Shown: positions 1 to 64,000 of the stretch, piece by piece
Layout of the letters: each line of letters begins with the position of its first letter
Numbering within the stretch: the first letter of the stretch is position 1
Assembly: GCA_965262715.1 (NCBI GenBank)
Contig: OZ253553.1
Location: 256,001 to 320,000, forward strand
Length of the DNA stretch: 64,000 nt
Reading direction: 5' to 3'
DNA from: Bdellovibrionales bacterium
GTDB taxonomy: Bacteria; Bdellovibrionota; Bdellovibrionia; Bdellovibrionales; JAUICD01
Translations under genes and position numbers: made by a program
Notes under the pieces: generated by a model
Database searches by the model: none
Told to the model about the DNA's origin: nothing
Seen by the model: the letters and a program-made list of their open reading frames with translations, nothing else

Positions 1-292
1 GACTTCTCCCACATTTACTTTGCACAACTCTTATCATATTGATAATTTTACTGTTGAGCATTTTGATTTGTTTCGATTAAAGAATGAGATAGACATAGAA
101 AGTATTGGGTTATGGGAAATTGCCCAGCAGAAATCTGCGATATTGATTATAGAGTGGGCAGAACGTTTAAAAGGAGTTTCTCTTATTCCTTCTCATTTAA
201 AGAAGGAATGGAACATTATAAATATTCATTTCTTTTACAAAGAAGATAAAGATGGTCAAATTTGTCGATATCTTCAGGTTCACTATGAATGA
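1..292 (+). CDS. tsaE: tRNA threonylcarbamoyladenosine biosynthesis ATPase TsaE, 3' part (5' end outside window)
   Basis: HFDLFRL and IIEWAERL motifs typical of the TsaE C-terminal half. Confidence 0.85.
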   Translation, partial: TSPTFTLHNSYHIDNFTVEHFDLFRLKNEIDIESIGLWEIAQQKSAILIIEWAERLKGVSLIPSHLKKEWNIINIHFFYKEDKDGQICRYLQVHYE

Positions 293-308
293 AATCTAGA
301 AGTGGCTT

Positions 309-470
309 CAAGGAAAAAATCTTTGAAGCAATAATTTGATATTTATGCCAAAAGTTCGTAGTTCTCGGATAATTGCTTTTGCAATTATCCTGCGGAAGAA
401 CTCGCTTTTTTTGGCATAAACATCAAATTTTAACTTACTGTAAAGATTTAGTGTGACTTGTAAGGAGAGG
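309..470. repeat. Palindromic repeat family R1, copy 1
   Basis: Nested inverted repeats (333-353/409-429; 367-376/381-390); related copy at 48524-48672. Confidence 0.85.
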
Positions 471-651
471 AGGTGGCAATCAGAAACCTGCTGTACATTT
501 TTAATTTCAAGACTTATCGTAAAAGGTAAATAGTCTCTTATTTATTGGTTATTTATGTACAAGGCTGTTATGAGCTGAAAATTTAGATGTCAAGATGAAA
601 GGAGGACGGGTTTATTCTATGAAAAAGTCCTAAAAAGGTGTTTATATCAAT

Positions 652-696
652 TTATCCTTGCAATTTTTCCATAATATGGATAATTTACAAGGATAA
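652..696. promoter_or_regulatory. Operator-like inverted repeat TTATCCTTG-N27-CAAGGATAA abutting ATPase start codon
   Basis: 9-bp perfect arms; same CCTTG-N27-CAAGG geometry upstream of paralog at 20940-20976. Confidence 0.6.
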
Positions 697-1865
697 TGAT
701 ACCAAGAATTGTAGAATCAGAAATTGAGAGAGGCTTAGATCGTCAAGCGGCAGTGGCTTTAATTGGTCCACGTCAAGTGGGTAAGACCACTTTAGCTTTT
801 GAAATAGCTCGCAAACACAATGGGTTTTACTTAGATTTAGAGAGTATAGATGACCGTCACCGGTTAACCCAGCCTGTTTTATTTTTTGATAGTATGGAGG
901 ATAGACTAGTTGTCTTGGACGAAATTCATAGAATGCCAGAATTGTTTCAAGTACTTCGAGGTGTTATTGATAAGAGGAGGCGTAAAAAGAAGGAACTAGG
1001 TCGATTTTTAATTTTAGGTTCTGCGTCTATTGATCTTTTAAATCGTTCTGGAGAAACATTAGCTGGTCGTATAGCTTATGTGGACTTATCTACACTATCA
1101 ATACTTGAAATAGAAAATACCCAAGTTGAGCGTGAAAGATTATGGTTAAGAGGTGGTTTTCCTGACAGTTATTTAGCAAAGAATGACAAGGACAGCTTTG
1201 CTCTCAGGAAGGATTTTATTAGAACTTACCTAGAAAGAGATGTAGCTTTATTTGGACCTCGTATTCCTTCTACAACTTTAGAGAGATTATGGATGATGTT
1301 AGCTCATCATCAAGGTCAGATTTTAAACGCTTCAAGATTAGCCAAAGCTTTAGAAGTTAGTACACAGTCGGTCAATCGCTATATAGATTTATTATCTGAT
1401 CTTTTGTTAATAAGACGTCTACCTTCTTATCGGGCAAATGTGAAGAAAAGGTTGGTTAAATCACCAAAAGTTTATATAAGAGATAGTGGATTGGTACATG
1501 CTCTTCTTGGACTTCAAACCTTTGAACAACTCTCTGGACATCCTATTATTGGTTTTAGTTGGGAAGGTTTTGTTTTAGAGATATTGTTGTCTGTGTTACC
1601 ATATCCTGCCTCAGCTTTTTTTTATAGAACAGCAGCTGGAGCAGAGATAGATATGGTTATTGATCGTGGAAGTGGTAATTTATGGGCCATTGAAATTAAA
1701 AGAAGTCTTTCTGGTCATGTTGAAAGAGGATTTTATCAGGCTTGTGCAGACCTGGATCCAGAAAGGGCTTTTGTTGTTTATGCTGGTGAGGATTCCTATC
1801 CTGTTTCTGATAATGTTCAAGCTATCAGTATATATGAAATGGCAAAACTAATACAGAAGCTTTGA
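696..1865 (+). CDS. AAA_14 ATPase with C-terminal DUF4143 (PD-(D/E)xK-like) domain
   Basis: GPRQVGKT Walker A, VLDEIH Walker B, GSAS, RLVKSPKVY.RDSG, EID...AIEIK. Confidence 0.9.
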   Translation: MIPRIVESEIERGLDRQAAVALIGPRQVGKTTLAFEIARKHNGFYLDLESIDDRHRLTQPVLFFDSMEDRLVVLDEIHRMPELFQVLRGVIDKRRRKKKELGRFLILGSASIDLLNRSGETLAGRIAYVDLSTLSILEIENTQVERERLWLRGGFPDSYLAKNDKDSFALRKDFIRTYLERDVALFGPRIPSTTLERLWMMLAHHQGQILNASRLAKALEVSTQSVNRYIDLLSDLLLIRRLPSYRANVKKRLVKSPKVYIRDSGLVHALLGLQTFEQLSGHPIIGFSWEGFVLEILLSVLPYPASAFFYRTAAGAEIDMVIDRGSGNLWAIEIKRSLSGHVERGFYQACADLDPERAFVVYAGEDSYPVSDNVQAISIYEMAKLIQKL

Positions 1866-1914
1866 TTTGATGTTTTAAGCCAATCCTTGAACAAGCTGAC
1901 TACCCAAAAGTGGT

Positions 1915-1967
1915 CAGAGGCTCGCCTCGAGAGGCTCGCCTCGAGAGGCCAGTTTATTTTTAGTGAA
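1915..1967 (+). repeat. Palindromic repeat family R2, partial copy with 14-bp tandem GAGGCTCGCCTCGA x2
   Basis: Matches the 3' half of 21876-22039. Confidence 0.7.
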
Positions 1968-3071
1968 CTAGGCAGCTTTATTGAATTTACTACGAGGAAA
2001 CGGAATACGATTTGATTCGATTTCTTCCATATAAGTTGGCAAAATCCCTGTAGGTTCTATTTGTCCTTTTAACTGGCCATCAGCTGCTTTTGTCAGTTTT
2101 TTAATTTCATAGATAGTTCTAAGGTTGTAGAAGCCTTTATGATCATAGTTGATCACTTCAGCTATACTTTGAATGCGACGTCTGCCATCAGAAAAACGAG
2201 ATATTTGCACAATAAGATCAATAGCTGATCCGATTTGTTGATTTAATGCTTTTTCACTAATTTTAGCATCACCTCCCATGGCCAGAGCTTCTAGTCGTAC
2301 CAGCGAGTCTTCAGGGGAGTTAGAATGAATAGTTCCAAAACATCCTTTATGTCCTGTATTCATTGCGCTGATAAGCTCTAGAGCTTCTGCGCCTCTGACT
2401 TCTCCTACGATGATACGATCGGGTCTTAGTCTCAGGCTACTTTTAAGGAGGTTTCTGATAGTCACTTCTCCGTTACCTTGTTCGTCTGCCATTTTTGTTT
2501 CAAAAAAGACCACATGTTCATATTCGATAGAGAGTTCAGAAGCATCTTCAATCACAATAATTCTTTGTCCTTTAGGGATACGTCCTGCCAGAAGTCCAAG
2601 AAGAGTGGTTTTACCTGATCCTGTACCTCCACTGATGAGGCAGTTCTTACCTAAAAAGACAGAAAGATCGAGAAACTGAGCTGCATCTGGTGTAATGGTT
2701 TGAAAACGAATATAGTCTTTTAAGGTCATTTGCACTTTGGAAGTCTTTCGAATGGCGATTGTTGTGCCGTTTCTTGCACAGGGAGGGATAACTGCATGGA
2801 TACGATAGTTTCTAGGAGGGGGCAATCTAGCATCTAATGTAGGATTTTCATGGTCAATCACCCGACCCACACTTTGCGCTATGTTATTGATAGCAGCTAT
2901 GAGATTATCTTCATTTATAAACTGATTAGGGACCTTATGAATTTTTCCTTTACTTTCTACAAATATCTCTTTTGGGCCATTGATCATCACCTCAGATATA
3001 CTTTCATCTGCTAAGAGATCGGCAATAGGTTCTAAAAAATTATCTATGGAACTGCTAAAAACATCACTCAT
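1968..3071 (-). CDS. cpaF: Tad/Flp pilus assembly ATPase (CpaF/TadA family)
   Basis: EVMING, LDARLP, GGTGSGKTT, LRLRPDRIIVGEVRG, MNTGH motifs. Confidence 0.9.
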   Translation of the reverse strand: MSDVFSSSIDNFLEPIADLLADESISEVMINGPKEIFVESKGKIHKVPNQFINEDNLIAAINNIAQSVGRVIDHENPTLDARLPPPRNYRIHAVIPPCARNGTTIAIRKTSKVQMTLKDYIRFQTITPDAAQFLDLSVFLGKNCLISGGTGSGKTTLLGLLAGRIPKGQRIIVIEDASELSIEYEHVVFFETKMADEQGNGEVTIRNLLKSSLRLRPDRIIVGEVRGAEALELISAMNTGHKGCFGTIHSNSPEDSLVRLEALAMGGDAKISEKALNQQIGSAIDLIVQISRFSDGRRRIQSIAEVINYDHKGFYNLRTIYEIKKLTKAADGQLKGQIEPTGILPTYMEEIESNRIPFPRSKFNKAA

Positions 3072-3220
3072 ATTAGCCTTTTTTGTTTTTTCAATTGAAT
3101 TGACGTGTTATATAGTCTATATCGACATTTATAGCTGGTAATTTAAATAATGAAGAACACTTGTTAAAAAATTTTAATAAGTTCTTCTTTTTTTCAGATT
3201 TTGTTTGGAGATAAAAAGAT

Positions 3221-3766
3221 ATGCAGTTACCTAAAAGTGAATCTTTGTTATTGTATGAGACATCTTCTATACCTCAAGGATACTTGTCTGTAAGTGGGTT
3301 ACTTGAAAAGTTTGATATTCATATACTAGAGGCAAGCCCTATTGCTCCTGGAAAACTTATAGTTTTGGCAAATCCACTTTTAGAGGATTTAGAAAAGGCC
3401 TTTAGCTTTATACAAACATCATTTGAAGGTGAACTCATTGAAATTGTTTCTATCGAAAAAGTGCAAAAAGAGGTTCTCTTTGCCTTTTATGCCCTCAATC
3501 AAACGGCTCTACAAGAAATGTTATTAGTGATAGAAGTATCTTCTTCTGTATCTGCTATAGATATAACAAATACTCTTAATAAAGAGGGTTTACTTGCTCC
3601 TATTGAAATTAGGTCTTCTCGGGGTTTAGGAAATAAGTCTCTTGTTTACGCTACTTTTCAGAAAAAGTGTCAGGAGCAAATACAGCAAATTTTAAGGCAG
3701 AAAAGGCAAGTATTAGATTTCACATTTTTTTCTACTAGTCATTCCTACTGGGATGGCCTATTTTAA
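3221..3766 (+). CDS. Divergent tandem BMC-domain shell protein (BMC-T, PduT-like)
   Basis: ETSSIPQG / SPIAPGK.IVL and VIEVSS..SAID / IEIR..RGLGNKS resemble the two PduT-type BMC repeats; 181 aa fits. Confidence 0.6.
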   Translation: MQLPKSESLLLYETSSIPQGYLSVSGLLEKFDIHILEASPIAPGKLIVLANPLLEDLEKAFSFIQTSFEGELIEIVSIEKVQKEVLFAFYALNQTALQEMLLVIEVSSSVSAIDITNTLNKEGLLAPIEIRSSRGLGNKSLVYATFQKKCQEQIQQILRQKRQVLDFTFFSTSHSYWDGLF

Positions 3767-3897
3767 TTGAGGTAAATATATTGTTATGTGCAGGGTGAGA
3801 TAATAAATAAGTTGCACTTGCTATTTGAACTTATGAGATTAAAAGAAATGCAAATCAAAAAGAAACATTTATTCAATAAGTCTCTTTTAAGGAGATA

Positions 3898-4029
3898 CTA
3901 GGCACAAACTTTATGAATAAGTTTAGAAATATTTTCAAGCGTTGGATTACCTTCTTCTGAAAGCATTCTAAAAAAAGTTCTTTTGGAAACTCCTATTTCC
4001 TTTGCTAATTCCTTTTTCTTAAGAGTACT
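3898..4029 (-). pseudogene. C-terminal remnant of HTH addiction-module antidote protein
   Basis: Manual translation KKELAKEIGVSKRTFFRMLSEEGNPTLENISKLIHKVCA*, in-frame stop upstream and no start codon. Confidence 0.65.
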
Positions 4030-4104
4030 TCAAGCTTTGATGGAGCTCTAGCCATCGAGCTTACTGTGTAAACAATGGTTATTTACAATAAAGAGAAAGT
4101 AGTT

Positions 4105-4932
4105 CTATTTTAATTCTAGAGATTGTTTTTGCAAATCATCTGGATACACTACGTCTTTGAGATAAAGTCCTAAGGCAGGTGCTGTGCTATAGGCTTTTCT
4201 TCTATCTTTAGCTTCTATGATTTGGCGCAGATGGTTAATGTCCATTTTTTTAAATTCCATCCATAGGAATGTTCCTAGGATATTTCGCACCATTTGCTTA
4301 AGAAAACCATCTGCTTCAATCTGAAATTCTACAAAACATCTTTTGTCATACTTCATATAAGTACGCCAATTTCCAAAAGACCAATTTGCAGAAAAGATAG
4401 CACAATGGGTATCTTGAATATCTGATCCTGAATTTTGAAAACTTTTAAAATCTTTTTGTCCTAAAAGTAAACTAGCAAGCTGATTAAGGTAGTCTAAGTC
4501 TAGAGGGCGAGAGACCCAGTAAGCATAATTGGTTATAAAAGGGTTTGAATGTGGAGCATTAAAAATACGATAGACATATACTTTTTTAAGGGCACTTTTT
4601 CTTGCATGAAAATTGTCTGGAACGATATAAGCTTTTTTGATGAGAATATCACTGGGAAGTTGAGAACTTAAAGCTTTGACTACGTGAAGTGTTTTTGAAG
4701 TAATTCTGTCGATAAGAGGAGTGTCAATAAGATCAAAATGGGCGATTTGATTTTCTGCATGTACTCCTGTATCTGTACGCCCTGATCCATGTAGGACAAT
4801 CTCTTTTTGAAAAATAACCTTAAGCACTTTTTGTATTTGCTCTTGAATGGTCATTTGGGTATGAGGTTGAATTTGCCAACCTTGATAACCCTGACCGCTA
4901 TAACAAACATCTATTCGAAGTCTCATAATCAT
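4105..4932 (-). CDS. truA: tRNA pseudouridine(38-40) synthase TruA
   Basis: GWQIQ, GSGRTDTGVHA, FHAR.SA, GFLKQMVR motifs. Confidence 0.95.
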   Translation of the reverse strand: MIMRLRIDVCYSGQGYQGWQIQPHTQMTIQEQIQKVLKVIFQKEIVLHGSGRTDTGVHAENQIAHFDLIDTPLIDRITSKTLHVVKALSSQLPSDILIKKAYIVPDNFHARKSALKKVYVYRIFNAPHSNPFITNYAYWVSRPLDLDYLNQLASLLLGQKDFKSFQNSGSDIQDTHCAIFSANWSFGNWRTYMKYDKRCFVEFQIEADGFLKQMVRNILGTFLWMEFKKMDINHLRQIIEAKDRRKAYSTAPALGLYLKDVVYPDDLQKQSLELK

Positions 4933-5127
4933 CTCACAACTTAAGAGACTTCAATAGCATGATATTTTCATCTGTTACAAGCACTAATTATAAAAAAGAG
5001 CTGTGCAAGGTATCTTATTCAAATGAAAACTGACTATACTCTTTATAATTAAAGCAGGTTCCTGTTATACAGCTTACACCTTCACAATCATTTTTACATT
5101 CTTATTTAAAGATATCACTGTTTTTAT
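4820..5127 (-). repeat. Outer inverted repeat (truA upstream region plus first ~38 codons), partner 45608-45912
   Basis: Reverse complement aligns to 45608-45912 with scattered substitutions. Confidence 0.9.
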
Positions 5128-5181
5128 ACCCTACTGAAAACCGAAAGGATTTATCCCATGAAGACAATCTTCACTACTTTT
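5018..5181 (+). repeat. 164-bp target-site duplication, left copy
   Basis: Same sequence at 7178-7341 (offset 2160); both copies abut the IS terminal repeats. Confidence 0.95.
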
Positions 5182-7177
5182 CCTGACTTCAGCGTTTTTG
5201 TTTAAAGAGGAAGTTTTTTTCAAGTTTTTTCATTAAATTTCGTTATTGAGAGCGGGTTTATTTTGATTTGAGGCTGAAACAGCTATTTATTTTTATTTTG
5301 TGTGGCCCTAAGCCCTTGACAGATTTTGAGAGTTACTTCATAGTTATTTTATGTATATCAAAGAGACTAAAAAAGCCAATGGTAAGATATCCATACGGAT
5401 CATGAAGTCTATCCGTAGAGGTGAGAAAGTGACTCATCATACAGTAAGTAGTCTTGGTTGCTGTTTTGAGAATCAATTGGATTTTTATAAAAAGAATGCA
5501 AAGACCTTATTAGATCGTTTAGAAAAAGAAGAAGCAGAAAAAATGTCAATACTTCTTCCAGGAATGAAAGAATATTGTGACAGCATAGAACCGGTTTCTA
5601 AACAACCAAGGTCAAGAAAAAAGAGTGTTAAAGTTAAAAAGAAAGCATCTTCTCATTTTAAAATCATACTTTCATCAGAAGCAAAAGAGCGATGTCGAGT
5701 GATTAGTGGCATACAGAGTGTTTTTGGAACAATATATAATCAATTAGATTTTAATAATCTTATAAAAGGTAAGAGTCAAAAAACGAAGCAATATAATGAG
5801 TTATTAAAGCTGTGTGTTTTATCTCGGATAGCTCAACCAGAGTCTAAGCGAAAGACAGTAGATACATTAGGATTAGATTATAACAAAGAGATTTCTTTAG
5901 ATCAGGTTTATCGGATGATGGATAAACTTCATACTCGTATACCTGAATTAAAAAAGCAAATTTCAGATCATACATTAAGTCTTTTCAATCAAGAGGTGGA
6001 TGTTTTATTTTTTGATGTAACGACATTATACTTTGAAAGTTTGACAAAAGATGATCTGAAGGACTTTGGATTTAGTAAAGATTGTAAGTTCAAAGAAGTT
6101 CAAGTGGTTTTAGCTTTAATAACAAATTCAGAAGGTCATCCATTAATTTATCAGTTATTTCCTGGAAATACGAGTGAAGGCAGCACTCTTATTCATGTGA
6201 TTCAAGATTTAAAGAAACACTTTAGTGTTAAGAGAGTTATCTTAGTAGCGGATCGAGCTATGTTTACAGATAAGAATTTAAGTTTTATGGAGAAAGAGAA
6301 TATCCAATATATAGTTTCAGCCAAGCTCAAGCAATTTTCAAGAGATAAGAAAGCAGAGATTTTATCAGCTTCTAAGAAAGGTGAAGATGTCAGTATATTC
6401 AATGAATCACAAAGAATGAAAGAGTTAGATCATAATGGTCGCAGATTATTAGTGAGTTATTCTATCATGAGAGCTAAGAAGGATAAAGCAGATAGAGATA
6501 GACTCATTGATCGATTAATGAAGAAAGCAATAGATGATAAGATTTCCACTAAGTCTCTTATTTCTAATTATGGAACTAAGAAGTACATAAAGATAGAAGA
6601 TAGCAAAGCGACTATCAATAGGAATAAGATTAAAGAGGATTCTCACTGGGATGGTCTCTACGGAGTTATAACTAATATTAAAGATCAAAGTATGCAGAGT
6701 TTATTTACTCGCTATAGAGGCCTCTGGAAGATAGAAGAGGCATTTAGAGTGAATAAACATACATTGAGAATGAGACCGATATATCATTGGAAGAAAAGAA
6801 GGATAGAGTCTCATATAGCGATATGTTTTTTAGCCTATGCTTTATCGTATCATATCAAGCACAGACTTAAGACAAAAAATATTAATTTAAGTATTCAAAA
6901 GATTAAAGAGATCTTAAAGAGGGATCAGTATTCAATTATAGAAGACCCAAAGACTCATCAATTATATCAATTAGCATCTTCATCAACAAAAACTTTAGAA
7001 GCTATATACAAGATTTTTGAGCTTAAAAGAAAGACAGGACTTACAAAAATAACAGAAAACCCGCAAACCCTTAATACATAAGCCTTTTAAGTAACCTCGA
7101 TGTCAAATGTGTGGCCCCAAGAAAATCGTAAGTGCTTGATTATAAAGAACTTTGCCTTTCAAAATGCTGAAGTCAGG
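5182..7177 (+). mobile_element. IS1634-family insertion sequence (element A)
   Basis: TIRs CCTGACTTCAGC(G/A)TTTT at 5182 and 7177; single DDE transposase; long flanking direct repeat. Confidence 0.95.
5351..7081 (+). CDS. IS1634-family DDE transposase
   Basis: FFDVTTLYFES, GFSKD, FPGNTSE, VADRAM, Y..LWKIEEAFR..K..L.MRPIYHW. Confidence 0.95.
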   Translation: MYIKETKKANGKISIRIMKSIRRGEKVTHHTVSSLGCCFENQLDFYKKNAKTLLDRLEKEEAEKMSILLPGMKEYCDSIEPVSKQPRSRKKSVKVKKKASSHFKIILSSEAKERCRVISGIQSVFGTIYNQLDFNNLIKGKSQKTKQYNELLKLCVLSRIAQPESKRKTVDTLGLDYNKEISLDQVYRMMDKLHTRIPELKKQISDHTLSLFNQEVDVLFFDVTTLYFESLTKDDLKDFGFSKDCKFKEVQVVLALITNSEGHPLIYQLFPGNTSEGSTLIHVIQDLKKHFSVKRVILVADRAMFTDKNLSFMEKENIQYIVSAKLKQFSRDKKAEILSASKKGEDVSIFNESQRMKELDHNGRRLLVSYSIMRAKKDKADRDRLIDRLMKKAIDDKISTKSLISNYGTKKYIKIEDSKATINRNKIKEDSHWDGLYGVITNIKDQSMQSLFTRYRGLWKIEEAFRVNKHTLRMRPIYHWKKRRIESHIAICFLAYALSYHIKHRLKTKNINLSIQKIKEILKRDQYSIIEDPKTHQLYQLASSSTKTLEAIYKIFELKRKTGLTKITENPQTLNT

Positions 7178-7341
7178 TTCAAATGAAAACTGACTATACT
7201 CTTTATAATTAAAGCAGGTTCCTGTTATACAGCTTACACCTTCACAATCATTTTTACATTCTTATTTAAAGATATCACTGTTTTTATACCCTACTGAAAA
7301 CCGAAAGGATTTATCCCATGAAGACAATCTTCACTACTTTT
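7178..7341 (+). repeat. 164-bp target-site duplication, right copy
   Basis: Matches 5018-5181. Confidence 0.95.
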
Positions 7342-7746
7342 GAGGCGATCGATATGTTTTAGAGGAGTATAGAGTAGGTATAATTATAGAAGGGCATGGT
7401 GATAAAGAGAAGAGGGATACAATAGTCTTAGCTGATATAAGTGTAGAAAAGTTATTTAGAATTAATGGTTTTTCAAATGACACCTTGTTGAGACATGTTC
7501 ACAGATATTTGATGAAATATAGCTATTTCCAGTACAATTTCCATCTGTTTACAGTATTTTCTATTGTATGTTGATGAAGCGTCGTAGCTTTACCACCAGA
7601 AGGGTATTTTCATTCAACATTCAGTAAAAGTCCAAATACAACTTGTGTACAATCAGTCAATTGTTGTATACTTTTTTAACTCTATAAATCTAACAAATCA
7701 ATTATTTCAATAACTTATAACTCTCAAAAATCTCTTATCCATGAAC

Positions 7747-7908
7747 TCAGTCACTACCACCACCATCTTCACCACTAGGAAATTCGCCCGAACAAACCTC
7801 GGAATTTATTGCTTGGCCATCTGCACCCATTACCCCGTGACATATCCACGAACACTCCATCCGACCGGCATTCGGTTCTGAACATTCAGGCGGTGAATGA
7901 GACCCCAT
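7747..7908 (-). pseudogene. Orphan C-terminal tip of the Cys-rich pilin-like protein family (53 aa)
   Basis: Manual translation MGSHSPPECSEPNAGRMECSWICHGVMGADGQAINSEVCSGEFPSGEDGGGSD* aligns with the C-terminus of copy B. Confidence 0.65.
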
Positions 7909-8006
7909 AGATTGTTATACCGGTGTCAACAGTGGACATTCATTACGACGCATTACAAATGACTATTCATGGTAGTATAGTAGTGGATGTGATGATGGTA
8001 CTATAT

Positions 8007-11000
8007 CTATATTGGTTTCCAGCAACCAGTAGTTTGTAGCTGACATGTTGTACCAGTGTTATCCTCGTTACAATGAGATTCAGAGTCATAAATACACTCA
8101 TCTGGTGACCAACATCCAGCCAGTTTAACACAAGTCCGGCCAGGATTAGCCCGCAGACAAGCTGCTAGCATTTCAAACCTGTTTAGACCGGCACATTGTG
8201 CTGCCCCACACAAATAACTTGGGTTACAACCACCCATTTCGCCAAGACAGTCCTGATCTGAACAGCACTCAACGCTTTCTGTAGAAAAACAAGATACACT
8301 TTGTGAATCACTTTCGCATGTCCACTCATACTCTCGAGTAGGTTCCCAGCCATGGACAAAACACCTATTATTAACCAAGGAAGGAGTCCCTACCTTACAA
8401 CGATCTCTTCCGTAAGGTTGACTACCACACTCTGGAGCAGGAGGAGGGCAATGACTGTTGTCAGGATAAGTATCACCATCACAACATTTTGTAGTAGAAT
8501 CACAACACCCTGCTGGTGGTGGTTGAGGGCACGAGCCACAATTACATTTATTATGGAGGGGACAATCTACAGTCTTTTTTGCATCTGTACTTTGACATTT
8601 CCATTGAGCCTCTATCTGTGTACTAGTAGGTTGAAAAAGATTACCTTCTGTACATGTGCCTTGTTGCGTTGTGCCATGAACATAACCTCCACACACTGCC
8701 TTTGATGGCGGTGGAGGACAGTGAGTAGGGTTGTCTGCATGGGTCTGACCAGGACAGCATCTTACAGCTGGGTTACATCCGCAAGTGGGACTATCTTTTC
8801 CAGTACATCCATTACTAGTTGTGCCTTTACATATCCATGTTCCAGGATTTGGAGGAGGGTCTGGGTCTGGATTTCCAGCAGCACATCCGGTATCATTGCA
8901 CACTCCATCTATAGGAGGAAGGGCAGGAGGGGAAGGAGGGCAACCTTGTGGTGTGATGCCGCAAGTTCCACTCTTTCCACCACCACCTATACCCAAACAT
9001 TCCCACTGGGTAGTATTAATGTCTTGTTTAGTTCCCACAGCGCATCCAGTATCGCTGCACTTTCCATCTCTTGGACAAGTTCCAGTGTTACTTCCTGTAC
9101 CTATGCCTTTACATGTCCAGGATCCAGTAGAACTAAGAGATAAGTTAGGATTAGCAGGCTTTTGAGTTCCTGCAGAGCATCCAGATCCAGTCGGACTGCA
9201 CTTTCCATTAATATTAAGTGGGCAAGGAGTCTGAGGAGCATCATCTCCTCCATTTTCACCTTTACATATCCATGTTCCATCATTATGTTTTATTTCCGTT
9301 CCCTCACTGCATCCTGTAGGGTTGCATATTGCATTTACTTTTGTCACATCTGGTTCACAAGTTGCAGAATCTCCTCCATTTTTACCTTTACATGTCCGTG
9401 TTTTAGTAAGATCTGGAGGATCTGGGTCTGGATCTCCTTTATCACATCCAGTCGGACTGCACTCTCCATTCACTGGACACTTATCGTTGCTTCCTCCTAA
9501 ATCTGAGTGCTTATCACTATCACAACATTTCACAGCTGAGTCACATGTGCCGCAAACTCCGCTATCATCTCCTTTATTTTCACCTTTACATATCCATGTT
9601 ACATCAGGAGGTGTTGCATTTTCTTTATCTCCGTATTTGCAACCATCATTAGGAGTATCGCACTCTCCATTCACTGGACAGTTATCGTTGCTTCCTCCTA
9701 AGTCTGAGTGCTTATCAGTGTCACAACATTCTTTACTTGGGTCACATGCAGACGGTGGTCTTCCACAACATTCTCCTCCATTTTCAGTAACTTCCTGAGG
9801 TTCTTTGTTATCTATAAGAGGAATCTTAATCCAGTCATCAGAACCCCAAAGCTGCTGCGTATTGAGGCTTGCACAAGTACTTGCAGTATGTGTCCAATTC
9901 GATGTATCTGATGCACCATCACCTGTGTATCCTTGTGCTTCTGCTAAACTTTGACAAGTCGGTCTGCAAACTCCATCATCATTGATCTCTTGAACATGAC
10001 ATGTCCCTGAACTTGCACAGTTAGTAGCACAGAATTGCCCTGTGCAATCTCCTCCTTCTGATACTAGACAACAAGCCTTTCCATTTGCCTTGACACAATC
10101 AGATGGACAATTCGAGTTACTGGGGAAAGTATCACCTGTGGATGGACAACATTCCACAGTTGAATCACAAGGAGGTGGTGTCACTCCTAATTCTAGTGCA
10201 CATGAAGCTGGCCTAGCATCACACCGCTCCGAAGATAAATTCCCTCCACCAACACCTAGATCAGGACAACCTCCACTGGGGACACCACATGCTCCACTAA
10301 AACTCACAGTATGAGTTCTTGGTGTAGGAGTATATTGATATACATCACAGGCATGGCACCTATGAGGATTACAGTTATAAGGATTACACTGAACTGATAC
10401 AGTCTGACAATTTAGCCCATTCAGGTCACATTGTTGCTGTGAACAAGTATTGTAACAAGTATCGTAACAAGTATGTGAACATGGTGTTCTGCAACTTTGA
10501 GCACAACTGACTGTACAAGAACCACTATCACACCCTATTGTATAAGTTCCAGAGGTATCACAAGTGAGATCAGTTGAACCAGTAGGTTGACATGTTCCAC
10601 TTTTTGAGTAACTACATGAATTTCCTTGCCTTCTCCCTACACAAGCAGATGTTGGCCCTGTCTCACTACAAGGAGATGTCGAATTACAAGGAAGGTCATA
10701 ATGGCAATCATACAAGCCTAGTGGTGGACAACCGGATGCTGAATCCTGTTGAGTCCTACCTCCCCCCTTGGGATTAGAGCAAGAGTTTGGGTATGAGTTT
10801 GTTTCACACTCATCTGTTCCAACAGTCCCACATTCATTCCTAAACCCATCACAGCAGATCAATTGAGGTTCACATTGCACATTTGTACATTTGCATGATG
10901 GGCCTGTACACGTAGGCTTGTGAGGAACATAAACACTCCACTCTGTGTCTTTACAAACTCCGGATCCAGTTCCACCACAAACATGGTGATATTTAGTGGA

Positions 11001-13013
11001 AAATTGGATGGGATTGCAGCCATCATCATGATAAGGCTTGCTCCCCTCTAACTTACAATCCAACTGACCACCATCACCATCTTTTCTAGCTCTACTGCCC
11101 ATAAAATTATCATTACAATCTACGGAATAGTGCTTTGGAAGTTCCCCTGCAGTATCTTTTGCAGGAAGCACTGTTTTTATAAGATAAGCATCCTTATCTG
11201 TACTTTTGAGCCACTCAGGGTCATTTGGAAAGTCATGAGTCTCAAATTTACTGGGTAAATCTGTATCCCATACTAAGTCTTTTGTATTTGTACCTCCGCA
11301 TGTGTCCTTGGGAGTGAAGGTGATCGTTTGTCTGCCTTGCTGAACTCCACTCAGCTCTCCCCCGCAATCTGAAGTTAAAGTTGGACTTGTTGCAGCTGTA
11401 CCGTTTCCATCTTCTCTTTCCCCTTCAAGCTCACACTTTTCTAGATTATGAGTGAATTGATCTTCTATACTTGCTGAAAACTCAACTGTGTCTTGATTGC
11501 ACTGAACCCATTTGTTTGTTGAATCTCCAGGTTTTATCCAATTTGTGAAAAGACCATCGTAATCACGGCCTCCTCCACCATCATCAGGAGTACCTACTGC
11601 ATCATTAGTAATACTCCTACTTGATATAGTAGGTCTAATAGCATCAATGTAAAATCTGGACACCATCTTCTTTCTTAAATTGCGACCTGCCATAGAAAAT
11701 TCGCCAACATTCAATTCATATCTTCTATCTGTTTTCATATCACTAAATTCCATCTCAAGAACTTGAGGGTTTGTAAGTTGCGATGCGTATTTCCAATCCT
11801 GGTCTGGACCCGTAGGTTGAATATGATGACATCTCTGCCAACGACCTAACTGAGGATTACAACCATTGTAACTTGCATCTCCATAAGATCTGCAATAAGA
11901 GTTCATCTGACATAAAATGACTGTGCCTATCTGCTGGCTTTCTTGTATACCATTAAAATTGACTGTGACTGTTATATCATCATAACCAGCACCATCAGTG
12001 TCACAAGAGGTCAACAATAAGGTTGAATTAGTTAAAAGGTCTTGGCCAGCTCCAGTAGTCAAGCCTACCATAGCTGCATGAATAGCTTTTGACAGCGTTG
12101 CCGTTATTGGCTTTATCTGATGAGCAAACCTATGAGAAGCATTACATCTATACCCTTGATCGTTACGATTGTATTTCAACATGATTGTAATCTCAAAACC
12201 AATTTCTGGATCACCTAATACATTTAAGGCTGGGGATAATTGCGCTCCTTGAGGATTATGAAAACGAGGACGTGTTAAAATCTTACTGGGGGGAGATGCT
12301 ATTGGCTTTTCTGTTTGTAAGTTTATTGGAGATATTTTTATATAAAATTTTAGGTTCTCTAAATCAAATTGATCTCCATACTTCTCTAATATAGAAAACA
12401 TGTTACCACTATTCATGCCATTAACTGTGTACATTTTACCATCACCACTGTTCTCTGTAAAAAATCCATTATCTGAATTGTAAAGATATTGAAGAGCATT
12501 CACAGAATTCACAATGAGTGTTGACGTAGATATGTCAAAAGGATAAGTAGCTCCAATAAGAGGCTTACCTGTATTTGATTGGGGGTCTCCTGTAGGAGGA
12601 GTGATGCCAAGGCTTTTATATAATTCATTGTACATCTCTGGAGGAAAAGAAAGCTCACTACCACTGCCAACATCCTTAACAACTCCACCATCATCTTTAA
12701 TAAACAATGGTTCATACATAAATATAAAATGATCAGTGCCTGTATGGTGAATTTTATATCCATAAAGACGCGCTCCTAAAGACACAACACTTTCTAAGGC
12801 TTGTTTTGCAATAGTGTCACACTGTGTAACTTGAGAGGAAGAGCTCATAGTGACTTTTGTTTGAGTAAAAAAATAACTGGTCCCTACTGCTACAGTCGCT
12901 AAAAACACGGCTATTAAAATAATCTCCACTAACATCATCCCCTGCTGGCCACGATGAGTGAAACGCTTTGTCCCTAAACTAAGATAAGAAGAAAAGTTAC
13001 ATGTTTTAAACAT
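8007..13013 (-). CDS. Giant Cys-rich protein with type IV prepilin-like leader, copy A (1668 aa from MFKTC; ORF track starts at 13058)
   Basis: RGQQG|MMLVEIILIAVFLATVAVG class III signal (G-1, E+5); many NG.C...W.C.G..GG and CC...N.HC modules. Confidence 0.8.
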   Translation of the reverse strand: MFKTCNFSSYLSLGTKRFTHRGQQGMMLVEIILIAVFLATVAVGTSYFFTQTKVTMSSSSQVTQCDTIAKQALESVVSLGARLYGYKIHHTGTDHFIFMYEPLFIKDDGGVVKDVGSGSELSFPPEMYNELYKSLGITPPTGDPQSNTGKPLIGATYPFDISTSTLIVNSVNALQYLYNSDNGFFTENSGDGKMYTVNGMNSGNMFSILEKYGDQFDLENLKFYIKISPINLQTEKPIASPPSKILTRPRFHNPQGAQLSPALNVLGDPEIGFEITIMLKYNRNDQGYRCNASHRFAHQIKPITATLSKAIHAAMVGLTTGAGQDLLTNSTLLLTSCDTDGAGYDDITVTVNFNGIQESQQIGTVILCQMNSYCRSYGDASYNGCNPQLGRWQRCHHIQPTGPDQDWKYASQLTNPQVLEMEFSDMKTDRRYELNVGEFSMAGRNLRKKMVSRFYIDAIRPTISSRSITNDAVGTPDDGGGGRDYDGLFTNWIKPGDSTNKWVQCNQDTVEFSASIEDQFTHNLEKCELEGEREDGNGTAATSPTLTSDCGGELSGVQQGRQTITFTPKDTCGGTNTKDLVWDTDLPSKFETHDFPNDPEWLKSTDKDAYLIKTVLPAKDTAGELPKHYSVDCNDNFMGSRARKDGDGGQLDCKLEGSKPYHDDGCNPIQFSTKYHHVCGGTGSGVCKDTEWSVYVPHKPTCTGPSCKCTNVQCEPQLICCDGFRNECGTVGTDECETNSYPNSCSNPKGGGRTQQDSASGCPPLGLYDCHYDLPCNSTSPCSETGPTSACVGRRQGNSCSYSKSGTCQPTGSTDLTCDTSGTYTIGCDSGSCTVSCAQSCRTPCSHTCYDTCYNTCSQQQCDLNGLNCQTVSVQCNPYNCNPHRCHACDVYQYTPTPRTHTVSFSGACGVPSGGCPDLGVGGGNLSSERCDARPASCALELGVTPPPCDSTVECCPSTGDTFPSNSNCPSDCVKANGKACCLVSEGGDCTGQFCATNCASSGTCHVQEINDDGVCRPTCQSLAEAQGYTGDGASDTSNWTHTASTCASLNTQQLWGSDDWIKIPLIDNKEPQEVTENGGECCGRPPSACDPSKECCDTDKHSDLGGSNDNCPVNGECDTPNDGCKYGDKENATPPDVTWICKGENKGDDSGVCGTCDSAVKCCDSDKHSDLGGSNDKCPVNGECSPTGCDKGDPDPDPPDLTKTRTCKGKNGGDSATCEPDVTKVNAICNPTGCSEGTEIKHNDGTWICKGENGGDDAPQTPCPLNINGKCSPTGSGCSAGTQKPANPNLSLSSTGSWTCKGIGTGSNTGTCPRDGKCSDTGCAVGTKQDINTTQWECLGIGGGGKSGTCGITPQGCPPSPPALPPIDGVCNDTGCAAGNPDPDPPPNPGTWICKGTTSNGCTGKDSPTCGCNPAVRCCPGQTHADNPTHCPPPPSKAVCGGYVHGTTQQGTCTEGNLFQPTSTQIEAQWKCQSTDAKKTVDCPLHNKCNCGSCPQPPPAGCCDSTTKCCDGDTYPDNSHCPPPAPECGSQPYGRDRCKVGTPSLVNNRCFVHGWEPTREYEWTCESDSQSVSCFSTESVECCSDQDCLGEMGGCNPSYLCGAAQCAGLNRFEMLAACLRANPGRTCVKLAGCWSPDECIYDSESHCNEDNTGTTCQLQTTGCWKPI

Positions 13014-13039
13014 TTGTAGAACCCAAAGATAATTTAAGT
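9027..13039 (-). repeat. 4013-bp inner inverted repeat, partner 40167-44179
   Basis: Coordinates sum to 53206 at both ends; main and shadow ORF translations are identical in both copies. Confidence 0.95.
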
Positions 13040-13534
13040 TTAACAAAAAAAATAACATTAAAAAAAATAAGGTATTATTTGGAGTTATGAATAAAAGTTC
13101 TGTACAAACACCTTAGTGTATATGATTTATCTCACATCTTATTGTAACTTAAGCTGTGATAAAAAGAAACTATTAAAATTATCAATTACTGTATCAATAA
13201 GATATATATAGGTTAAAAAAATATTTCAAATTAAAGAAAGGTGTTTCAAATAAAGAAAATGTTATTCAAAATGTTTCAAATTGATTGAATAATTATGACT
13301 CATAAATAGAACATCTGGTATTCCAGCAGACAAGATAATCAGGTAACGGTATTAGGTAACAGTCATAAAATTAAGCTATTAACTGGCAAGTACTTTTTAC
13401 ATCATTATAGAAGGTTAACATTACTGATAACAGGTGTAGTTTGCCTGCTTCCCTGTTTGCCCGACTGCCGAATTAAAATAAAAACTTAATAAAATGTAAT
13501 TTGTAAATTCGATATGCTATCTTGCAAAAAGTAA
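13040..13534 (-). repeat. Upstream region of copy A, homologous (inverted) to 37681-38160
   Basis: Near-identical close to the gene, increasingly diverged distally. Confidence 0.85.
13225..13280. promoter_or_regulatory. Phased TTCAAA repeats upstream of Cys-rich gene A
   Basis: TTCAAA ends at 13230, 13250, 13270 and 13280; preserved as TTTGAA at 37921, 37931, 37951 and 37971. Confidence 0.4.
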
Positions 13535-13653
13535 TAACTCATAGAAGGGCTCTTAAAAAATAAGTTTTGTATTTTAAAATAAGTATAACTCGACTTCATA
13601 CAAAATCAACATTCTGACAAAAGAAGCAAGTTGGTAACAGCCATAGAATTGCT

Positions 13654-14361
13654 TTAGTTCATTTCAGTTAAAATATTCTCAAGAGTTTTTCTAGGATCCT
13701 TTGAATAAATTATAGGACGACCTATGACCAGAGCGGATGCTCCATTGAGTAGAGCCTCTTGAGGGCTCATAACTCTTTTTTGATCTTCTAAAATTTGAGC
13801 TTTATGTAATCTTACACCAGGGGTAATGATATTTAAGTCATTATGCGCTCTTCTTATCTCTTTAGCTTCATGTGGAGAACAGACAACTCCATTCAGTCCA
13901 GATTCTACAGTTAAATTAACTAGCATTTTAACATGATCTAAAATGGAAATATTCTTCAGGTTGGAAGGTAGTGTATCAGAAGAAAAACTTGTTAAGATTG
14001 TTACACTTAGGATATGAAAAGCGCGCTTATTCTGCAGTTTACTTTCTAATGAGGCCAACTGTTCTAAAGCAACACGGCCTGCTAAGGCATGGACAGTTAC
14101 TAAACTAGCTCCTTGGTCAAAACAAGCTTGAGTCGCATTGACCATGGTACTTGGTATATCGTAAAACTTTTGGTCAATAAAAAGAGGAGCCATGTCCGCA
14201 AGTTTTTTAATAAAGGATTTATCAGATCTTAATAATAACCTAGGGCCTACTTTGTAGGCACCAACAATATCTTTTAAAGATTCTGCTAAAAACATAGCTT
14301 CTTTAGGATGATTTACATCTAATGCTACAATAATAGGGGTTTTTATATTAAGCTTTGACAT
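13654..14361 (-). CDS. pyrF: Orotidine-5'-phosphate decarboxylase
   Basis: IVALD, YKVG, DQKFYDIPST, VTILTS, TPGVR, DQKRV, IGRPI. Confidence 0.95.
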   Translation of the reverse strand: MSKLNIKTPIIVALDVNHPKEAMFLAESLKDIVGAYKVGPRLLLRSDKSFIKKLADMAPLFIDQKFYDIPSTMVNATQACFDQGASLVTVHALAGRVALEQLASLESKLQNKRAFHILSVTILTSFSSDTLPSNLKNISILDHVKMLVNLTVESGLNGVVCSPHEAKEIRRAHNDLNIITPGVRLHKAQILEDQKRVMSPQEALLNGASALVIGRPIIYSKDPRKTLENILTEMN

Positions 14362-14996
14362 ATTTGCCTATTTTTTCCTGTTTATCAAAAATAATACCAA
14401 TATTAAATATTTTACAACTTATTTTTAATAAAATGCCAAAAAATACGGTCAATAAATTGAGGATATAACTTTATTTTTTTATTTTCATACATAATACATA
14501 ATTTTAAAGTTATTTATTTTAGAGTTTCATAAAAAAATAATGAATATGTAAAATTTAGCTTGCATATTTGTCTCATATCGTGTAAGGTTTTCTTAACTCG
14601 TTAAAAAGTGACTTTATTTGAGACAGTTTCAATTAAAGTCATTTAATAATAATGGCATCCTTTGATCAATACAAGATAGCAATTCATGTAGAGTGGTGTT
14701 CAATACCCACTGCTGCTTTCAGTAGCCTTTAGTAGTTTGTTTATCTTGTCATAAATACACTTAAAATGTGTTCTTAGACTTTTTTTATAGCTTGAGACTT
14801 TAGAAATACTTTAGTTTTAACAATTAAAGATTTTCTATATGTTGTTATGACAACAATGAGAACTGAAAAGGTTACTTTGAAATAAATTTATTTTACTAAA
14901 AATATCAAAGAAAGATAAGCTACACATTTTACTTACAAATTGAGTTCTAAGTCTGTTTTTTATTGTTTTAATACTTTGTAGAAAGGTGGTATAAAG

Positions 14997-16076
14997 ATGT
15001 CAAATAATTGTTTTGTTTTACCAAATCAAAATATCTCATTATCTATTTTTGAAATGCAAAAAAATAAATTATCATCAAAGATTTTATATAGGTCTAAAAT
15101 CATGCATTCCTTATTAAAGATGACTGAGCGTGTGGCCTCTTCAAGCGCAAATGTTCTAACTCTTGGAGATAGTGGTACTGGAAAAGAGCTTATCGCAAGA
15201 TATATTCATGAGCGGTCTCAAAGAGCCAATAATTCTTTCGTGGCCATTAACTGCAGTGCCCTAAGAGAATCTCTTTTAGAAAGTGAACTTTTTGGCCATG
15301 AAAAAGGTGCTTTTACAGGTGCTTATTCTCAAAAAGTTGGTTTAGCAGAAGTAGCTAGCGGAGGCACTCTCTTTTTGGATGAAATTGCTGAATTATCTCT
15401 TAATATTCAAGCTAAACTTTTAAGATTTATTCAAGAAAGCGAAATTTATCGTGTTGGTGGCAAAAAACCAATTAAGGTAGATATTCGATTAGTGACTGCA
15501 ACAAACAAGAATTTAGAAACAGAAGTGATTAAAGGAAATTTTAGAGAAGATCTTTTTTATCGTATCAACACAATCATGATAAATATCCCTTCTCTTAGAA
15601 GAAGAAGAGAAGATATCTCTCTTTTAGTGAATCATTTCTTATCACAATCTAATAATAAGAGCAATGGTGAGAATTCAAAAAGTTTGGAGTGCAAAAAAGT
15701 CATGAGTGCAGAAACAATGAAGCTCATGGTAAAATATGATTGGCCGGGCAATGTGCGAGAGCTTCAAAACGCATGTCAGAGATTGAGAATTCTTGCAGAA
15801 GGTCCTGTCATTAAGCCAACTGATCTTCCAGAGAACATTCTTTATTCAGATCAAAAGGTCATTACAGATGCTTATGATCCTACTGTTAATTTGCATGATC
15901 TTGAAAGACGTTATATTTTAGAGGCTCTCAAGTATTTTGAAGGCAATAAAACAAAAACAGCTCGTGCTCTTGGTATGACCATCAAAACTCTTTATAATAG
16001 ACTTCACGAATACAATCAATTTAAGAAAAAGCAATACAAGGATCAAGCTGAGAAGGTCAAAACAGTCACAATTTAA
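14997..16076 (+). CDS. Sigma-54-dependent transcriptional activator (AAA plus Fis HTH) with no obvious N-terminal sensor
   Basis: GDSGTGKE, GAFTGA, FLDEI, WPGNVREL, GNKTKTARALG. Confidence 0.92.
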   Translation: MSNNCFVLPNQNISLSIFEMQKNKLSSKILYRSKIMHSLLKMTERVASSSANVLTLGDSGTGKELIARYIHERSQRANNSFVAINCSALRESLLESELFGHEKGAFTGAYSQKVGLAEVASGGTLFLDEIAELSLNIQAKLLRFIQESEIYRVGGKKPIKVDIRLVTATNKNLETEVIKGNFREDLFYRINTIMINIPSLRRRREDISLLVNHFLSQSNNKSNGENSKSLECKKVMSAETMKLMVKYDWPGNVRELQNACQRLRILAEGPVIKPTDLPENILYSDQKVITDAYDPTVNLHDLERRYILEALKYFEGNKTKTARALGMTIKTLYNRLHEYNQFKKKQYKDQAEKVKTVTI

Positions 16077-16085
16077 AGTGTCTAG

Positions 16086-16115
16086 AGCAGGAGAGTTAAT
16101 TCTCCTGCTTTTTTT
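16086..16115 (+). terminator. Rho-independent terminator
   Basis: AGCAGGAGA-gttaat-TCTCCTGCT followed by a T-tract. Confidence 0.85.
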
Positions 16116-16434
16116 GTCTAAAAAATAAGACTGTCCCATCTATAAATCCTACTTAAGGGATCATAAAAAACTCTCATATTTATTTTATTAATAAAGGTTT
16201 TTTATACTATTACTTATTGCTATTTTAGTGAGAGTCATAAAGGTAGTTACAGAGGGTTTTAGGTAGAAAAGGTATTTTAAGGCACAATGCATCTTTCACT
16301 TGCATTTATAAAGTAAATATCTTAAATTATTATTATATATGGTATTATTATATATGGGTAGAAAATAGGTACCTGTTATTATATTAGAGATTATTTAAAA
16401 AATAATAAAAAACAAAAATAACATGAGGTAGGAG

Positions 16435-16677
16435 ATGGCACGTATAACTGTTGAAGATTGTTTAGACAACGTCACTAATCGTTTTGATTTGGTGATTTTA
16501 GTTACTAGAAGAGCAAAGTCCTTATTTAGAGGTGCAGAACCCACAGTACAAACTAAAGGTGAAAACAAGCAAGTGGTCACTGCATTAAGAGAGGTAGCTG
16601 CAGGTTACGTGAAGTTTAAATATGATGAGTCGTTAGGCACGCCTATTGAGCAAATTGAACGCGACCTTAATCGCTGA
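16435..16677 (+). CDS. rpoZ: RNA polymerase omega subunit
   Basis: MARITVEDCL...NRFDLV...ALRE; upstream of spoT. Confidence 0.95.
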   Translation: MARITVEDCLDNVTNRFDLVILVTRRAKSLFRGAEPTVQTKGENKQVVTALREVAAGYVKFKYDESLGTPIEQIERDLNR

Positions 16678-16802
16678 GGGGATGAACGTAAATAAAAACA
16701 GATATTTATGGTAAGTGGCACATATAAACGCCTATAAATTGTGTGAAATTTTTATAAAGAGTCTTAGTCATTTAACAATAAAAAACTGTTCAAAGGAGAC
16801 AG

Positions 16803-19058
16803 ATGTCTGATTGCCAACAACAAAAGGCTATAGGGCTTCAAAATCTTATATCCTCAACAACTGAACAAACAGATATTGTCACCATAGAAAGCTTATTAGA
16901 AAAACTACAGGGCAAGTACTCCGAGCAGCATTTACAGTTTATTAAGAAAGTCTATAGCTTTTCTAAAAAAGCTCATGAAGGGCAATATAGAAAGAATGGG
17001 GTTCTTTATATTTCTCACCCTTTAGCAGTGGCCAATATCTTAGCAGACTTAAATTTAGATTTCGCGACTCTTGCAACGGGTCTCTTACATGACACTGTTG
17101 AGGATACACCTGTCACACTCGATGATATATCAAAGAACTTTGGAAAAGATATCGCAAACTTAGTAGATGGTGTGACAAAAATTTCGCAGATAACTTTTCA
17201 AAACACACACACCAAACAGGGCGAAAACATTCGCAAAATGTTTATTGCTATGGCAAAAGATTTGCGTGTAATAGTTGTTAAGCTAGCTGATCGATTGCAC
17301 AATATGAGAACCTTGAACTATATGTCTTATGAAAAACAACTAAATATAGCTCAAGAAACTCTTGATATCTATGCCCCGCTAGCAAACCGCTTAGGTATTA
17401 ATGCTTGGCAGATAGAACTAGAAGATTTAAGTTTTAAGTATCTTAAACCTAACAACTTTCAAGATCTCTCTGAAAAGTTTTCAAACACAAAGAAAGAGAA
17501 AAAACAATTCATAAAAAACATGCATTCCATTTTATCTAAGGAGATAAAAAAGCAGAGTAAGTTAATTCTTACTGTACAGGGTCGACATAAGCATCTTTAT
17601 TCTATCTATCAAAAAATGAGCAAGAAAAATATCGATTACGATGCTATTTATGATGTTTTTGGTTTTCGAGTTATCACCGATACAAAGACTCAATGTTATG
17701 AGATATTAGGAATTATACATAATATGTACTGTCCTATTCCTGGCAGGTTTAAAGATTACATTGCTATACCTAAACCCAACCATTATCAGAGCCTACACAC
17801 CACAGTTATGACCACAGAAGGTGATAGAGTCGAAATTCAAATTCGTACACGAGACATGCACTTGATTGCAGAAAAAGGAATTGCAGCTCATTGGGGTTAT
17901 AAATCAGGAGAGACAATAACATCTGATACAACAAAGAAGTTTGAGTGGATCAAAAATGTTATGGATTGGAATAGAGAAACTTACGACCCTAATGAATTTC
18001 TAGAAAATATCAAGTCTGATCTTTTAGAATCAGAAATTTATATTTTTACTCCAAAAGGTGATATAAAAGCCTTAAAGGAAGGGGCAACAGCACTTGACTT
18101 TGCTTACTCAATTCATACAGAAGTAGGGCATCGTACAGTGAGTGCTAAAATTGATGGTCAAATAGTACCACTCAAATATAAGCTTCAAAATGGAGATACT
18201 GTACAAATTATGACATCTTCAAATCAAAAGCCTTCTAAAAACTGGTTGGAGTACTGTATAACATCAAGTGCAAAGTCCAAAATACGCAACTTTATTCATA
18301 CGGAAGAAAGAAAACAATCAATAGAGCTTGGACGACAATTATTAGAAAAAGAGTTTAAAAAATATGGATTTAAATTAGAAAAATATATAAATACACAGCA
18401 TGCCAAAAAATACCTAGAGAGCATAGGAGCTCATACGAAAGAATTTCTTTATGCTCAAGTAGCTTATGGAAAGAAAATGCCTAATAATGTTTTAACAAGG
18501 CTTAATGTGGAGTTTCAAAAATATCAAGAGGATGAGAAGAAAAAGCTAAAACAATCAGAGCTTCAAAAATCATCAAAAAAGATAAATAAAGAAAAAAACC
18601 ATTCACTTATTCAAGTTGATGGGATGACAGACCTTCTTTTACATTATGCGAAGTGTTGTCAGCCGATTCATGGAGACGCTATTGTTGGATTTATTTCAAG
18701 AGGTAGAGGGCTTGTAATTCATCAAATGTCTTGTCCTAAAATTTTCGAACTTGATCCTGAAAGAAGAATTAACGTAGGATGGGTAAACACACCTCATACA
18801 AAACTTATGACTCAGCTGCGTGTTGTCTGCCATGACTTTCCTGGACTTTTAAAATTAATCAGTGAAACTTTTACTTTGAAAGGCATCAATATTGAAAGTG
18901 CAGAGGTGCAAACTGATAAGAACAAAAAGGCTATTTGTACATTTGTTGTTGGGGTCACTGACAGATCTCAACTCATTGAGGCCTTAAAAAGCCTTGAAAA
19001 AGTCAATGGTGTGATTCATGCCGAACGCTCTGTTTTTAGAGAACGTAGAAGCTCATAA
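16803..19058 (+). CDS. spoT: Bifunctional (p)ppGpp synthetase/hydrolase (RelA/SpoT)
   Basis: HDTVED hydrolase, KLADRLHNMRTL, YQSLHT, EIQIRT, TGS and ACT domains. Confidence 0.95.
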   Translation: MSDCQQQKAIGLQNLISSTTEQTDIVTIESLLEKLQGKYSEQHLQFIKKVYSFSKKAHEGQYRKNGVLYISHPLAVANILADLNLDFATLATGLLHDTVEDTPVTLDDISKNFGKDIANLVDGVTKISQITFQNTHTKQGENIRKMFIAMAKDLRVIVVKLADRLHNMRTLNYMSYEKQLNIAQETLDIYAPLANRLGINAWQIELEDLSFKYLKPNNFQDLSEKFSNTKKEKKQFIKNMHSILSKEIKKQSKLILTVQGRHKHLYSIYQKMSKKNIDYDAIYDVFGFRVITDTKTQCYEILGIIHNMYCPIPGRFKDYIAIPKPNHYQSLHTTVMTTEGDRVEIQIRTRDMHLIAEKGIAAHWGYKSGETITSDTTKKFEWIKNVMDWNRETYDPNEFLENIKSDLLESEIYIFTPKGDIKALKEGATALDFAYSIHTEVGHRTVSAKIDGQIVPLKYKLQNGDTVQIMTSSNQKPSKNWLEYCITSSAKSKIRNFIHTEERKQSIELGRQLLEKEFKKYGFKLEKYINTQHAKKYLESIGAHTKEFLYAQVAYGKKMPNNVLTRLNVEFQKYQEDEKKKLKQSELQKSSKKINKEKNHSLIQVDGMTDLLLHYAKCCQPIHGDAIVGFISRGRGLVIHQMSCPKIFELDPERRINVGWVNTPHTKLMTQLRVVCHDFPGLLKLISETFTLKGINIESAEVQTDKNKKAICTFVVGVTDRSQLIEALKSLEKVNGVIHAERSVFRERRSS

Positions 19059-19125
19059 TATCTTTATCTCAATGATCTCTATTCAATAAGCAAAAAAATT
19101 GAATATCTCTACAAGAGATATTAAT

Positions 19126-19593
19126 ATGAATACAAGGATTGCTCCTCGGACAGCTAACTTTATTAAAGATCAACTTAGAAAAGCTGCTGCATTCTATAGA
19201 GATGAAGCCGAACACAGTAGAGAGATTGGTGACTTAGGAATGTCGAATTGGTATGCTAATAGAGGCTTACAAATAGCAGAATTAGAAAGACAACTTGGTT
19301 CACGGATAACATTTGGAGATGTAGATGAGATTGGAACCTATATTCAAACAATTGCAGAAGATCATGAATACGATGTTATTGATGAAGAACAACGAGGGAC
19401 GTTAAGACGAGAGATATATGGAGGTGAAAAGCTTATTGGAAAGCATCATGCTTCAAACAAATTGGGGCTAGGATCAGGGTATTCTAGATGTAGAGACTGG
19501 ATTGAGGGAGATGTTGACAGAATTATTGCCAGATACCGTGAAATTGGAACTGTTAGACCTTTTAATAGAAAAGGTACAAGTAAACTTCGATGA
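19126..19593 (+). CDS. Hypothetical protein
   Basis: Open frame; ATG at 19126 (track start TTG 19099); no motif recognised. Confidence 0.55.
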   Translation: MNTRIAPRTANFIKDQLRKAAAFYRDEAEHSREIGDLGMSNWYANRGLQIAELERQLGSRITFGDVDEIGTYIQTIAEDHEYDVIDEEQRGTLRREIYGGEKLIGKHHASNKLGLGSGYSRCRDWIEGDVDRIIARYREIGTVRPFNRKGTSKLR

Positions 19594-19735
19594 TATCTAC
19601 TCCCTCATAATAAGGCGCAACCTTTCTCGTCTCTGTATCAACTCATCCCTACGCTGTTCATTATATCTTATGATATCTCTAAGATTTTTTATAAGGGTTT
19701 ATGAGTGCTATCCTTTAAAAGGTCTTCTTGTATTT

Positions 19736-20914
19736 TTATAAGTGCTTTTTGATCTCTTCCATCATTTGAAGTGTTCCCATGACTGTTATTTTATCTTTAT
19801 ATGGAAACCTATCATTACCTCCATAAATTACAAATTTCTTATCAGCTTTTATATCTTCACATGCACTATGATATCCTCTAGGTATTTTAAAGTCTTCTGC
19901 GCTTTTTTTGATCTCAATAGCCCATGTTTCTTGTTTTATTTTTAAGACTAAATCGATTTCTGCACCAGCTACAGTTCTGTAAAAAGAATAATCTATGTTA
20001 TTAGGAAGAATAGAGAGTATATTATTTATAACAAACCCTTCCCAGCTAGTTCCAATAATTGGATGTGAAAGCAGATGATCATATGTTTCAATATTTAATA
20101 AGCTATGTAAAATACCAGTGTCATTAATATAAATACGATACGATTTGATAAGTCGCTTTTTTACATTCACATATAAAGGACAAAGTTTTTTTATTAAGAA
20201 AAGCTCAGATAATATATCTATATAGCGTTGAACTGTTTTACTATCTATATGTAAATTTTTTGCTAATTGTGAAGCGTTTAATAGGCTTCCATTATAATGC
20301 GCTAACATTTCTAAAAGTCTTTTAAATTGATCTACTGGAATACGAAAACCAAATTGAGGAATGTCACGTTCTAAATAGGTTGTCATGAAATCTTTTCTCC
20401 ACTGAAGGCTTATACTTTCGTTAGGACTTAAGTAACTTTTAGGAAATCCACCTTTTAACCATAAATTGATAATGTCAGTGTGTGAACTTGGTTGAGTTTC
20501 TAATAAATTAAATCCATGCATGTTTATATAGCTGATTCTACCGGCTAAGCTCTCTGATGATTGACGTATGAGTTTTTTAGATGCTGAACCTAAAATAAGA
20601 TACCTACCTGATAGCATGCTTTGATCAATAAGTACCCTCAATACTGAAAATAACTCTGGCTTTTTTTGAACCTCGTCGATAATAACCAGTTTATCTGTAT
20701 GTTGAGATAAAAAAGAATATGGATCGCTCAGTTTTAACAAATCCTTAGGTGATTCTAAATCAAGATAAATGCTTTTATGTTTCTTTGCTATAAATTCCTT
20801 AGCTAAAGTGCTTTTACCAACTTGCCTTGGGCCTAAAATAGCAACGGCAGGATTGTTTTGCAGTCTGCCTTCAACTTCATCATAAATAAAGCGATGTAAT
20901 ATCTTAACTTGCAT
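19736..20914 (-). CDS. AAA_14 ATPase with DUF4143 domain (paralog of 696-1865)
   Basis: GPRQVGKS, IIDEVQ, ESLAGRI, EIDLV...AIEIK. Confidence 0.9.
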   Translation of the reverse strand: MQVKILHRFIYDEVEGRLQNNPAVAILGPRQVGKSTLAKEFIAKKHKSIYLDLESPKDLLKLSDPYSFLSQHTDKLVIIDEVQKKPELFSVLRVLIDQSMLSGRYLILGSASKKLIRQSSESLAGRISYINMHGFNLLETQPSSHTDIINLWLKGGFPKSYLSPNESISLQWRKDFMTTYLERDIPQFGFRIPVDQFKRLLEMLAHYNGSLLNASQLAKNLHIDSKTVQRYIDILSELFLIKKLCPLYVNVKKRLIKSYRIYINDTGILHSLLNIETYDHLLSHPIIGTSWEGFVINNILSILPNNIDYSFYRTVAGAEIDLVLKIKQETWAIEIKKSAEDFKIPRGYHSACEDIKADKKFVIYGGNDRFPYKDKITVMGTLQMMEEIKKHL

Positions 20915-20938
20915 GGTTTGACTTCCTTATCAATATCT

Positions 20939-21005
20939 ACCTTGTATTTTCGTATATTATCTCCAAGTTTACAAGGTTAAACTGAAGAATTACCTTGTAT
21001 TTTCG
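20939..21005. promoter_or_regulatory. Operator-like ACCTTGTA-N21-TACAAGGT plus repeated 14-bp half-site
   Basis: CCTTG-N27-CAAGG at 20940-20976; ACCTTGTATTTTCG at 20939 and 20992. Confidence 0.55.
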
Positions 21006-21178
21006 GAAAAATAAGTGAAAATCTATAGAAGTGTTTATACATTTTACGCATCTCTCTGCGAGACAGGTTGTTTGTCTTTACTTTAGACTCAAGTCAGGTA
21101 GATTTTTATTAACAGTTAAAATAAGCTTTTAAGAATCATAAAAAATGATTTAAAATCTTTGTATCAAAGGAGAATAGA

Positions 21179-21601
21179 TTGGTTTATTTTCAGCAGGTAC
21201 AGTCAATTCAGTATATTTTGTTTTGTTTACTAATTGCTTTTTTAATGGCGAGCTGTACTGTCAATCTTCCTACTGAGAAGCCTGTTACTGATAAACAAGC
21301 TATTCAAAAAGTTGTGGAAGAAAATATTAAAGAGTTAAGAGTTTGTTATGAAAGACTTGCTCAAAGAGATCCAAATGTCTCTGGGCAGGTGGAGTTTAAA
21401 TGGACTATTCAGGTCGATGGTCTTGTAGAAAATGTTAGAGTCGTAAAATCACAAATTAAAGATGAAGACACATTAGAATGTATGATAGCGTCCTTAGCAA
21501 CATGGAAATTTCCAAAGCCCTCAAGAGGTGTAGTATTAGATATAGATTACCCATTTGTATTTGTAATATCTAAGAAGAAATCATCGCCAAGTATCAAATA
21601 G
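21179..21601 (+). CDS. AgmX/PglI C-terminal (TonB_C-like) domain lipoprotein
   Basis: LMASC lipobox; LRVCYER...G.V.FKWTI..DG.V...W.FPKP....I.YPFVF. Confidence 0.75.
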   Translation: MVYFQQVQSIQYILFCLLIAFLMASCTVNLPTEKPVTDKQAIQKVVEENIKELRVCYERLAQRDPNVSGQVEFKWTIQVDGLVENVRVVKSQIKDEDTLECMIASLATWKFPKPSRGVVLDIDYPFVFVISKKKSSPSIK

Positions 21602-21694
21602 TATGGCAAATATAACAGTTTGGTTCATAACTACTTAAGCTCTCTTTTCTCCGGGATATGGCAGCCTACGCAATCCGGCATACCGTACATGGAA

Positions 21695-21864
21695 TCAACC
21701 TTGCAATTAATTTTTATCGTAACTCTAGGAAATTAAGTTTAAGAGAACCTCTTAAAAACCAGTTCCATAGAGCTTCTCTAAGCATTGTACGTAGGTTGGC
21801 TGAAAAAAGTGCTAAACCAACTGCTAAAGAACGTAGAAAATTCTATAGGATTAGTCTTGGATAA
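21695..21864 (+). pseudogene. Truncated four-helix-bundle protein (paralog of 48066-48365)
   Basis: LAINFY...EPLKNQFHRASLSIV..LAE.SAK.TAKERRKFYRI aligns to the intact copy; lacks both ends. Confidence 0.8.
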
Positions 21865-21875
21865 GATATAACTTA

Positions 21876-22039
21876 AATAGTTTCCCTAACATGATGTAAG
21901 AAATGAAGAATATCTTCTTACTCAAAATAAATGGATTTTCTAGGCAATGACCTATTTGCTGAGGGCATTAGCCGTCAGGGTCATTGTCAGAAAGCAACCA
22001 GAGGCTTGCCTCGAGAGGTTGGTTTATTTTGAGTGAAAC
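21876..22039 (+). repeat. Palindromic repeat family R2, full unit
   Basis: Nested stems ACTCAAAATAAA/TTTATTTTGAGT and GGCAATGACC/GGTCATTGTC. Confidence 0.85.
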
Positions 22040-22061
22040 TAATTCAAGCTATACACAATGA

Positions 22062-23159
22062 TCAGGAAGATTCAAGTGCAAGTTCAATGAGTTTATCTAG
22101 AAGGGCAGAGTAGCTAAGGCCAGTGGCTTGCCAAAGCTTAGGGTACATACTGATAGAAGTAAATCCAGGGATAGTATTCACTTCATTTACCAAAACTTCT
22201 CCAGATGACTTGAGAAAAAAGTCTACCCTTGCCATTCCTCTACATTCTAGCAGTAAAAATACTTTTTTTGCCATCTCTTGAATGTTTCGGATTTGAGTGT
22301 CTGAAAGATTCAGGTTTGATATTTTAAGCAAGGCGCCTTGAGGATCTAAATATTTTGCTTTGTAAGAGTAAAATTCATGGTGAGGCACAATCTCCCCAGG
22401 AAGTGAAGCTTTCGGTTCCTCATTTCCTAAAATTGCAACTTCAATTTCACGTCCTTCAATGCACTCTTCAACAATGGCTTTCTTATCATATTTTAAAGCT
22501 TCTTCTATAGCTTGTTTTAAAAATGCATCATCTTTTATTTTTTGAATTCCTATAGATGAACCCATATTTGCAGGTTTGACAAAAACAGGAAATCCAAGTG
22601 ATTTTACTTGTTCTAATATTTGTTCTTTTTGATAATAATGAGCAGCTTTTTTTAAAGCAGATACTTCAACGAATCTAGCTGTAGGAATATGAGCATTTAA
22701 AAGTAACTTTTTTGTGAATATCTTATCCATACAAATGGCAGAAGATAAGACATCTGGGCCTACAAAGGGTAAATTAGAGCATTTGAGCAGTCCTTGAAAG
22801 CTGCCATCTTCTCCATAAGGACCATGAAGAACAGGAAATGCGACATTTATTTGTAGGGGATCTTTATCATTTGATATTACGCTTTTATTTTCATTAAGAT
22901 AGCTAAGATATGCTATTTCATTTTTTGAAAATAATATGACAGGCTTGCCAATTTGATCAAAGCTTAAACCTTGTTTAGCTTTTAAAAATGAAGAAGTATC
23001 TGCGATATGATACCAACTGCCATTTTTATCAATCCCTATAAGAAAAACATTATATTTATTAACATCTAAGTTTTGGACAACACTTTGCGCGGATTGAATC
23101 GAAATAGGATGCTCCTCTGATTTTCCTCCAAAAAAAACAACTACATTTAATTTTTTCAT
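22062..23159 (-). CDS. ddl: D-alanine--D-alanine ligase
   Basis: GGKSEEH, LHGPYGEDG, VKPAN.GSSIG, EVNTIPGFT. Confidence 0.95.
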   Translation of the reverse strand: MKKLNVVVFFGGKSEEHPISIQSAQSVVQNLDVNKYNVFLIGIDKNGSWYHIADTSSFLKAKQGLSFDQIGKPVILFSKNEIAYLSYLNENKSVISNDKDPLQINVAFPVLHGPYGEDGSFQGLLKCSNLPFVGPDVLSSAICMDKIFTKKLLLNAHIPTARFVEVSALKKAAHYYQKEQILEQVKSLGFPVFVKPANMGSSIGIQKIKDDAFLKQAIEEALKYDKKAIVEECIEGREIEVAILGNEEPKASLPGEIVPHHEFYSYKAKYLDPQGALLKISNLNLSDTQIRNIQEMAKKVFLLLECRGMARVDFFLKSSGEVLVNEVNTIPGFTSISMYPKLWQATGLSYSALLDKLIELALESS

Positions 23160-23890
23160 TTGTTATCTTTCAAATTAAAATAAACATTTTGTACATCTTC
23201 TAGATCATTCAAATTTTTGATTAATTGCAAAACTTTTTTTGCTTTATTCTCATCTAAGGCTATTTGGTTGCTAGCTTTTTTTAAAATACAATGATCTGTT
23301 GGCTCATATCCTGCAGTTTGCAGTTGATCTAATAGAGGTTGTTTAGAAGGTGTCAAAATATAGAGGTTTTCTGTTGTTTCCTTAATATCTTCTGCTCCGG
23401 CTTCAATAGCTGCTTCCTCAAGATGGTCAATGTCTATATTTTTCTGTTTTAAAAAAGCCTTATCAAAGGTGAATTGATTTTGAGTCGCAAAGATCCAGCT
23501 CACAGAGCCTTTTTCTCCAATACTTCCACCTGCCTTTTGAAAAATCAATCGCACTTGAGCAATTGTACGCGTCTTGTTATCAGTAAGGCATTCTATTAAG
23601 ATAGCTATTCCACCTGGTCCATAACCCTCATAAGTGACTTCCTCATAAGTTTTGCCTAAAATTTCACCTGTACCTCTTTTGATGGCGTCAGTGATTTTAT
23701 CTTTAGGCATAGAAATATCTCTAGCAGACTTGATAGCTCTTCTTAAACGAGGATTGGTATCAGGGTCTCCTCCTGCTAATTTTGCTGCCACAATGATTTC
23801 TCTGGCATGCTTAGAGAATAAAACGCCTCTTTTAGCGTCCTCTTTTTCCTTACCTCTTTTGATGGTAGACCACTTACTATGTCCTGACAT
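23156..23890 (-). CDS. yebC: YebC/PmpR family protein (likely start MSGHSKW)
   Basis: MSGHSKWSTIK, YEGYGPGG, TDNKTRT. Confidence 0.92.
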   Translation of the reverse strand: MSGHSKWSTIKRGKEKEDAKRGVLFSKHAREIIVAAKLAGGDPDTNPRLRRAIKSARDISMPKDKITDAIKRGTGEILGKTYEEVTYEGYGPGGIAILIECLTDNKTRTIAQVRLIFQKAGGSIGEKGSVSWIFATQNQFTFDKAFLKQKNIDIDHLEEAAIEAGAEDIKETTENLYILTPSKQPLLDQLQTAGYEPTDHCILKKASNQIALDENKAKKVLQLIKNLNDLEDVQNVYFNLKDNK

Positions 23891-24039
23891 TTTTCCTCTT
23901 TCTATAAAAGCAGAGCTTTTGAGATGGCTTCTATTATAAAACCTTGTCAATTGTATTTTTATTTACTTTAATTCTTTTAGGTATCTATTTTAAGAGAAAT
24001 ATTCTTTTTTGTAAAAAAATAAATCACATATAGGCTAAT

Positions 24040-24876
24040 TTGATGGAAAAACAAGATCATTACCGTATGATAGAGCGCTATCAGGCACTTTATGAAAAGA
24101 ACCGCCGCAGCAAGATTTTTGCATCTTTGGCTGAGTCTTACATAAAAGTAGGCATGTTAGAACCAGCGTTAGAAATATCCCATAGAGGGGTTAAAATGCA
24201 CCCTCATTTTCCAAATGGACACATGGCATTAGCAAAAGTTTATCTTGCATTACAAAATATGGATAATGCCATTTTCGAGCTTAAAAAAGTTATAGAACTT
24301 TCACCAGAAAACATCCTTGCTCACAAATTGCTTGCTAAAACATTTCTGAAAAAAGGGCAAAATAAATTGGCGCTAAGGTCATTTAAAATGGTCCTTTTTT
24401 TAAGTCCTGAAAATAGTGAAGTTATACAGCAAGTTCGAACTCTTGAAAAGTCTATCTCAGATGAGAATAATGACTCATTTGAAATGAAATTTCTTGAGAA
24501 GCTCGTAGATACTTCAAAAGATTCTGCCACCTCTTCTCCGCCTCAAGCACAGCAAAAGCAACCTCTTTCCCATAAAAAAGAGTGTCCTGTTTTTTTAGAA
24601 AGAACTCTTTCTTTAGCTGACGCTTATATTAAACGCAATGACATTCAATGGGCTTTAAAAACTTTAGAGGAAGCTGAAAACAGCTTAGGTCCCCATCCAG
24701 AATTAACAAAACGTATAAGATTTTTATCAGCTCGTTCCTATTCTAATCTACCTGATTTTATAGAAGATTCTCCTCATAGTGTACCTACAGATGTTTTAAA
24801 AAAGGTTGCTTTTTTAAAAGAGTTATTAGCACGTATTGATAGAAATTCTGCCACAACCCACAAAATAGACTTATAA
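24040..24876 (+). CDS. Tetratricopeptide repeat protein
   Basis: FASLAESY, HMALAKVY, A..LLAK helical TPR patterns. Confidence 0.75.
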   Translation: MMEKQDHYRMIERYQALYEKNRRSKIFASLAESYIKVGMLEPALEISHRGVKMHPHFPNGHMALAKVYLALQNMDNAIFELKKVIELSPENILAHKLLAKTFLKKGQNKLALRSFKMVLFLSPENSEVIQQVRTLEKSISDENNDSFEMKFLEKLVDTSKDSATSSPPQAQQKQPLSHKKECPVFLERTLSLADAYIKRNDIQWALKTLEEAENSLGPHPELTKRIRFLSARSYSNLPDFIEDSPHSVPTDVLKKVAFLKELLARIDRNSATTHKIDL

Positions 24877-24917
24877 TAAATGATAACAGTCTTTAGAGGC
24901 TTATTTGACCATCTAAA

Positions 24918-25826
24918 TCAAATGTTGATTTTTTTAATCAGCTCAATAGCTTCATAGGAGGCTCGTTCTAACGCCTCTTTGGTAGCTGCTCCCAAATGAG
25001 GAGAAAGAGTTACATTTGGAAAGCTATTAATTTGAGCTTTTACAACATCTGAAATATTAAAAACATCTAAAGCCACCATCCCAACACATTTTTCTTTTAA
25101 AGCTTTCAATAAGACATCAATGGATAAAACGTGCTCTCGAGCCACATTAATAAATAAGCCATCTATCCCTAAGTCTTTAAGCAGATCAAATGTGATGATA
25201 TGATGTGTTTCTTTTGTTTTTGGAACATGAATGCTCACAATATCAGAGCACTTAAAAAGCTCACCAAGGGAAACTCTTTCTGCTTGATGATTTTTGAAAA
25301 CTTTATCTTCGATGTAAGGATCATAAGCTAAGATATTTGCTCCAAAACCTTTAGCGAGTTTTGCCACATAACTTCCCACTCGTCCTAAACCCATAATACC
25401 CCATGTTTTTTGATAAATTTCTGTACCTATTAGAAGTCCACGATCAAGAGGCATTTTTTTCCCGGAAGATAAATCGATTTTTTTAAGATGCCGTAAGCTC
25501 TGAAGAGCAAGGGCTATTGTAAATTCTCCTGTAGAGACTCTATTGGCATAAGGTGTATGAGTCCATTTGACACCCTGTTTCTCACAAGCCTGTGCATCAA
25601 TATGATCAAAACCTGAGGTTAATGTGATCACAAAACATAAGTCTTTTGCCTGTTCTAAGAGTTGATTGTTAATCTGAGTTTTTGAACGTATAATAGCAAT
25701 TTCTGCATAAGCTATTTCTTGTTGTGTAGGGTTTGCATAGGTTTTGGTTCTTCTAACTTCATGTCCTAACTGTTTGAGCTGGAGTTCTGCTTCTGGTAAG
25801 AATCTTTCTGTAATCAAAATCCTCAT
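24918..25826 (-). CDS. D-2-hydroxyacid dehydrogenase family (SerA-like, no ACT domain)
   Basis: SGFDHID, GLGRVG, YDPY, HVP.T.ET, SPHLGA. Confidence 0.85.
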   Translation of the reverse strand: MRILITERFLPEAELQLKQLGHEVRRTKTYANPTQQEIAYAEIAIIRSKTQINNQLLEQAKDLCFVITLTSGFDHIDAQACEKQGVKWTHTPYANRVSTGEFTIALALQSLRHLKKIDLSSGKKMPLDRGLLIGTEIYQKTWGIMGLGRVGSYVAKLAKGFGANILAYDPYIEDKVFKNHQAERVSLGELFKCSDIVSIHVPKTKETHHIITFDLLKDLGIDGLFINVAREHVLSIDVLLKALKEKCVGMVALDVFNISDVVKAQINSFPNVTLSPHLGAATKEALERASYEAIELIKKINI

Positions 25827-25849
25827 ATTTTTTCACCAACAAATTATTG

Positions 25850-27019
25850 TTATTGATTTAGATTTTCTGAGGCACTTAAGAGAGCTTTTTGAGGATCAGA
25901 AGGCAAGCCAAAATGTTGGAGTGCTTTTCCTAAAGCGTTAATAACAGCTAAAATATCCTCATCTTGTATATCTCCCATATGTCCTATTCTAAGTAGTTTA
26001 TCATTAAGATGATCTTGTCCTCCAGCAATAGTTATATTGTACTTATCTTGAAGATAAGACTTAATGGCATTAGCTCCAACTGTTTGGCCTGATGAGTTTG
26101 TCTGTTCTTTGAGAGTGAAAGCCGTAAGTGCTGGGCTTGGAACTTGAGGGAATATTTCAGATCCTAAATGTGGCAATGCTGTACTTAGAGTTTTTGCTAT
26201 TTTCTGACAATATTTTTTTTGGTGTTGTTTATTGAGTTTGTTTTGAAGTACCCAGTGCAAAGCTCGTATATGTGCGATGGCTGATGTAAAATGTGTTTGT
26301 CCTTTTTGGTTGGCTTTAAGCTCTGCTTGCAAACTCCAATAAAACTTAGGAAAACTACTTTTTTGATTTGCCTTCCATGCTTTTTCTGAAAGAGATATAA
26401 ACCCAATACCTGGGGGTAGCATAAAGGCTTTTTGCGCACCTCCAATCACCACATCAAGACCCCAGCTATCCATGGGTATATCCATTACAGCAAGTGCTGA
26501 GATAGCATCCACAATGAGGAGTGTATCTGTATTTGCTGTTACCTTAGCAAGCTTGTATATGGGATGTAGTGCTCCAGTACTTGTTTCTGAAGCTTGCACT
26601 AAAAGAGCTTTGGTGTTTTTAGAAAGCTGGCTTTTAACAACTTCAGGATCAATAGATTTTCCCCATGGGACTTTAATTTCTTGAACTTGAAGGTCTAATG
26701 CTTTTGCCATTTTTGTCCAACGCTCTCCAAATTTTCCAGCATTGACGATCAGAACATGATCCTTTGGAGAAAGTGTATTGACAAGAGCAGATTCCATCAG
26801 TCCTGTTCCCACTGCTGTTTGAATAAAAACAGGTTGTTTTGTCTCAAAAATAAGAGGCAGATCATTAAGTACTTCTTTTAGAATATTTGTAAACTCCTTT
26901 GTACGATGATGTAAAAGAGGTTGACCAAGGATCTTTAAGACCTCCAGTGGTAAAGACACGGGGCCTGGAGTTAAAAGCCTGTATTTGTCATAAGAAACGT
27001 TTGAGATATTTAAGGTCAT
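25850..27019 (-). CDS. Class V PLP aminotransferase (alanine-glyoxylate/serine-pyruvate family)
   Basis: LLTPGP, ETSTG, VDAIS, AQKAFMLPPG, RIGHMG. Confidence 0.9.
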   Translation of the reverse strand: MTLNISNVSYDKYRLLTPGPVSLPLEVLKILGQPLLHHRTKEFTNILKEVLNDLPLIFETKQPVFIQTAVGTGLMESALVNTLSPKDHVLIVNAGKFGERWTKMAKALDLQVQEIKVPWGKSIDPEVVKSQLSKNTKALLVQASETSTGALHPIYKLAKVTANTDTLLIVDAISALAVMDIPMDSWGLDVVIGGAQKAFMLPPGIGFISLSEKAWKANQKSSFPKFYWSLQAELKANQKGQTHFTSAIAHIRALHWVLQNKLNKQHQKKYCQKIAKTLSTALPHLGSEIFPQVPSPALTAFTLKEQTNSSGQTVGANAIKSYLQDKYNITIAGGQDHLNDKLLRIGHMGDIQDEDILAVINALGKALQHFGLPSDPQKALLSASENLNQ

Positions 27020-27129
27020 TTTTAAGACTCTGGTTTATTTCAGTTTTTGTGTACATAATAAAAAGCTAAAAAAGAGTCTGCTGTCAAGCTAAAAGTGGGT
27101 CCAATTGTTTTTTATCACTATATTGGTTT

Positions 27130-27376
27130 GGCTTTGTGTGCATAAACATCGGTTGTGACTTCCTATATATACTAAGATTTGTAGTAGGCTTATTCACTAG
27201 CAGCAGGCAACCCCCGTGCCTTGCATTGCTATCATCTTTATGATTTTATTATAGAATAAAGTATTTTATACAAACCCTTTTCCCTAAGGCACTGGCCTGA
27301 GCTAGTTCATAAGCCTACTACAAATCTCATCTTAAACCTTATGCTCCTAGTCGTTTGATATTTATGTAACAAGATC
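27130..27376. mobile_element. Degenerate IS903-type MITE (family R3) with perfect 19-bp internal stem
   Basis: Core shared with 56574-56810; decayed TIRs; inner IR 27175-27193/27309-27327. Confidence 0.75.
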
Positions 27377-27462
27377 TATTATATTTGTAGAATATGCTTT
27401 ACAATTCATATAAGATAACCGAATGATAACTTAGCATAAAGTAAAACTAAGATGGTGTTAAA

Positions 27463-28593
27463 ATGATAAAAAATATCACTATTGAAAACTACAAATTGTT
27501 TAAGTCGTTTCATCTTAAGGATATCCCAAGGATCCTTTTGATTGGAGGTGAAAACAACTGCGGAAAAACCAGCCTTTTAGAAGCTATCTTTTTTATTCTA
27601 GACTCTTTAGATCCTCTTGTATTTATTAAACATTTAGACAGGAGAGGCTTTCTGGAAAATATTATTTCTAATGATCCAGAATTTTTGTTAGGACCTTCTT
27701 TTCACAACTTTAATTTGAATCAACCTATTACTTTTCAATACACTCTTTGTCCATCAGGTACATCTTCTCGATTAGAGGAAGAAATAGAAAGAAAAATCTC
27801 TTACAAGTTTTTACCCTCTAAATTAGGTGAGCATAAATATAATAATGGTAAACAAGTAGCTCATGAAAGCCACAGTATTCAGAGAAACCAACCCGTTCCT
27901 CTTGGTTTAATGGAAGCTTCTTACCAATTTGAACAGGGTGATAGTAAGTTCCTTTTTAATTTTCACAGTGGAGGAATATCCTTCACTGATATTGAAAAAG
28001 AAAAAGAACACCTAGTGTTAGAATATAATTTGAGAATACCTGCTAACTTTTTATTTAATAGTCCTGTTACACCTTCTACCTCAGTATCTGAGGCCTATGG
28101 TGAACTTGAAAGAAATAAGAATACCAAAGGAGTTTTAGAAGCATTACAAATTTTAGAACCAAAACTTAAATCACTGAGCATTATTTCTATAGGTGGTCAG
28201 CCAAGAATCTATGGTGATATAGGTATTGATCAACAAATACCTTTATCTCTTATGGGTCAAGGTGTGGCACATTTTTTGTCTATTCTCTTGAGTATTGCTC
28301 GCATGAAGGATGGAGTTGTTTTAATAGATGAAATAGAAAATGGATTTCATCATTCTGTTTTACCTCGTATCTGGGAAGTAATAGCAAAGCATGCTGAGGC
28401 TAATAATGTGCAGATTATGGCCACCACACATAGCAGAGAACTTATTATGGGAGCTATTGAAGGTATACCTGAGCATCTTAGAGAAGATTTTAAATATATG
28501 AGAATAGATAGAGATAAAGATCAATTTGATCCTAAAGTTTATGATGTTGAGATGCTAAAATCAGCCTCAAAAATGAATTTAGCTATACGTTGA
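27463..28593 (+). CDS. ABC-type ATPase (AAA_15/AAA_21-like)
   Basis: GENNCGKT, LSLMGQG, VLIDEIENGFH, TTHS. Confidence 0.9.
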   Translation: MIKNITIENYKLFKSFHLKDIPRILLIGGENNCGKTSLLEAIFFILDSLDPLVFIKHLDRRGFLENIISNDPEFLLGPSFHNFNLNQPITFQYTLCPSGTSSRLEEEIERKISYKFLPSKLGEHKYNNGKQVAHESHSIQRNQPVPLGLMEASYQFEQGDSKFLFNFHSGGISFTDIEKEKEHLVLEYNLRIPANFLFNSPVTPSTSVSEAYGELERNKNTKGVLEALQILEPKLKSLSIISIGGQPRIYGDIGIDQQIPLSLMGQGVAHFLSILLSIARMKDGVVLIDEIENGFHHSVLPRIWEVIAKHAEANNVQIMATTHSRELIMGAIEGIPEHLREDFKYMRIDRDKDQFDPKVYDVEMLKSASKMNLAIR

Positions 28594-29237
28594 GGCCCTC
28601 TCCTAAAATGACTCAAATCAATGAAGACCTATTCGCTATAGAAAAGAACAAAACTCTTCTTGTAGAAGGTAAAGATGAAGTTGCATTTTTTAAAGCTCTT
28701 TTTAAGAAAAAAAATATGGGAGACATTCAAATTATAGACATTGCTGGCAGAGATAAGCTCAAGAACAATTTTGTAACACTTAAAAACACTCCTAATTTTA
28801 AAATAATCACTTCTCTGGCAATCATCCAAGATGCTGATGATAAGCCTCCTCAAATAAGATTTGACAGTATTTGCTCCACATTAAAAACATGTGGATTAAA
28901 AAATCTACCTGATAAAATAGGATCATTTACAAAGTTCACTCCTAAAGTAGGCATATTTATTATTCCAGATGGCAAAAGCAAAGGAATGTTAGAGTCTCTT
29001 TGTTTATCCACTGTAGAGCTAAAAGAAAAAGAAACTATAGAATGTGTTGATGAGTTTATGCAGTGCATAGAGTTAAAAAAAGAGAAGCCTAAAAACCCTC
29101 ATAAAGCTCGTCATCGAGCATTTCTAGCAGCAATGCTAGATGATACTCCCTCTCTAGGAATAGCCGCCCAAAAAGGTTATTGGGATTTTGGTTCAGATAA
29201 ACTAAAGCCTTTATTAGATTTTTTAAAGCAGATATAG
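28590..29237 (+). CDS. DUF3226-like TOPRIM-fold protein
   Basis: LLVEGKDE, IIQDADD, FIIPD....GMLESLC; overlaps the ATPase stop. Confidence 0.75.
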   Translation: MRPSPKMTQINEDLFAIEKNKTLLVEGKDEVAFFKALFKKKNMGDIQIIDIAGRDKLKNNFVTLKNTPNFKIITSLAIIQDADDKPPQIRFDSICSTLKTCGLKNLPDKIGSFTKFTPKVGIFIIPDGKSKGMLESLCLSTVELKEKETIECVDEFMQCIELKKEKPKNPHKARHRAFLAAMLDDTPSLGIAAQKGYWDFGSDKLKPLLDFLKQI

Positions 29238-29526
29238 GCATAACAGGTTTTTTGTACAACATCAGCTTTGAGGATTTCGTATATAAGAGCCTACAGCTTC
29301 TTTCCTGCTGGGTGTGGCAAGCCATCTAATATATCTACCAGCCTTAATTTCTTTTAAATGGTAGAAGCGTTGAAATAATGACAAATAAAGACTTAGATTG
29401 TCTTAAAATGACAAAAAGTGTTTATTTTAGAGATATTAAGTTAAGATTGAGCTAGATTATCTTTTTAAGAAAAACCGTTGACTAAGTTTATACATTGTAT
29501 ATACTCTATTAAAAGAGGTATAGACT

Positions 29527-29763
29527 ATGGCTTTAAAACTGCAAAAGTGGGGAAACTCAATAGGCGTTAGGATTTCTAAATCTGTTATTGAGAAGGTCAA
29601 TTTGAAAGTTGGCTCTAAAGTTGAAATAGAACATAAAAATGGAAAAATTATAATCACCCCATTAAAGAAAAAACTCGTGCTTAATGATTTGCTTTCTCAA
29701 ATTACTAAAAACAACCTTCACTCAGAAGACAATTTTATTTCAGAAGGTCGAGAGATTTGGTAA
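29527..29763 (+). CDS. mazE: AbrB/MazE antitoxin
   Basis: KWGNSIGVRI; L.DLL..IT..NLH.E......GRE.W. Confidence 0.9.
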   Translation: MALKLQKWGNSIGVRISKSVIEKVNLKVGSKVEIEHKNGKIIITPLKKKLVLNDLLSQITKNNLHSEDNFISEGREIW

Positions 29764-30092
29764 TGCGATATATTCCAAATAGAGGTGATTTAGTCTGGTT
29801 AAATTTTTCCCCACAAGTTGGACATGAGCAGAGAGGTCAAAGACCAGCCCTTGTTGTCTCACTAAAAGCATATAATCAAAAAACAGGCTTAGCTTTATGT
29901 TGTCCTATATCTTCTCATAAAAAAAATTATCCGTTTGAAGTTCAAATTTCCAGTAAAAAAATGGATGGTGTGATATTGGCTGATCACTTAAAAAACCTAG
30001 ATTGGAAAGCAAGAAAGATAAAGTTTATAGAAAAAGCAAATCCTAAAATTGTTAAAGAATGTATCGAGAAAATATTAGTTTTATTTGAGTAA
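29757..30092 (+). CDS. mazF: MazF endoribonuclease toxin
   Basis: Y.P.RGDLVWLNFSPQVGHEQRGQRPALVVS, LDWKAR. Confidence 0.92.
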   Translation: MVMRYIPNRGDLVWLNFSPQVGHEQRGQRPALVVSLKAYNQKTGLALCCPISSHKKNYPFEVQISSKKMDGVILADHLKNLDWKARKIKFIEKANPKIVKECIEKILVLFE

Positions 30093-30178
30093 TTTGATGC
30101 GGTCATTCGAATACATATTTATAGAAAATCACCGTTGATAAAGCTTGTTTAACTGAAGATAAACTTTTTTCCTTTAAA

Positions 30179-30385
30179 TATAGATGAAATTATTTTTATT
30201 ATTGAGGAAGCCTCTGAAGGAGGGCTTACTGCCAAATCGATAGATGAATCTATCTTTATAGAAGGGAACAACCTTGATGACTTAAAAAAAATATCCACAA
30301 TTCTATAACCTGTCGTTTTCAAGATAAAACAACTCTTTCAAAGATAATTGAACCTCACTGTAAGAGAAGAAGTTATAGCAATATG
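30179..30385 (+). pseudogene. Frameshifted small HicB-like antitoxin
   Basis: Manual reading DEIIFIIEEASEGGLTAKSIDESIFIEG..LDDLK / NIHNSITCRF / VREEVIAI* needs two frameshifts. Confidence 0.6.
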
Positions 30386-30401
30386 AACCTTAAAAAAATA
30401 C

Positions 30402-31544
30402 CTACTGAAAATCTTTTTCAAACTCTGCATACCCCATCTGAGATAACTTATCCTTAGGGATAAACTTTAATGCAGACGAGTTAATACAATATCTTAAACC
30501 TGTAGGTGCTGGCCCATCTTTAAAGACATGACCTAAATGTGAATCACCATTTTTAGAGCGGGCTTCTGTCCTTACACTTAAGAGCTTTCGATCTGCTTTT
30601 TCTACAATATTCTTTTCAACTAAAGGCTTTGTAAAAGAAGGCCAACCTGTTTTAGAATCATATTTATCCTTTGAGCTAAAAAGCGGTTCCCCAGAAACAA
30701 CATCTACATAAATACCTTCCTCCTTGTTATCCCAATAAGCATTGTTAAAAGCTGACTCTGTCCCGTCCTTTTGTGTGACCTCGTATTGCTGTTTTGTTAG
30801 CGTTCTACGTAAATCTTCTTCAGGTGGCTTCATATAATGACTTTTCTCGTTAGAAGCTTGCTCTTCTTGCAGGGCTTTAATTTTTTGTTTGACATTAGCT
30901 TTTTTCAAAAACTGATCTCGACCAGATTGATATCTAAAAAATTTGTACTTTAAAGGATTCTTTTTATAAAAATCTTGATGGTAATCTTCAGCATAATAAA
31001 ATGGAGTTGCTTTAGTGATTTCTACAACAATGGGCTTTTGAAAAACTCCACCTTGCTGCAACTTCTCCTTCGAGGCTTCTGCAATCTTTCGTTGCTCATC
31101 GTCTAAATAAAAAATTCCAGGACGATACTGCTGCCCCCTATCCACAAACTGACCACCATCGTCAGTAGGATCAATGTTTTGCCAAAAAACATCTAAAAGT
31201 TGCTGATAGCTGACCTGTTGTGGGTCAAAAACCACTTCAATAGCCTCTGTATGCTCCGTTGTACCACTTGAAACTTCTTTATAAGAAGGATTGGCCTGCT
31301 TGCCGCCCACAAACCCAGAAGAAACCTTTTTGACCCCCTTAAGTGACTCAAAAGGATGCTCCATACACCAAAAACAGCCTCCAGCAAATATAGCTTTTTT
31401 TTCTGTTATTGTGGTTGTCTTTTCCATATCAGTCATTTCCTGTGGAGGGTAAGTCTTTGTAGGAGTCATAATAAACTCTTTGATAATAAAACTCAACAAA
31501 ATGGTCATAAAGATAACACAAGAAGCTATAAGTATTGCCTTCAT
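30402..31544 (-). CDS. msrAB: Exported peptide methionine sulfoxide reductase MsrA/MsrB fusion
   Basis: [42 protein letters not shown]-terminal hydrophobic segment. Confidence 0.95.
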
Positions 31545-31746
31545 TTGATACTCCTGTACTTAATTATACCATTTTAAGTGCTTTGAGTTCTATCAAAATG
31601 TATTTTTAACTTTGCTTTTGCTTGAGCTTCTTAAAAAAACAATAAGCTTGAATTTTTTGCTCCAAAAAGCTTGCTCACATTCAAGCGCAAAAATAAAATT
31701 TTACCCTTGCTAACCAGAGATGGATTCATATATACCTTAGAATAAA

Positions 31747-32850
31747 TTGTTGATCTTTTTTATTATAGTACCACCTCATGTTAAAAGTAATATGAGACTT
31801 TGTTATGAAAATATCAAGAGAACAAGAATAGGGAAAGATATTATGGGTCAGTGGACTTGGAGTCAATTTAATAAAGAGCTTCAAAAAAAACATGTTCTAC
31901 CTGTTTATTTTTTTTACGGAGATGAACCTTATCTTTTAGATGAAGCTTTAACAAGCCTTTCAAATGCCATTGTAGATAAAAATCTTAAAGACTTTAATTT
32001 AAATACTTTTTATGCTGATAGCGCATCTGCTTTGCACATAAAAGAAGCCGTTAAAACAATGCCTGTGATGTCTGATAAAAGAATGGTGATTTTAAAGGGT
32101 GCCTGTAGCTTTAAACAAATCAACCAACTACAATCTTTTATAGAAAAGCCTATCTCTTCTTGTGTTTTGGTTTTTACAGATAACAAAATCAATCAGAGGA
32201 TGAAGTTTTTTAAAATCTTATCTCAAACAGGGGCCATTGTTAAATGTTCAGCTCTTAAAGATCACCAACTTATTGCATGGATTCAGAAAGTTGTATCTGA
32301 TCAACAAAAATCAATAGATACAAAAGCCTGCGCATTCTTGTTACAAAGAGTTGGGTCTTCTATGTTGGACTTGCACAATGAAATCACAAAGCTGATGCAA
32401 TATATAGGGGAATCTCCATCTATTACAGTAGAAGATATCAAAAAGGTCGTTTCAAAACAGCATACAGAATCAGTCTTTGATTTAGTAAATGCTTTAGGAT
32501 CATCTAAGTCATTAATTCTTTTAAAATCCCTTATTTATCAAGGGCAAAATGAAGTTTTGATTTTGACGATGCTGGCCAGACAAATTCGCATTCTCATTTT
32601 AATTAAAGAGGCGCAGCTAGAAAATCTTTCTTCTACACAAATTTGTCAAAAAGTAGGAATTTCTTCTTACTTTTTAAATTCCTACATTCGTCAGAGCCAG
32701 TCTTGGAATTTCACACAGCTTTATGAATTTCACACACTCCTTTTAGAAACAGACAGGTTACTTAAAAGCACTTCTATTTCTAAATCACTTCTTATGGAAA
32801 ATTGCCTGTTAAAAGCTTTTCAAATTAGAAATCATAATCATTATAGATAG
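31747..32850 (+). CDS. holA: DNA polymerase III delta subunit (true start probably MGQWTW)
   Basis: PVYFFYGDEPYL, NEITKL..Y, SVFDLVNA, TDRLLKS. Confidence 0.85.
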   Translation: MLIFFIIVPPHVKSNMRLCYENIKRTRIGKDIMGQWTWSQFNKELQKKHVLPVYFFYGDEPYLLDEALTSLSNAIVDKNLKDFNLNTFYADSASALHIKEAVKTMPVMSDKRMVILKGACSFKQINQLQSFIEKPISSCVLVFTDNKINQRMKFFKILSQTGAIVKCSALKDHQLIAWIQKVVSDQQKSIDTKACAFLLQRVGSSMLDLHNEITKLMQYIGESPSITVEDIKKVVSKQHTESVFDLVNALGSSKSLILLKSLIYQGQNEVLILTMLARQIRILILIKEAQLENLSSTQICQKVGISSYFLNSYIRQSQSWNFTQLYEFHTLLLETDRLLKSTSISKSLLMENCLLKAFQIRNHNHYR

Positions 32851-33033
32851 TCTTTAGTCTATAGATATCTAATGTCATATTTATTTTAATTTGAGATAGT
32901 TTATTAAACCTCATCTAAGACCCTAAACTGTTTATTTTAGGCTTAAGGTAAGTGGATTTTTAATCATAATTGAAATAAATTGTAAGTAGTTGTTAGTAAA
33001 TAAAATGATTAAGCTATATAGAAGGAAGTTAGA

Positions 33034-34293
33034 TTGAAGTATTTTTCACAGACACAACTCATTCAACACATTTTATTTTTTTTATTTATTGGTTTTTTAG
33101 CAATAAGTTGCAGACAGGATCCTTTATCAGGTCTTCCAAAATCTGTTAAAGATAGACTTAGTATGCTCTCTGATGTTGAATTCAAAAGAAAAAGTTTAGA
33201 CTTACAAGTTAAAGAAGTTTCTAGTACTTTTGGTCGTATTTTAGCAGATGATTTTTGGCAGGCTTCTCTAGATAAAGAATTTGAAATGGTGCTGACTGCA
33301 AAGATTTTTTTAGATGAAGATCAATTTTATGATTTTAATGTGGAACTAGAAGATCCTGTATTTGAAAATGAAGACTATTCTTTAATCCAAATTCCAAACG
33401 AAGCTGAAAACAAAAATGAAAAAAAGTACCTTTTTAAGTGGGATCCTAGTGAAAACTTTCTTTTAAATTATTTTGAAAAATGTATTCCCATCACATTTAA
33501 ACTGCAAACTTTTGGAGGTTTTGTTTTAGAAAGAACAGATGCATTCACACTTTTTGTTACCAATAAGTCGCAATTGCCCGTACTTCAAGTTGTTGATATG
33601 TCCAAAGAAATAAAAGAAAATGACGAGGGAGTCATGACAGTTCATGTTTTCGATCCTCAGGCAACTGCAGCAAACCCTCCTGTTTTGATATTGAATGAAG
33701 TTGATTTTGGTGAAAATATTTTAGAAGAAGAAAGACCAAGAGATTTGAACCAGCTAGTTCATTTTTTGAAAAAGGAAAAAATAGATGCAAATATATGGGA
33801 ATTTCAGTACCGTTTGACATCAAGTGCTCTGGGTGCAGGTTTAGATCGCGTGACTTATGCTCTTGAAATGGTTGCCTCTTCTGTCAGCGGCGTTTCTGAT
33901 GCGCATCAAGTCACAGCCACTGTTTTTAATCGTGTTTTAATACCTAAGGTGATAGGTCCTTCAGAGGTTACGCTCTATGTAGGTAAGACTTCTTCTGTTT
34001 TTATTCAAGTTCTAGATCCTCTAGCCAGCGGAACCCTATCAAGCCGCCTTTTAAATGTAGAAGGGGATTTACCTGGTGAAGTGATGTTTAACTATGATAT
34101 CACACCCGAGGGTATGCTTGTTTCTCTATCTTTGTCTGTTCCTGAAGATGCGGATACATCTCAAAAATATAAGGCCTCTATTGAAATCTTAAATGAAGGT
34201 GTAGAAAACTCACAAACAGTTTTAGATAGCGTGGTTCATGATATATCAATAGAAGTAGCTTCATCGGAAAGTAATGTGACACCACTCAAATAG
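33034..34293 (+). CDS. Hypothetical lipoprotein, beta-rich
   Basis: LAISC lipobox; long ORF. Confidence 0.65.
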   Translation: MKYFSQTQLIQHILFFLFIGFLAISCRQDPLSGLPKSVKDRLSMLSDVEFKRKSLDLQVKEVSSTFGRILADDFWQASLDKEFEMVLTAKIFLDEDQFYDFNVELEDPVFENEDYSLIQIPNEAENKNEKKYLFKWDPSENFLLNYFEKCIPITFKLQTFGGFVLERTDAFTLFVTNKSQLPVLQVVDMSKEIKENDEGVMTVHVFDPQATAANPPVLILNEVDFGENILEEERPRDLNQLVHFLKKEKIDANIWEFQYRLTSSALGAGLDRVTYALEMVASSVSGVSDAHQVTATVFNRVLIPKVIGPSEVTLYVGKTSSVFIQVLDPLASGTLSSRLLNVEGDLPGEVMFNYDITPEGMLVSLSLSVPEDADTSQKYKASIEILNEGVENSQTVLDSVVHDISIEVASSESNVTPLK

Positions 34294-34309
34294 AGGTGGT
34301 CTCATCATG

Positions 34310-35269
34310 TTATAAAGAATATTCTATGATGACAAAAAATTCGTCAAGTCCTTCTAAAAAACTTTCAGATCCCATAACAGACACTAAGAGTGGTGGAAGA
34401 AGAGTTCTTTCGATGTCAGAAGGCGGCCGATGAGGCAATAGAGCAAAGATAAAAGCAGCATTTCCACGATTAAGACTTATTTGATCAAATGTTTGCAGGT
34501 TCTCTATACGTCTAGCATTTGCTTCTACACCTTCCAAAAGAGCAATTTCAATATTTGATTGCAGCATGACACTGGCTTCAGAAATCTCATTAACTGTGAC
34601 TTCCATCAAGATGCCAATTTGTCCGAAAGTCTCATCTTCAGTTCTTATGGAAAACTCTCTATTTTGAGGAGATGGTGATGCAGGTACTTGCCATGAGCTT
34701 TGTATGAGTATGTTTTTATTCTCATTTGGTATGGACCCAAAAGAACCTGCAAAATCAGAAATAATGCCGTATTGCCCTGATTGAAGCTCTGCTGTTTGAA
34801 GTGAGGTGATATCACTAGGCATCACAAGAAAATAAGCTTTGATGACACCTGATGAAAAAGCATCTATTTTAGCCTCATCCTCAGAGGCGTCTTTCTTGTT
34901 TTTAGTCTTATCTTCATCAATTTCTTCTGATATAAAAGCATTTTGAGAAAACAAACTTGGAGGTTTTCTAGTTTCTTGTGATATTTCTAATTCTTCTTCG
35001 AGTTTTTGAGGAGGCATGCTATCTATTGCCGTGTAATCCAGATTGGAAGGAGATATACTTCCATCTTCCTCAAAATGAATTAAGACTTTTTTATAAGCAA
35101 AGAAAGTCGTGACAAGAACGACACAGCATAGCAAAACAATATAGAAACTCGTGCTTTCAGTTACTTTTTGGAGAAAAGAACGGTTTTGTGGTATGTTCAT
35201 ATCGATACCACATTTTGCGCAAAAAATATCCTTTGGCTGTTGAAATTTGCAGTTTGGGCAAGTGACCAT
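34310..35269 (-). CDS. Zinc-ribbon membrane-anchored hypothetical protein
   Basis: MVTCPNC...CAKCG followed by one TM helix. Confidence 0.7.
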   Translation of the reverse strand: MVTCPNCKFQQPKDIFCAKCGIDMNIPQNRSFLQKVTESTSFYIVLLCCVVLVTTFFAYKKVLIHFEEDGSISPSNLDYTAIDSMPPQKLEEELEISQETRKPPSLFSQNAFISEEIDEDKTKNKKDASEDEAKIDAFSSGVIKAYFLVMPSDITSLQTAELQSGQYGIISDFAGSFGSIPNENKNILIQSSWQVPASPSPQNREFSIRTEDETFGQIGILMEVTVNEISEASVMLQSNIEIALLEGVEANARRIENLQTFDQISLNRGNAAFIFALLPHRPPSDIERTLLPPLLVSVMGSESFLEGLDEFFVIIEYSL

Positions 35270-35573
35270 CAGATATATATAACTCCAAAGGCATTGTATA
35301 GCCAATTAATTATAGAACAAATCATTAAAAAAAGCACTAAAAATACTGACTTTAGATGGGTTTTAGAACCTTTATTTTAAACCAATCTTTTGCGTAAACC
35401 AGATGTATATCATGAAATTATTATGAGGATTCAAGTAAATACCTAAACTTACAATGGAATCTCTGAGATTCTAAAGCCAAATATTCGTTATATCCATTTT
35501 AAGATTCCTCGTAGGAGAAGTTTATAAAAGCCCTGATTCTGACGATAAGTGAAATACTAAGAAGGGTTTTATA

Positions 35574-37082
35574 GTGTATAGATGGACAAAATTTTATAGA
35601 TGTAAGGTCAGTCAAAAGCCGAAGATTTATCAAGTTCTTATTTTATTAACACTTTTCCCTACTTTAGAGACTACCTTTGCTGACTCTAATATCTCCAATA
35701 TAGAAACTACAACTGTATTTGGTAATAATTGCTCTTCAAGTTATAATAATGCATTTAAAAATATTCAGAATATCATCTATCAAGAAGACTTTGAGATACA
35801 GCAAGAGCTTGTTTATGAAGCTTGTGCAGTTTCTTGTTATAAAAAAGAAAAGTGTTATGACAACACTTATCTCCAAGATAGATTAAGCCCTAGTTATGAA
35901 AATCAAGAACTCAATAGGTCACTAGATCCAAGATGTACTTATCGTGTTTTAAAAATCGCTGGAAATTCATCAGGTGGTTTTTTAGATTGTGATTCTTTTA
36001 ATGATAATAACCCTCAAGTAAGACGTCGATCTGAAAAACCTTGTTTTTCAAAGCGTCTTCATCATGCTATCCATCAATCAATTACAGAAATATCTTCTTG
36101 TTTTAGAATAGACCCTAAACTTTTTTTTTCAATCATGGCTAGAGAAAGCAAGCTTCACCCTCTTGCAAAAAACTCAACATCTAGCGCAACAGGTGTAGGA
36201 CAACTTGTTTCAACATATATTGACCAGTACAGTAATCAATCACAACGCATCACCTTCGATACTCTTAAAAGAGAGGTATTGCCTGCTTTAAGTCGTCAGA
36301 ATAGAGATTGTCGTACTGTTCAAGATAAAATAAGTCGATTTTCTAAGCTTGAAGAAAGACCTATTTGTCAAAGAACCAATCATTATGTAAATATGATTTA
36401 TACAATGATGGGTTTGATGGATAGCATAAGCCGGTTAACTCCTCTTGTTATAAAAGGACAGAGAGGGTCATTTAGAATATCAGAAGATTCACCTTTTCAT
36501 AACTTGATCAGCGAATATGAATATAACTTAGATCAAAAAGATGCAGAAAATACTAGAATTCAAAGTGCCTTGACAGCTGCAAATCAAGGAGATGGAGAAT
36601 ATCGTATTCGCGCGCAAACTCCTGAGCAAAAAGCCAGAGAAGTACAAAGATTGCAATCTCATCTTCAACATAGTGATAATGAGGTAAGAGGTTTAAGAGA
36701 GAAAAAATATTTCTTTGAAAACTTAGCTAGGTTTCAAGAACTCAACGTGGATGACAGAAACTTAGTCTCAGAGTTGTCTATTTATTCGCATATGCTACCA
36801 CGTACAACAGAGTTATTTCAAACTTATGTTGACGATAGACGTTCTTTGGCATTTGAAGACTTTACTGGGCTTAATGGTCAGTGGGTCAACTTTCTTAGTG
36901 CAGGTGGAATAAGAAGGCAGATGGGTGTTGGGAAGAGACTACAAGACTATTTTATAGAATTTGTTTACAGTCCAGGAGAGAGTTCACCAGGCAGTTCACC
37001 TAGTGCATCTATGATGCATGGACTACTTAACCGTATTGAACAACAAGAGCCGGATATTTCACATAGATGCAGACCTTACTAA
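35574..37082 (+). CDS. Secreted protein with lytic transglycosylase (SLT) domain
   Basis: IDPKLFFSIMARESK...SATGVGQL motif. Confidence 0.75.
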   Translation: MYRWTKFYRCKVSQKPKIYQVLILLTLFPTLETTFADSNISNIETTTVFGNNCSSSYNNAFKNIQNIIYQEDFEIQQELVYEACAVSCYKKEKCYDNTYLQDRLSPSYENQELNRSLDPRCTYRVLKIAGNSSGGFLDCDSFNDNNPQVRRRSEKPCFSKRLHHAIHQSITEISSCFRIDPKLFFSIMARESKLHPLAKNSTSSATGVGQLVSTYIDQYSNQSQRITFDTLKREVLPALSRQNRDCRTVQDKISRFSKLEERPICQRTNHYVNMIYTMMGLMDSISRLTPLVIKGQRGSFRISEDSPFHNLISEYEYNLDQKDAENTRIQSALTAANQGDGEYRIRAQTPEQKAREVQRLQSHLQHSDNEVRGLREKKYFFENLARFQELNVDDRNLVSELSIYSHMLPRTTELFQTYVDDRRSLAFEDFTGLNGQWVNFLSAGGIRRQMGVGKRLQDYFIEFVYSPGESSPGSSPSASMMHGLLNRIEQQEPDISHRCRPY

Positions 37083-37120
37083 GTAACTCGTTACTAAGTA
37101 ACTCGTTACTAAGCAGATCG
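37076..37120 (+). repeat. 15-bp tandem repeat TTACTAAGTAACTCG x3 (third copy degenerate) over the stop codon
   Basis: Read directly; the two perfect units contain the palindrome TTACT-A-AGTAA. Confidence 0.9.
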
Positions 37121-37159
37121 TTTTTCTAAAAAAGTTAATTTAAAGAGAGTTAATTAATT

Positions 37160-37561
37160 ATGTGGAAAAAAGTATTTATTGTATTCTTTTTAGGATTTGT
37201 TAGTTATGCTTATAGTCAAGAGAGCTTAACTGAAGATGTTGCAATGACTGATCAAAGCTTGCAAGCAGAACCTAATTTTGAAGATCGTGTTCGTATTATC
37301 AATGAATTTGTTGAGAAAGCTTCTCAGAGACGAGAGAAGCTTATAAAACAAAGAAGAAGGACAGATGAAGAGATTTTAGTTTTATTTCATATTAATATTC
37401 TTCGAAGTTTTCATAACGAATTAGACACAAGCAGTTCTTCTAATTGTACAAGAAGTCTAGGTAATGCAAAGGCGACCCTTTATCCAAATAGATTTCAAGA
37501 AGTAATGCTTCCTTTTGAACAGTCTATATACAATGTGTATAAAAAAACATGTGCTCTTTAA
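37160..37561 (+). CDS. Secreted hypothetical protein
   Basis: Sec-type signal peptide MWKKVFIVFFLGFVSYAYS. Confidence 0.7.
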   Translation: MWKKVFIVFFLGFVSYAYSQESLTEDVAMTDQSLQAEPNFEDRVRIINEFVEKASQRREKLIKQRRRTDEEILVLFHINILRSFHNELDTSSSSNCTRSLGNAKATLYPNRFQEVMLPFEQSIYNVYKKTCAL

Positions 37562-37680
37562 CCATCTTATAATTGCTTTACCAAATTCTTGAGAATATTT
37601 TAGCCGAGATGAGTTAAATTACTTGAAGCCATCCTAAAATGTAGAATTGGTCTTAAAAATGCTATGTCTATTATTTGAAC

Positions 37681-38160
37681 TTACCTTTTGCAAGATAGCA
37701 TATTGAATTTACAAATTACATTTTATCAAGTTTTTATTTTAATCCAGCAGTTGGGCAAGCAAGAATGCAGGCAAATTGCATCTGTTATCAGTAATGTTAA
37801 CCTTCTATGAAGATTAAAAAACATTTACCAGCTAACAGTTTAGCTCTGATACCATTGCCGGATTGCCTCGTCTGCTGAAATGCGAGATGTTCTATTTATG
37901 AATCATAATTATTCAATCAATTTGAAACGCTTTGAATAACATTTTCTTTATTTGAAACACCTTTCTTTAATTTGAAATATTTTTTTAACCTATATATATC
38001 TTATTGATACAGTATTGATAATTTTAATAGTTTCTTTTTATCACAGCTTAAGTTACAATAAGATGTGAGATAAATCATATACACTAAGGTGTTTGTACAG
38101 AACTTTTATTCATAACTCCAAATAATACCTTATTTTTTTTAATGTTATTTTTTTTGTTAA
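37681..38160 (+). repeat. Native upstream region of Cys-rich gene copy B, separated from it by the IS
   Basis: Inverted homolog of 13040-13534. Confidence 0.85.
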
Positions 38161-38210
38161 ACTTAAATTATCTTTGGGTTCTACAAATGTTTAAAACATG
38201 TAACTTTTCT
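38161..38210 (+). repeat. 50-bp target-site duplication, left copy (contains the ATG of MFKTC)
   Basis: Identical to 40167-40216. Confidence 0.95.
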
Positions 38211-40166
38211 CCTGAGTTTGACAGTTGCGAAAATAAAGTTAAGTTATTTTAGTTAGTTACAGTGGATGTGTGATTTTGTACCACTACATTTTGATTTTGT
38301 GGTAGAGATTTAAGAGATTGTTTGTAGGTCTAAGTAGATTCTACTTTAAGTTGTTTTGATGGGATCTTTGCTCCTATAGCTTTAAATACATCAGCATTGT
38401 TACCGTTAATATCTGTTCTGATCCAAAGTGTCTTATCCTTTACCCTCACAGGTATAGCTCGTACTTCTTTCAGCTTTGACATAGCTTCTGCCACACTCAA
38501 TGGCCTTGACTTTATTCTCTTGTCTGTAATTGCTTTATCTTTTAATGTGATGTTTCTCTGATGTAACTTCTTTGAAAAATAAGCCTCACATAAGTAAGAT
38601 AAAAAACACACAACTAAATGTCCTAAGATCCTCTTATCTGTCCAGTGGAACATAGGACGTGTCTTTAATGTACCTTTCAATTCTCTAAATGAATTCTCTA
38701 CCTTCCATAATTGCTTATAGTTCGTTATAATCTCTTCAGAACTTAAACTATCTGTATTTGTAATGATTCCAAAAAAACCATCTGTCCTCTCTGATTGTTC
38801 TATGGCTGACTTATTTAAAGTAGGCTTGCCTTTACTCTTAGGATGAATAATATACTTCTTATAATTGCTATTAGATACAAAATCCTTTGTGCTTGATGAC
38901 GATTTTGAAAGCTTATCTTCTAACTTAGATAGAATATCTTCTCTTACTTTCTTATCTCGTTCTGCTCTCTTTCTTGACCAGGTAATTATACAACGATTAT
39001 CATTATAACTCGTCTCGTATATAGCTAAATTTTCATTTATAAATTTAAAATTCTTTAAATTGTATATCTCTGCATGACGATCCTTTAATAAACCTAGCTT
39101 TAATCCTACTATAAATTCATCTCCCTTTGCTTTTACAGATTGTAAATTCTCATTAGAAAATAAACCTCTATCTCCTACTAATATAAATCTTCTGATCTTA
39201 AACTTCTTTTTTAGTTTCTCCATAACTGAAGGTATGGTTTTACCTTCAAAGGTATTTCCAGGATAAACATCAAAGCCTAAGGGCATACCTTCTCTATCTA
39301 CTAAAAGTCCAAATACCACCTGGGTACAATCACTCCTCTTCTCTTTGCTATAACCAAATCTTCGAAGATTATCTAAATCCTCTCGGGTACTCTCAAATCT
39401 CAATGTCGTTAAATCATACAAAATAACATCACACTCATTGAAAAAACTTAACTGAGACTTACCTTGTGTATAAAGAGTCTTCTCTATATCTTCCTTATGC
39501 TTACTTAGAATATCTAAAGAACGATAAATGTCTTGAAGATGAAGCTCCTCTTCTAAAAAATCAGGGTAAAATAACTTCTGCCAGTGTGAAAATACTTTAA
39601 GCTTAGAACATGGCTCTACAAAACGGCTTATAACCAATGTAAAAATAATCTTAACAAAATCAAATTGTACTTTAGGGTGCTTTTGTTTTAAATCTGTTAA
39701 TAATTCATAGAGATTTAATTGTTTGAAAATAGCATCTATTATAAGTAAGGGACCTAATATAAAAGTGTCTTTAACATCAATCTCTTTTAATAACTTACTA
39801 GCAGGAATTATCTCTAACTCTTTAGATAATACTTCTAGAAGCTTCTTCAAGTTAACTTCCTTATCCGCGGCTTTACCTAAAGACATTAGAATCCTTTGCT
39901 TCACTTGAGAACCTAATCTGTAGCTCTCAACAAGATGATAATATATGTCTCCTCTCGGATTTCTTGTAGACCTTATGAACATAAAAATACATTACAAGAA
40001 AAATATAAAAAATAAAAGAAAATAAGGTATATGACGCGTAGTGTATGATAAATAAGTACACTACACTTTTTGACCAAAATACAAACACAATAACCGCTAA
40101 TGACTATAAATACAACATTCCTTGAAAAAAATATCACGAAAATTCAAATTAAGTGTCAAACTCAGG
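38211..40166 (-). mobile_element. IS1634-family insertion sequence (element B)
   Basis: Perfect 13-bp TIR CCTGAGTTTGACA/TGTCAAACTCAGG; 50-bp flanking direct repeat. Confidence 0.95.
38330..39982 (-). CDS. IS1634-family DDE transposase (distinct from element A)
   Basis: YDLTTLRFES, GYSKE, YPGNTFE, VGDRGL, YKQLWKVENSFRELK..L.TRPMFHW. Confidence 0.95.
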   Translation of the reverse strand: MFIRSTRNPRGDIYYHLVESYRLGSQVKQRILMSLGKAADKEVNLKKLLEVLSKELEIIPASKLLKEIDVKDTFILGPLLIIDAIFKQLNLYELLTDLKQKHPKVQFDFVKIIFTLVISRFVEPCSKLKVFSHWQKLFYPDFLEEELHLQDIYRSLDILSKHKEDIEKTLYTQGKSQLSFFNECDVILYDLTTLRFESTREDLDNLRRFGYSKEKRSDCTQVVFGLLVDREGMPLGFDVYPGNTFEGKTIPSVMEKLKKKFKIRRFILVGDRGLFSNENLQSVKAKGDEFIVGLKLGLLKDRHAEIYNLKNFKFINENLAIYETSYNDNRCIITWSRKRAERDKKVREDILSKLEDKLSKSSSSTKDFVSNSNYKKYIIHPKSKGKPTLNKSAIEQSERTDGFFGIITNTDSLSSEEIITNYKQLWKVENSFRELKGTLKTRPMFHWTDKRILGHLVVCFLSYLCEAYFSKKLHQRNITLKDKAITDKRIKSRPLSVAEAMSKLKEVRAIPVRVKDKTLWIRTDINGNNADVFKAIGAKIPSKQLKVEST

Positions 40167-40192
40167 ACTTAAATTATCTTTGGGTTCTACAA

Positions 40193-43100
40193 ATGTTTAA
40201 AACATGTAACTTTTCTTCTTATCTTAGTTTAGGGACAAAGCGTTTCACTCATCGTGGCCAGCAGGGGATGATGTTAGTGGAGATTATTTTAATAGCCGTG
40301 TTTTTAGCGACTGTAGCAGTAGGGACCAGTTATTTTTTTACTCAAACAAAAGTCACTATGAGCTCTTCCTCTCAAGTTACACAGTGTGACACTATTGCAA
40401 AACAAGCCTTAGAAAGTGTTGTGTCTTTAGGAGCGCGTCTTTATGGATATAAAATTCACCATACAGGCACTGATCATTTTATATTTATGTATGAACCATT
40501 GTTTATTAAAGATGATGGTGGAGTTGTTAAGGATGTTGGCAGTGGTAGTGAGCTTTCTTTTCCTCCAGAGATGTACAATGAATTATATAAAAGCCTTGGC
40601 ATCACTCCTCCTACAGGAGACCCCCAATCAAATACAGGTAAGCCTCTTATTGGAGCTACTTATCCTTTTGACATATCTACGTCAACACTCATTGTGAATT
40701 CTGTGAATGCTCTTCAATATCTTTACAATTCAGATAATGGATTTTTTACAGAGAACAGTGGTGATGGTAAAATGTACACAGTTAATGGCATGAATAGTGG
40801 TAACATGTTTTCTATATTAGAGAAGTATGGAGATCAATTTGATTTAGAGAACCTAAAATTTTATATAAAAATATCTCCAATAAACTTACAAACAGAAAAG
40901 CCAATAGCATCTCCCCCCAGTAAGATTTTAACACGTCCTCGTTTTCATAATCCTCAAGGAGCGCAATTATCCCCAGCCTTAAATGTATTAGGTGATCCAG
41001 AAATTGGTTTTGAGATTACAATCATGTTGAAATACAATCGTAACGATCAAGGGTATAGATGTAATGCTTCTCATAGGTTTGCTCATCAGATAAAGCCAAT
41101 AACGGCAACGCTGTCAAAAGCTATTCATGCAGCTATGGTAGGCTTGACTACTGGAGCTGGCCAAGACCTTTTAACTAATTCAACCTTATTGTTGACCTCT
41201 TGTGACACTGATGGTGCTGGTTATGATGATATAACAGTCACAGTCAATTTTAATGGTATACAAGAAAGCCAGCAGATAGGCACAGTCATTTTATGTCAGA
41301 TGAACTCTTATTGCAGATCTTATGGAGATGCAAGTTACAATGGTTGTAATCCTCAGTTAGGTCGTTGGCAGAGATGTCATCATATTCAACCTACGGGTCC
41401 AGACCAGGATTGGAAATACGCATCGCAACTTACAAACCCTCAAGTTCTTGAGATGGAATTTAGTGATATGAAAACAGATAGAAGATATGAATTGAATGTT
41501 GGCGAATTTTCTATGGCAGGTCGCAATTTAAGAAAGAAGATGGTGTCCAGATTTTACATTGATGCTATTAGACCTACTATATCAAGTAGGAGTATTACTA
41601 ATGATGCAGTAGGTACTCCTGATGATGGTGGAGGAGGCCGTGATTACGATGGTCTTTTCACAAATTGGATAAAACCTGGAGATTCAACAAACAAATGGGT
41701 TCAGTGCAATCAAGACACAGTTGAGTTTTCAGCAAGTATAGAAGATCAATTCACTCATAATCTAGAAAAGTGTGAGCTTGAAGGGGAAAGAGAAGATGGA
41801 AACGGTACAGCTGCAACAAGTCCAACTTTAACTTCAGATTGCGGGGGAGAGCTGAGTGGAGTTCAGCAAGGCAGACAAACGATCACCTTCACTCCCAAGG
41901 ACACATGCGGAGGTACAAATACAAAAGACTTAGTATGGGATACAGATTTACCCAGTAAATTTGAGACTCATGACTTTCCAAATGACCCTGAGTGGCTCAA
42001 AAGTACAGATAAGGATGCTTATCTTATAAAAACAGTGCTTCCTGCAAAAGATACTGCAGGGGAACTTCCAAAGCACTATTCCGTAGATTGTAATGATAAT
42101 TTTATGGGCAGTAGAGCTAGAAAAGATGGTGATGGTGGTCAGTTGGATTGTAAGTTAGAGGGGAGCAAGCCTTATCATGATGATGGCTGCAATCCCATCC
42201 AATTTTCCACTAAATATCACCATGTTTGTGGTGGAACTGGATCCGGAGTTTGTAAAGACACAGAGTGGAGTGTTTATGTTCCTCACAAGCCTACGTGTAC
42301 AGGCCCATCATGCAAATGTACAAATGTGCAATGTGAACCTCAATTGATCTGCTGTGATGGGTTTAGGAATGAATGTGGGACTGTTGGAACAGATGAGTGT
42401 GAAACAAACTCATACCCAAACTCTTGCTCTAATCCCAAGGGGGGAGGTAGGACTCAACAGGATTCAGCATCCGGTTGTCCACCACTAGGCTTGTATGATT
42501 GCCATTATGACCTTCCTTGTAATTCGACATCTCCTTGTAGTGAGACAGGGCCAACATCTGCTTGTGTAGGGAGAAGGCAAGGAAATTCATGTAGTTACTC
42601 AAAAAGTGGAACATGTCAACCTACTGGTTCAACTGATCTCACTTGTGATACCTCTGGAACTTATACAATAGGGTGTGATAGTGGTTCTTGTACAGTCAGT
42701 TGTGCTCAAAGTTGCAGAACACCATGTTCACATACTTGTTACGATACTTGTTACAATACTTGTTCACAGCAACAATGTGACCTGAATGGGCTAAATTGTC
42801 AGACTGTATCAGTTCAGTGTAATCCTTATAACTGTAATCCTCATAGGTGCCATGCCTGTGATGTATATCAATATACTCCTACACCAAGAACTCATACTGT
42901 GAGTTTTAGTGGAGCATGTGGTGTCCCCAGTGGAGGTTGTCCTGATCTAGGTGTTGGTGGAGGGAATTTATCTTCGGAGCGGTGTGATGCTAGGCCAGCT
43001 TCATGTGCACTAGAATTAGGAGTGACACCACCTCCTTGTGATTCAACTGTGGAATGTTGTCCATCCACAGGTGATACTTTCCCCAGTAACTCGAATTGTC

Positions 43101-45589
43101 CATCTGATTGTGTCAAGGCAAATGGAAAGGCTTGTTGTCTAGTATCAGAAGGAGGAGATTGCACAGGGCAATTCTGTGCTACTAACTGTGCAAGTTCAGG
43201 GACATGTCATGTTCAAGAGATCAATGATGATGGAGTTTGCAGACCGACTTGTCAAAGTTTAGCAGAAGCACAAGGATACACAGGTGATGGTGCATCAGAT
43301 ACATCGAATTGGACACATACTGCAAGTACTTGTGCAAGCCTCAATACGCAGCAGCTTTGGGGTTCTGATGACTGGATTAAGATTCCTCTTATAGATAACA
43401 AAGAACCTCAGGAAGTTACTGAAAATGGAGGAGAATGTTGTGGAAGACCACCGTCTGCATGTGACCCAAGTAAAGAATGTTGTGACACTGATAAGCACTC
43501 AGACTTAGGAGGAAGCAACGATAACTGTCCAGTGAATGGAGAGTGCGATACTCCTAATGATGGTTGCAAATACGGAGATAAAGAAAATGCAACACCTCCT
43601 GATGTAACATGGATATGTAAAGGTGAAAATAAAGGAGATGATAGCGGAGTTTGCGGCACATGTGACTCAGCTGTGAAATGTTGTGATAGTGATAAGCACT
43701 CAGATTTAGGAGGAAGCAACGATAAGTGTCCAGTGAATGGAGAGTGCAGTCCGACTGGATGTGATAAAGGAGATCCAGACCCAGATCCTCCAGATCTTAC
43801 TAAAACACGGACATGTAAAGGTAAAAATGGAGGAGATTCTGCAACTTGTGAACCAGATGTGACAAAAGTAAATGCAATATGCAACCCTACAGGATGCAGT
43901 GAGGGAACGGAAATAAAACATAATGATGGAACATGGATATGTAAAGGTGAAAATGGAGGAGATGATGCTCCTCAGACTCCTTGCCCACTTAATATTAATG
44001 GAAAGTGCAGTCCGACTGGATCTGGATGCTCTGCAGGAACTCAAAAGCCTGCTAATCCTAACTTATCTCTTAGTTCTACTGGATCCTGGACATGTAAAGG
44101 CATAGGTACAGGAAGTAACACTGGAACTTGTCCAAGAGATGGAAAGTGCAGCGATACTGGATGCGCTGTGGGAACTAAAAATCCACCAAATGCTCCACCT
44201 GGAACATGGATATGTGAAGGCATAGGTGGAGGTGGAGATAGCGCAACTTGCGGATGTAACCCAGCTAGTGAATGTTGTTCTGGTCAAACTTATGCAGAGA
44301 ATCCTGATCATTGTCCTATTACTGGTATAGATGGAGTATGTGGTACTATGCATACTGATCCATGTGGTAGTGGAGTCTCAAATCCATCTTTCCCAGCTCC
44401 TACTGCCACATGGATATGTAGAGGTATAGATGGAGGAGGAAGTAGCGCGACATGTTGTGATATACAATTCGGTTGCAGTCCAGGTGATCCCGTAGATGGA
44501 GTTTGTAATATCTCTAACGGATGCTCTTTTGGAGATCGATATCCAACTTCTGGTGGTGCAAAATGGAGATGCTTAGGTGTATTGGGAGGAGAAAGCGTTG
44601 ATTGTTGTGATTCCACTCAAACATGTTGTGATGGTGATACTTATTCCAGCAACTCTCATTGTTCTTTAGATGGAGTGTGCAGTTCTACTGGATGCACTGC
44701 TGGAGATCCAAACCCAAATCCTCCACCAAATCCCGGAACATGGATATGTGAAGGTAAAAATGGAGGAAAAGATAGTCTCACTTGCGGATGTAATCCAACT
44801 TTGAAATGTTGTCCTGGTCAAACCTGTACAGACAACCCCACTCATTGTACTTGTCCAATACCACCTCCAGCTTGTGGAGGTTATCTTCATGGCACAGGAG
44901 GCACATGTGCAGCAGGTAGTATTGTTAATGTGCTTACCAATACATCGCTGCTGTATAAATGGGAATGTAAAGCGGGTGGAAACACTGCGAATTGTCCTGC
45001 CCATGATAAATGTCATTGTGGCTCGTGCCCTCAACCACTACCACCAGGGTGTTGTAATTCCAGTGCAGCATGTTGCCCGAATGATGACTACAATAGCAAC
45101 CCTACTCATTGTATTCCTCCTCCAGTAGATGGAGTGTGCGATATTCCTAATCGTGACTGCGAGGAGGGAGAGAAGAAGACAATTAATGCTAAAAAGTGGG
45201 AATGTTTAGGTCAACATGCAGGACAAAAGGCCACTTGCGAAATTTCATGTGACTCAACTGTGAAATGTTGTGATGGAGAAGATGGTGATGACACATATGC
45301 AACTAACCACCTTTGCGAATGTCCTGGCCGTCTTCAAAGACTTACTGCTACTGACCCTTGTGTGTTCCTACTGGGACAATGTGGCCACTATTGTGGTGGA
45401 TGTCAAACTGGCAATGGTAGGAGCGGCCAAGGAGAAAACGAAGAATGTAAGCCAGGTAGTAGTGCAAATGATTTTCGGTGTACGTGGGAATGTGCCGGTG
45501 TAGGGGACTATAAGGGAAAAGCAATAGATAAAGATTGTCGGGGCTCTTATGATGGAGGTGGTATTTGCGCTGATCCGGGTATATGGTAA
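40193..45589 (+). CDS. Giant Cys-rich protein with type IV prepilin-like leader, copy B (1798 aa from MFKTC)
   Basis: First 1329 aa same as copy A; different 469-aa tail; predicted processing before 40268. Confidence 0.8.
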   Translation: MFKTCNFSSYLSLGTKRFTHRGQQGMMLVEIILIAVFLATVAVGTSYFFTQTKVTMSSSSQVTQCDTIAKQALESVVSLGARLYGYKIHHTGTDHFIFMYEPLFIKDDGGVVKDVGSGSELSFPPEMYNELYKSLGITPPTGDPQSNTGKPLIGATYPFDISTSTLIVNSVNALQYLYNSDNGFFTENSGDGKMYTVNGMNSGNMFSILEKYGDQFDLENLKFYIKISPINLQTEKPIASPPSKILTRPRFHNPQGAQLSPALNVLGDPEIGFEITIMLKYNRNDQGYRCNASHRFAHQIKPITATLSKAIHAAMVGLTTGAGQDLLTNSTLLLTSCDTDGAGYDDITVTVNFNGIQESQQIGTVILCQMNSYCRSYGDASYNGCNPQLGRWQRCHHIQPTGPDQDWKYASQLTNPQVLEMEFSDMKTDRRYELNVGEFSMAGRNLRKKMVSRFYIDAIRPTISSRSITNDAVGTPDDGGGGRDYDGLFTNWIKPGDSTNKWVQCNQDTVEFSASIEDQFTHNLEKCELEGEREDGNGTAATSPTLTSDCGGELSGVQQGRQTITFTPKDTCGGTNTKDLVWDTDLPSKFETHDFPNDPEWLKSTDKDAYLIKTVLPAKDTAGELPKHYSVDCNDNFMGSRARKDGDGGQLDCKLEGSKPYHDDGCNPIQFSTKYHHVCGGTGSGVCKDTEWSVYVPHKPTCTGPSCKCTNVQCEPQLICCDGFRNECGTVGTDECETNSYPNSCSNPKGGGRTQQDSASGCPPLGLYDCHYDLPCNSTSPCSETGPTSACVGRRQGNSCSYSKSGTCQPTGSTDLTCDTSGTYTIGCDSGSCTVSCAQSCRTPCSHTCYDTCYNTCSQQQCDLNGLNCQTVSVQCNPYNCNPHRCHACDVYQYTPTPRTHTVSFSGACGVPSGGCPDLGVGGGNLSSERCDARPASCALELGVTPPPCDSTVECCPSTGDTFPSNSNCPSDCVKANGKACCLVSEGGDCTGQFCATNCASSGTCHVQEINDDGVCRPTCQSLAEAQGYTGDGASDTSNWTHTASTCASLNTQQLWGSDDWIKIPLIDNKEPQEVTENGGECCGRPPSACDPSKECCDTDKHSDLGGSNDNCPVNGECDTPNDGCKYGDKENATPPDVTWICKGENKGDDSGVCGTCDSAVKCCDSDKHSDLGGSNDKCPVNGECSPTGCDKGDPDPDPPDLTKTRTCKGKNGGDSATCEPDVTKVNAICNPTGCSEGTEIKHNDGTWICKGENGGDDAPQTPCPLNINGKCSPTGSGCSAGTQKPANPNLSLSSTGSWTCKGIGTGSNTGTCPRDGKCSDTGCAVGTKNPPNAPPGTWICEGIGGGGDSATCGCNPASECCSGQTYAENPDHCPITGIDGVCGTMHTDPCGSGVSNPSFPAPTATWICRGIDGGGSSATCCDIQFGCSPGDPVDGVCNISNGCSFGDRYPTSGGAKWRCLGVLGGESVDCCDSTQTCCDGDTYSSNSHCSLDGVCSSTGCTAGDPNPNPPPNPGTWICEGKNGGKDSLTCGCNPTLKCCPGQTCTDNPTHCTCPIPPPACGGYLHGTGGTCAAGSIVNVLTNTSLLYKWECKAGGNTANCPAHDKCHCGSCPQPLPPGCCNSSAACCPNDDYNSNPTHCIPPPVDGVCDIPNRDCEEGEKKTINAKKWECLGQHAGQKATCEISCDSTVKCCDGEDGDDTYATNHLCECPGRLQRLTATDPCVFLLGQCGHYCGGCQTGNGRSGQGENEECKPGSSANDFRCTWECAGVGDYKGKAIDKDCRGSYDGGGICADPGIW

Positions 45590-45607
45590 TTGTACACAAG
45601 CTGTGAA

Positions 45608-45912
45608 ATAAAAACAGTGATATCTTTAAATAAGAATGTAAAAATGATTGTGAAGGTGTAAGCTGTATAACAGGAACCTGCTTTAATTATAAAGAGTGTA
45701 GTCGGTTTTCCTTTGAATAAGATATCTTGTATAACTCTTTTTTATAATTAGTGCTTGTAACAGATGAAAATATCATGTTATTGAAGTCTCATTTATGAGG
45801 TGATTATGAGACTTCGAATAGATATTTGTTATAGCGGTCAGGGTTATCAAGGTTGGCAAATTCAACCTCACACCCAAATGACGATTCAAGAACAAATACA
45901 AAAAGTGCTTAA
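45608..45912 (+). repeat. Outer inverted repeat partner of 4820-5127
   Basis: Direct comparison with the reverse complement. Confidence 0.9.
45800..45912 (+). pseudogene. truA: truA 5' fragment (~38 codons)
   Basis: MIMRLRIDICYSGQGYQGWQIQPHTQMTIQEQIQKVL, then unrelated sequence. Confidence 0.9.
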
Positions 45913-46202
45913 CTTAAAATCATCTTTTAAAAGGCTTGTATGCAGTAACACAACTTATAAGCTATCGTATATAAAATCAGTTATGAAAAAGACTATTTGA
46001 TGGTAATTCTCTTTTAAAGTGGATTATAATGCATTAAAAAAAGATGACTGTATTCCCATTTCCTAATATTGAGCTTTTAGTAAAACTTTTCTTCCAAAGA
46101 ACACAGCCACCTACTTTCATTGCTTTATCTAAGAATAAAGGCATTTTCATTAAATGTCATTAGACCAAACGTAGGTATTTTGCTTAATCACTCAAAATTC
46201 TC

Positions 46203-46522
46203 TTTCCCTAAAAATAGTCTCGCCTCTGGCGACTTTCTGGTAATGACCCTGACGGTTCTTACCGTCAGCAATTAGGTCATTACCTAGAAAGCTTGACTAT
46301 TTTTAGGAAGGAGACTCCTTTCATTCTTTAACATAATGTTAAGGAAACTGTTTCACTTAAAATGCATCTGACCTCTCGAGGCAAGCCTCTTGAGGCGAGC
46401 CTCTGGTTGTTTTCTGGCAATGATGATGGCCTTACGCTATTAGAAAATGGTCATTGCCTAAAAAATCTGTTTATTTTGAGTAGACAGATTCTCCTCATTT
46501 TTTAATACAATGTTAAGGAAAT
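46203..46522 (-). repeat. Palindromic repeat family R2, two head-to-tail units
   Basis: Stems CCTAAAAATAGTC/GACTATTTTTAGG, GGTAATGACC/GGTCATTACC, CTGACGGT/ACCGTCAG; junction near 46350. Confidence 0.85.
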
Positions 46523-46630
46523 CGTTCCTTTAAGAAATAAAAATTGAGATTGGTAGCGGTTTGTGGTAAAAGTTAGCTTTCTTCATGAGTATATTATATA
46601 ATAAGAATGAACAGCGGGAATATATAAGAT

Positions 46631-47209
46631 ATGGAAACCCAAAGAGATGTAACAATTCAAATACAAGATACACCAAATCCTCAGGCTAAAAAGTTTATTT
46701 TTAATACACAGCTTGTTGAAGAGCCTGTGGAGTTTGTAGATGGCCTGTCAGCAAATGCCTCTCCTTTAGCCTCTAAAATATTTGGATTTCCATGGGCAAA
46801 CTCTGTTTATATTGGAGAAAACTTTGTTTCTATCACAAAACAAGACTGGGTGGATTGGGAACTACTGCAAGAACCTATCTCTCAATTGCTTTTAGATCAT
46901 ATAAAGTCAGAAGAGCCTATTATTATAAAAGAATCTGTGTCCAATGGGTCGTCAGACATCTTAGATTCAGATACAGAGGAAGTCCAAAAAATCAAAATGA
47001 TTATTAATAGAGATATTCGTCCTTTTGTGGCTATGGATGGAGGAGATATCACTTTTAGTAAATACGAGGATCACATTGTCTATGTTGCAATGAGAGGCGC
47101 TTGTAGTGGATGTCCTAGCTCTCAAGCAACTCTTAAAGACGGAGTGGAAAGGCTTTTAAAGCAAGCTCTTCCTGAAGTCCAAGGAGTAGTTGCCGCATCT
47201 TCTCTATAA
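46631..47209 (+). CDS. NifU/NfuA-family Fe-S cluster carrier
   Basis: TPNPQAKKF N-domain; IRPFVAMDGGDI...GACSGCPSS. Confidence 0.92.
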   Translation: METQRDVTIQIQDTPNPQAKKFIFNTQLVEEPVEFVDGLSANASPLASKIFGFPWANSVYIGENFVSITKQDWVDWELLQEPISQLLLDHIKSEEPIIIKESVSNGSSDILDSDTEEVQKIKMIINRDIRPFVAMDGGDITFSKYEDHIVYVAMRGACSGCPSSQATLKDGVERLLKQALPEVQGVVAASSL

Positions 47210-47229
47210 TAATACGTGCGAAAGTAGTG

Positions 47230-47832
47230 CTATAACTGCTTGCTTTCAGTTGTTTGGTCCCATGCAAAAGATCGAATAATGTTATTACATTCTCTCAAAG
47301 AGCTTTGGAATGAGTTGACATTGTCAATACAAGTTAGGATAACAGCTTTCTCTCTTCTTTTGAAGAACACGACTTGTCGTACTTGTTTTTCAGTTTCTGT
47401 ATTTTTGACATCTATCACATAACTTCTTTCATTTTTATGTTGAAAGGGTCTTGATCCTAAAATGCGGTAACCTAACTTTGCATAGTCTCCCATCCATTGC
47501 TCGACATATTCTTTGATGTTTTTAGCTTTACCGACATTTTTATCTACTCTTACTGTCATAATAGGTTGAAAACCGTTTGTAACAACTGGAGATCTAAATA
47601 AGAGATGGATATTTTTTTTATCCTCTGGTGCGGGAGAGTTAAACCATGAGGTATCTAATTGACTGAAAAGAAACCCTTCATCACTCCTCAGTGTTTGAAA
47701 TGCCTTAGATTCTGGATCGGATGGTTTAGGCGCATCTGGTGCTGCAGAAGCGACTGCAGAGATCAACATGAGTGAAGTGAATAAATATCTACAAACTTTT
47801 AGGTCATGGTGTAATTGTTTTTTATTTTCCAT
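47230..47832 (-). CDS. Secreted hypothetical protein
   Basis: Signal-like N-terminus (LMLISAVASA). Confidence 0.65.
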   Translation of the reverse strand: MENKKQLHHDLKVCRYLFTSLMLISAVASAAPDAPKPSDPESKAFQTLRSDEGFLFSQLDTSWFNSPAPEDKKNIHLLFRSPVVTNGFQPIMTVRVDKNVGKAKNIKEYVEQWMGDYAKLGYRILGSRPFQHKNERSYVIDVKNTETEKQVRQVVFFKRREKAVILTCIDNVNSFQSSLRECNNIIRSFAWDQTTESKQL

Positions 47833-48065
47833 TGTTCTTCCTCAGGTTTTGATTATTTTTGTATTGACTTTATTTCATTTAAGCAAATTTTATAGACTTT
47901 GAAAAGCACAATCTGATGTAAATATTTATAAAATCATAAGGAAATGAAAAAAATGGGTATAACCAGAAAAAACCCTATTTAATAAGAGTTGAGTGAACTT
48001 AAAATGGTCTAAAATCCAGTAAACAGAAGATTGAAAGTGAAACAGTTTCCCTAACATCAGTTACT

Positions 48066-48365
48066 TCATGTATTTTGGCATAATTTATAAAGATAAGCAC
48101 CAAGTTTATCAGCTTCCTTTATGAGCTGGATATGACCAATAATATCTAATATAGCTTGAGTTTCTCTTAATGATCCAAAGGCAATTCTATAGAACTTTCT
48201 ACGGTCTTTAGCTGTTGCTTTAGCACTACCTTCAGCTAAATTAAGTACAATACTTAAAGAAGCTCTGTTGAATTGGTTTCTAAGTGGCTCTTTCAATCTC
48301 AACTGACTTGCTTGATGATAGAATTTAATAGCTAACTGATAAGTTTTGAATTTTTGCATTGTCAT
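48066..48365 (-). CDS. Four-helix-bundle protein (23S rRNA IVP/Avd-like fold)
   Basis: YQLA, LRNQFNRASLSIVLNLAEG, FYRIAFGSLRE. Confidence 0.9.
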   Translation of the reverse strand: MTMQKFKTYQLAIKFYHQASQLRLKEPLRNQFNRASLSIVLNLAEGSAKATAKDRRKFYRIAFGSLRETQAILDIIGHIQLIKEADKLGAYLYKLCQNT

Positions 48366-48523
48366 AAAAAATTCCTCCTTTATTAAACCCGCCAGGGCCT
48401 GGGAGGAAATTTTTTAAATGCAAAAATTCAAAACAGATACTGTGTACGTTCTGAGACATAGGTTACAGAATGTTCTTGATTGCCTGTTTGCCAGAATTAA
48501 GTGGTTATTGTTTTTTAGAAAAA

Positions 48524-48672
48524 CAAGGAAAAAAATCTTTGGGGCGATGATTTGATATTTATGGCAAAGCCAAGTAGTCCTCAGGCTGTCGCCTTGCGGA
48601 AGAACTTGTCTTTTTGCCATAAATATCAAATTTTGACTTGTTATAAAGATTTAGATGATTTGTAAGGGAGAA
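48524..48672. repeat. Palindromic repeat family R1, copy 2
   Basis: Perfect 19-bp IR 48550-48568/48613-48631; aligns with 309-470. Confidence 0.85.
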
Positions 48673-48864
48673 AGAGAAGAAGATAGTAAAAGTTTTCCTT
48701 ATTATCATTTGCGTTCAATTCCTCTATTTGAGAAAACCAAATATTGAGAGCGAAAAGAATAAGAGGTGATAAGAGCTAATGATAAAAATGAGAAGAAGCT
48801 CGCTTCACGAGTCTGGCCTCAGGGTAATGGTTTTGAAATTAGCTAAATAAATTGAAGGTCCAGC

Positions 48865-49080
48865 TCAACATTTTGTTAAAAAAGAAAGCGTATCTGTTCT
48901 ACTCAAAATAAACGGATTTTCTAAGCGATGACCATTTTCCTTAACATTGTGTTAAGGGACGAAGGTATCCTGCCTACAAAAAATGCATCAGGCTTTCTAG
49001 GCGATAACCATTTTCTGATGGAGCCATCAGGGTTATCGCCAGAAAGTGACCAGAGGTCAGATGCATTTTTTGTGAAACAG
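48865..49080 (+). repeat. Palindromic repeat family R2, truncated unit plus full unit, overlapping the mutY stop
   Basis: Stems ACAAAAAATGCATC/GATGCATTTTTTGT, GGCGATAACC/GGTTATCGCC, CTGATGG/CCATCAG. Confidence 0.85.
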
Positions 49081-50073
49081 TGTCTTTGCAATAAGACTTG
49101 TTGGACTGTATTTTTTGATTTGAGGGAGATCGACCCATTGCTTTTGGGTAGTATCAAAGTCAAAGTCGTCTGATTGGAAATGTTTTTTTTGCATTTGTAC
49201 ATAAATATTATGATGAGTGATGGTGTGCTTGAAATCAAAAACTTCAGGAGGGTTTTTTAGTTTTTGAATTTGTCCAGGCCATATCCATTGTCCTTTTAAA
49301 AAAGCAGAATGATGATTTTTTACTAGTAGGACTTTATTCTTATAGCGATGATGATGATAGATTAAGGGTTTCCAAAGCCATGGCTCAGGCTTACGTCGCA
49401 ATCTCATTAAAGGCACGGTTTCTATTTGATGATGTTGATAACTTTTACATGTTTTTTGTAGAGGGCAGATATGGCAATTTGGAGATTGTGGTAAGCATAC
49501 TTTTGCACCTATTTCTATAAGTGCTTGATTGATATCTGCTACTTGATTGTCTTTTGCCCATTGATCAGCAAGGGATTGAAAATGTGAACGTCCTTGTGTA
49601 GTCCACCACTTTTCTTTGATCAAATGATAACGAGCTAAAAAACGAATCACATTACCGTCTAAGACTCCTACTTTTTGCCCAAAAGTAAAACTTGCAATAG
49701 CTCTACTCGTATAAGGGCCTATTCCTGGTAGAGCGATAAGTTTTTGCCAAGCCTTTGGAAATTGACCTTTATATTTTTTAAGGATAACTTGAGCTGTTTT
49801 ATGAATATTTTTAGCTCGTGTATAATAACCTAAACCGCTCCAAGCTTCTAAAACGTCATTTTCATTGGCTATGGCAAGGCTTTGGAGTGAGGGAAATTTT
49901 TTGAAAAATGCCTCATAGTAGGGAATAACGGTCACAGAAGTTGTTTGTTGCAACATGATTTCTGAAATCCAGATTTTATAAGGGTCTAGAGCTTTTTTTT
50001 GTGTTTCTCTCCATGGCAACTTGCGTCTATTTTGAAAATACCAATTTAGGAGTAACTTTTTTTTATTCATCAC
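49057..50073 (-). CDS. mutY: A/G-specific adenine glycosylase
   Basis: WISEIMLQQT, WSGLGYY.RA, LPGIGPYT, DGNV.R, C-x6-C-x2-C-x5-C. Confidence 0.95.
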   Translation of the reverse strand: MMNKKKLLLNWYFQNRRKLPWRETQKKALDPYKIWISEIMLQQTTSVTVIPYYEAFFKKFPSLQSLAIANENDVLEAWSGLGYYTRAKNIHKTAQVILKKYKGQFPKAWQKLIALPGIGPYTSRAIASFTFGQKVGVLDGNVIRFLARYHLIKEKWWTTQGRSHFQSLADQWAKDNQVADINQALIEIGAKVCLPQSPNCHICPLQKTCKSYQHHQIETVPLMRLRRKPEPWLWKPLIYHHHRYKNKVLLVKNHHSAFLKGQWIWPGQIQKLKNPPEVFDFKHTITHHNIYVQMQKKHFQSDDFDFDTTQKQWVDLPQIKKYSPTSLIAKTLFHKKCI

Positions 50074-50294
50074 TTTTAAAAATCCAATTTATATAAAACT
50101 TTACATTATTAAAATAAATGTAATAAAGTACTTAGGTTTACGAATAGTGAAGTCTAAAAATATCCAAAATATTGATGGTTGTTACAGTTTATTTACCAAG
50201 AAACCTCTCATTTATATCTGTAAGTGTAAAGATATTTTTTGATGTTTTATTGAAGTTAATAGTCAGTTTTTATAGATCACTAAAGTAAGGTAAG

Positions 50295-50979
50295 ATGGTA
50301 GAGCATATCTCTGATCCTACACAGCTTTCTTTTGTTATGATTCTACTTTTAGGGCTTTCTTTATCTGTTCTTAGCGGTGCTGTGGGACCTTTTGTATTGG
50401 CAAGTAAGACAAGCTCCTTAATTGGTAGTGTTTCTCATGCCATATTGGCAGCTGTGGGCATTGCTGTTTATTTTGATTGGAATCAATCTCTATCAAAAAG
50501 GATATGATGGAGAAGAAATCATGCATGTTCTATTTGGCAACATAAAGCATCTTAATGAACAAGATATTGTTATTTTATGTGTAGGCAGTTTGAGTGTAGT
50601 AGGATTTGTTGTATATTATTTTAAGAAGTTTTCTAATATGGTTTTTGATCTTGGACGGTCAAAGCATCTAACACCTTCATCTCATTTGATATATTTATTT
50701 CTTTTAGGACTTATTTCCTTCACTGTGATACTGATGGTGAAATTTGTAGGGATTGTTTTGGTTTTATCTTTACTTTCTCTGCCAGCAGCAATAGCTACAC
50801 GATTGACTCAAAAAATGCATCAACAGATTTTTTATGGGATTGTTTTAGCAATGATCATGACATTTGGAGGCTTAAAATTGTCTTTTTTACTTTATTGGCC
50901 TATAGGGGCTACAATCACATTATTTAGCGGGATTTGTTATTTGCCATTTTTATTTAACAGAAAAAATAAAACTATTTGA
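50295..50979 (+). pseudogene. ZnuB/MntB-type metal ABC permease with frameshift and probable internal deletion
   Basis: SVSHAILAAVG in the first ORF; LFGNI, VGIVLV..LL..PAA in a second frame; no adjacent ATPase or binding protein. Confidence 0.75.
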
Positions 50980-51026
50980 AATATGGACATAATCATAGTA
51001 AGAATAATCTTTATAAGGATATATTT

Positions 51027-51386
51027 GTGAAAGAGATCATATCGAGATTTTATCAAGTCACCATTATTATTGTTTTTATTGTGATTTTTGTATCTTGTTC
51101 TTCATCATTAAAACAAAATAACCAAGGCTCTGCCCAAGATTCAGAAGAGCCGGCACAAGAAATGAAACCGGAATGGTTAGAATGTAAGGCAAATATGGAT
51201 TGTATAAAAGTAAAAGGTTTTTGCAAAATGCCAGCAGTGGTTCATGGAAAATACAAAGAAGCTTTTTTAGATTTTGTTAAGCAGAATAAAAATCCTATTG
51301 ATTGTAGTAGATATAAAGGTATAGATTATGATTCTATTGTAGAAGCTGCTTGTGAAAATAAGCAGTGCAAATTGATCATACCTTGA
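51027..51386 (+). CDS. Small Cys-containing lipoprotein
   Basis: IFVSC lipobox, six further Cys; start uncertain (track start 50976). Confidence 0.6.
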   Translation: MKEIISRFYQVTIIIVFIVIFVSCSSSLKQNNQGSAQDSEEPAQEMKPEWLECKANMDCIKVKGFCKMPAVVHGKYKEAFLDFVKQNKNPIDCSRYKGIDYDSIVEAACENKQCKLIIP

Positions 51387-51405
51387 TCTTAAAACTAAGT
51401 CTTTA

Positions 51406-51498
51406 TTCATAAAATTATGTAAAAGTTTCATATCTATTATGTTATTTTTTCACAATCTTGGTCCATCTGGACAACAAATGTCACTTTTTTCTAACTCT
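51406..51498 (+). repeat. Intergenic repeat family R4, copy 1
   Basis: ATGTAAAAGTTTCATATCT...TTGGTCCATCTGGACAACAAATGTCACTT also at 52531 and, diverged, at 55640. Confidence 0.9.
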
Positions 51499-51714
51499 TA
51501 TCTCAAGATTTTTGTCAGTTTGAAAAATTATTTACAATATCTTTGTTATTTTGGTATAATAAATAAAGACTTTATTGTACAAGTGTCTCCACAATGAACG
51601 ATTTTTACAGAATTGTTACTTGTAAGCTTCTGGACACCTAATAAATAAGTGGTTAGATAGGCTGGCAAGTGTTAAATTGTTGATGTTTATGCAATAATCT
51701 TATAAACGTGTGGT

Positions 51715-52002
51715 ATGAGGGATAGAGTTGATTTTTCAAAAGTAGAAAAATATCTCAAACGGTTGCCAAAAAGGATATATGAATTATTTTTTATATGGGT
51801 TGATTTTATTGAGAAAGATGGATGGGAACATACAAGGCATTTGAAGGTATATAAAGATCATACTCTCAAAGGTTTTTGGAAAGGGTTTAGGTCAGTTAGC
51901 TTAAAATGGTCTTATAGGATTATCTATCAACACCAAAAAGATGGGAAAATAAATATTATTAAAATAGAAAGGATCAGCAAGCATGACTATAAAAAAAGCT
52001 AG
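51715..52002 (+). CDS. RelE/HigB/YafQ-type mRNA interferase toxin
   Basis: DH.LKG.WKGFRS..L..SYRIIY; toxin precedes antitoxin. Confidence 0.8.
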   Translation: MRDRVDFSKVEKYLKRLPKRIYELFFIWVDFIEKDGWEHTRHLKVYKDHTLKGFWKGFRSVSLKWSYRIIYQHQKDGKINIIKIERISKHDYKKS

Positions 52003-52345
52003 GCAAACAGCATCTCAGAAACTAGCAAAAAGATATGGTCCTCTTAGAATAGGTAGTGTTTTAAGGTTACATAGACAAGGGGATAAAATCACTCAACTTA
52101 AAATGGCTAAAAAATTAGGTGTTACTCAAAAAGAACTTAGAGAGATTGAAAATAACCGATTGCTTCCATTAGTGAATTTTGTACATAAGGCTGCTTTAGT
52201 ATTTAAAAGCAGTCCTAAAAGCTTTGAGAGAATCTTAAAAGAACAAATAAAAAGAGAAAAACCAAATAAGCTTATAAAGTTTCAAGCAACAGCAACTCAA
52301 CTTTTATCAATGATTCAAGCTGTATCAAGAGATAAAACTCAATAG
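51983..52345 (+). CDS. HTH (Xre/HigA-like) antitoxin
   Basis: ITQLKMAKKLGVTQKELREIENNR; overlaps the toxin. Confidence 0.75.
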   Translation: MTIKKARQTASQKLAKRYGPLRIGSVLRLHRQGDKITQLKMAKKLGVTQKELREIENNRLLPLVNFVHKAALVFKSSPKSFERILKEQIKREKPNKLIKFQATATQLLSMIQAVSRDKTQ

Positions 52346-52530
52346 GTCATCAAAAATTCATCATTTTATTAGTTAAGAGTATTTAAAATTGAATAATCTT
52401 TCTTATTTTGAATAGAACGCTTTGTTTGCCAAAGTTGAGTTTTCCAGTTCTCTGGAATCTGGAAGTTATAGAAGTCAAGTTGGATACAAGTGCAGATAGA
52501 TTAATAAGAATCAATTCTATATAAGAATAT

Positions 52531-52612
52531 TTCGTAAAATCATGTAAAAATTTCATATCTATTATGTTGTTTTTTCACAATCTTGGTCCATCTGGACAAC
52601 AAATGTCACTTG
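52531..52612 (+). repeat. Intergenic repeat family R4, copy 2
   Basis: Near-identical to 51406-51486. Confidence 0.9.
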
Positions 52613-52713
52613 TTTTTAGTATTTACTCTCTCTCTCTTTATAAACTACTAATATCACTTATTTTTTTTACATTTCCTTAACCTTTATGATTTGTAGTTTT
52701 TGTTTATATTTTT

Positions 52714-52728
52714 TGGCATTGATTGTGC
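52714..52728 (+). promoter_or_regulatory. Putative sigma-54 (-24/-12) promoter TGGCAttgattgTGC
   Basis: GG-N10-GC spacing, ~57 nt upstream of the lipoprotein start. Confidence 0.6.
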
Positions 52729-52784
52729 ATCATTATGTTTGTTTTTACAGATGTATATGATCAATTTTTAAAAAGGAGCTTATA

Positions 52785-53642
52785 ATGAACTTTAGAAATT
52801 TTATATCAATATTTTGTGTTTTATTACACTTAACTTATTTAGCAGGATGTACTTCAAAAACAGATCAGCACGGCACATCCTCACCTCATCTTAGCATTGA
52901 TCAAGGGTTGCTGAATATTAATTCAGTAAATAACCGTCTAGTAACTCTTTGTAAAGCAGGTCAAGCCGTTGACTTTGCCCCTCCTCCTGGAACAGATCCG
53001 GTATATCTTATAGAAAATAAAGCAGGTAATGTACAGGTTGATGACTGTAACAAGTTTGAAACCCAAAAATCATATTTTGCTTTTATATATGATTTGGATG
53101 AAGATATCAACAATATCAACGATATTGAAAAAGCGAAAAACTTTAAAGTAGATGGATATGTTGTAGACCCAAGTCATCGCACAAGAATCCAAGAACTCTG
53201 TGAGTCTAATACCAATAAATTGGAAGATTACACATCTCTTGCAAAGATAGCCGCCTTTCTTGGTGTAACAACAGTCGCAGCCTCATATACAGCAGAAAGT
53301 GAAAATCCGGAATTTCAAGCAAAAATTGATGAGCTATTAAAAGATCATACAGCTGTGATGAAAATAGAATATGAATCAGTATTAAAGTCAGAATGTGCTA
53401 TTGAAACAGATATCGGAGTCGAAATGGATTTTGAGCATGCAGAAGATGAGGTTCATTTGTCAAGGATCTATTTTTATCGCAGAGGGCTTATTGGTTCTAG
53501 TATGAGTCCAATGGAGGTGAGTGTTAGTGGTGACAACTTTAATAGAGAAGCTCAATTAATAAGTGAAGATTTGGATACTTTATCCTTCACTTTTGAAATT
53601 ACACTCAAAGATAGTAATGATAAAGTGACTCCAAATTTATAA
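52785..53642 (+). CDS. Hypothetical lipoprotein
   Basis: LAGC lipobox; signal peptide shared with 57462. Confidence 0.75.
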   Translation: MNFRNFISIFCVLLHLTYLAGCTSKTDQHGTSSPHLSIDQGLLNINSVNNRLVTLCKAGQAVDFAPPPGTDPVYLIENKAGNVQVDDCNKFETQKSYFAFIYDLDEDINNINDIEKAKNFKVDGYVVDPSHRTRIQELCESNTNKLEDYTSLAKIAAFLGVTTVAASYTAESENPEFQAKIDELLKDHTAVMKIEYESVLKSECAIETDIGVEMDFEHAEDEVHLSRIYFYRRGLIGSSMSPMEVSVSGDNFNREAQLISEDLDTLSFTFEITLKDSNDKVTPNL

Positions 53643-53669
53643 TCTCTTAAGTTGTTATGAATCTAAAAG

Positions 53670-53699
53670 AAAAGGCGGTGTTTGATAGCTGCCTTTTTT
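53670..53699 (+). terminator. Rho-independent terminator within a downstream module shared with 56310-56395
   Basis: AAAAGGCGG...CTGCCTTTTTT followed by TTTCGCTGCAATA. Confidence 0.7.
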
Positions 53700-53776
53700 G
53701 TTTCGCTGCAATAAGAATCATAAACTATGAGTAAAATGTAGGAATGTTTTCTCAATAAGGCTATAAAATAATATGA

Positions 53777-53834
53777 CTTTTTAGGAGTAGATTCCGAAAT
53801 AGGCTAGTCTTTTTAGGAATGATATCCGAAATAG
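53777..53834 (+). repeat. Two 26-bp imperfect palindromic direct repeats CTTTTTAGGA-N5-TCCGAAATAG (period 32)
   Basis: Read directly; lies upstream of the ATPase remnant. Confidence 0.7.
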
Positions 53835-53844
53835 TCTTGACGGT

Positions 53845-54264
53845 TCTAAAAAAAAATAAATCACTATTAAAGCAGCCCAAATATTACTTTTATGACACGG
53901 GACTTATCAAGGATCGTGGTGCTGCATTTGAAAATCTTGTAGCTTGCAGTCTTTTAAAAGAAAATCATTTTCGTGAGATTGTTATGGTGAAACGCGAGGG
54001 CTTTATTATTTAAAGAATAAAGATCAAAGAGAGATTGACTTTCTTATGACAAAGGATCATCAACCTATTGCTATGATTGAGGCAAAATTGACCGATTCTT
54101 TTTTAAGTCCTCACTTTAAAATTTTTGCAAAACAGCTTCCTCCGAATGTTCAAAAAATCCAGCTAGTTAAAAACTTAAAGACAGAAACAACTTTCCCTGA
54201 AAAATATGAAATATGCAAGGCTTCTCGTTGGCTTTCAACAATAGAGATTAAAAATGGTTTATGA
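53845..54264 (+). pseudogene. C-terminal remnant of an AAA/DUF4143 ATPase, frameshifted
   Basis: SLLKQPKYYFYDTG...FENLVA, then REIDFL...MIEAK in another frame. Confidence 0.8.
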
Positions 54265-54599
54265 TTGAATTGGAAATCAAACAGGGAAGCTGTTTCAAAA
54301 ATAAGGTTTTATATTTTACAATTCGAGTTAAAACTCAAAGTGAACCTTTTTTAAAACCTATTTTTATTTGATTTAAGATCCGTAAAACACGACTTTGTGT
54401 CCAAGCGTTAGGACAATATCCAGCCTTAAACTTTTAAAAGTCTATTTATTTGGTGTTTTAGCCTCAAAAATATTGGCACGTATTTTGTATATATTATTTT
54501 CAGTCATCAACAATGTGATAGGTGGGAAAAAGCATGACTTGCAAAGTCATTTTTGGATGAACTTTGCAATTGATTGCGAAAGGTTAGGGGTATTTTTTA

Positions 54600-55607
54600 A
54601 TGTCAGTTCATCGCAATAACAATAATCAACAAAGGAGTTCTTTTAGAGGACATCCTCATGATTTATTTTTTAGAAGATTTTTTTCTGGTAACAAGGAGGT
54701 AATAGCATTATTAGAAACAATTTTACCTCAATCTATCTTATACCTTCTTGATCTATCTAATTTGAAGATTGAGAATAGTATTGTTGTTAAAGGTTTAGAG
54801 ATAAGAGTTGATTTAGTGTTAAATGTAAAACTTAAAAAGTCTAAAAAGAAAGCTAAGATATTTTTTATCATAGATCATAAGAGTTGGCCGGAGAGAAAAG
54901 TCATACAACAGTTACTAAAATACCAATTCATAATGATGGAGAAACATTATGATGATAAAGAAGATTTTTTATCTCCAGTTTTAACTATTATTTTCTATCA
55001 TGGTCATAAAAAATGGAATCCATCATTTTCTTTACATAAGGATTGGGTCTCTAGAGGAGTTTTTTCAAAGAAAGATTTAGGGAGAATTTCTCAATATCTT
55101 ATAAACTTCACTCCTTATTTTTTTAATTTATCTGAATTTGATATAGAAAATAATGCGATAAAGAGGATAAAGCCAATTTTATACACGTTTAAGCAGATTT
55201 GGTCTTTAAATAAGCTTAAGAGTTTGGAGGAGAAGAAAGCCGCATTATATAAGATTTTGTTATCAGTAAAAAAGGACTTACAAGGAGAGGAAAAAGAGTA
55301 TATAATAAATGTGCTATCGGGTATAAAGAGTTATCTTCTTCAATACAACCCGGAGTTAGCAAAGGGGTTATTAGATGAAGTCTCAAAAGATGTCACAGAA
55401 GAGTTAGGAGGAAAGAATATTATGTTTGATTTTATAACAGAGTTTGCTCAAAAAAACCTTCAGACAGGGAAACAAGAAGGCCTACAGGAAGGAAGGCAAG
55501 AGGTGATATTAAAGCTGCTTAAAGCTGATATGAGTGTGGAAAAGGTATCTAGAATTACTGGTTTTTCAAAAGAAAAAATCCGTAATTTTCAAAAAGACTC
55601 TAAATAA
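54600..55607 (+). CDS. Rpn/YhgA-like recombination-promoting nuclease family protein
   Basis: HPHDLFFRRFF, LDLSNLK, RVDLV, IDHKS, IIFYHG...W, G.QEG.QEG tail. Confidence 0.88.
   Translation: MSVHRNNNNQQRSSFRGHPHDLFFRRFFSGNKEVIALLETILPQSILYLLDLSNLKIENSIVVKGLEIRVDLVLNVKLKKSKKKAKIFFIIDHKSWPERKVIQQLLKYQFIMMEKHYDDKEDFLSPVLTIIFYHGHKKWNPSFSLHKDWVSRGVFSKKDLGRISQYLINFTPYFFNLSEFDIENNAIKRIKPILYTFKQIWSLNKLKSLEEKKAALYKILLSVKKDLQGEEKEYIINVLSGIKSYLLQYNPELAKGLLDEVSKDVTEELGGKNIMFDFITEFAQKNLQTGKQEGLQEGRQEVILKLLKADMSVEKVSRITGFSKEKIRNFQKDSK
55422..55607 (+). CDS. Putative intragenic small protein (RpnS-type, 61 aa)
   Basis: In-frame ATG at 55422 preceded by AGGAGG at 55406-55411. Confidence 0.55.
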   Translation: MFDFITEFAQKNLQTGKQEGLQEGRQEVILKLLKADMSVEKVSRITGFSKEKIRNFQKDSK

Positions 55608-55639
55608 AGATAAATAAAGATTTATTTTGTAAGTCACAT

Positions 55640-55732
55640 TTCATAAAACCATGTAAAAGTTTCATATCTGTTATGTTGTTTTTTCATAATTTTGGTCTGT
55701 TTGGACAGTAGGTGTCGCTTTTTTCTAACTCT
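55640..55732 (+). repeat. Intergenic repeat family R4, copy 3 (diverged)
   Basis: Aligns with 51406-51498. Confidence 0.85.
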
Positions 55733-55873
55733 CACCTTCTCTTTGTAAGTCGTTAAAGTCATTTGTCTTTTATAACTTTTATTTTTTAAGTTTTTCTTTA
55801 TATTTTTTGGTATTTATTGTACATAATCTATCACAAATAGATACAATAAATAAACTAAATAAGGAGAAAAGTT

Positions 55874-56308
55874 ATGAAGTACTTTATGAAATTTATTTTA
55901 CCTTTATTATGTGTAACTGTTTGGACTGGGTATAAAGTGTCAGCTTACCAAAATAACAATTCTTCATCTCAGACTGATAATCAGGCATCGTTAGAAATTT
56001 TTTATCAAGATGTCCGTTCTTTTTTTGATGTTGTTGATCAATCTGGTAATGCTCTATGTCGAGCTGATATTTCTAAGAGAGTTAGGACTACAGATTTATT
56101 TAGATTCTATTTAGATAAGAGTTTACTTGAACTAGCTGTTTCTAGATTTGATATTAGTCCTTCTGCAGAAATTTTTTCTATGTTGGACAGAGCTCAATAT
56201 TCTCTAGAGAGAACTATAAGTGAAATCTCATTAGAAGATGTTAGAGAAGAATTAGAGGTATTACAAGTGCAATTAGATTCTTGTCTAGAAAATGGTGTAG
56301 ATGGTTAA
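55874..56308 (+). CDS. Secreted hypothetical protein
   Basis: AAGGAG RBS; signal peptide ending VSA. Confidence 0.7.
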   Translation: MKYFMKFILPLLCVTVWTGYKVSAYQNNNSSSQTDNQASLEIFYQDVRSFFDVVDQSGNALCRADISKRVRTTDLFRFYLDKSLLELAVSRFDISPSAEIFSMLDRAQYSLERTISEISLEDVREELEVLQVQLDSCLENGVDG

Positions 56309-56334
56309 ACATCTTAAGGCTACTATAAGAATAG

Positions 56335-56363
56335 AAGGTAGTTTTTAAAAATCTACCTTTTTT
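56335..56363 (+). terminator. Rho-independent terminator
   Basis: AAGGTAG...CTACCTT plus T-tract, followed by TTTCGCTGCAATA. Confidence 0.7.
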
Positions 56364-56523
56364 ATTTCGCTGCAATAGAGATTGTGAGATACGAGTGTGT
56401 GCTATTAGATAACTTTCTTTTTAAGGACGGCCTTTTTAAGTTTTCTAATCCGTGTCTCAAGAGTTTTTTCAGATAAAGTTAATTCAATTAAAAGTTTTGT
56501 TTCTCAGATAAAAAGTTTGTAAA

Positions 56524-57024
56524 TTATTTTAATTTATAAACTTCTTTACGATGAGCAATTTTAACAATTAAGAGGCTTTGTTGCACAAATATTTGCATGT
56601 ATTAACTAGCGTCTTTGGGCAGGCTTCTTCACTAGCAGCAGGCAGCCCCCGAGCAATGAGCTTCCATTATTTTTATAATTAATTATAGAATAAAAATTCT
56701 TTTAAAATCTTTACCTCATAATGCTCTGGCCTGAGCTAGCTCACAAGCCTGCCCAAAGACGCTAATGGTAAAATCCAACGTAATAGAGTCAATATTTGTG
56801 CAACAAAACCCAATTAAGATAGATGTCCTTTCTAGTTTAAAAATAATTCTATAATGTCCTACTCTCATGTGACGACAGCCTTCAAAGCTATAGCGTAAGA
56901 GTTTACCAAAACGTATAGGGTCTTGTGCTAAGCGTTTTTCTATAGCCTGTTTGATTCTTTTTTTATCTAATTTTGGCAATTTTGGGATATCATCTGTAAT
57001 GACAGATTCTAGATATTCGTAACT
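56524..57024 (-). pseudogene. RelE/ParE toxin gene interrupted by a MITE; start codon not evident
   Basis: Removing 56574-56810 plus one TSD restores ...MRVGHYRIIF...ILIVKIAHRKEVYKLK*. Confidence 0.85.
56574..56810. mobile_element. 237-bp IS5-family/IS903-group MITE (family R3)
   Basis: TIR GG(C/T)TTTGTTGCACAAATATT; 9-bp TSD CAATTAAGA at 56565-56573 and 56811-56819. Confidence 0.9.
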
Positions 57025-57237
57025 TCAAATCGCAAGTGCAACTCTTTTGTGTTTCTGAGATAGTCGATGGTCTGCTATTTTGGAAAAATGAATATCCTCT
57101 TGAGATTCTAAGGCTTCACGAATGAGGTTTAAACTAACGGTAGATATCTTTTGCTGACGTTTGCCAGAGAGTACTTTTAAAGCTAGATAAGTGTTTTGGT
57201 CAACAGTTAAACTGATTCTTTTTTTTTGTAAGGGCAT
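57025..57237 (-). CDS. RHH-type antitoxin
   Basis: KRISLTV...LIREALE..ED..F..IA..R; directly upstream of relE. Confidence 0.7.
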   Translation of the reverse strand: MPLQKKRISLTVDQNTYLALKVLSGKRQQKISTVSLNLIREALESQEDIHFSKIADHRLSQKHKRVALAI

Positions 57238-57461
57238 TTTAAACTCCTATATACTTATAAAGATACTTGAATTTATATAAAATTTCAAATAAATTTCTCA
57301 ATAAAAAGTGAACACGAATTACCTCATAATATATGTTACCGAAGCTTGGTAATGTAATGTAATTTTGATTTTTGTTTGACTTTTTGGAATTTATTTTGTA
57401 TTAGTTGCCTATAAATGAATAGGCTGCATACATTCTATTTTTTAAGAAAAGGGGTTATGAG

Positions 57462-58607
57462 ATGAGCTTTAGAAATTTTGTGCCGATATTTTGTGTTTTA
57501 TTACATTTAACTTATTTAGTAGGATGTAGGGATGATAGTTCTACAACCTCTTCCCCAGCACCAACAACTTCTGGCGCACCTAATGAAAGTGCTACAAGTC
57601 CTCAATCAGGGCAATCATCGGCTACTGGCCAAGCAGTTGAAGATGTAAATACAGAACAACAAAGACAGCAAGAAGCTTTTTTTACTGCTGTTAGGCAAGG
57701 AGATATAGAAACTATATCAAATTATTTAAACAATGGAGGAGATGTGAATGTCACAGATGATGAAGGTAAGATGGCATTTTCTTTTTTTATACCACAACAA
57801 CAACCATTATTTCTAGATACTTACAAAGTTTTGGTCAATGAAGGAGCAGATACCATTGATGTAAATGTTCGAGAGTATGGGAATAACAGCACACCATTGT
57901 TTTTTGCCACAAGTGCAAAAGTTGTGGCAAAACTGGTAGAAAGAGGAGCAGATGTGAATGCTAAAAATGATTATGGTTCTACACCATTGCATTATCCTAG
58001 AACTGCGGAAGTTGCAAAAGCACTAATAGAAGCAGGGGTTGATATCAATGCCAAAAATAATTATGGCATAGTGCCATTTCAAAGCTATGATGATGATGTT
58101 AGAGAAGTTCTGGTAAACGAGGGAGCAGATACTATTGATGTGAATGTTCAAAATGATAACAGGACACCATTGTTTTTTGCCATGAGTGCAGAAGTTGTAG
58201 AAAAATTGATAGAAAGAGGAGCGAATAAGCTAGCTAGGGATAGAGATAACAAAAACCCATTACATTATGCCAGAAACTCAGAAGTTGTACAAGCTTTAAT
58301 AGAATCTTTTTCTTCGACATATTCTATCGAAGACTATGTTAATTTTAAAGGTTCACTTGGAGAGACAGCATTATGGAGTTTCATTTGCGAAAGACAGGGA
58401 GAGGATGATGAGAATATAGAAATAATAGAAATGGAAAAAGCAGTACAAGCTTTAATAGAAGCAGGAGCGGATGTCAATGCCACACATTCACAACATGATG
58501 ACTTAACGCGGCTGTTTGGTAGAATGTGGAGTACACCATTAGAATGTGCTGAACGTATTGGAAATGAAGAAATTGTAAGACTCTTAAAAGAAGCAGGAGC
58601 AAGATGA
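57462..58607 (+). CDS. Ankyrin-repeat lipoprotein
   Basis: LVGC lipobox, S/T/P linker, repeated TPLH/TPLF...L.E.GADVN. Confidence 0.9.
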   Translation: MSFRNFVPIFCVLLHLTYLVGCRDDSSTTSSPAPTTSGAPNESATSPQSGQSSATGQAVEDVNTEQQRQQEAFFTAVRQGDIETISNYLNNGGDVNVTDDEGKMAFSFFIPQQQPLFLDTYKVLVNEGADTIDVNVREYGNNSTPLFFATSAKVVAKLVERGADVNAKNDYGSTPLHYPRTAEVAKALIEAGVDINAKNNYGIVPFQSYDDDVREVLVNEGADTIDVNVQNDNRTPLFFAMSAEVVEKLIERGANKLARDRDNKNPLHYARNSEVVQALIESFSSTYSIEDYVNFKGSLGETALWSFICERQGEDDENIEIIEMEKAVQALIEAGADVNATHSQHDDLTRLFGRMWSTPLECAERIGNEEIVRLLKEAGAR

Positions 58608-58620
58608 TAAATCGGCTGTC

Positions 58621-59991
58621 TTATAAAGATGTGATTTCAGCAAATTTGGCGGTGAAGTGGCGTAGAAACTGAGGCTCTTCAACAATCTTAACTCCTACAA
58701 TGCTCTTTCTTTTTTTATAAAGCTCTCCTAAAGCATGCGCCACATAAAGAATATGATCATTTGTATATACCCGGCGAGGGATGGCTAGTCTGACAAATTC
58801 ATAGGGAGGAGGGCTTGTAGGAAACATCACAGAGCCAATTTCCACAGATCGGATGCCAAAGTGACGGTAAAGAGCTATCACTAAAGCTTGTCCAGGAAAT
58901 TGCTCTATTGGAATATGAGGTAAAAAATGAGAGGCATTTACATAAACAGCATGTCCTCCAGTTGGCCTAATAATAGAAATACCCTGATCAATAAGCTTTT
59001 GACCTAAAAGCTCAACCTGTTTTGTCCGGAAAAGAAGATAGTCTTCTTCTATCACTTCTTTTAAACCTTGGGCCATAGCTTCTAGGTCTCTACCTGCAAG
59101 TCCTCCGTAAGTTTTAAAACCTTCATGGAGGATCAGTCTATTACAAATAGATTGAAATAATTTTTCATTTTTTTTATTAAGTGTGATAAAGCCTCCAATG
59201 TTGACAAGCGCATCCTTTTTTCCTGAAACAATAGAACCATCAACTAGAGAGAAAACTTCACGGATAATATCTCTGAGTGGTCTTTTGATCTGACCAGCTT
59301 CTTTCTGCTGAATAAAATAACAGTTTTCAGCAAATCGGCTGGCATCCAGGAAAAAAGGGATGTCGTATTTATCTAGAATAGCTTTAACAGCTTTGATATT
59401 TTCTAAAGAAGCTGGTTGTCCTCCAGCAGAGTTATTAGTAAGGGTCATCATTACAAGAGGAATGTTTTCTCTTCCTTTCTCATCAATAATTTTTTGAAGC
59501 CCTTCTAAATCCATATTGCCTTTGAAAGGGTAAGTGTTATCTATTTGAAGAGTTTCTTTGCAAGGCAGGTCAATTGCCTGGCCTCCAAGTTGTTCAATAT
59601 TTGCTCTTGTTGTGTCAAAATGTGTGTTGTTAGGAATAAATATTTTAGGTTTTTCAATCACACTTGAGAAAAAAATATTTTCCGCTCCTCGTCCCTGATG
59701 GGTGGGAATGACATAAGTATGACCAAAGATTTCTTGAACGGTTTCTTGAAACTTATAAAAGCTTTTTGATCCCGCATAAGACTCATCTCCTAAAAACATA
59801 GCACTCCACTGTCGATCGCTCATTGCACTGGTTCCACTATCAGTGAGAAGATCAATATAGACATCTTCAGAGGGGATCTGAAAAACATTGAAATAGGCTT
59901 TTTTAAGGACATGTTCTCTTTTCTCTATAGGAGAAAGTGTGATGTGTTCTACCATTTTTATTTTAAAAGGAGGAGGGGTTCTTTTAAGCAT
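58621..59991 (-). CDS. tnaA: Tryptophanase (beta-eliminating lyase; tyrosine phenol-lyase less likely)
   Basis: IDLLTDSGT, GDESYAG, HQGRGAE, KKD; C-terminal LRHFTA favours TnaA. Confidence 0.8.
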   Translation of the reverse strand: MLKRTPPPFKIKMVEHITLSPIEKREHVLKKAYFNVFQIPSEDVYIDLLTDSGTSAMSDRQWSAMFLGDESYAGSKSFYKFQETVQEIFGHTYVIPTHQGRGAENIFFSSVIEKPKIFIPNNTHFDTTRANIEQLGGQAIDLPCKETLQIDNTYPFKGNMDLEGLQKIIDEKGRENIPLVMMTLTNNSAGGQPASLENIKAVKAILDKYDIPFFLDASRFAENCYFIQQKEAGQIKRPLRDIIREVFSLVDGSIVSGKKDALVNIGGFITLNKKNEKLFQSICNRLILHEGFKTYGGLAGRDLEAMAQGLKEVIEEDYLLFRTKQVELLGQKLIDQGISIIRPTGGHAVYVNASHFLPHIPIEQFPGQALVIALYRHFGIRSVEIGSVMFPTSPPPYEFVRLAIPRRVYTNDHILYVAHALGELYKKRKSIVGVKIVEEPQFLRHFTAKFAEITSL

Positions 59992-60120
59992 TGTAAAGGG
60001 TCTCCAAAATCAATAAAATAGATGTTTTGTGCAAGGTGTAAAAATGTACCGTATATAAGTATACTGTGTCATAATAGGTCATTCAACTTTTAACACAACT
60101 AGTAGAAAAGGAGAAGTTAA

Positions 60121-61746
60121 GTGAATACAGCAGATATTAAAGTGAAAATAGTCAGTGAAAAATCTTTTAAAAGCTTTTTGAAGGGGATGAAAAAAACAAA
60201 GACTGATGTTGAAATTCTATTTTGCTATAGAGGCAAAAAAATAAAGGGTAAATCCTATGAAACTTTTAACCTTCTGCCTAAAAAAGATTTTGTCATCATC
60301 AAGCCAAATGCGCCTGAAGAGACTTTAGAAAGGATCCAAGAAGCTATCAATGAAGAGTCTTTTTTAGCGGAAGATCAGAAAATACTGACATTAAGACATT
60401 GTGGTACAGACACAAAACACACAATTGTGATTGGACTTGGAGATTTAAAAGATCAAGATCATCCATGTCTTGAAATTTTTCGAAAGTGTGGAGGGATTGC
60501 ATTTCAATCTCTATCTGTTATGAAAGCTAAAGAGGCAAAACTCTCTCTTCATCACTTTGATTTATTCTCTCACCAAACAGAAAAGATGTTACATGCATTT
60601 TTATTAGGTTTTAAGCTGGCCAGTTATCGATTTGAAGACCATATCAGTAAAAAATCAGAAGTCCCTTTTAATAGCCTACTATTAACTTTAACTGAATCTT
60701 CGAAAGAAACAAAATCTAAAGAGGTGGCTTTAACAAATAGTATAGAGCAGGCCTCTCATATTTGTGAAGGAATAACATTTGCTAGATGGCTTGCAGATCA
60801 TCCAGGCAATGTGATCAATCCTGTAAGTTTAGCAAAAGAGGTTCAAAAGAAATTCAAGAACACATCTGTTAAGGTAACAGTTTGGGATAAAAACCGTATT
60901 CAGAAAGAACGTATGGGACTTCTTTACGGTGTAGGTCAAGGTAGTAGTGTAGATCCTCGACTTATCATTATGGAATACAAAGGCAAAGGATTAAGTAAAA
61001 ATACAGATCCTGTTTGTTTTGTAGGTAAGGGTATCACTTTTGATTCAGGAGGTATTAGTATTAAGCCTTCTAGATCAATGGAAGAGATGAAATATGACAT
61101 GTGTGGCGCGGCAGATGTGATAGGTACGATGGTGGCATTGGAAAAGCTTCAGGCGAAGGTTCATGCAATTGGAATTATTGCTTCAGCGGAAAACATGCCG
61201 GGCGCGTCTGCAACAAAGCCTGGAGATATTCATTATGCTCGTAATGGTTTATCTGTAGAAGTGTTCAATACAGATGCAGAAGGCCGGTTGGTTTTAGGTG
61301 ATGCTCTTTGTCTAGCAGTAGAAAAAAAACCACAGTTTATTGTTGATGCAGCGACGTTAACGGGCTCAGTAGTTGTTGCATTGGGAGATAACCATACAGG
61401 GTATTTTGTGCGAGGAGAGACTTTAGCAGAGGCTATTGAAAGAGCTCTTGAAGCTACTCAAGAAACCGCTTGGAGGATGCCCTTGGTAGAAGGACATCGC
61501 AAATCAATGAAAGGGATACATGCGGATTTAAAGAATATAGGTGATGGTGATCATCCAGGTGCAGGAAGTGCTAAGGGAGCTGCTTTCTTATCTTATTTTG
61601 TGAGTGGTGATATCCCATGGGCCCATTTTGACATTGCTGGAACTGCCTATAATGTAGGACATTTATACCCTTATTGTCCTAAAAAAGGAGCATCGGGTTT
61701 AATGGTCCGTACTTTTTGCCAACTTGCGCTCAACAGTTTCGAATAG
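60121..61746 (+). CDS. pepA: M17 leucyl aminopeptidase
   Basis: VGKGITFDSGG, MKYDM, NTDAEGRL, WAHFDIAG. Confidence 0.95.
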   Translation: MNTADIKVKIVSEKSFKSFLKGMKKTKTDVEILFCYRGKKIKGKSYETFNLLPKKDFVIIKPNAPEETLERIQEAINEESFLAEDQKILTLRHCGTDTKHTIVIGLGDLKDQDHPCLEIFRKCGGIAFQSLSVMKAKEAKLSLHHFDLFSHQTEKMLHAFLLGFKLASYRFEDHISKKSEVPFNSLLLTLTESSKETKSKEVALTNSIEQASHICEGITFARWLADHPGNVINPVSLAKEVQKKFKNTSVKVTVWDKNRIQKERMGLLYGVGQGSSVDPRLIIMEYKGKGLSKNTDPVCFVGKGITFDSGGISIKPSRSMEEMKYDMCGAADVIGTMVALEKLQAKVHAIGIIASAENMPGASATKPGDIHYARNGLSVEVFNTDAEGRLVLGDALCLAVEKKPQFIVDAATLTGSVVVALGDNHTGYFVRGETLAEAIERALEATQETAWRMPLVEGHRKSMKGIHADLKNIGDGDHPGAGSAKGAAFLSYFVSGDIPWAHFDIAGTAYNVGHLYPYCPKKGASGLMVRTFCQLALNSFE

Positions 61747-61771
61747 CAACATCGCAACAAAGTTTCAAAAT

Positions 61772-63130
61772 TTAAATATTAATTTGCTCTAAACGCCAGC
61801 TTTTGTATTCTAGATTGTAATCCACAAGTTGATTGCGATTTAAACCTGTTCTACTTCCTAAGCGAGTATCACCACTTTCAAGCTCCATCAGATCAAATAA
61901 AACTTTTAAGTGTCCATATCGATCATAGCCTTCCATAACCACTCTTGCAGTCCCACCATTTTCTAAATCCAAAAGCTCATCTTCTAAGTCTTGTTTTCTC
62001 ATTTCAAATAATTCTAGCATTCCGCTGAAAAATAAATACTGTTCTTGGAGAGCTCCTGTAAGGTTTGTTTGAGTAGTTAATTCTCGGTACTCTTCTACAA
62101 AATCTCTAATTTCTATATAATCTTTTGCATAGTGATCTATAAGTATAGAAATCTCAGCATCTAGTCTTATATGTTCTAAGGTGCCGGCAGTGAGCTGTTC
62201 GAGTTGTTCCATTTTGTTTAGGATGGCATTTTGATACATGCCTTGCCTCATAGACCATCTATTGTTGATGACCTGTTGTCTTGAATTGCTTGTATATGCT
62301 ATAAGTCCTGTCCTTGCAGTCTCTCTTCGAGTTTTGTTATCTTTATAAATCTTATAATAATAACCTCCAGCGATAGAGGCAAAACCTGTTATTGTGGCTC
62401 CAGCGAATTTCCATTTATGCCTCATAACAAAAGCTATTCGATTTGATAAAACAGAAGCTACTTTTGTATTGGCAATCCATTTTGTAAATCTTGTTTGACT
62501 GAAAGAGAACCATCCTGCTTGAATTCCTTTTATCAGATAGCTTCCTATAAAACCGTCAAGAGTAAGCCCAGCTACTGTTCCTACCATTCCTCCTGCTTGA
62601 TCAGAACCTAAAACAGCTCGTTTCATAAAATCAGCAAAACCTTCTGGATTGGTTGAGTTGTGAGCTTTAGCACAATCCATAACACCATTTCGAAAATCTG
62701 TAGTATCAACAAGATATTGTGCATACATAGTGGTCAGAGCTAAAATATCTTTATGAGGGTCTTGGTTTTGCATACTTGATGGAAGTATCCCTAGGATATT
62801 CAATGTGGGTGGAAGAATCCCTAAAAAACTTAATGAAAGTCCTTTGCCCATGAAAGAACGGGTTATAAAAAGAAGCCATTCTCTACTTCCCTCTCTAAGT
62901 TCTACATCAGTAGATTGCAAGGAAGCAGTCCATGCTCTTATATCAGAACGAGCAGGGTGCGAGAAATGATATAAAAAGGCATAACAAATTGATGATCCCT
63001 TTCTATATGCAGTTGCTTCAATATAGTTTTTTAAGTCTTGATCTAATTCATTAGCTGCTAAGAGATTTGAAGGCAGTAAAAATGAACAGAATATTGCAAA
63101 GGTTATTATAATGGCTGATGCTTGTTTCAT
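61772..63130 (-). CDS. Secreted/membrane hypothetical protein
   Basis: Signal peptide, Gly-rich hydrophobic segments, helical C-terminus. Confidence 0.65.
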   Translation of the reverse strand: MKQASAIIITFAIFCSFLLPSNLLAANELDQDLKNYIEATAYRKGSSICYAFLYHFSHPARSDIRAWTASLQSTDVELREGSREWLLFITRSFMGKGLSLSFLGILPPTLNILGILPSSMQNQDPHKDILALTTMYAQYLVDTTDFRNGVMDCAKAHNSTNPEGFADFMKRAVLGSDQAGGMVGTVAGLTLDGFIGSYLIKGIQAGWFSFSQTRFTKWIANTKVASVLSNRIAFVMRHKWKFAGATITGFASIAGGYYYKIYKDNKTRRETARTGLIAYTSNSRQQVINNRWSMRQGMYQNAILNKMEQLEQLTAGTLEHIRLDAEISILIDHYAKDYIEIRDFVEEYRELTTQTNLTGALQEQYLFFSGMLELFEMRKQDLEDELLDLENGGTARVVMEGYDRYGHLKVLFDLMELESGDTRLGSRTGLNRNQLVDYNLEYKSWRLEQINI

Positions 63131-63195
63131 GTTTATGTTTCCAGTTTTAAAAATAATATAAGTGTTGAGGTTTAAGATAAGTAATTAGGATATAC

Positions 63196-63231
63196 AAAAA
63201 GACAAAGAAAGACCTAGCCTTTCTTTGTCTT
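63196..63231 (-). terminator. Rho-independent terminator
   Basis: 13-bp stem AAGACAAAGAAAG/CTTTCTTTGTCTT with T-tract on the minus strand. Confidence 0.8.
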
Positions 63232-63241
63232 GTTATTCTTA

Positions 63242-64000
63242 TTAGAGAAGGTCTCTTAATGCTTCTGTGGCAACCCTGACATCTTCTTTTGCTGTGTTTA
63301 GCTCGTCTTGTGTTAAGATGATGGTGTTTGGATCTTCAGAAGCTTGAAGGCGTTCCATAAAGACAGGACCTAAAACAGCTCCTGCAATCAAAACAGGCAA
63401 TGCTACTTTTTGAGCTACAGCTTTAGCCGTACGCATTATTGCTGCATAAGTAGGATTTATCACCTTAGTTAAAGCGGACATTAATTGTCTTGGGTTTATT
63501 TTGAAAGGTCGCCCTAATTCTGTTCTAATATTGACCAAACGCCCACCAAAATAGACATCATCTGTAGTACTTATGAGTAATTCGTTTCCTTGTGGTGTTA
63601 TACGTATTGTTGAGTAGCCTCTCATATCATGATGCCTATTTGTCAATGCGTCGATAGGTTGACCACTTAATCCATAATAAGTAAGTCTTCTTGGTGTACG
63701 ACGATTATCTTTAAATCCTAGTCTCTGTTGAATCCTAATTTCAAGTTCGTGAGGTTGTCTAATTACACCAGGACCCTCTTGATATTGATATAACATATGG
63801 TTGCTCTGAGCATTGTGATTTACACCAACAATTGAAATATCATCTACTATTGTATTAGTTGTCCGTATTCCTTCTATTCCTTCAACTTCTGGTATAACTG
63901 CCAGCCCGTTTATGTTAAGTGAGTTATTACGTAACCGGTTTTGTATATGTTGTTGAGCAGTAAAAAAACCTGGAATAGGATGACGGATTGAACCATCAAA
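63242..64000 (-). CDS. Hypothetical protein, 5' end outside window
   Basis: Frame is open from the window end to the stop at 63242. Confidence 0.65.
   Translation of the reverse strand, partial: FDGSIRHPIPGFFTAQQHIQNRLRNNSLNINGLAVIPEVEGIEGIRTTNTIVDDISIVGVNHNAQSNHMLYQYQEGPGVIRQPHELEIRIQQRLGFKDNRRTPRRLTYYGLSGQPIDALTNRHHDMRGYSTIRITPQGNELLISTTDDVYFGGRLVNIRTELGRPFKINPRQLMSALTKVINPTYAAIMRTAKAVAQKVALPVLIAGAVLGPVFMERLQASEDPNTIILTQDELNTAKEDVRVATEALRDLL

What the first reader, a model, noticed from the sequence alone, without database searches (positions are those of the whole stretch)
8007..45589. Candidate large inversion switch: two outward-facing giant pilin-like adhesin genes with identical bodies and different tips
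Seen: 9027-13039 and 40167-44179 are a gap-free 4013-bp inverted repeat. Identity stops abruptly after codons GTK, and the tails differ (339 aa in A, 469 aa in B). Both 5' ends face the internal ~27-kb segment; A keeps its native upstream region, while B's is displaced by an IS. Established: homologous recombination between inverted repeats inverts the intervening DNA. Inference: a crossover anywhere in the repeat swaps which tail is joined to which promoter without breaking any gene. That gives a recombinase-free two-state switch for the adhesin tip, carrying housekeeping genes (pyrF, rpoZ, spoT, ddl, holA) as passengers.
Basis: partly seen in the sequence, partly recalled or inferred. Interest (0 to 1): 0.88.

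Follow-up and report, generated by a model that had tools for sequence, protein, structure and literature searches.

The report
Recently homogenised giant pilin-like gene pair
Two genes for giant pilus-type surface proteins in an uncultured bacterium share an identical 4-kb body but different tips because one recently overwrote the other; the DNA between them could flip and swap the tips, but no flip was seen, and related genes appear to switch on and off by a simpler slippery-repeat mechanism.

Summary
The 4,013-nt inverted repeat is real, exact and the longest exact repeat in this 2.94-Mb Bdellovibrionales-like genome. It is the newest layer of an older duplication: copy B carries the end of pyrF and the start of truA, whose full genes flank copy A, so the assembled orientation is the parental one. 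Identity runs 197 nt past the IS1634 that displaces B's upstream region, so homogenisation came first and the promoter asymmetry a switch needs is a very recent accident. A and B belong to an apparently undescribed family (8 copies here, 6 in a sister species) of 950-1,900-aa cysteine-rich proteins with a type IV prepilin-like N-terminus, bodies homogenised within genomes and modular, shuffled tails; 6 of these 14 carry C16-C19 runs in the leader, a phase-variation signature that A and B lack. Best reading: ectopic recombination in a concertedly evolving adhesin family, invertible as a by-product (0.6). A working RecA-type tip switch, like the Campylobacter fetus sap locus, stays possible (0.2): no flipped molecule was seen, but no data could phase across the repeat, and GC skew was inconclusive.

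The parts
8007..13013 (-). Gene A, 1,668 aa: 25-aa basic leader, G|MMLVE prepilin-like site, hydrophobic helix, globular domain, Ig/FN3-like domain, cysteine-rich modules (8.2% Cys)
40193..45589 (+). Gene B, 1,798 aa, residues 1-1329 identical to A
9027..13039 (.). Left arm of the exact 4,013-nt inverted repeat
40167..44179 (.). Right arm of the exact inverted repeat
8007..9026 (-). Tail A, 339 aa; its last module resembles the end of the paralog at G000:C1:6066-11588
44180..45589 (+). Tail B, 469 aa, paralogous to tail A (45% over 261 aa) with extra modules and another terminal module
7747..7908 (-). Stranded C-terminal module behind A's stop codon, 90% identical over 52 aa to the C-terminus of relative P0005: trace of an earlier tail
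38211..40166 (-). IS1634-family element (1,956 nt, 13-nt terminal inverted repeats, transposase 38330-39982); 5 other full copies in the genome at 99.9-100%
38161..38210 (+). 50-nt target-site duplication (second copy 40167-40216) that contains the start codon
38014..38210 (+). 197 nt left of the IS identical to A's upstream region 12990-13186: the identity tract spans the IS site
37681..38013 (+). Displaced upstream region of B, about 90% identical to 13187-13534
37583..37618 (+). Remnant of the pyrF 3' end (83% over 36 nt): outer edge of the duplicated unit
45608..45912 (+). Copy of A's downstream region and of the first 36 or so codons of truA (from 45806), 94-97% identical to 4820-5127 and 7178-7287
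5182..7177 (+). Second IS1634-family element between A and truA, 164-nt target duplication (5018-5181, 7178-7341)
13654..14361 (-). pyrF, complete, on A's upstream side
4105..4932 (-). truA, complete, on A's downstream side
13040..40166 (.). Interior segment, 27,127 nt, that a crossover would invert; genes about evenly on both strands (9 plus, 8 minus of 150 aa or more)

Best explanation
A and B are two members of a lineage-specific multigene family of giant type IV prepilin-like surface proteins that evolves by ectopic homologous recombination. Step 1 (shown by footprints): a unit running from the end of pyrF to the start of truA was copied from the A site to the B site in inverted orientation, probably over an older family member next to nifU. 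Step 2 (inferred): tail modules were exchanged with other paralogs or strains, so the tails now differ far more than the non-coding flanks. Step 3 (shown by the identity gradient; mechanism inferred): a very recent gene conversion, or crossover with a long tract, made about 4,160 nt identical. Step 4 (order inferred): an IS1634 inserted 26 nt before B's start and moved its upstream region 2 kb away, probably lowering B's expression. The proteins are probably processed by prepilin peptidase and displayed on type IVa pili as tip adhesins (inferred). The 27-kb segment can invert through RecA as a by-product, and may have done so at times, but it is not shown to be a selected switch; in other family members switching is by slippage of a poly-C run in the leader.
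For: Identity gradient 83% / 90% / 100% / tails 74% or less / 94-97%. Full pyrF and truA flank A, fragments flank B. A 15-kb contig of a close relative (L016; 88-91% nucleotide identity to the window's right part) has a different family member before nifU and no truA fragment. 23 of 35 family members have their closest body on their own contig or genome, with tail identity 20-85% in those pairs where tails align. Poly-C runs of 16-19 in the leader of 5 of 6 G001 members (2 in frame, 3 out) and 1 of 8 G000 members, where it is the longest of only 4 C/G runs of 8 or more in the genome. Other surface genes are also duplicated at 95-98% in both orientations: a cysteine-rich lipoprotein family and a major-pilin-like gene. 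A pilD-pilMNOPQ operon lies about 13-20 kb left of A. All phased observations are parental: this assembly and a second 21,590-nt contig with IS-derived leader plus tail B.
Against: A and B are the only pair with a 4-kb exact tract, and they lack the poly-C run while their closest relatives P0002, P0003 and P0005 have a KKKKKGG leader suggesting A/G runs (DNA not seen), which would fit a different switching device. Strand-balanced four-fold GC skew of the interior is 0.016 (95% interval -0.065 to 0.092) against 0.109 left and 0.188 right, as expected after time in both orientations. No structural match to a pilin was found and Pfam N_methyl does not hit A. Expression of neither gene was measured.
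Confidence: 0.6

Rival explanations
1. A working two-state, RecA-dependent inversion switch: A is the expression site, B is silent behind the IS, and flips of the 27-kb segment choose which tip is displayed; repeated flips keep the bodies identical.
For: Exact 4-kb inverted repeat with outward-facing genes; RecA present, no recombinase in the window; at least two, perhaps three, ages of homology between the sites (15 differences in about 305 nt downstream against about 35 in about 335 nt upstream, p about 0.01 on approximate counts); flat four-fold GC skew inside; no sigma-70-like site on B's strand in 39850-40260; the family shows phase-variation signatures elsewhere.
Against: No inverted molecule seen. 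Identity spans the IS site by 197 nt, so before the very young IS both copies had the same proximal upstream DNA and a flip would have changed little. Non-coding GC skew inside (0.047) equals the surrounding block (mean 0.055; 9 of 23 windows as low), and 2 of 23 windows have four-fold skew as low as the interior. 16 of 18 intact IS1634 copies keep their own target duplication and none has swapped flanks, so fixed crossovers between 2-kb near-identical repeats are not common here on that time scale. G001 has neither pyrF nor truA next to a family gene.
Confidence: 0.2
2. B is a silent donor cassette: tails are copied into the expressed A site by gene conversion, using the body on one side and the shared downstream flank on the other, without inversion (as with pilS to pilE).
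For: Tails are bracketed by homology on both sides (100% body; 97% over 110 nt and 94% over 308 nt downstream). A stranded older C-terminus behind A's stop shows that A's tail has been replaced before.
Against: B is a complete, intact gene with its start codon. The downstream homology next to tail A is cut to 110 nt by the second IS. Tail A's terminal module resembles another paralog, not B.
Confidence: 0.1
3. The exact identity is an assembly consensus artefact of two slightly different copies.
For: Contigs drop rare variants and cannot prove identity; no raw reads were available.
Against: In run X2 the body is covered by contigs with 0 differing letters, at depth 10.2-10.5 where the two tail contigs have 4.5 and 6.1 (consistent with two copies; depth is no strict copy number). 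In X5, from another study, one 5,855-nt contig joins 3,993 nt of body with 0 differences to tail B. The assembly resolves the 90-97% flanks and IS copies differing by 1-2 nt.
Confidence: 0.05

Closest known systems
Campylobacter fetus sap (S-layer) locus
   Same: Homologs with conserved 5' regions and variable 3' parts; inversion within the conserved 5' regions changes which homolog is expressed (title of Tu et al. 2001 seen in the reference list of PMC1950947; one sap gene mainly transcribed and frequent exchange, passage in PMC3887049). RecA dependence is recalled, not read.
   Different: There switching is demonstrated, with several homologs around one promoter and rearrangements described as under 5 kb (PMC1950947 passage). 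Here: two copies, each with its own upstream region, a 4-kb repeat, a 27-kb housekeeping interior, asymmetry made by an IS, and no inversion shown.
Staphylococcus aureus reversible chromosome inversions between inverted hsdMS paralogs (PMC6778178, passages read)
   Same: Inverted paralogs with conserved and variable parts are substrates for reversible inversion that can make hybrid genes and carries housekeeping genes along; seen only with long reads.
   Different: Megabase scale, restriction-modification genes, reported as independent of recA, with a measured phenotype.
Simple-sequence-repeat contingency loci and gene-conversion antigen families (Neisseria opa and pilE/pilS, Haemophilus hmw1A/hmw2A; recalled, general review PMC4534519 seen only in passages)
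   Same: Dispersed paralogous surface genes, slippage repeat in the leader, mosaic variable parts, homogenised constant parts.
   Different: The proteins are 950-1,900-aa cysteine-rich prepilin-like proteins of no Pfam or NCBIfam family, in an uncultured Bdellovibrionales lineage; A and B themselves lack the repeat.
Variable predator adhesins: Bdellovibrio MAT fibres (PMC10769870) and Myxococcus Kil pilus Tips (PMC12075869); abstracts and outlines read
   Same: Repertoires of surface proteins with a common base and variable tips in predatory lineages; Kil Tips are minor-pilin complexes with variable domains.
   Different: No sequence or fold link was found or tested; neither abstract mentions DNA rearrangement; lifestyle of this organism is unknown.
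IS1634 family (IS1549, IS1634)
   Same: Both transposases pass the NCBIfam IS1634 cut-off; long variable target duplications.
   Different: Duplications here reach 1,666 nt; PMC2266710 (passages) gives 8-514 bp.

Membership tests
Homology-driven inversion switch (sap-like) | Inverted homologous regions inside oppositely oriented variable genes | tested here: met
Homology-driven inversion switch (sap-like) | Both orientations exist in the population | tested here: inconclusive
   Only assembled contigs were available; none can phase across 4 kb. The assembly and a second contig are parental; GC skew mixed.
Homology-driven inversion switch (sap-like) | One expression site and a silent partner | not testable with these tools
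   No RNA run listed. Promoter scan of A's upstream region: 7 sites on both strands against 4.6 +/- 1.7 by chance; none on B's strand.
Homology-driven inversion switch (sap-like) | Arrangement conserved in relatives | tested here: inconclusive
   Not seen in G001, which is distant and shuffled; L016 shows only one side and a different body; contexts of the closest homologs could not be fetched.
Site-specific invertase switch (shufflon, fim, vsa type) | Dedicated recombinase gene in or beside the segment | tested here: not met
   None among 42 window ORFs scanned; genome hits lie at 0.89, 1.30, 1.84 and 2.05 Mb; action in trans not excluded.
Type IV pilin-like proteins | Basic leader, G at -1, E at +5, hydrophobic helix | tested here: met
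   KRFTHRGQQG|MMLVEIILIAVFLA; E30 in 90% or more of 41 aligned sequences; helix 27-54 (low confidence).
Type IV pilin-like proteins | Match to the Pfam N_methyl model | tested here: inconclusive
   No hit on A at E 0.05; hits on distant homologs P0054 and P0108; nearest Atlas clusters carry N_methyl at scores 0.79-0.80, lead only.
Type IV pilin-like proteins | Pilin alpha/beta head fold | tested here: inconclusive
   Model has long N-terminal helices packed before an antiparallel sheet (pLDDT 73.5), but no listed match to a pilin; best Z 6.7 on helices only.
Type IV pilin-like proteins | Prepilin peptidase and pilus machinery in the genome | tested here: met
   2 A24 peptidases; pilD-pilMNOPQ at G000:C1:243,800-250,600.
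Adhesin | Surface display and ligand binding | not testable with these tools
   Only architecture: weak Ig/FN3-like match for residues 308-461 (Z 5.7, rmsd 3.2, 101 aligned) and cysteine-rich repeats.
SSR contingency locus | Long homopolymer in the 5' coding region with in-frame and out-of-frame states | tested here: met
   Met for 6 of 14 family members; not met for A and B. Run lengths in long-read assemblies can be wrong.
IS1634 family | Transposase over the curated cut-off; long variable target duplication | tested here: met
   347 and 369 bits against cut-off 100; duplications of 50 and 164 nt.

The most novel reading that the evidence does not exclude
A phase-variation switch caught at birth: an IS insertion silenced one of two freshly homogenised giant pilin-like genes, so that RecA-driven flips of a 27-kb housekeeping segment now choose which adhesive tip is displayed, replacing the poly-C slippage switch used by the rest of an undescribed Bdellovibrionales adhesin family.
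Probability: 0.2. Interest if true: 0.7.

Novelty: new variant of a known kind. Interest (0 to 1): 0.42.

Why it matters
The mechanisms (gene conversion among surface-gene paralogs, homopolymer phase variation, inversion between inverted paralogs) are known. What appears new is the family: very large cysteine-rich prepilin-like proteins, expanded in one uncultured Bdellovibrionales genus, with hallmarks of contingency loci. This points to strong diversifying pressure on pilus tips (prey, host or phage) in a lineage where phase variation was not found in my searches. If flips were shown, the locus would be a clean natural example of a switch arising by accident, and it is directly testable with existing long reads.

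Tried and rejected
Reads: 9 runs hold the stretch, all kept as contigs, no RNA holder listed; 4 of 9 were laid. In X5 the A-specific parts had no cover at depth 2-4; this is not taken as absence. X6 and X7 gave short divergent pieces only and were not used. Contigs cannot phase across the repeat. GC skew as a record of flipping: four-fold sites low, non-coding sites normal; inconclusive. Swapped IS flanks as a sign of recent inversions: none among 18 copies, 2 of which had no duplication within 2,500 nt. Synteny: pyrF, truA, nifU and the 35574 gene lie far apart in G001. A sigma-54 consensus was not found upstream of any of 15 family genes (motif recalled). Fold searches found no clear match. 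Pfam and NCBIfam gave no family for A or B. Locus searches: none in genome contigs with the single protein, 6 loci of one genome with the alignment, none in metagenome contigs. The idea that the repeat is itself an IS duplication was rejected: it is inverted and not bounded by IS ends. Literature: searches returned 0 papers; one search used a guessed habitat word and gave nothing relevant, and the habitat is not established; the primary C. fetus paper was not held. No supplements were read.

Full report
Observation. The arms 9027-13039 and 40167-44179 are exact reverse complements over 4,013 nt, the longest exact repeat in the single-contig 2,939,090-nt genome G000. Genes A (8007-13013, minus, 1,668 aa) and B (40193-45589, plus, 1,798 aa) are identical for 1,329 residues and then have tails of 339 and 469 aa. 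The tails are paralogous, 45% identical over 261 residues. Its habitat is not established.

Is the identity real? Only assembled contigs of public runs were available (4 of 9 runs laid). In X2, probably the source sample and so not independent, the body is covered by two contigs with 0 differing letters at depth 10.2-10.5, the tail contigs have 4.5 and 6.1, and flanks 6.8 and 9.3: consistent with two collapsed identical copies, though the tool warns that depth is no copy number. In X5, from another study, a 5,855-nt contig joins 3,993 nt of body with 0 differences to tail B and the truA fragment; the upstream contig is B-type, and contig ends 30 nt inside the 50-nt duplication imply that the IS is present (inference). 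An artefact is unlikely (0.05) but only raw reads can exclude a few copy-specific letters.

History of the pair. Alignment of the two sites shows a unit larger than the repeat: a pyrF 3' remnant (83% over 36 nt), upstream DNA at about 90%, 197 nt exact, the IS, the exact body, the divergent tail, then 94-97% including the first codons of truA. Complete pyrF and truA flank A; fragments flank B. So B is the derived copy, and the assembled orientation is the parental one (zero or an even number of flips). A 15,070-nt contig binned in G004 but 88-91% identical to the window's right part (probably a contaminant from a close relative, since G004's own pyrF and truA are about 50% identical) has a different family member (73% nucleotide identity to A/B over 1.1 kb) before nifU and no truA fragment, so the B site probably held an older member that was overwritten. 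The tails differ far more than the non-coding flanks, which point mutation since duplication cannot explain; a stranded module behind A's stop, 90% identical to the C-terminus of relative P0005, records a tail replacement. The exact tract spans the IS site, so it most simply predates the IS; the IS is very young (5 other full copies at 99.9-100%). Before it, both genes had the same proximal upstream DNA.

The family. A search with residues 20-520 found 54 proteins, and an exhaustive search 68 of 1.84 billion representatives; 3 of 31 related genomes match, with 8 members in G000 and 6 in G001. None has a Pfam or NCBIfam family. All complete N-termini show a basic leader, G at -1, usually E at +5 and a hydrophobic helix. 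A model of residues 1-538 (pLDDT 76.4) has a helix-plus-sheet domain and a beta-sandwich with weak Ig/FN3-like matches (best Z 5.7); the first domain folded alone matched no pilin. A pilD-pilMNOPQ operon lies 13-20 kb left of A. Display on type IVa pili as a tip adhesin is an inference. So identical body with different tip is the family's normal pattern, of which A/B is the youngest case. Five of 6 G001 members and the G000 member at C1:6066 carry C16-C19 in the leader; in G001 two are in frame and three out; G000 has only 4 C/G runs of 8 or more. This is the classic slipped-strand signature (established knowledge); run lengths in long-read assemblies may be wrong. A and B have no such run. 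A cysteine-rich lipoprotein family and a major-pilin-like gene are also duplicated at 95-98%.

Does the segment flip? It can: RecA is present, no recombinase is needed or nearby, and no gene would break. Evidence that it does is lacking. The two phased observations, this assembly and a separate 21,590-nt contig encoding the IS-derived leader and tail B (possibly the same sample), are parental. Strand-balanced four-fold GC skew of the interior is 0.016 (interval -0.065 to 0.092) against 0.109 and 0.188 beside it, but 2 of 23 windows of the same block are as low and non-coding skew is ordinary. Sixteen of 18 intact IS1634 copies keep their own target duplication and none has exchanged flanks. 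Upstream and downstream flanks may be of different ages (p about 0.01, approximate counts), which suggests repeated recombination between the sites, and some such events should be crossovers (inference). Past or rare inversion is therefore plausible; a selected switch is not shown. Promoter scans say little, and no RNA run was listed.

Comparison. It would work like the Campylobacter fetus sap locus (inversion within conserved 5' regions of homologs; title seen in the reference list of PMC1950947, passages of PMC1950947 and PMC3887049; RecA dependence recalled) and like the S. aureus hsdMS inversions (PMC6778178, passages), but membership fails to be shown on the defining points: both states and a silent partner. 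Functionally it recalls variable predator adhesins (abstracts of PMC10769870 and PMC12075869), with no sequence link tested. I found no paper on this family or on phase variation of such genes in Bdellovibrionota (open-licence library only).

Verdict. Observation confirmed and extended; interpretation partly supported. Best explanation: recent ectopic homogenisation within a concertedly evolving, phase-variable family of giant prepilin-like proteins, with invertibility as a by-product (0.6); working inversion switch 0.2; silent tail cassette 0.1; artefact 0.05. Novelty: new variant of a known kind. Interest 0.42.

Noticed in passing
G000 genome-wide, e.g. C1:1497382, 1701745, 132137; window 38211-40166 and 5182-7177: IS1634-family copies have exact target duplications of 50 to 1,666 nt (16 of 18 copies, one degenerate), well beyond the 8-514 bp given in PMC2266710; another IS type at C1:908237 has about 1,660 nt. 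Such insertions duplicate whole genes or promoters.
   Followed up: partly
G000:C1:6094 and G001 loci L022-L026: Poly-C runs of 16-19 nt inside the prepilin leader of family members, in and out of frame: probable phase variation in a Bdellovibrionales lineage.
   Followed up: partly
G000:C1:54661-86108, 873085, 1453021, 1629833, 2736758, 414706: A second family of about 1,030-aa cysteine-rich predicted lipoproteins, at least 8 copies, several 95-98% identical, some truncated, sharing cysteine modules with the A/B tails.
   Followed up: no
G000:C1:1185640-1186428 and 1718700-1719488: A major-pilin-like gene is duplicated with its surroundings (96.5% over 2.95 kb).
   Followed up: no
L016:5250-5570 (G004:C4): A tandem array of about 14 copies of a 26-nt unit follows the family gene; the whole contig looks like a contaminant in G004 from a close relative of G000.
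   Followed up: no
window 46200-46520 and 48898-49087: Short palindromic repeats with very many partial copies elsewhere in the genome.
   Followed up: no
window 27463-30092: AAA ATPase plus DUF3226 (TOPRIM-like) pair and a PemK/MazF-like gene inside the interior segment: possible defence or toxin-antitoxin genes.
   Followed up: no
window 1968-3071: TadA/CpaF-like ATPase near truA, about 5 kb from gene A.
   Followed up: no
G000 whole genome: GC skew changes sign many times along the chromosome, which suggests several large past rearrangements.
   Followed up: partly
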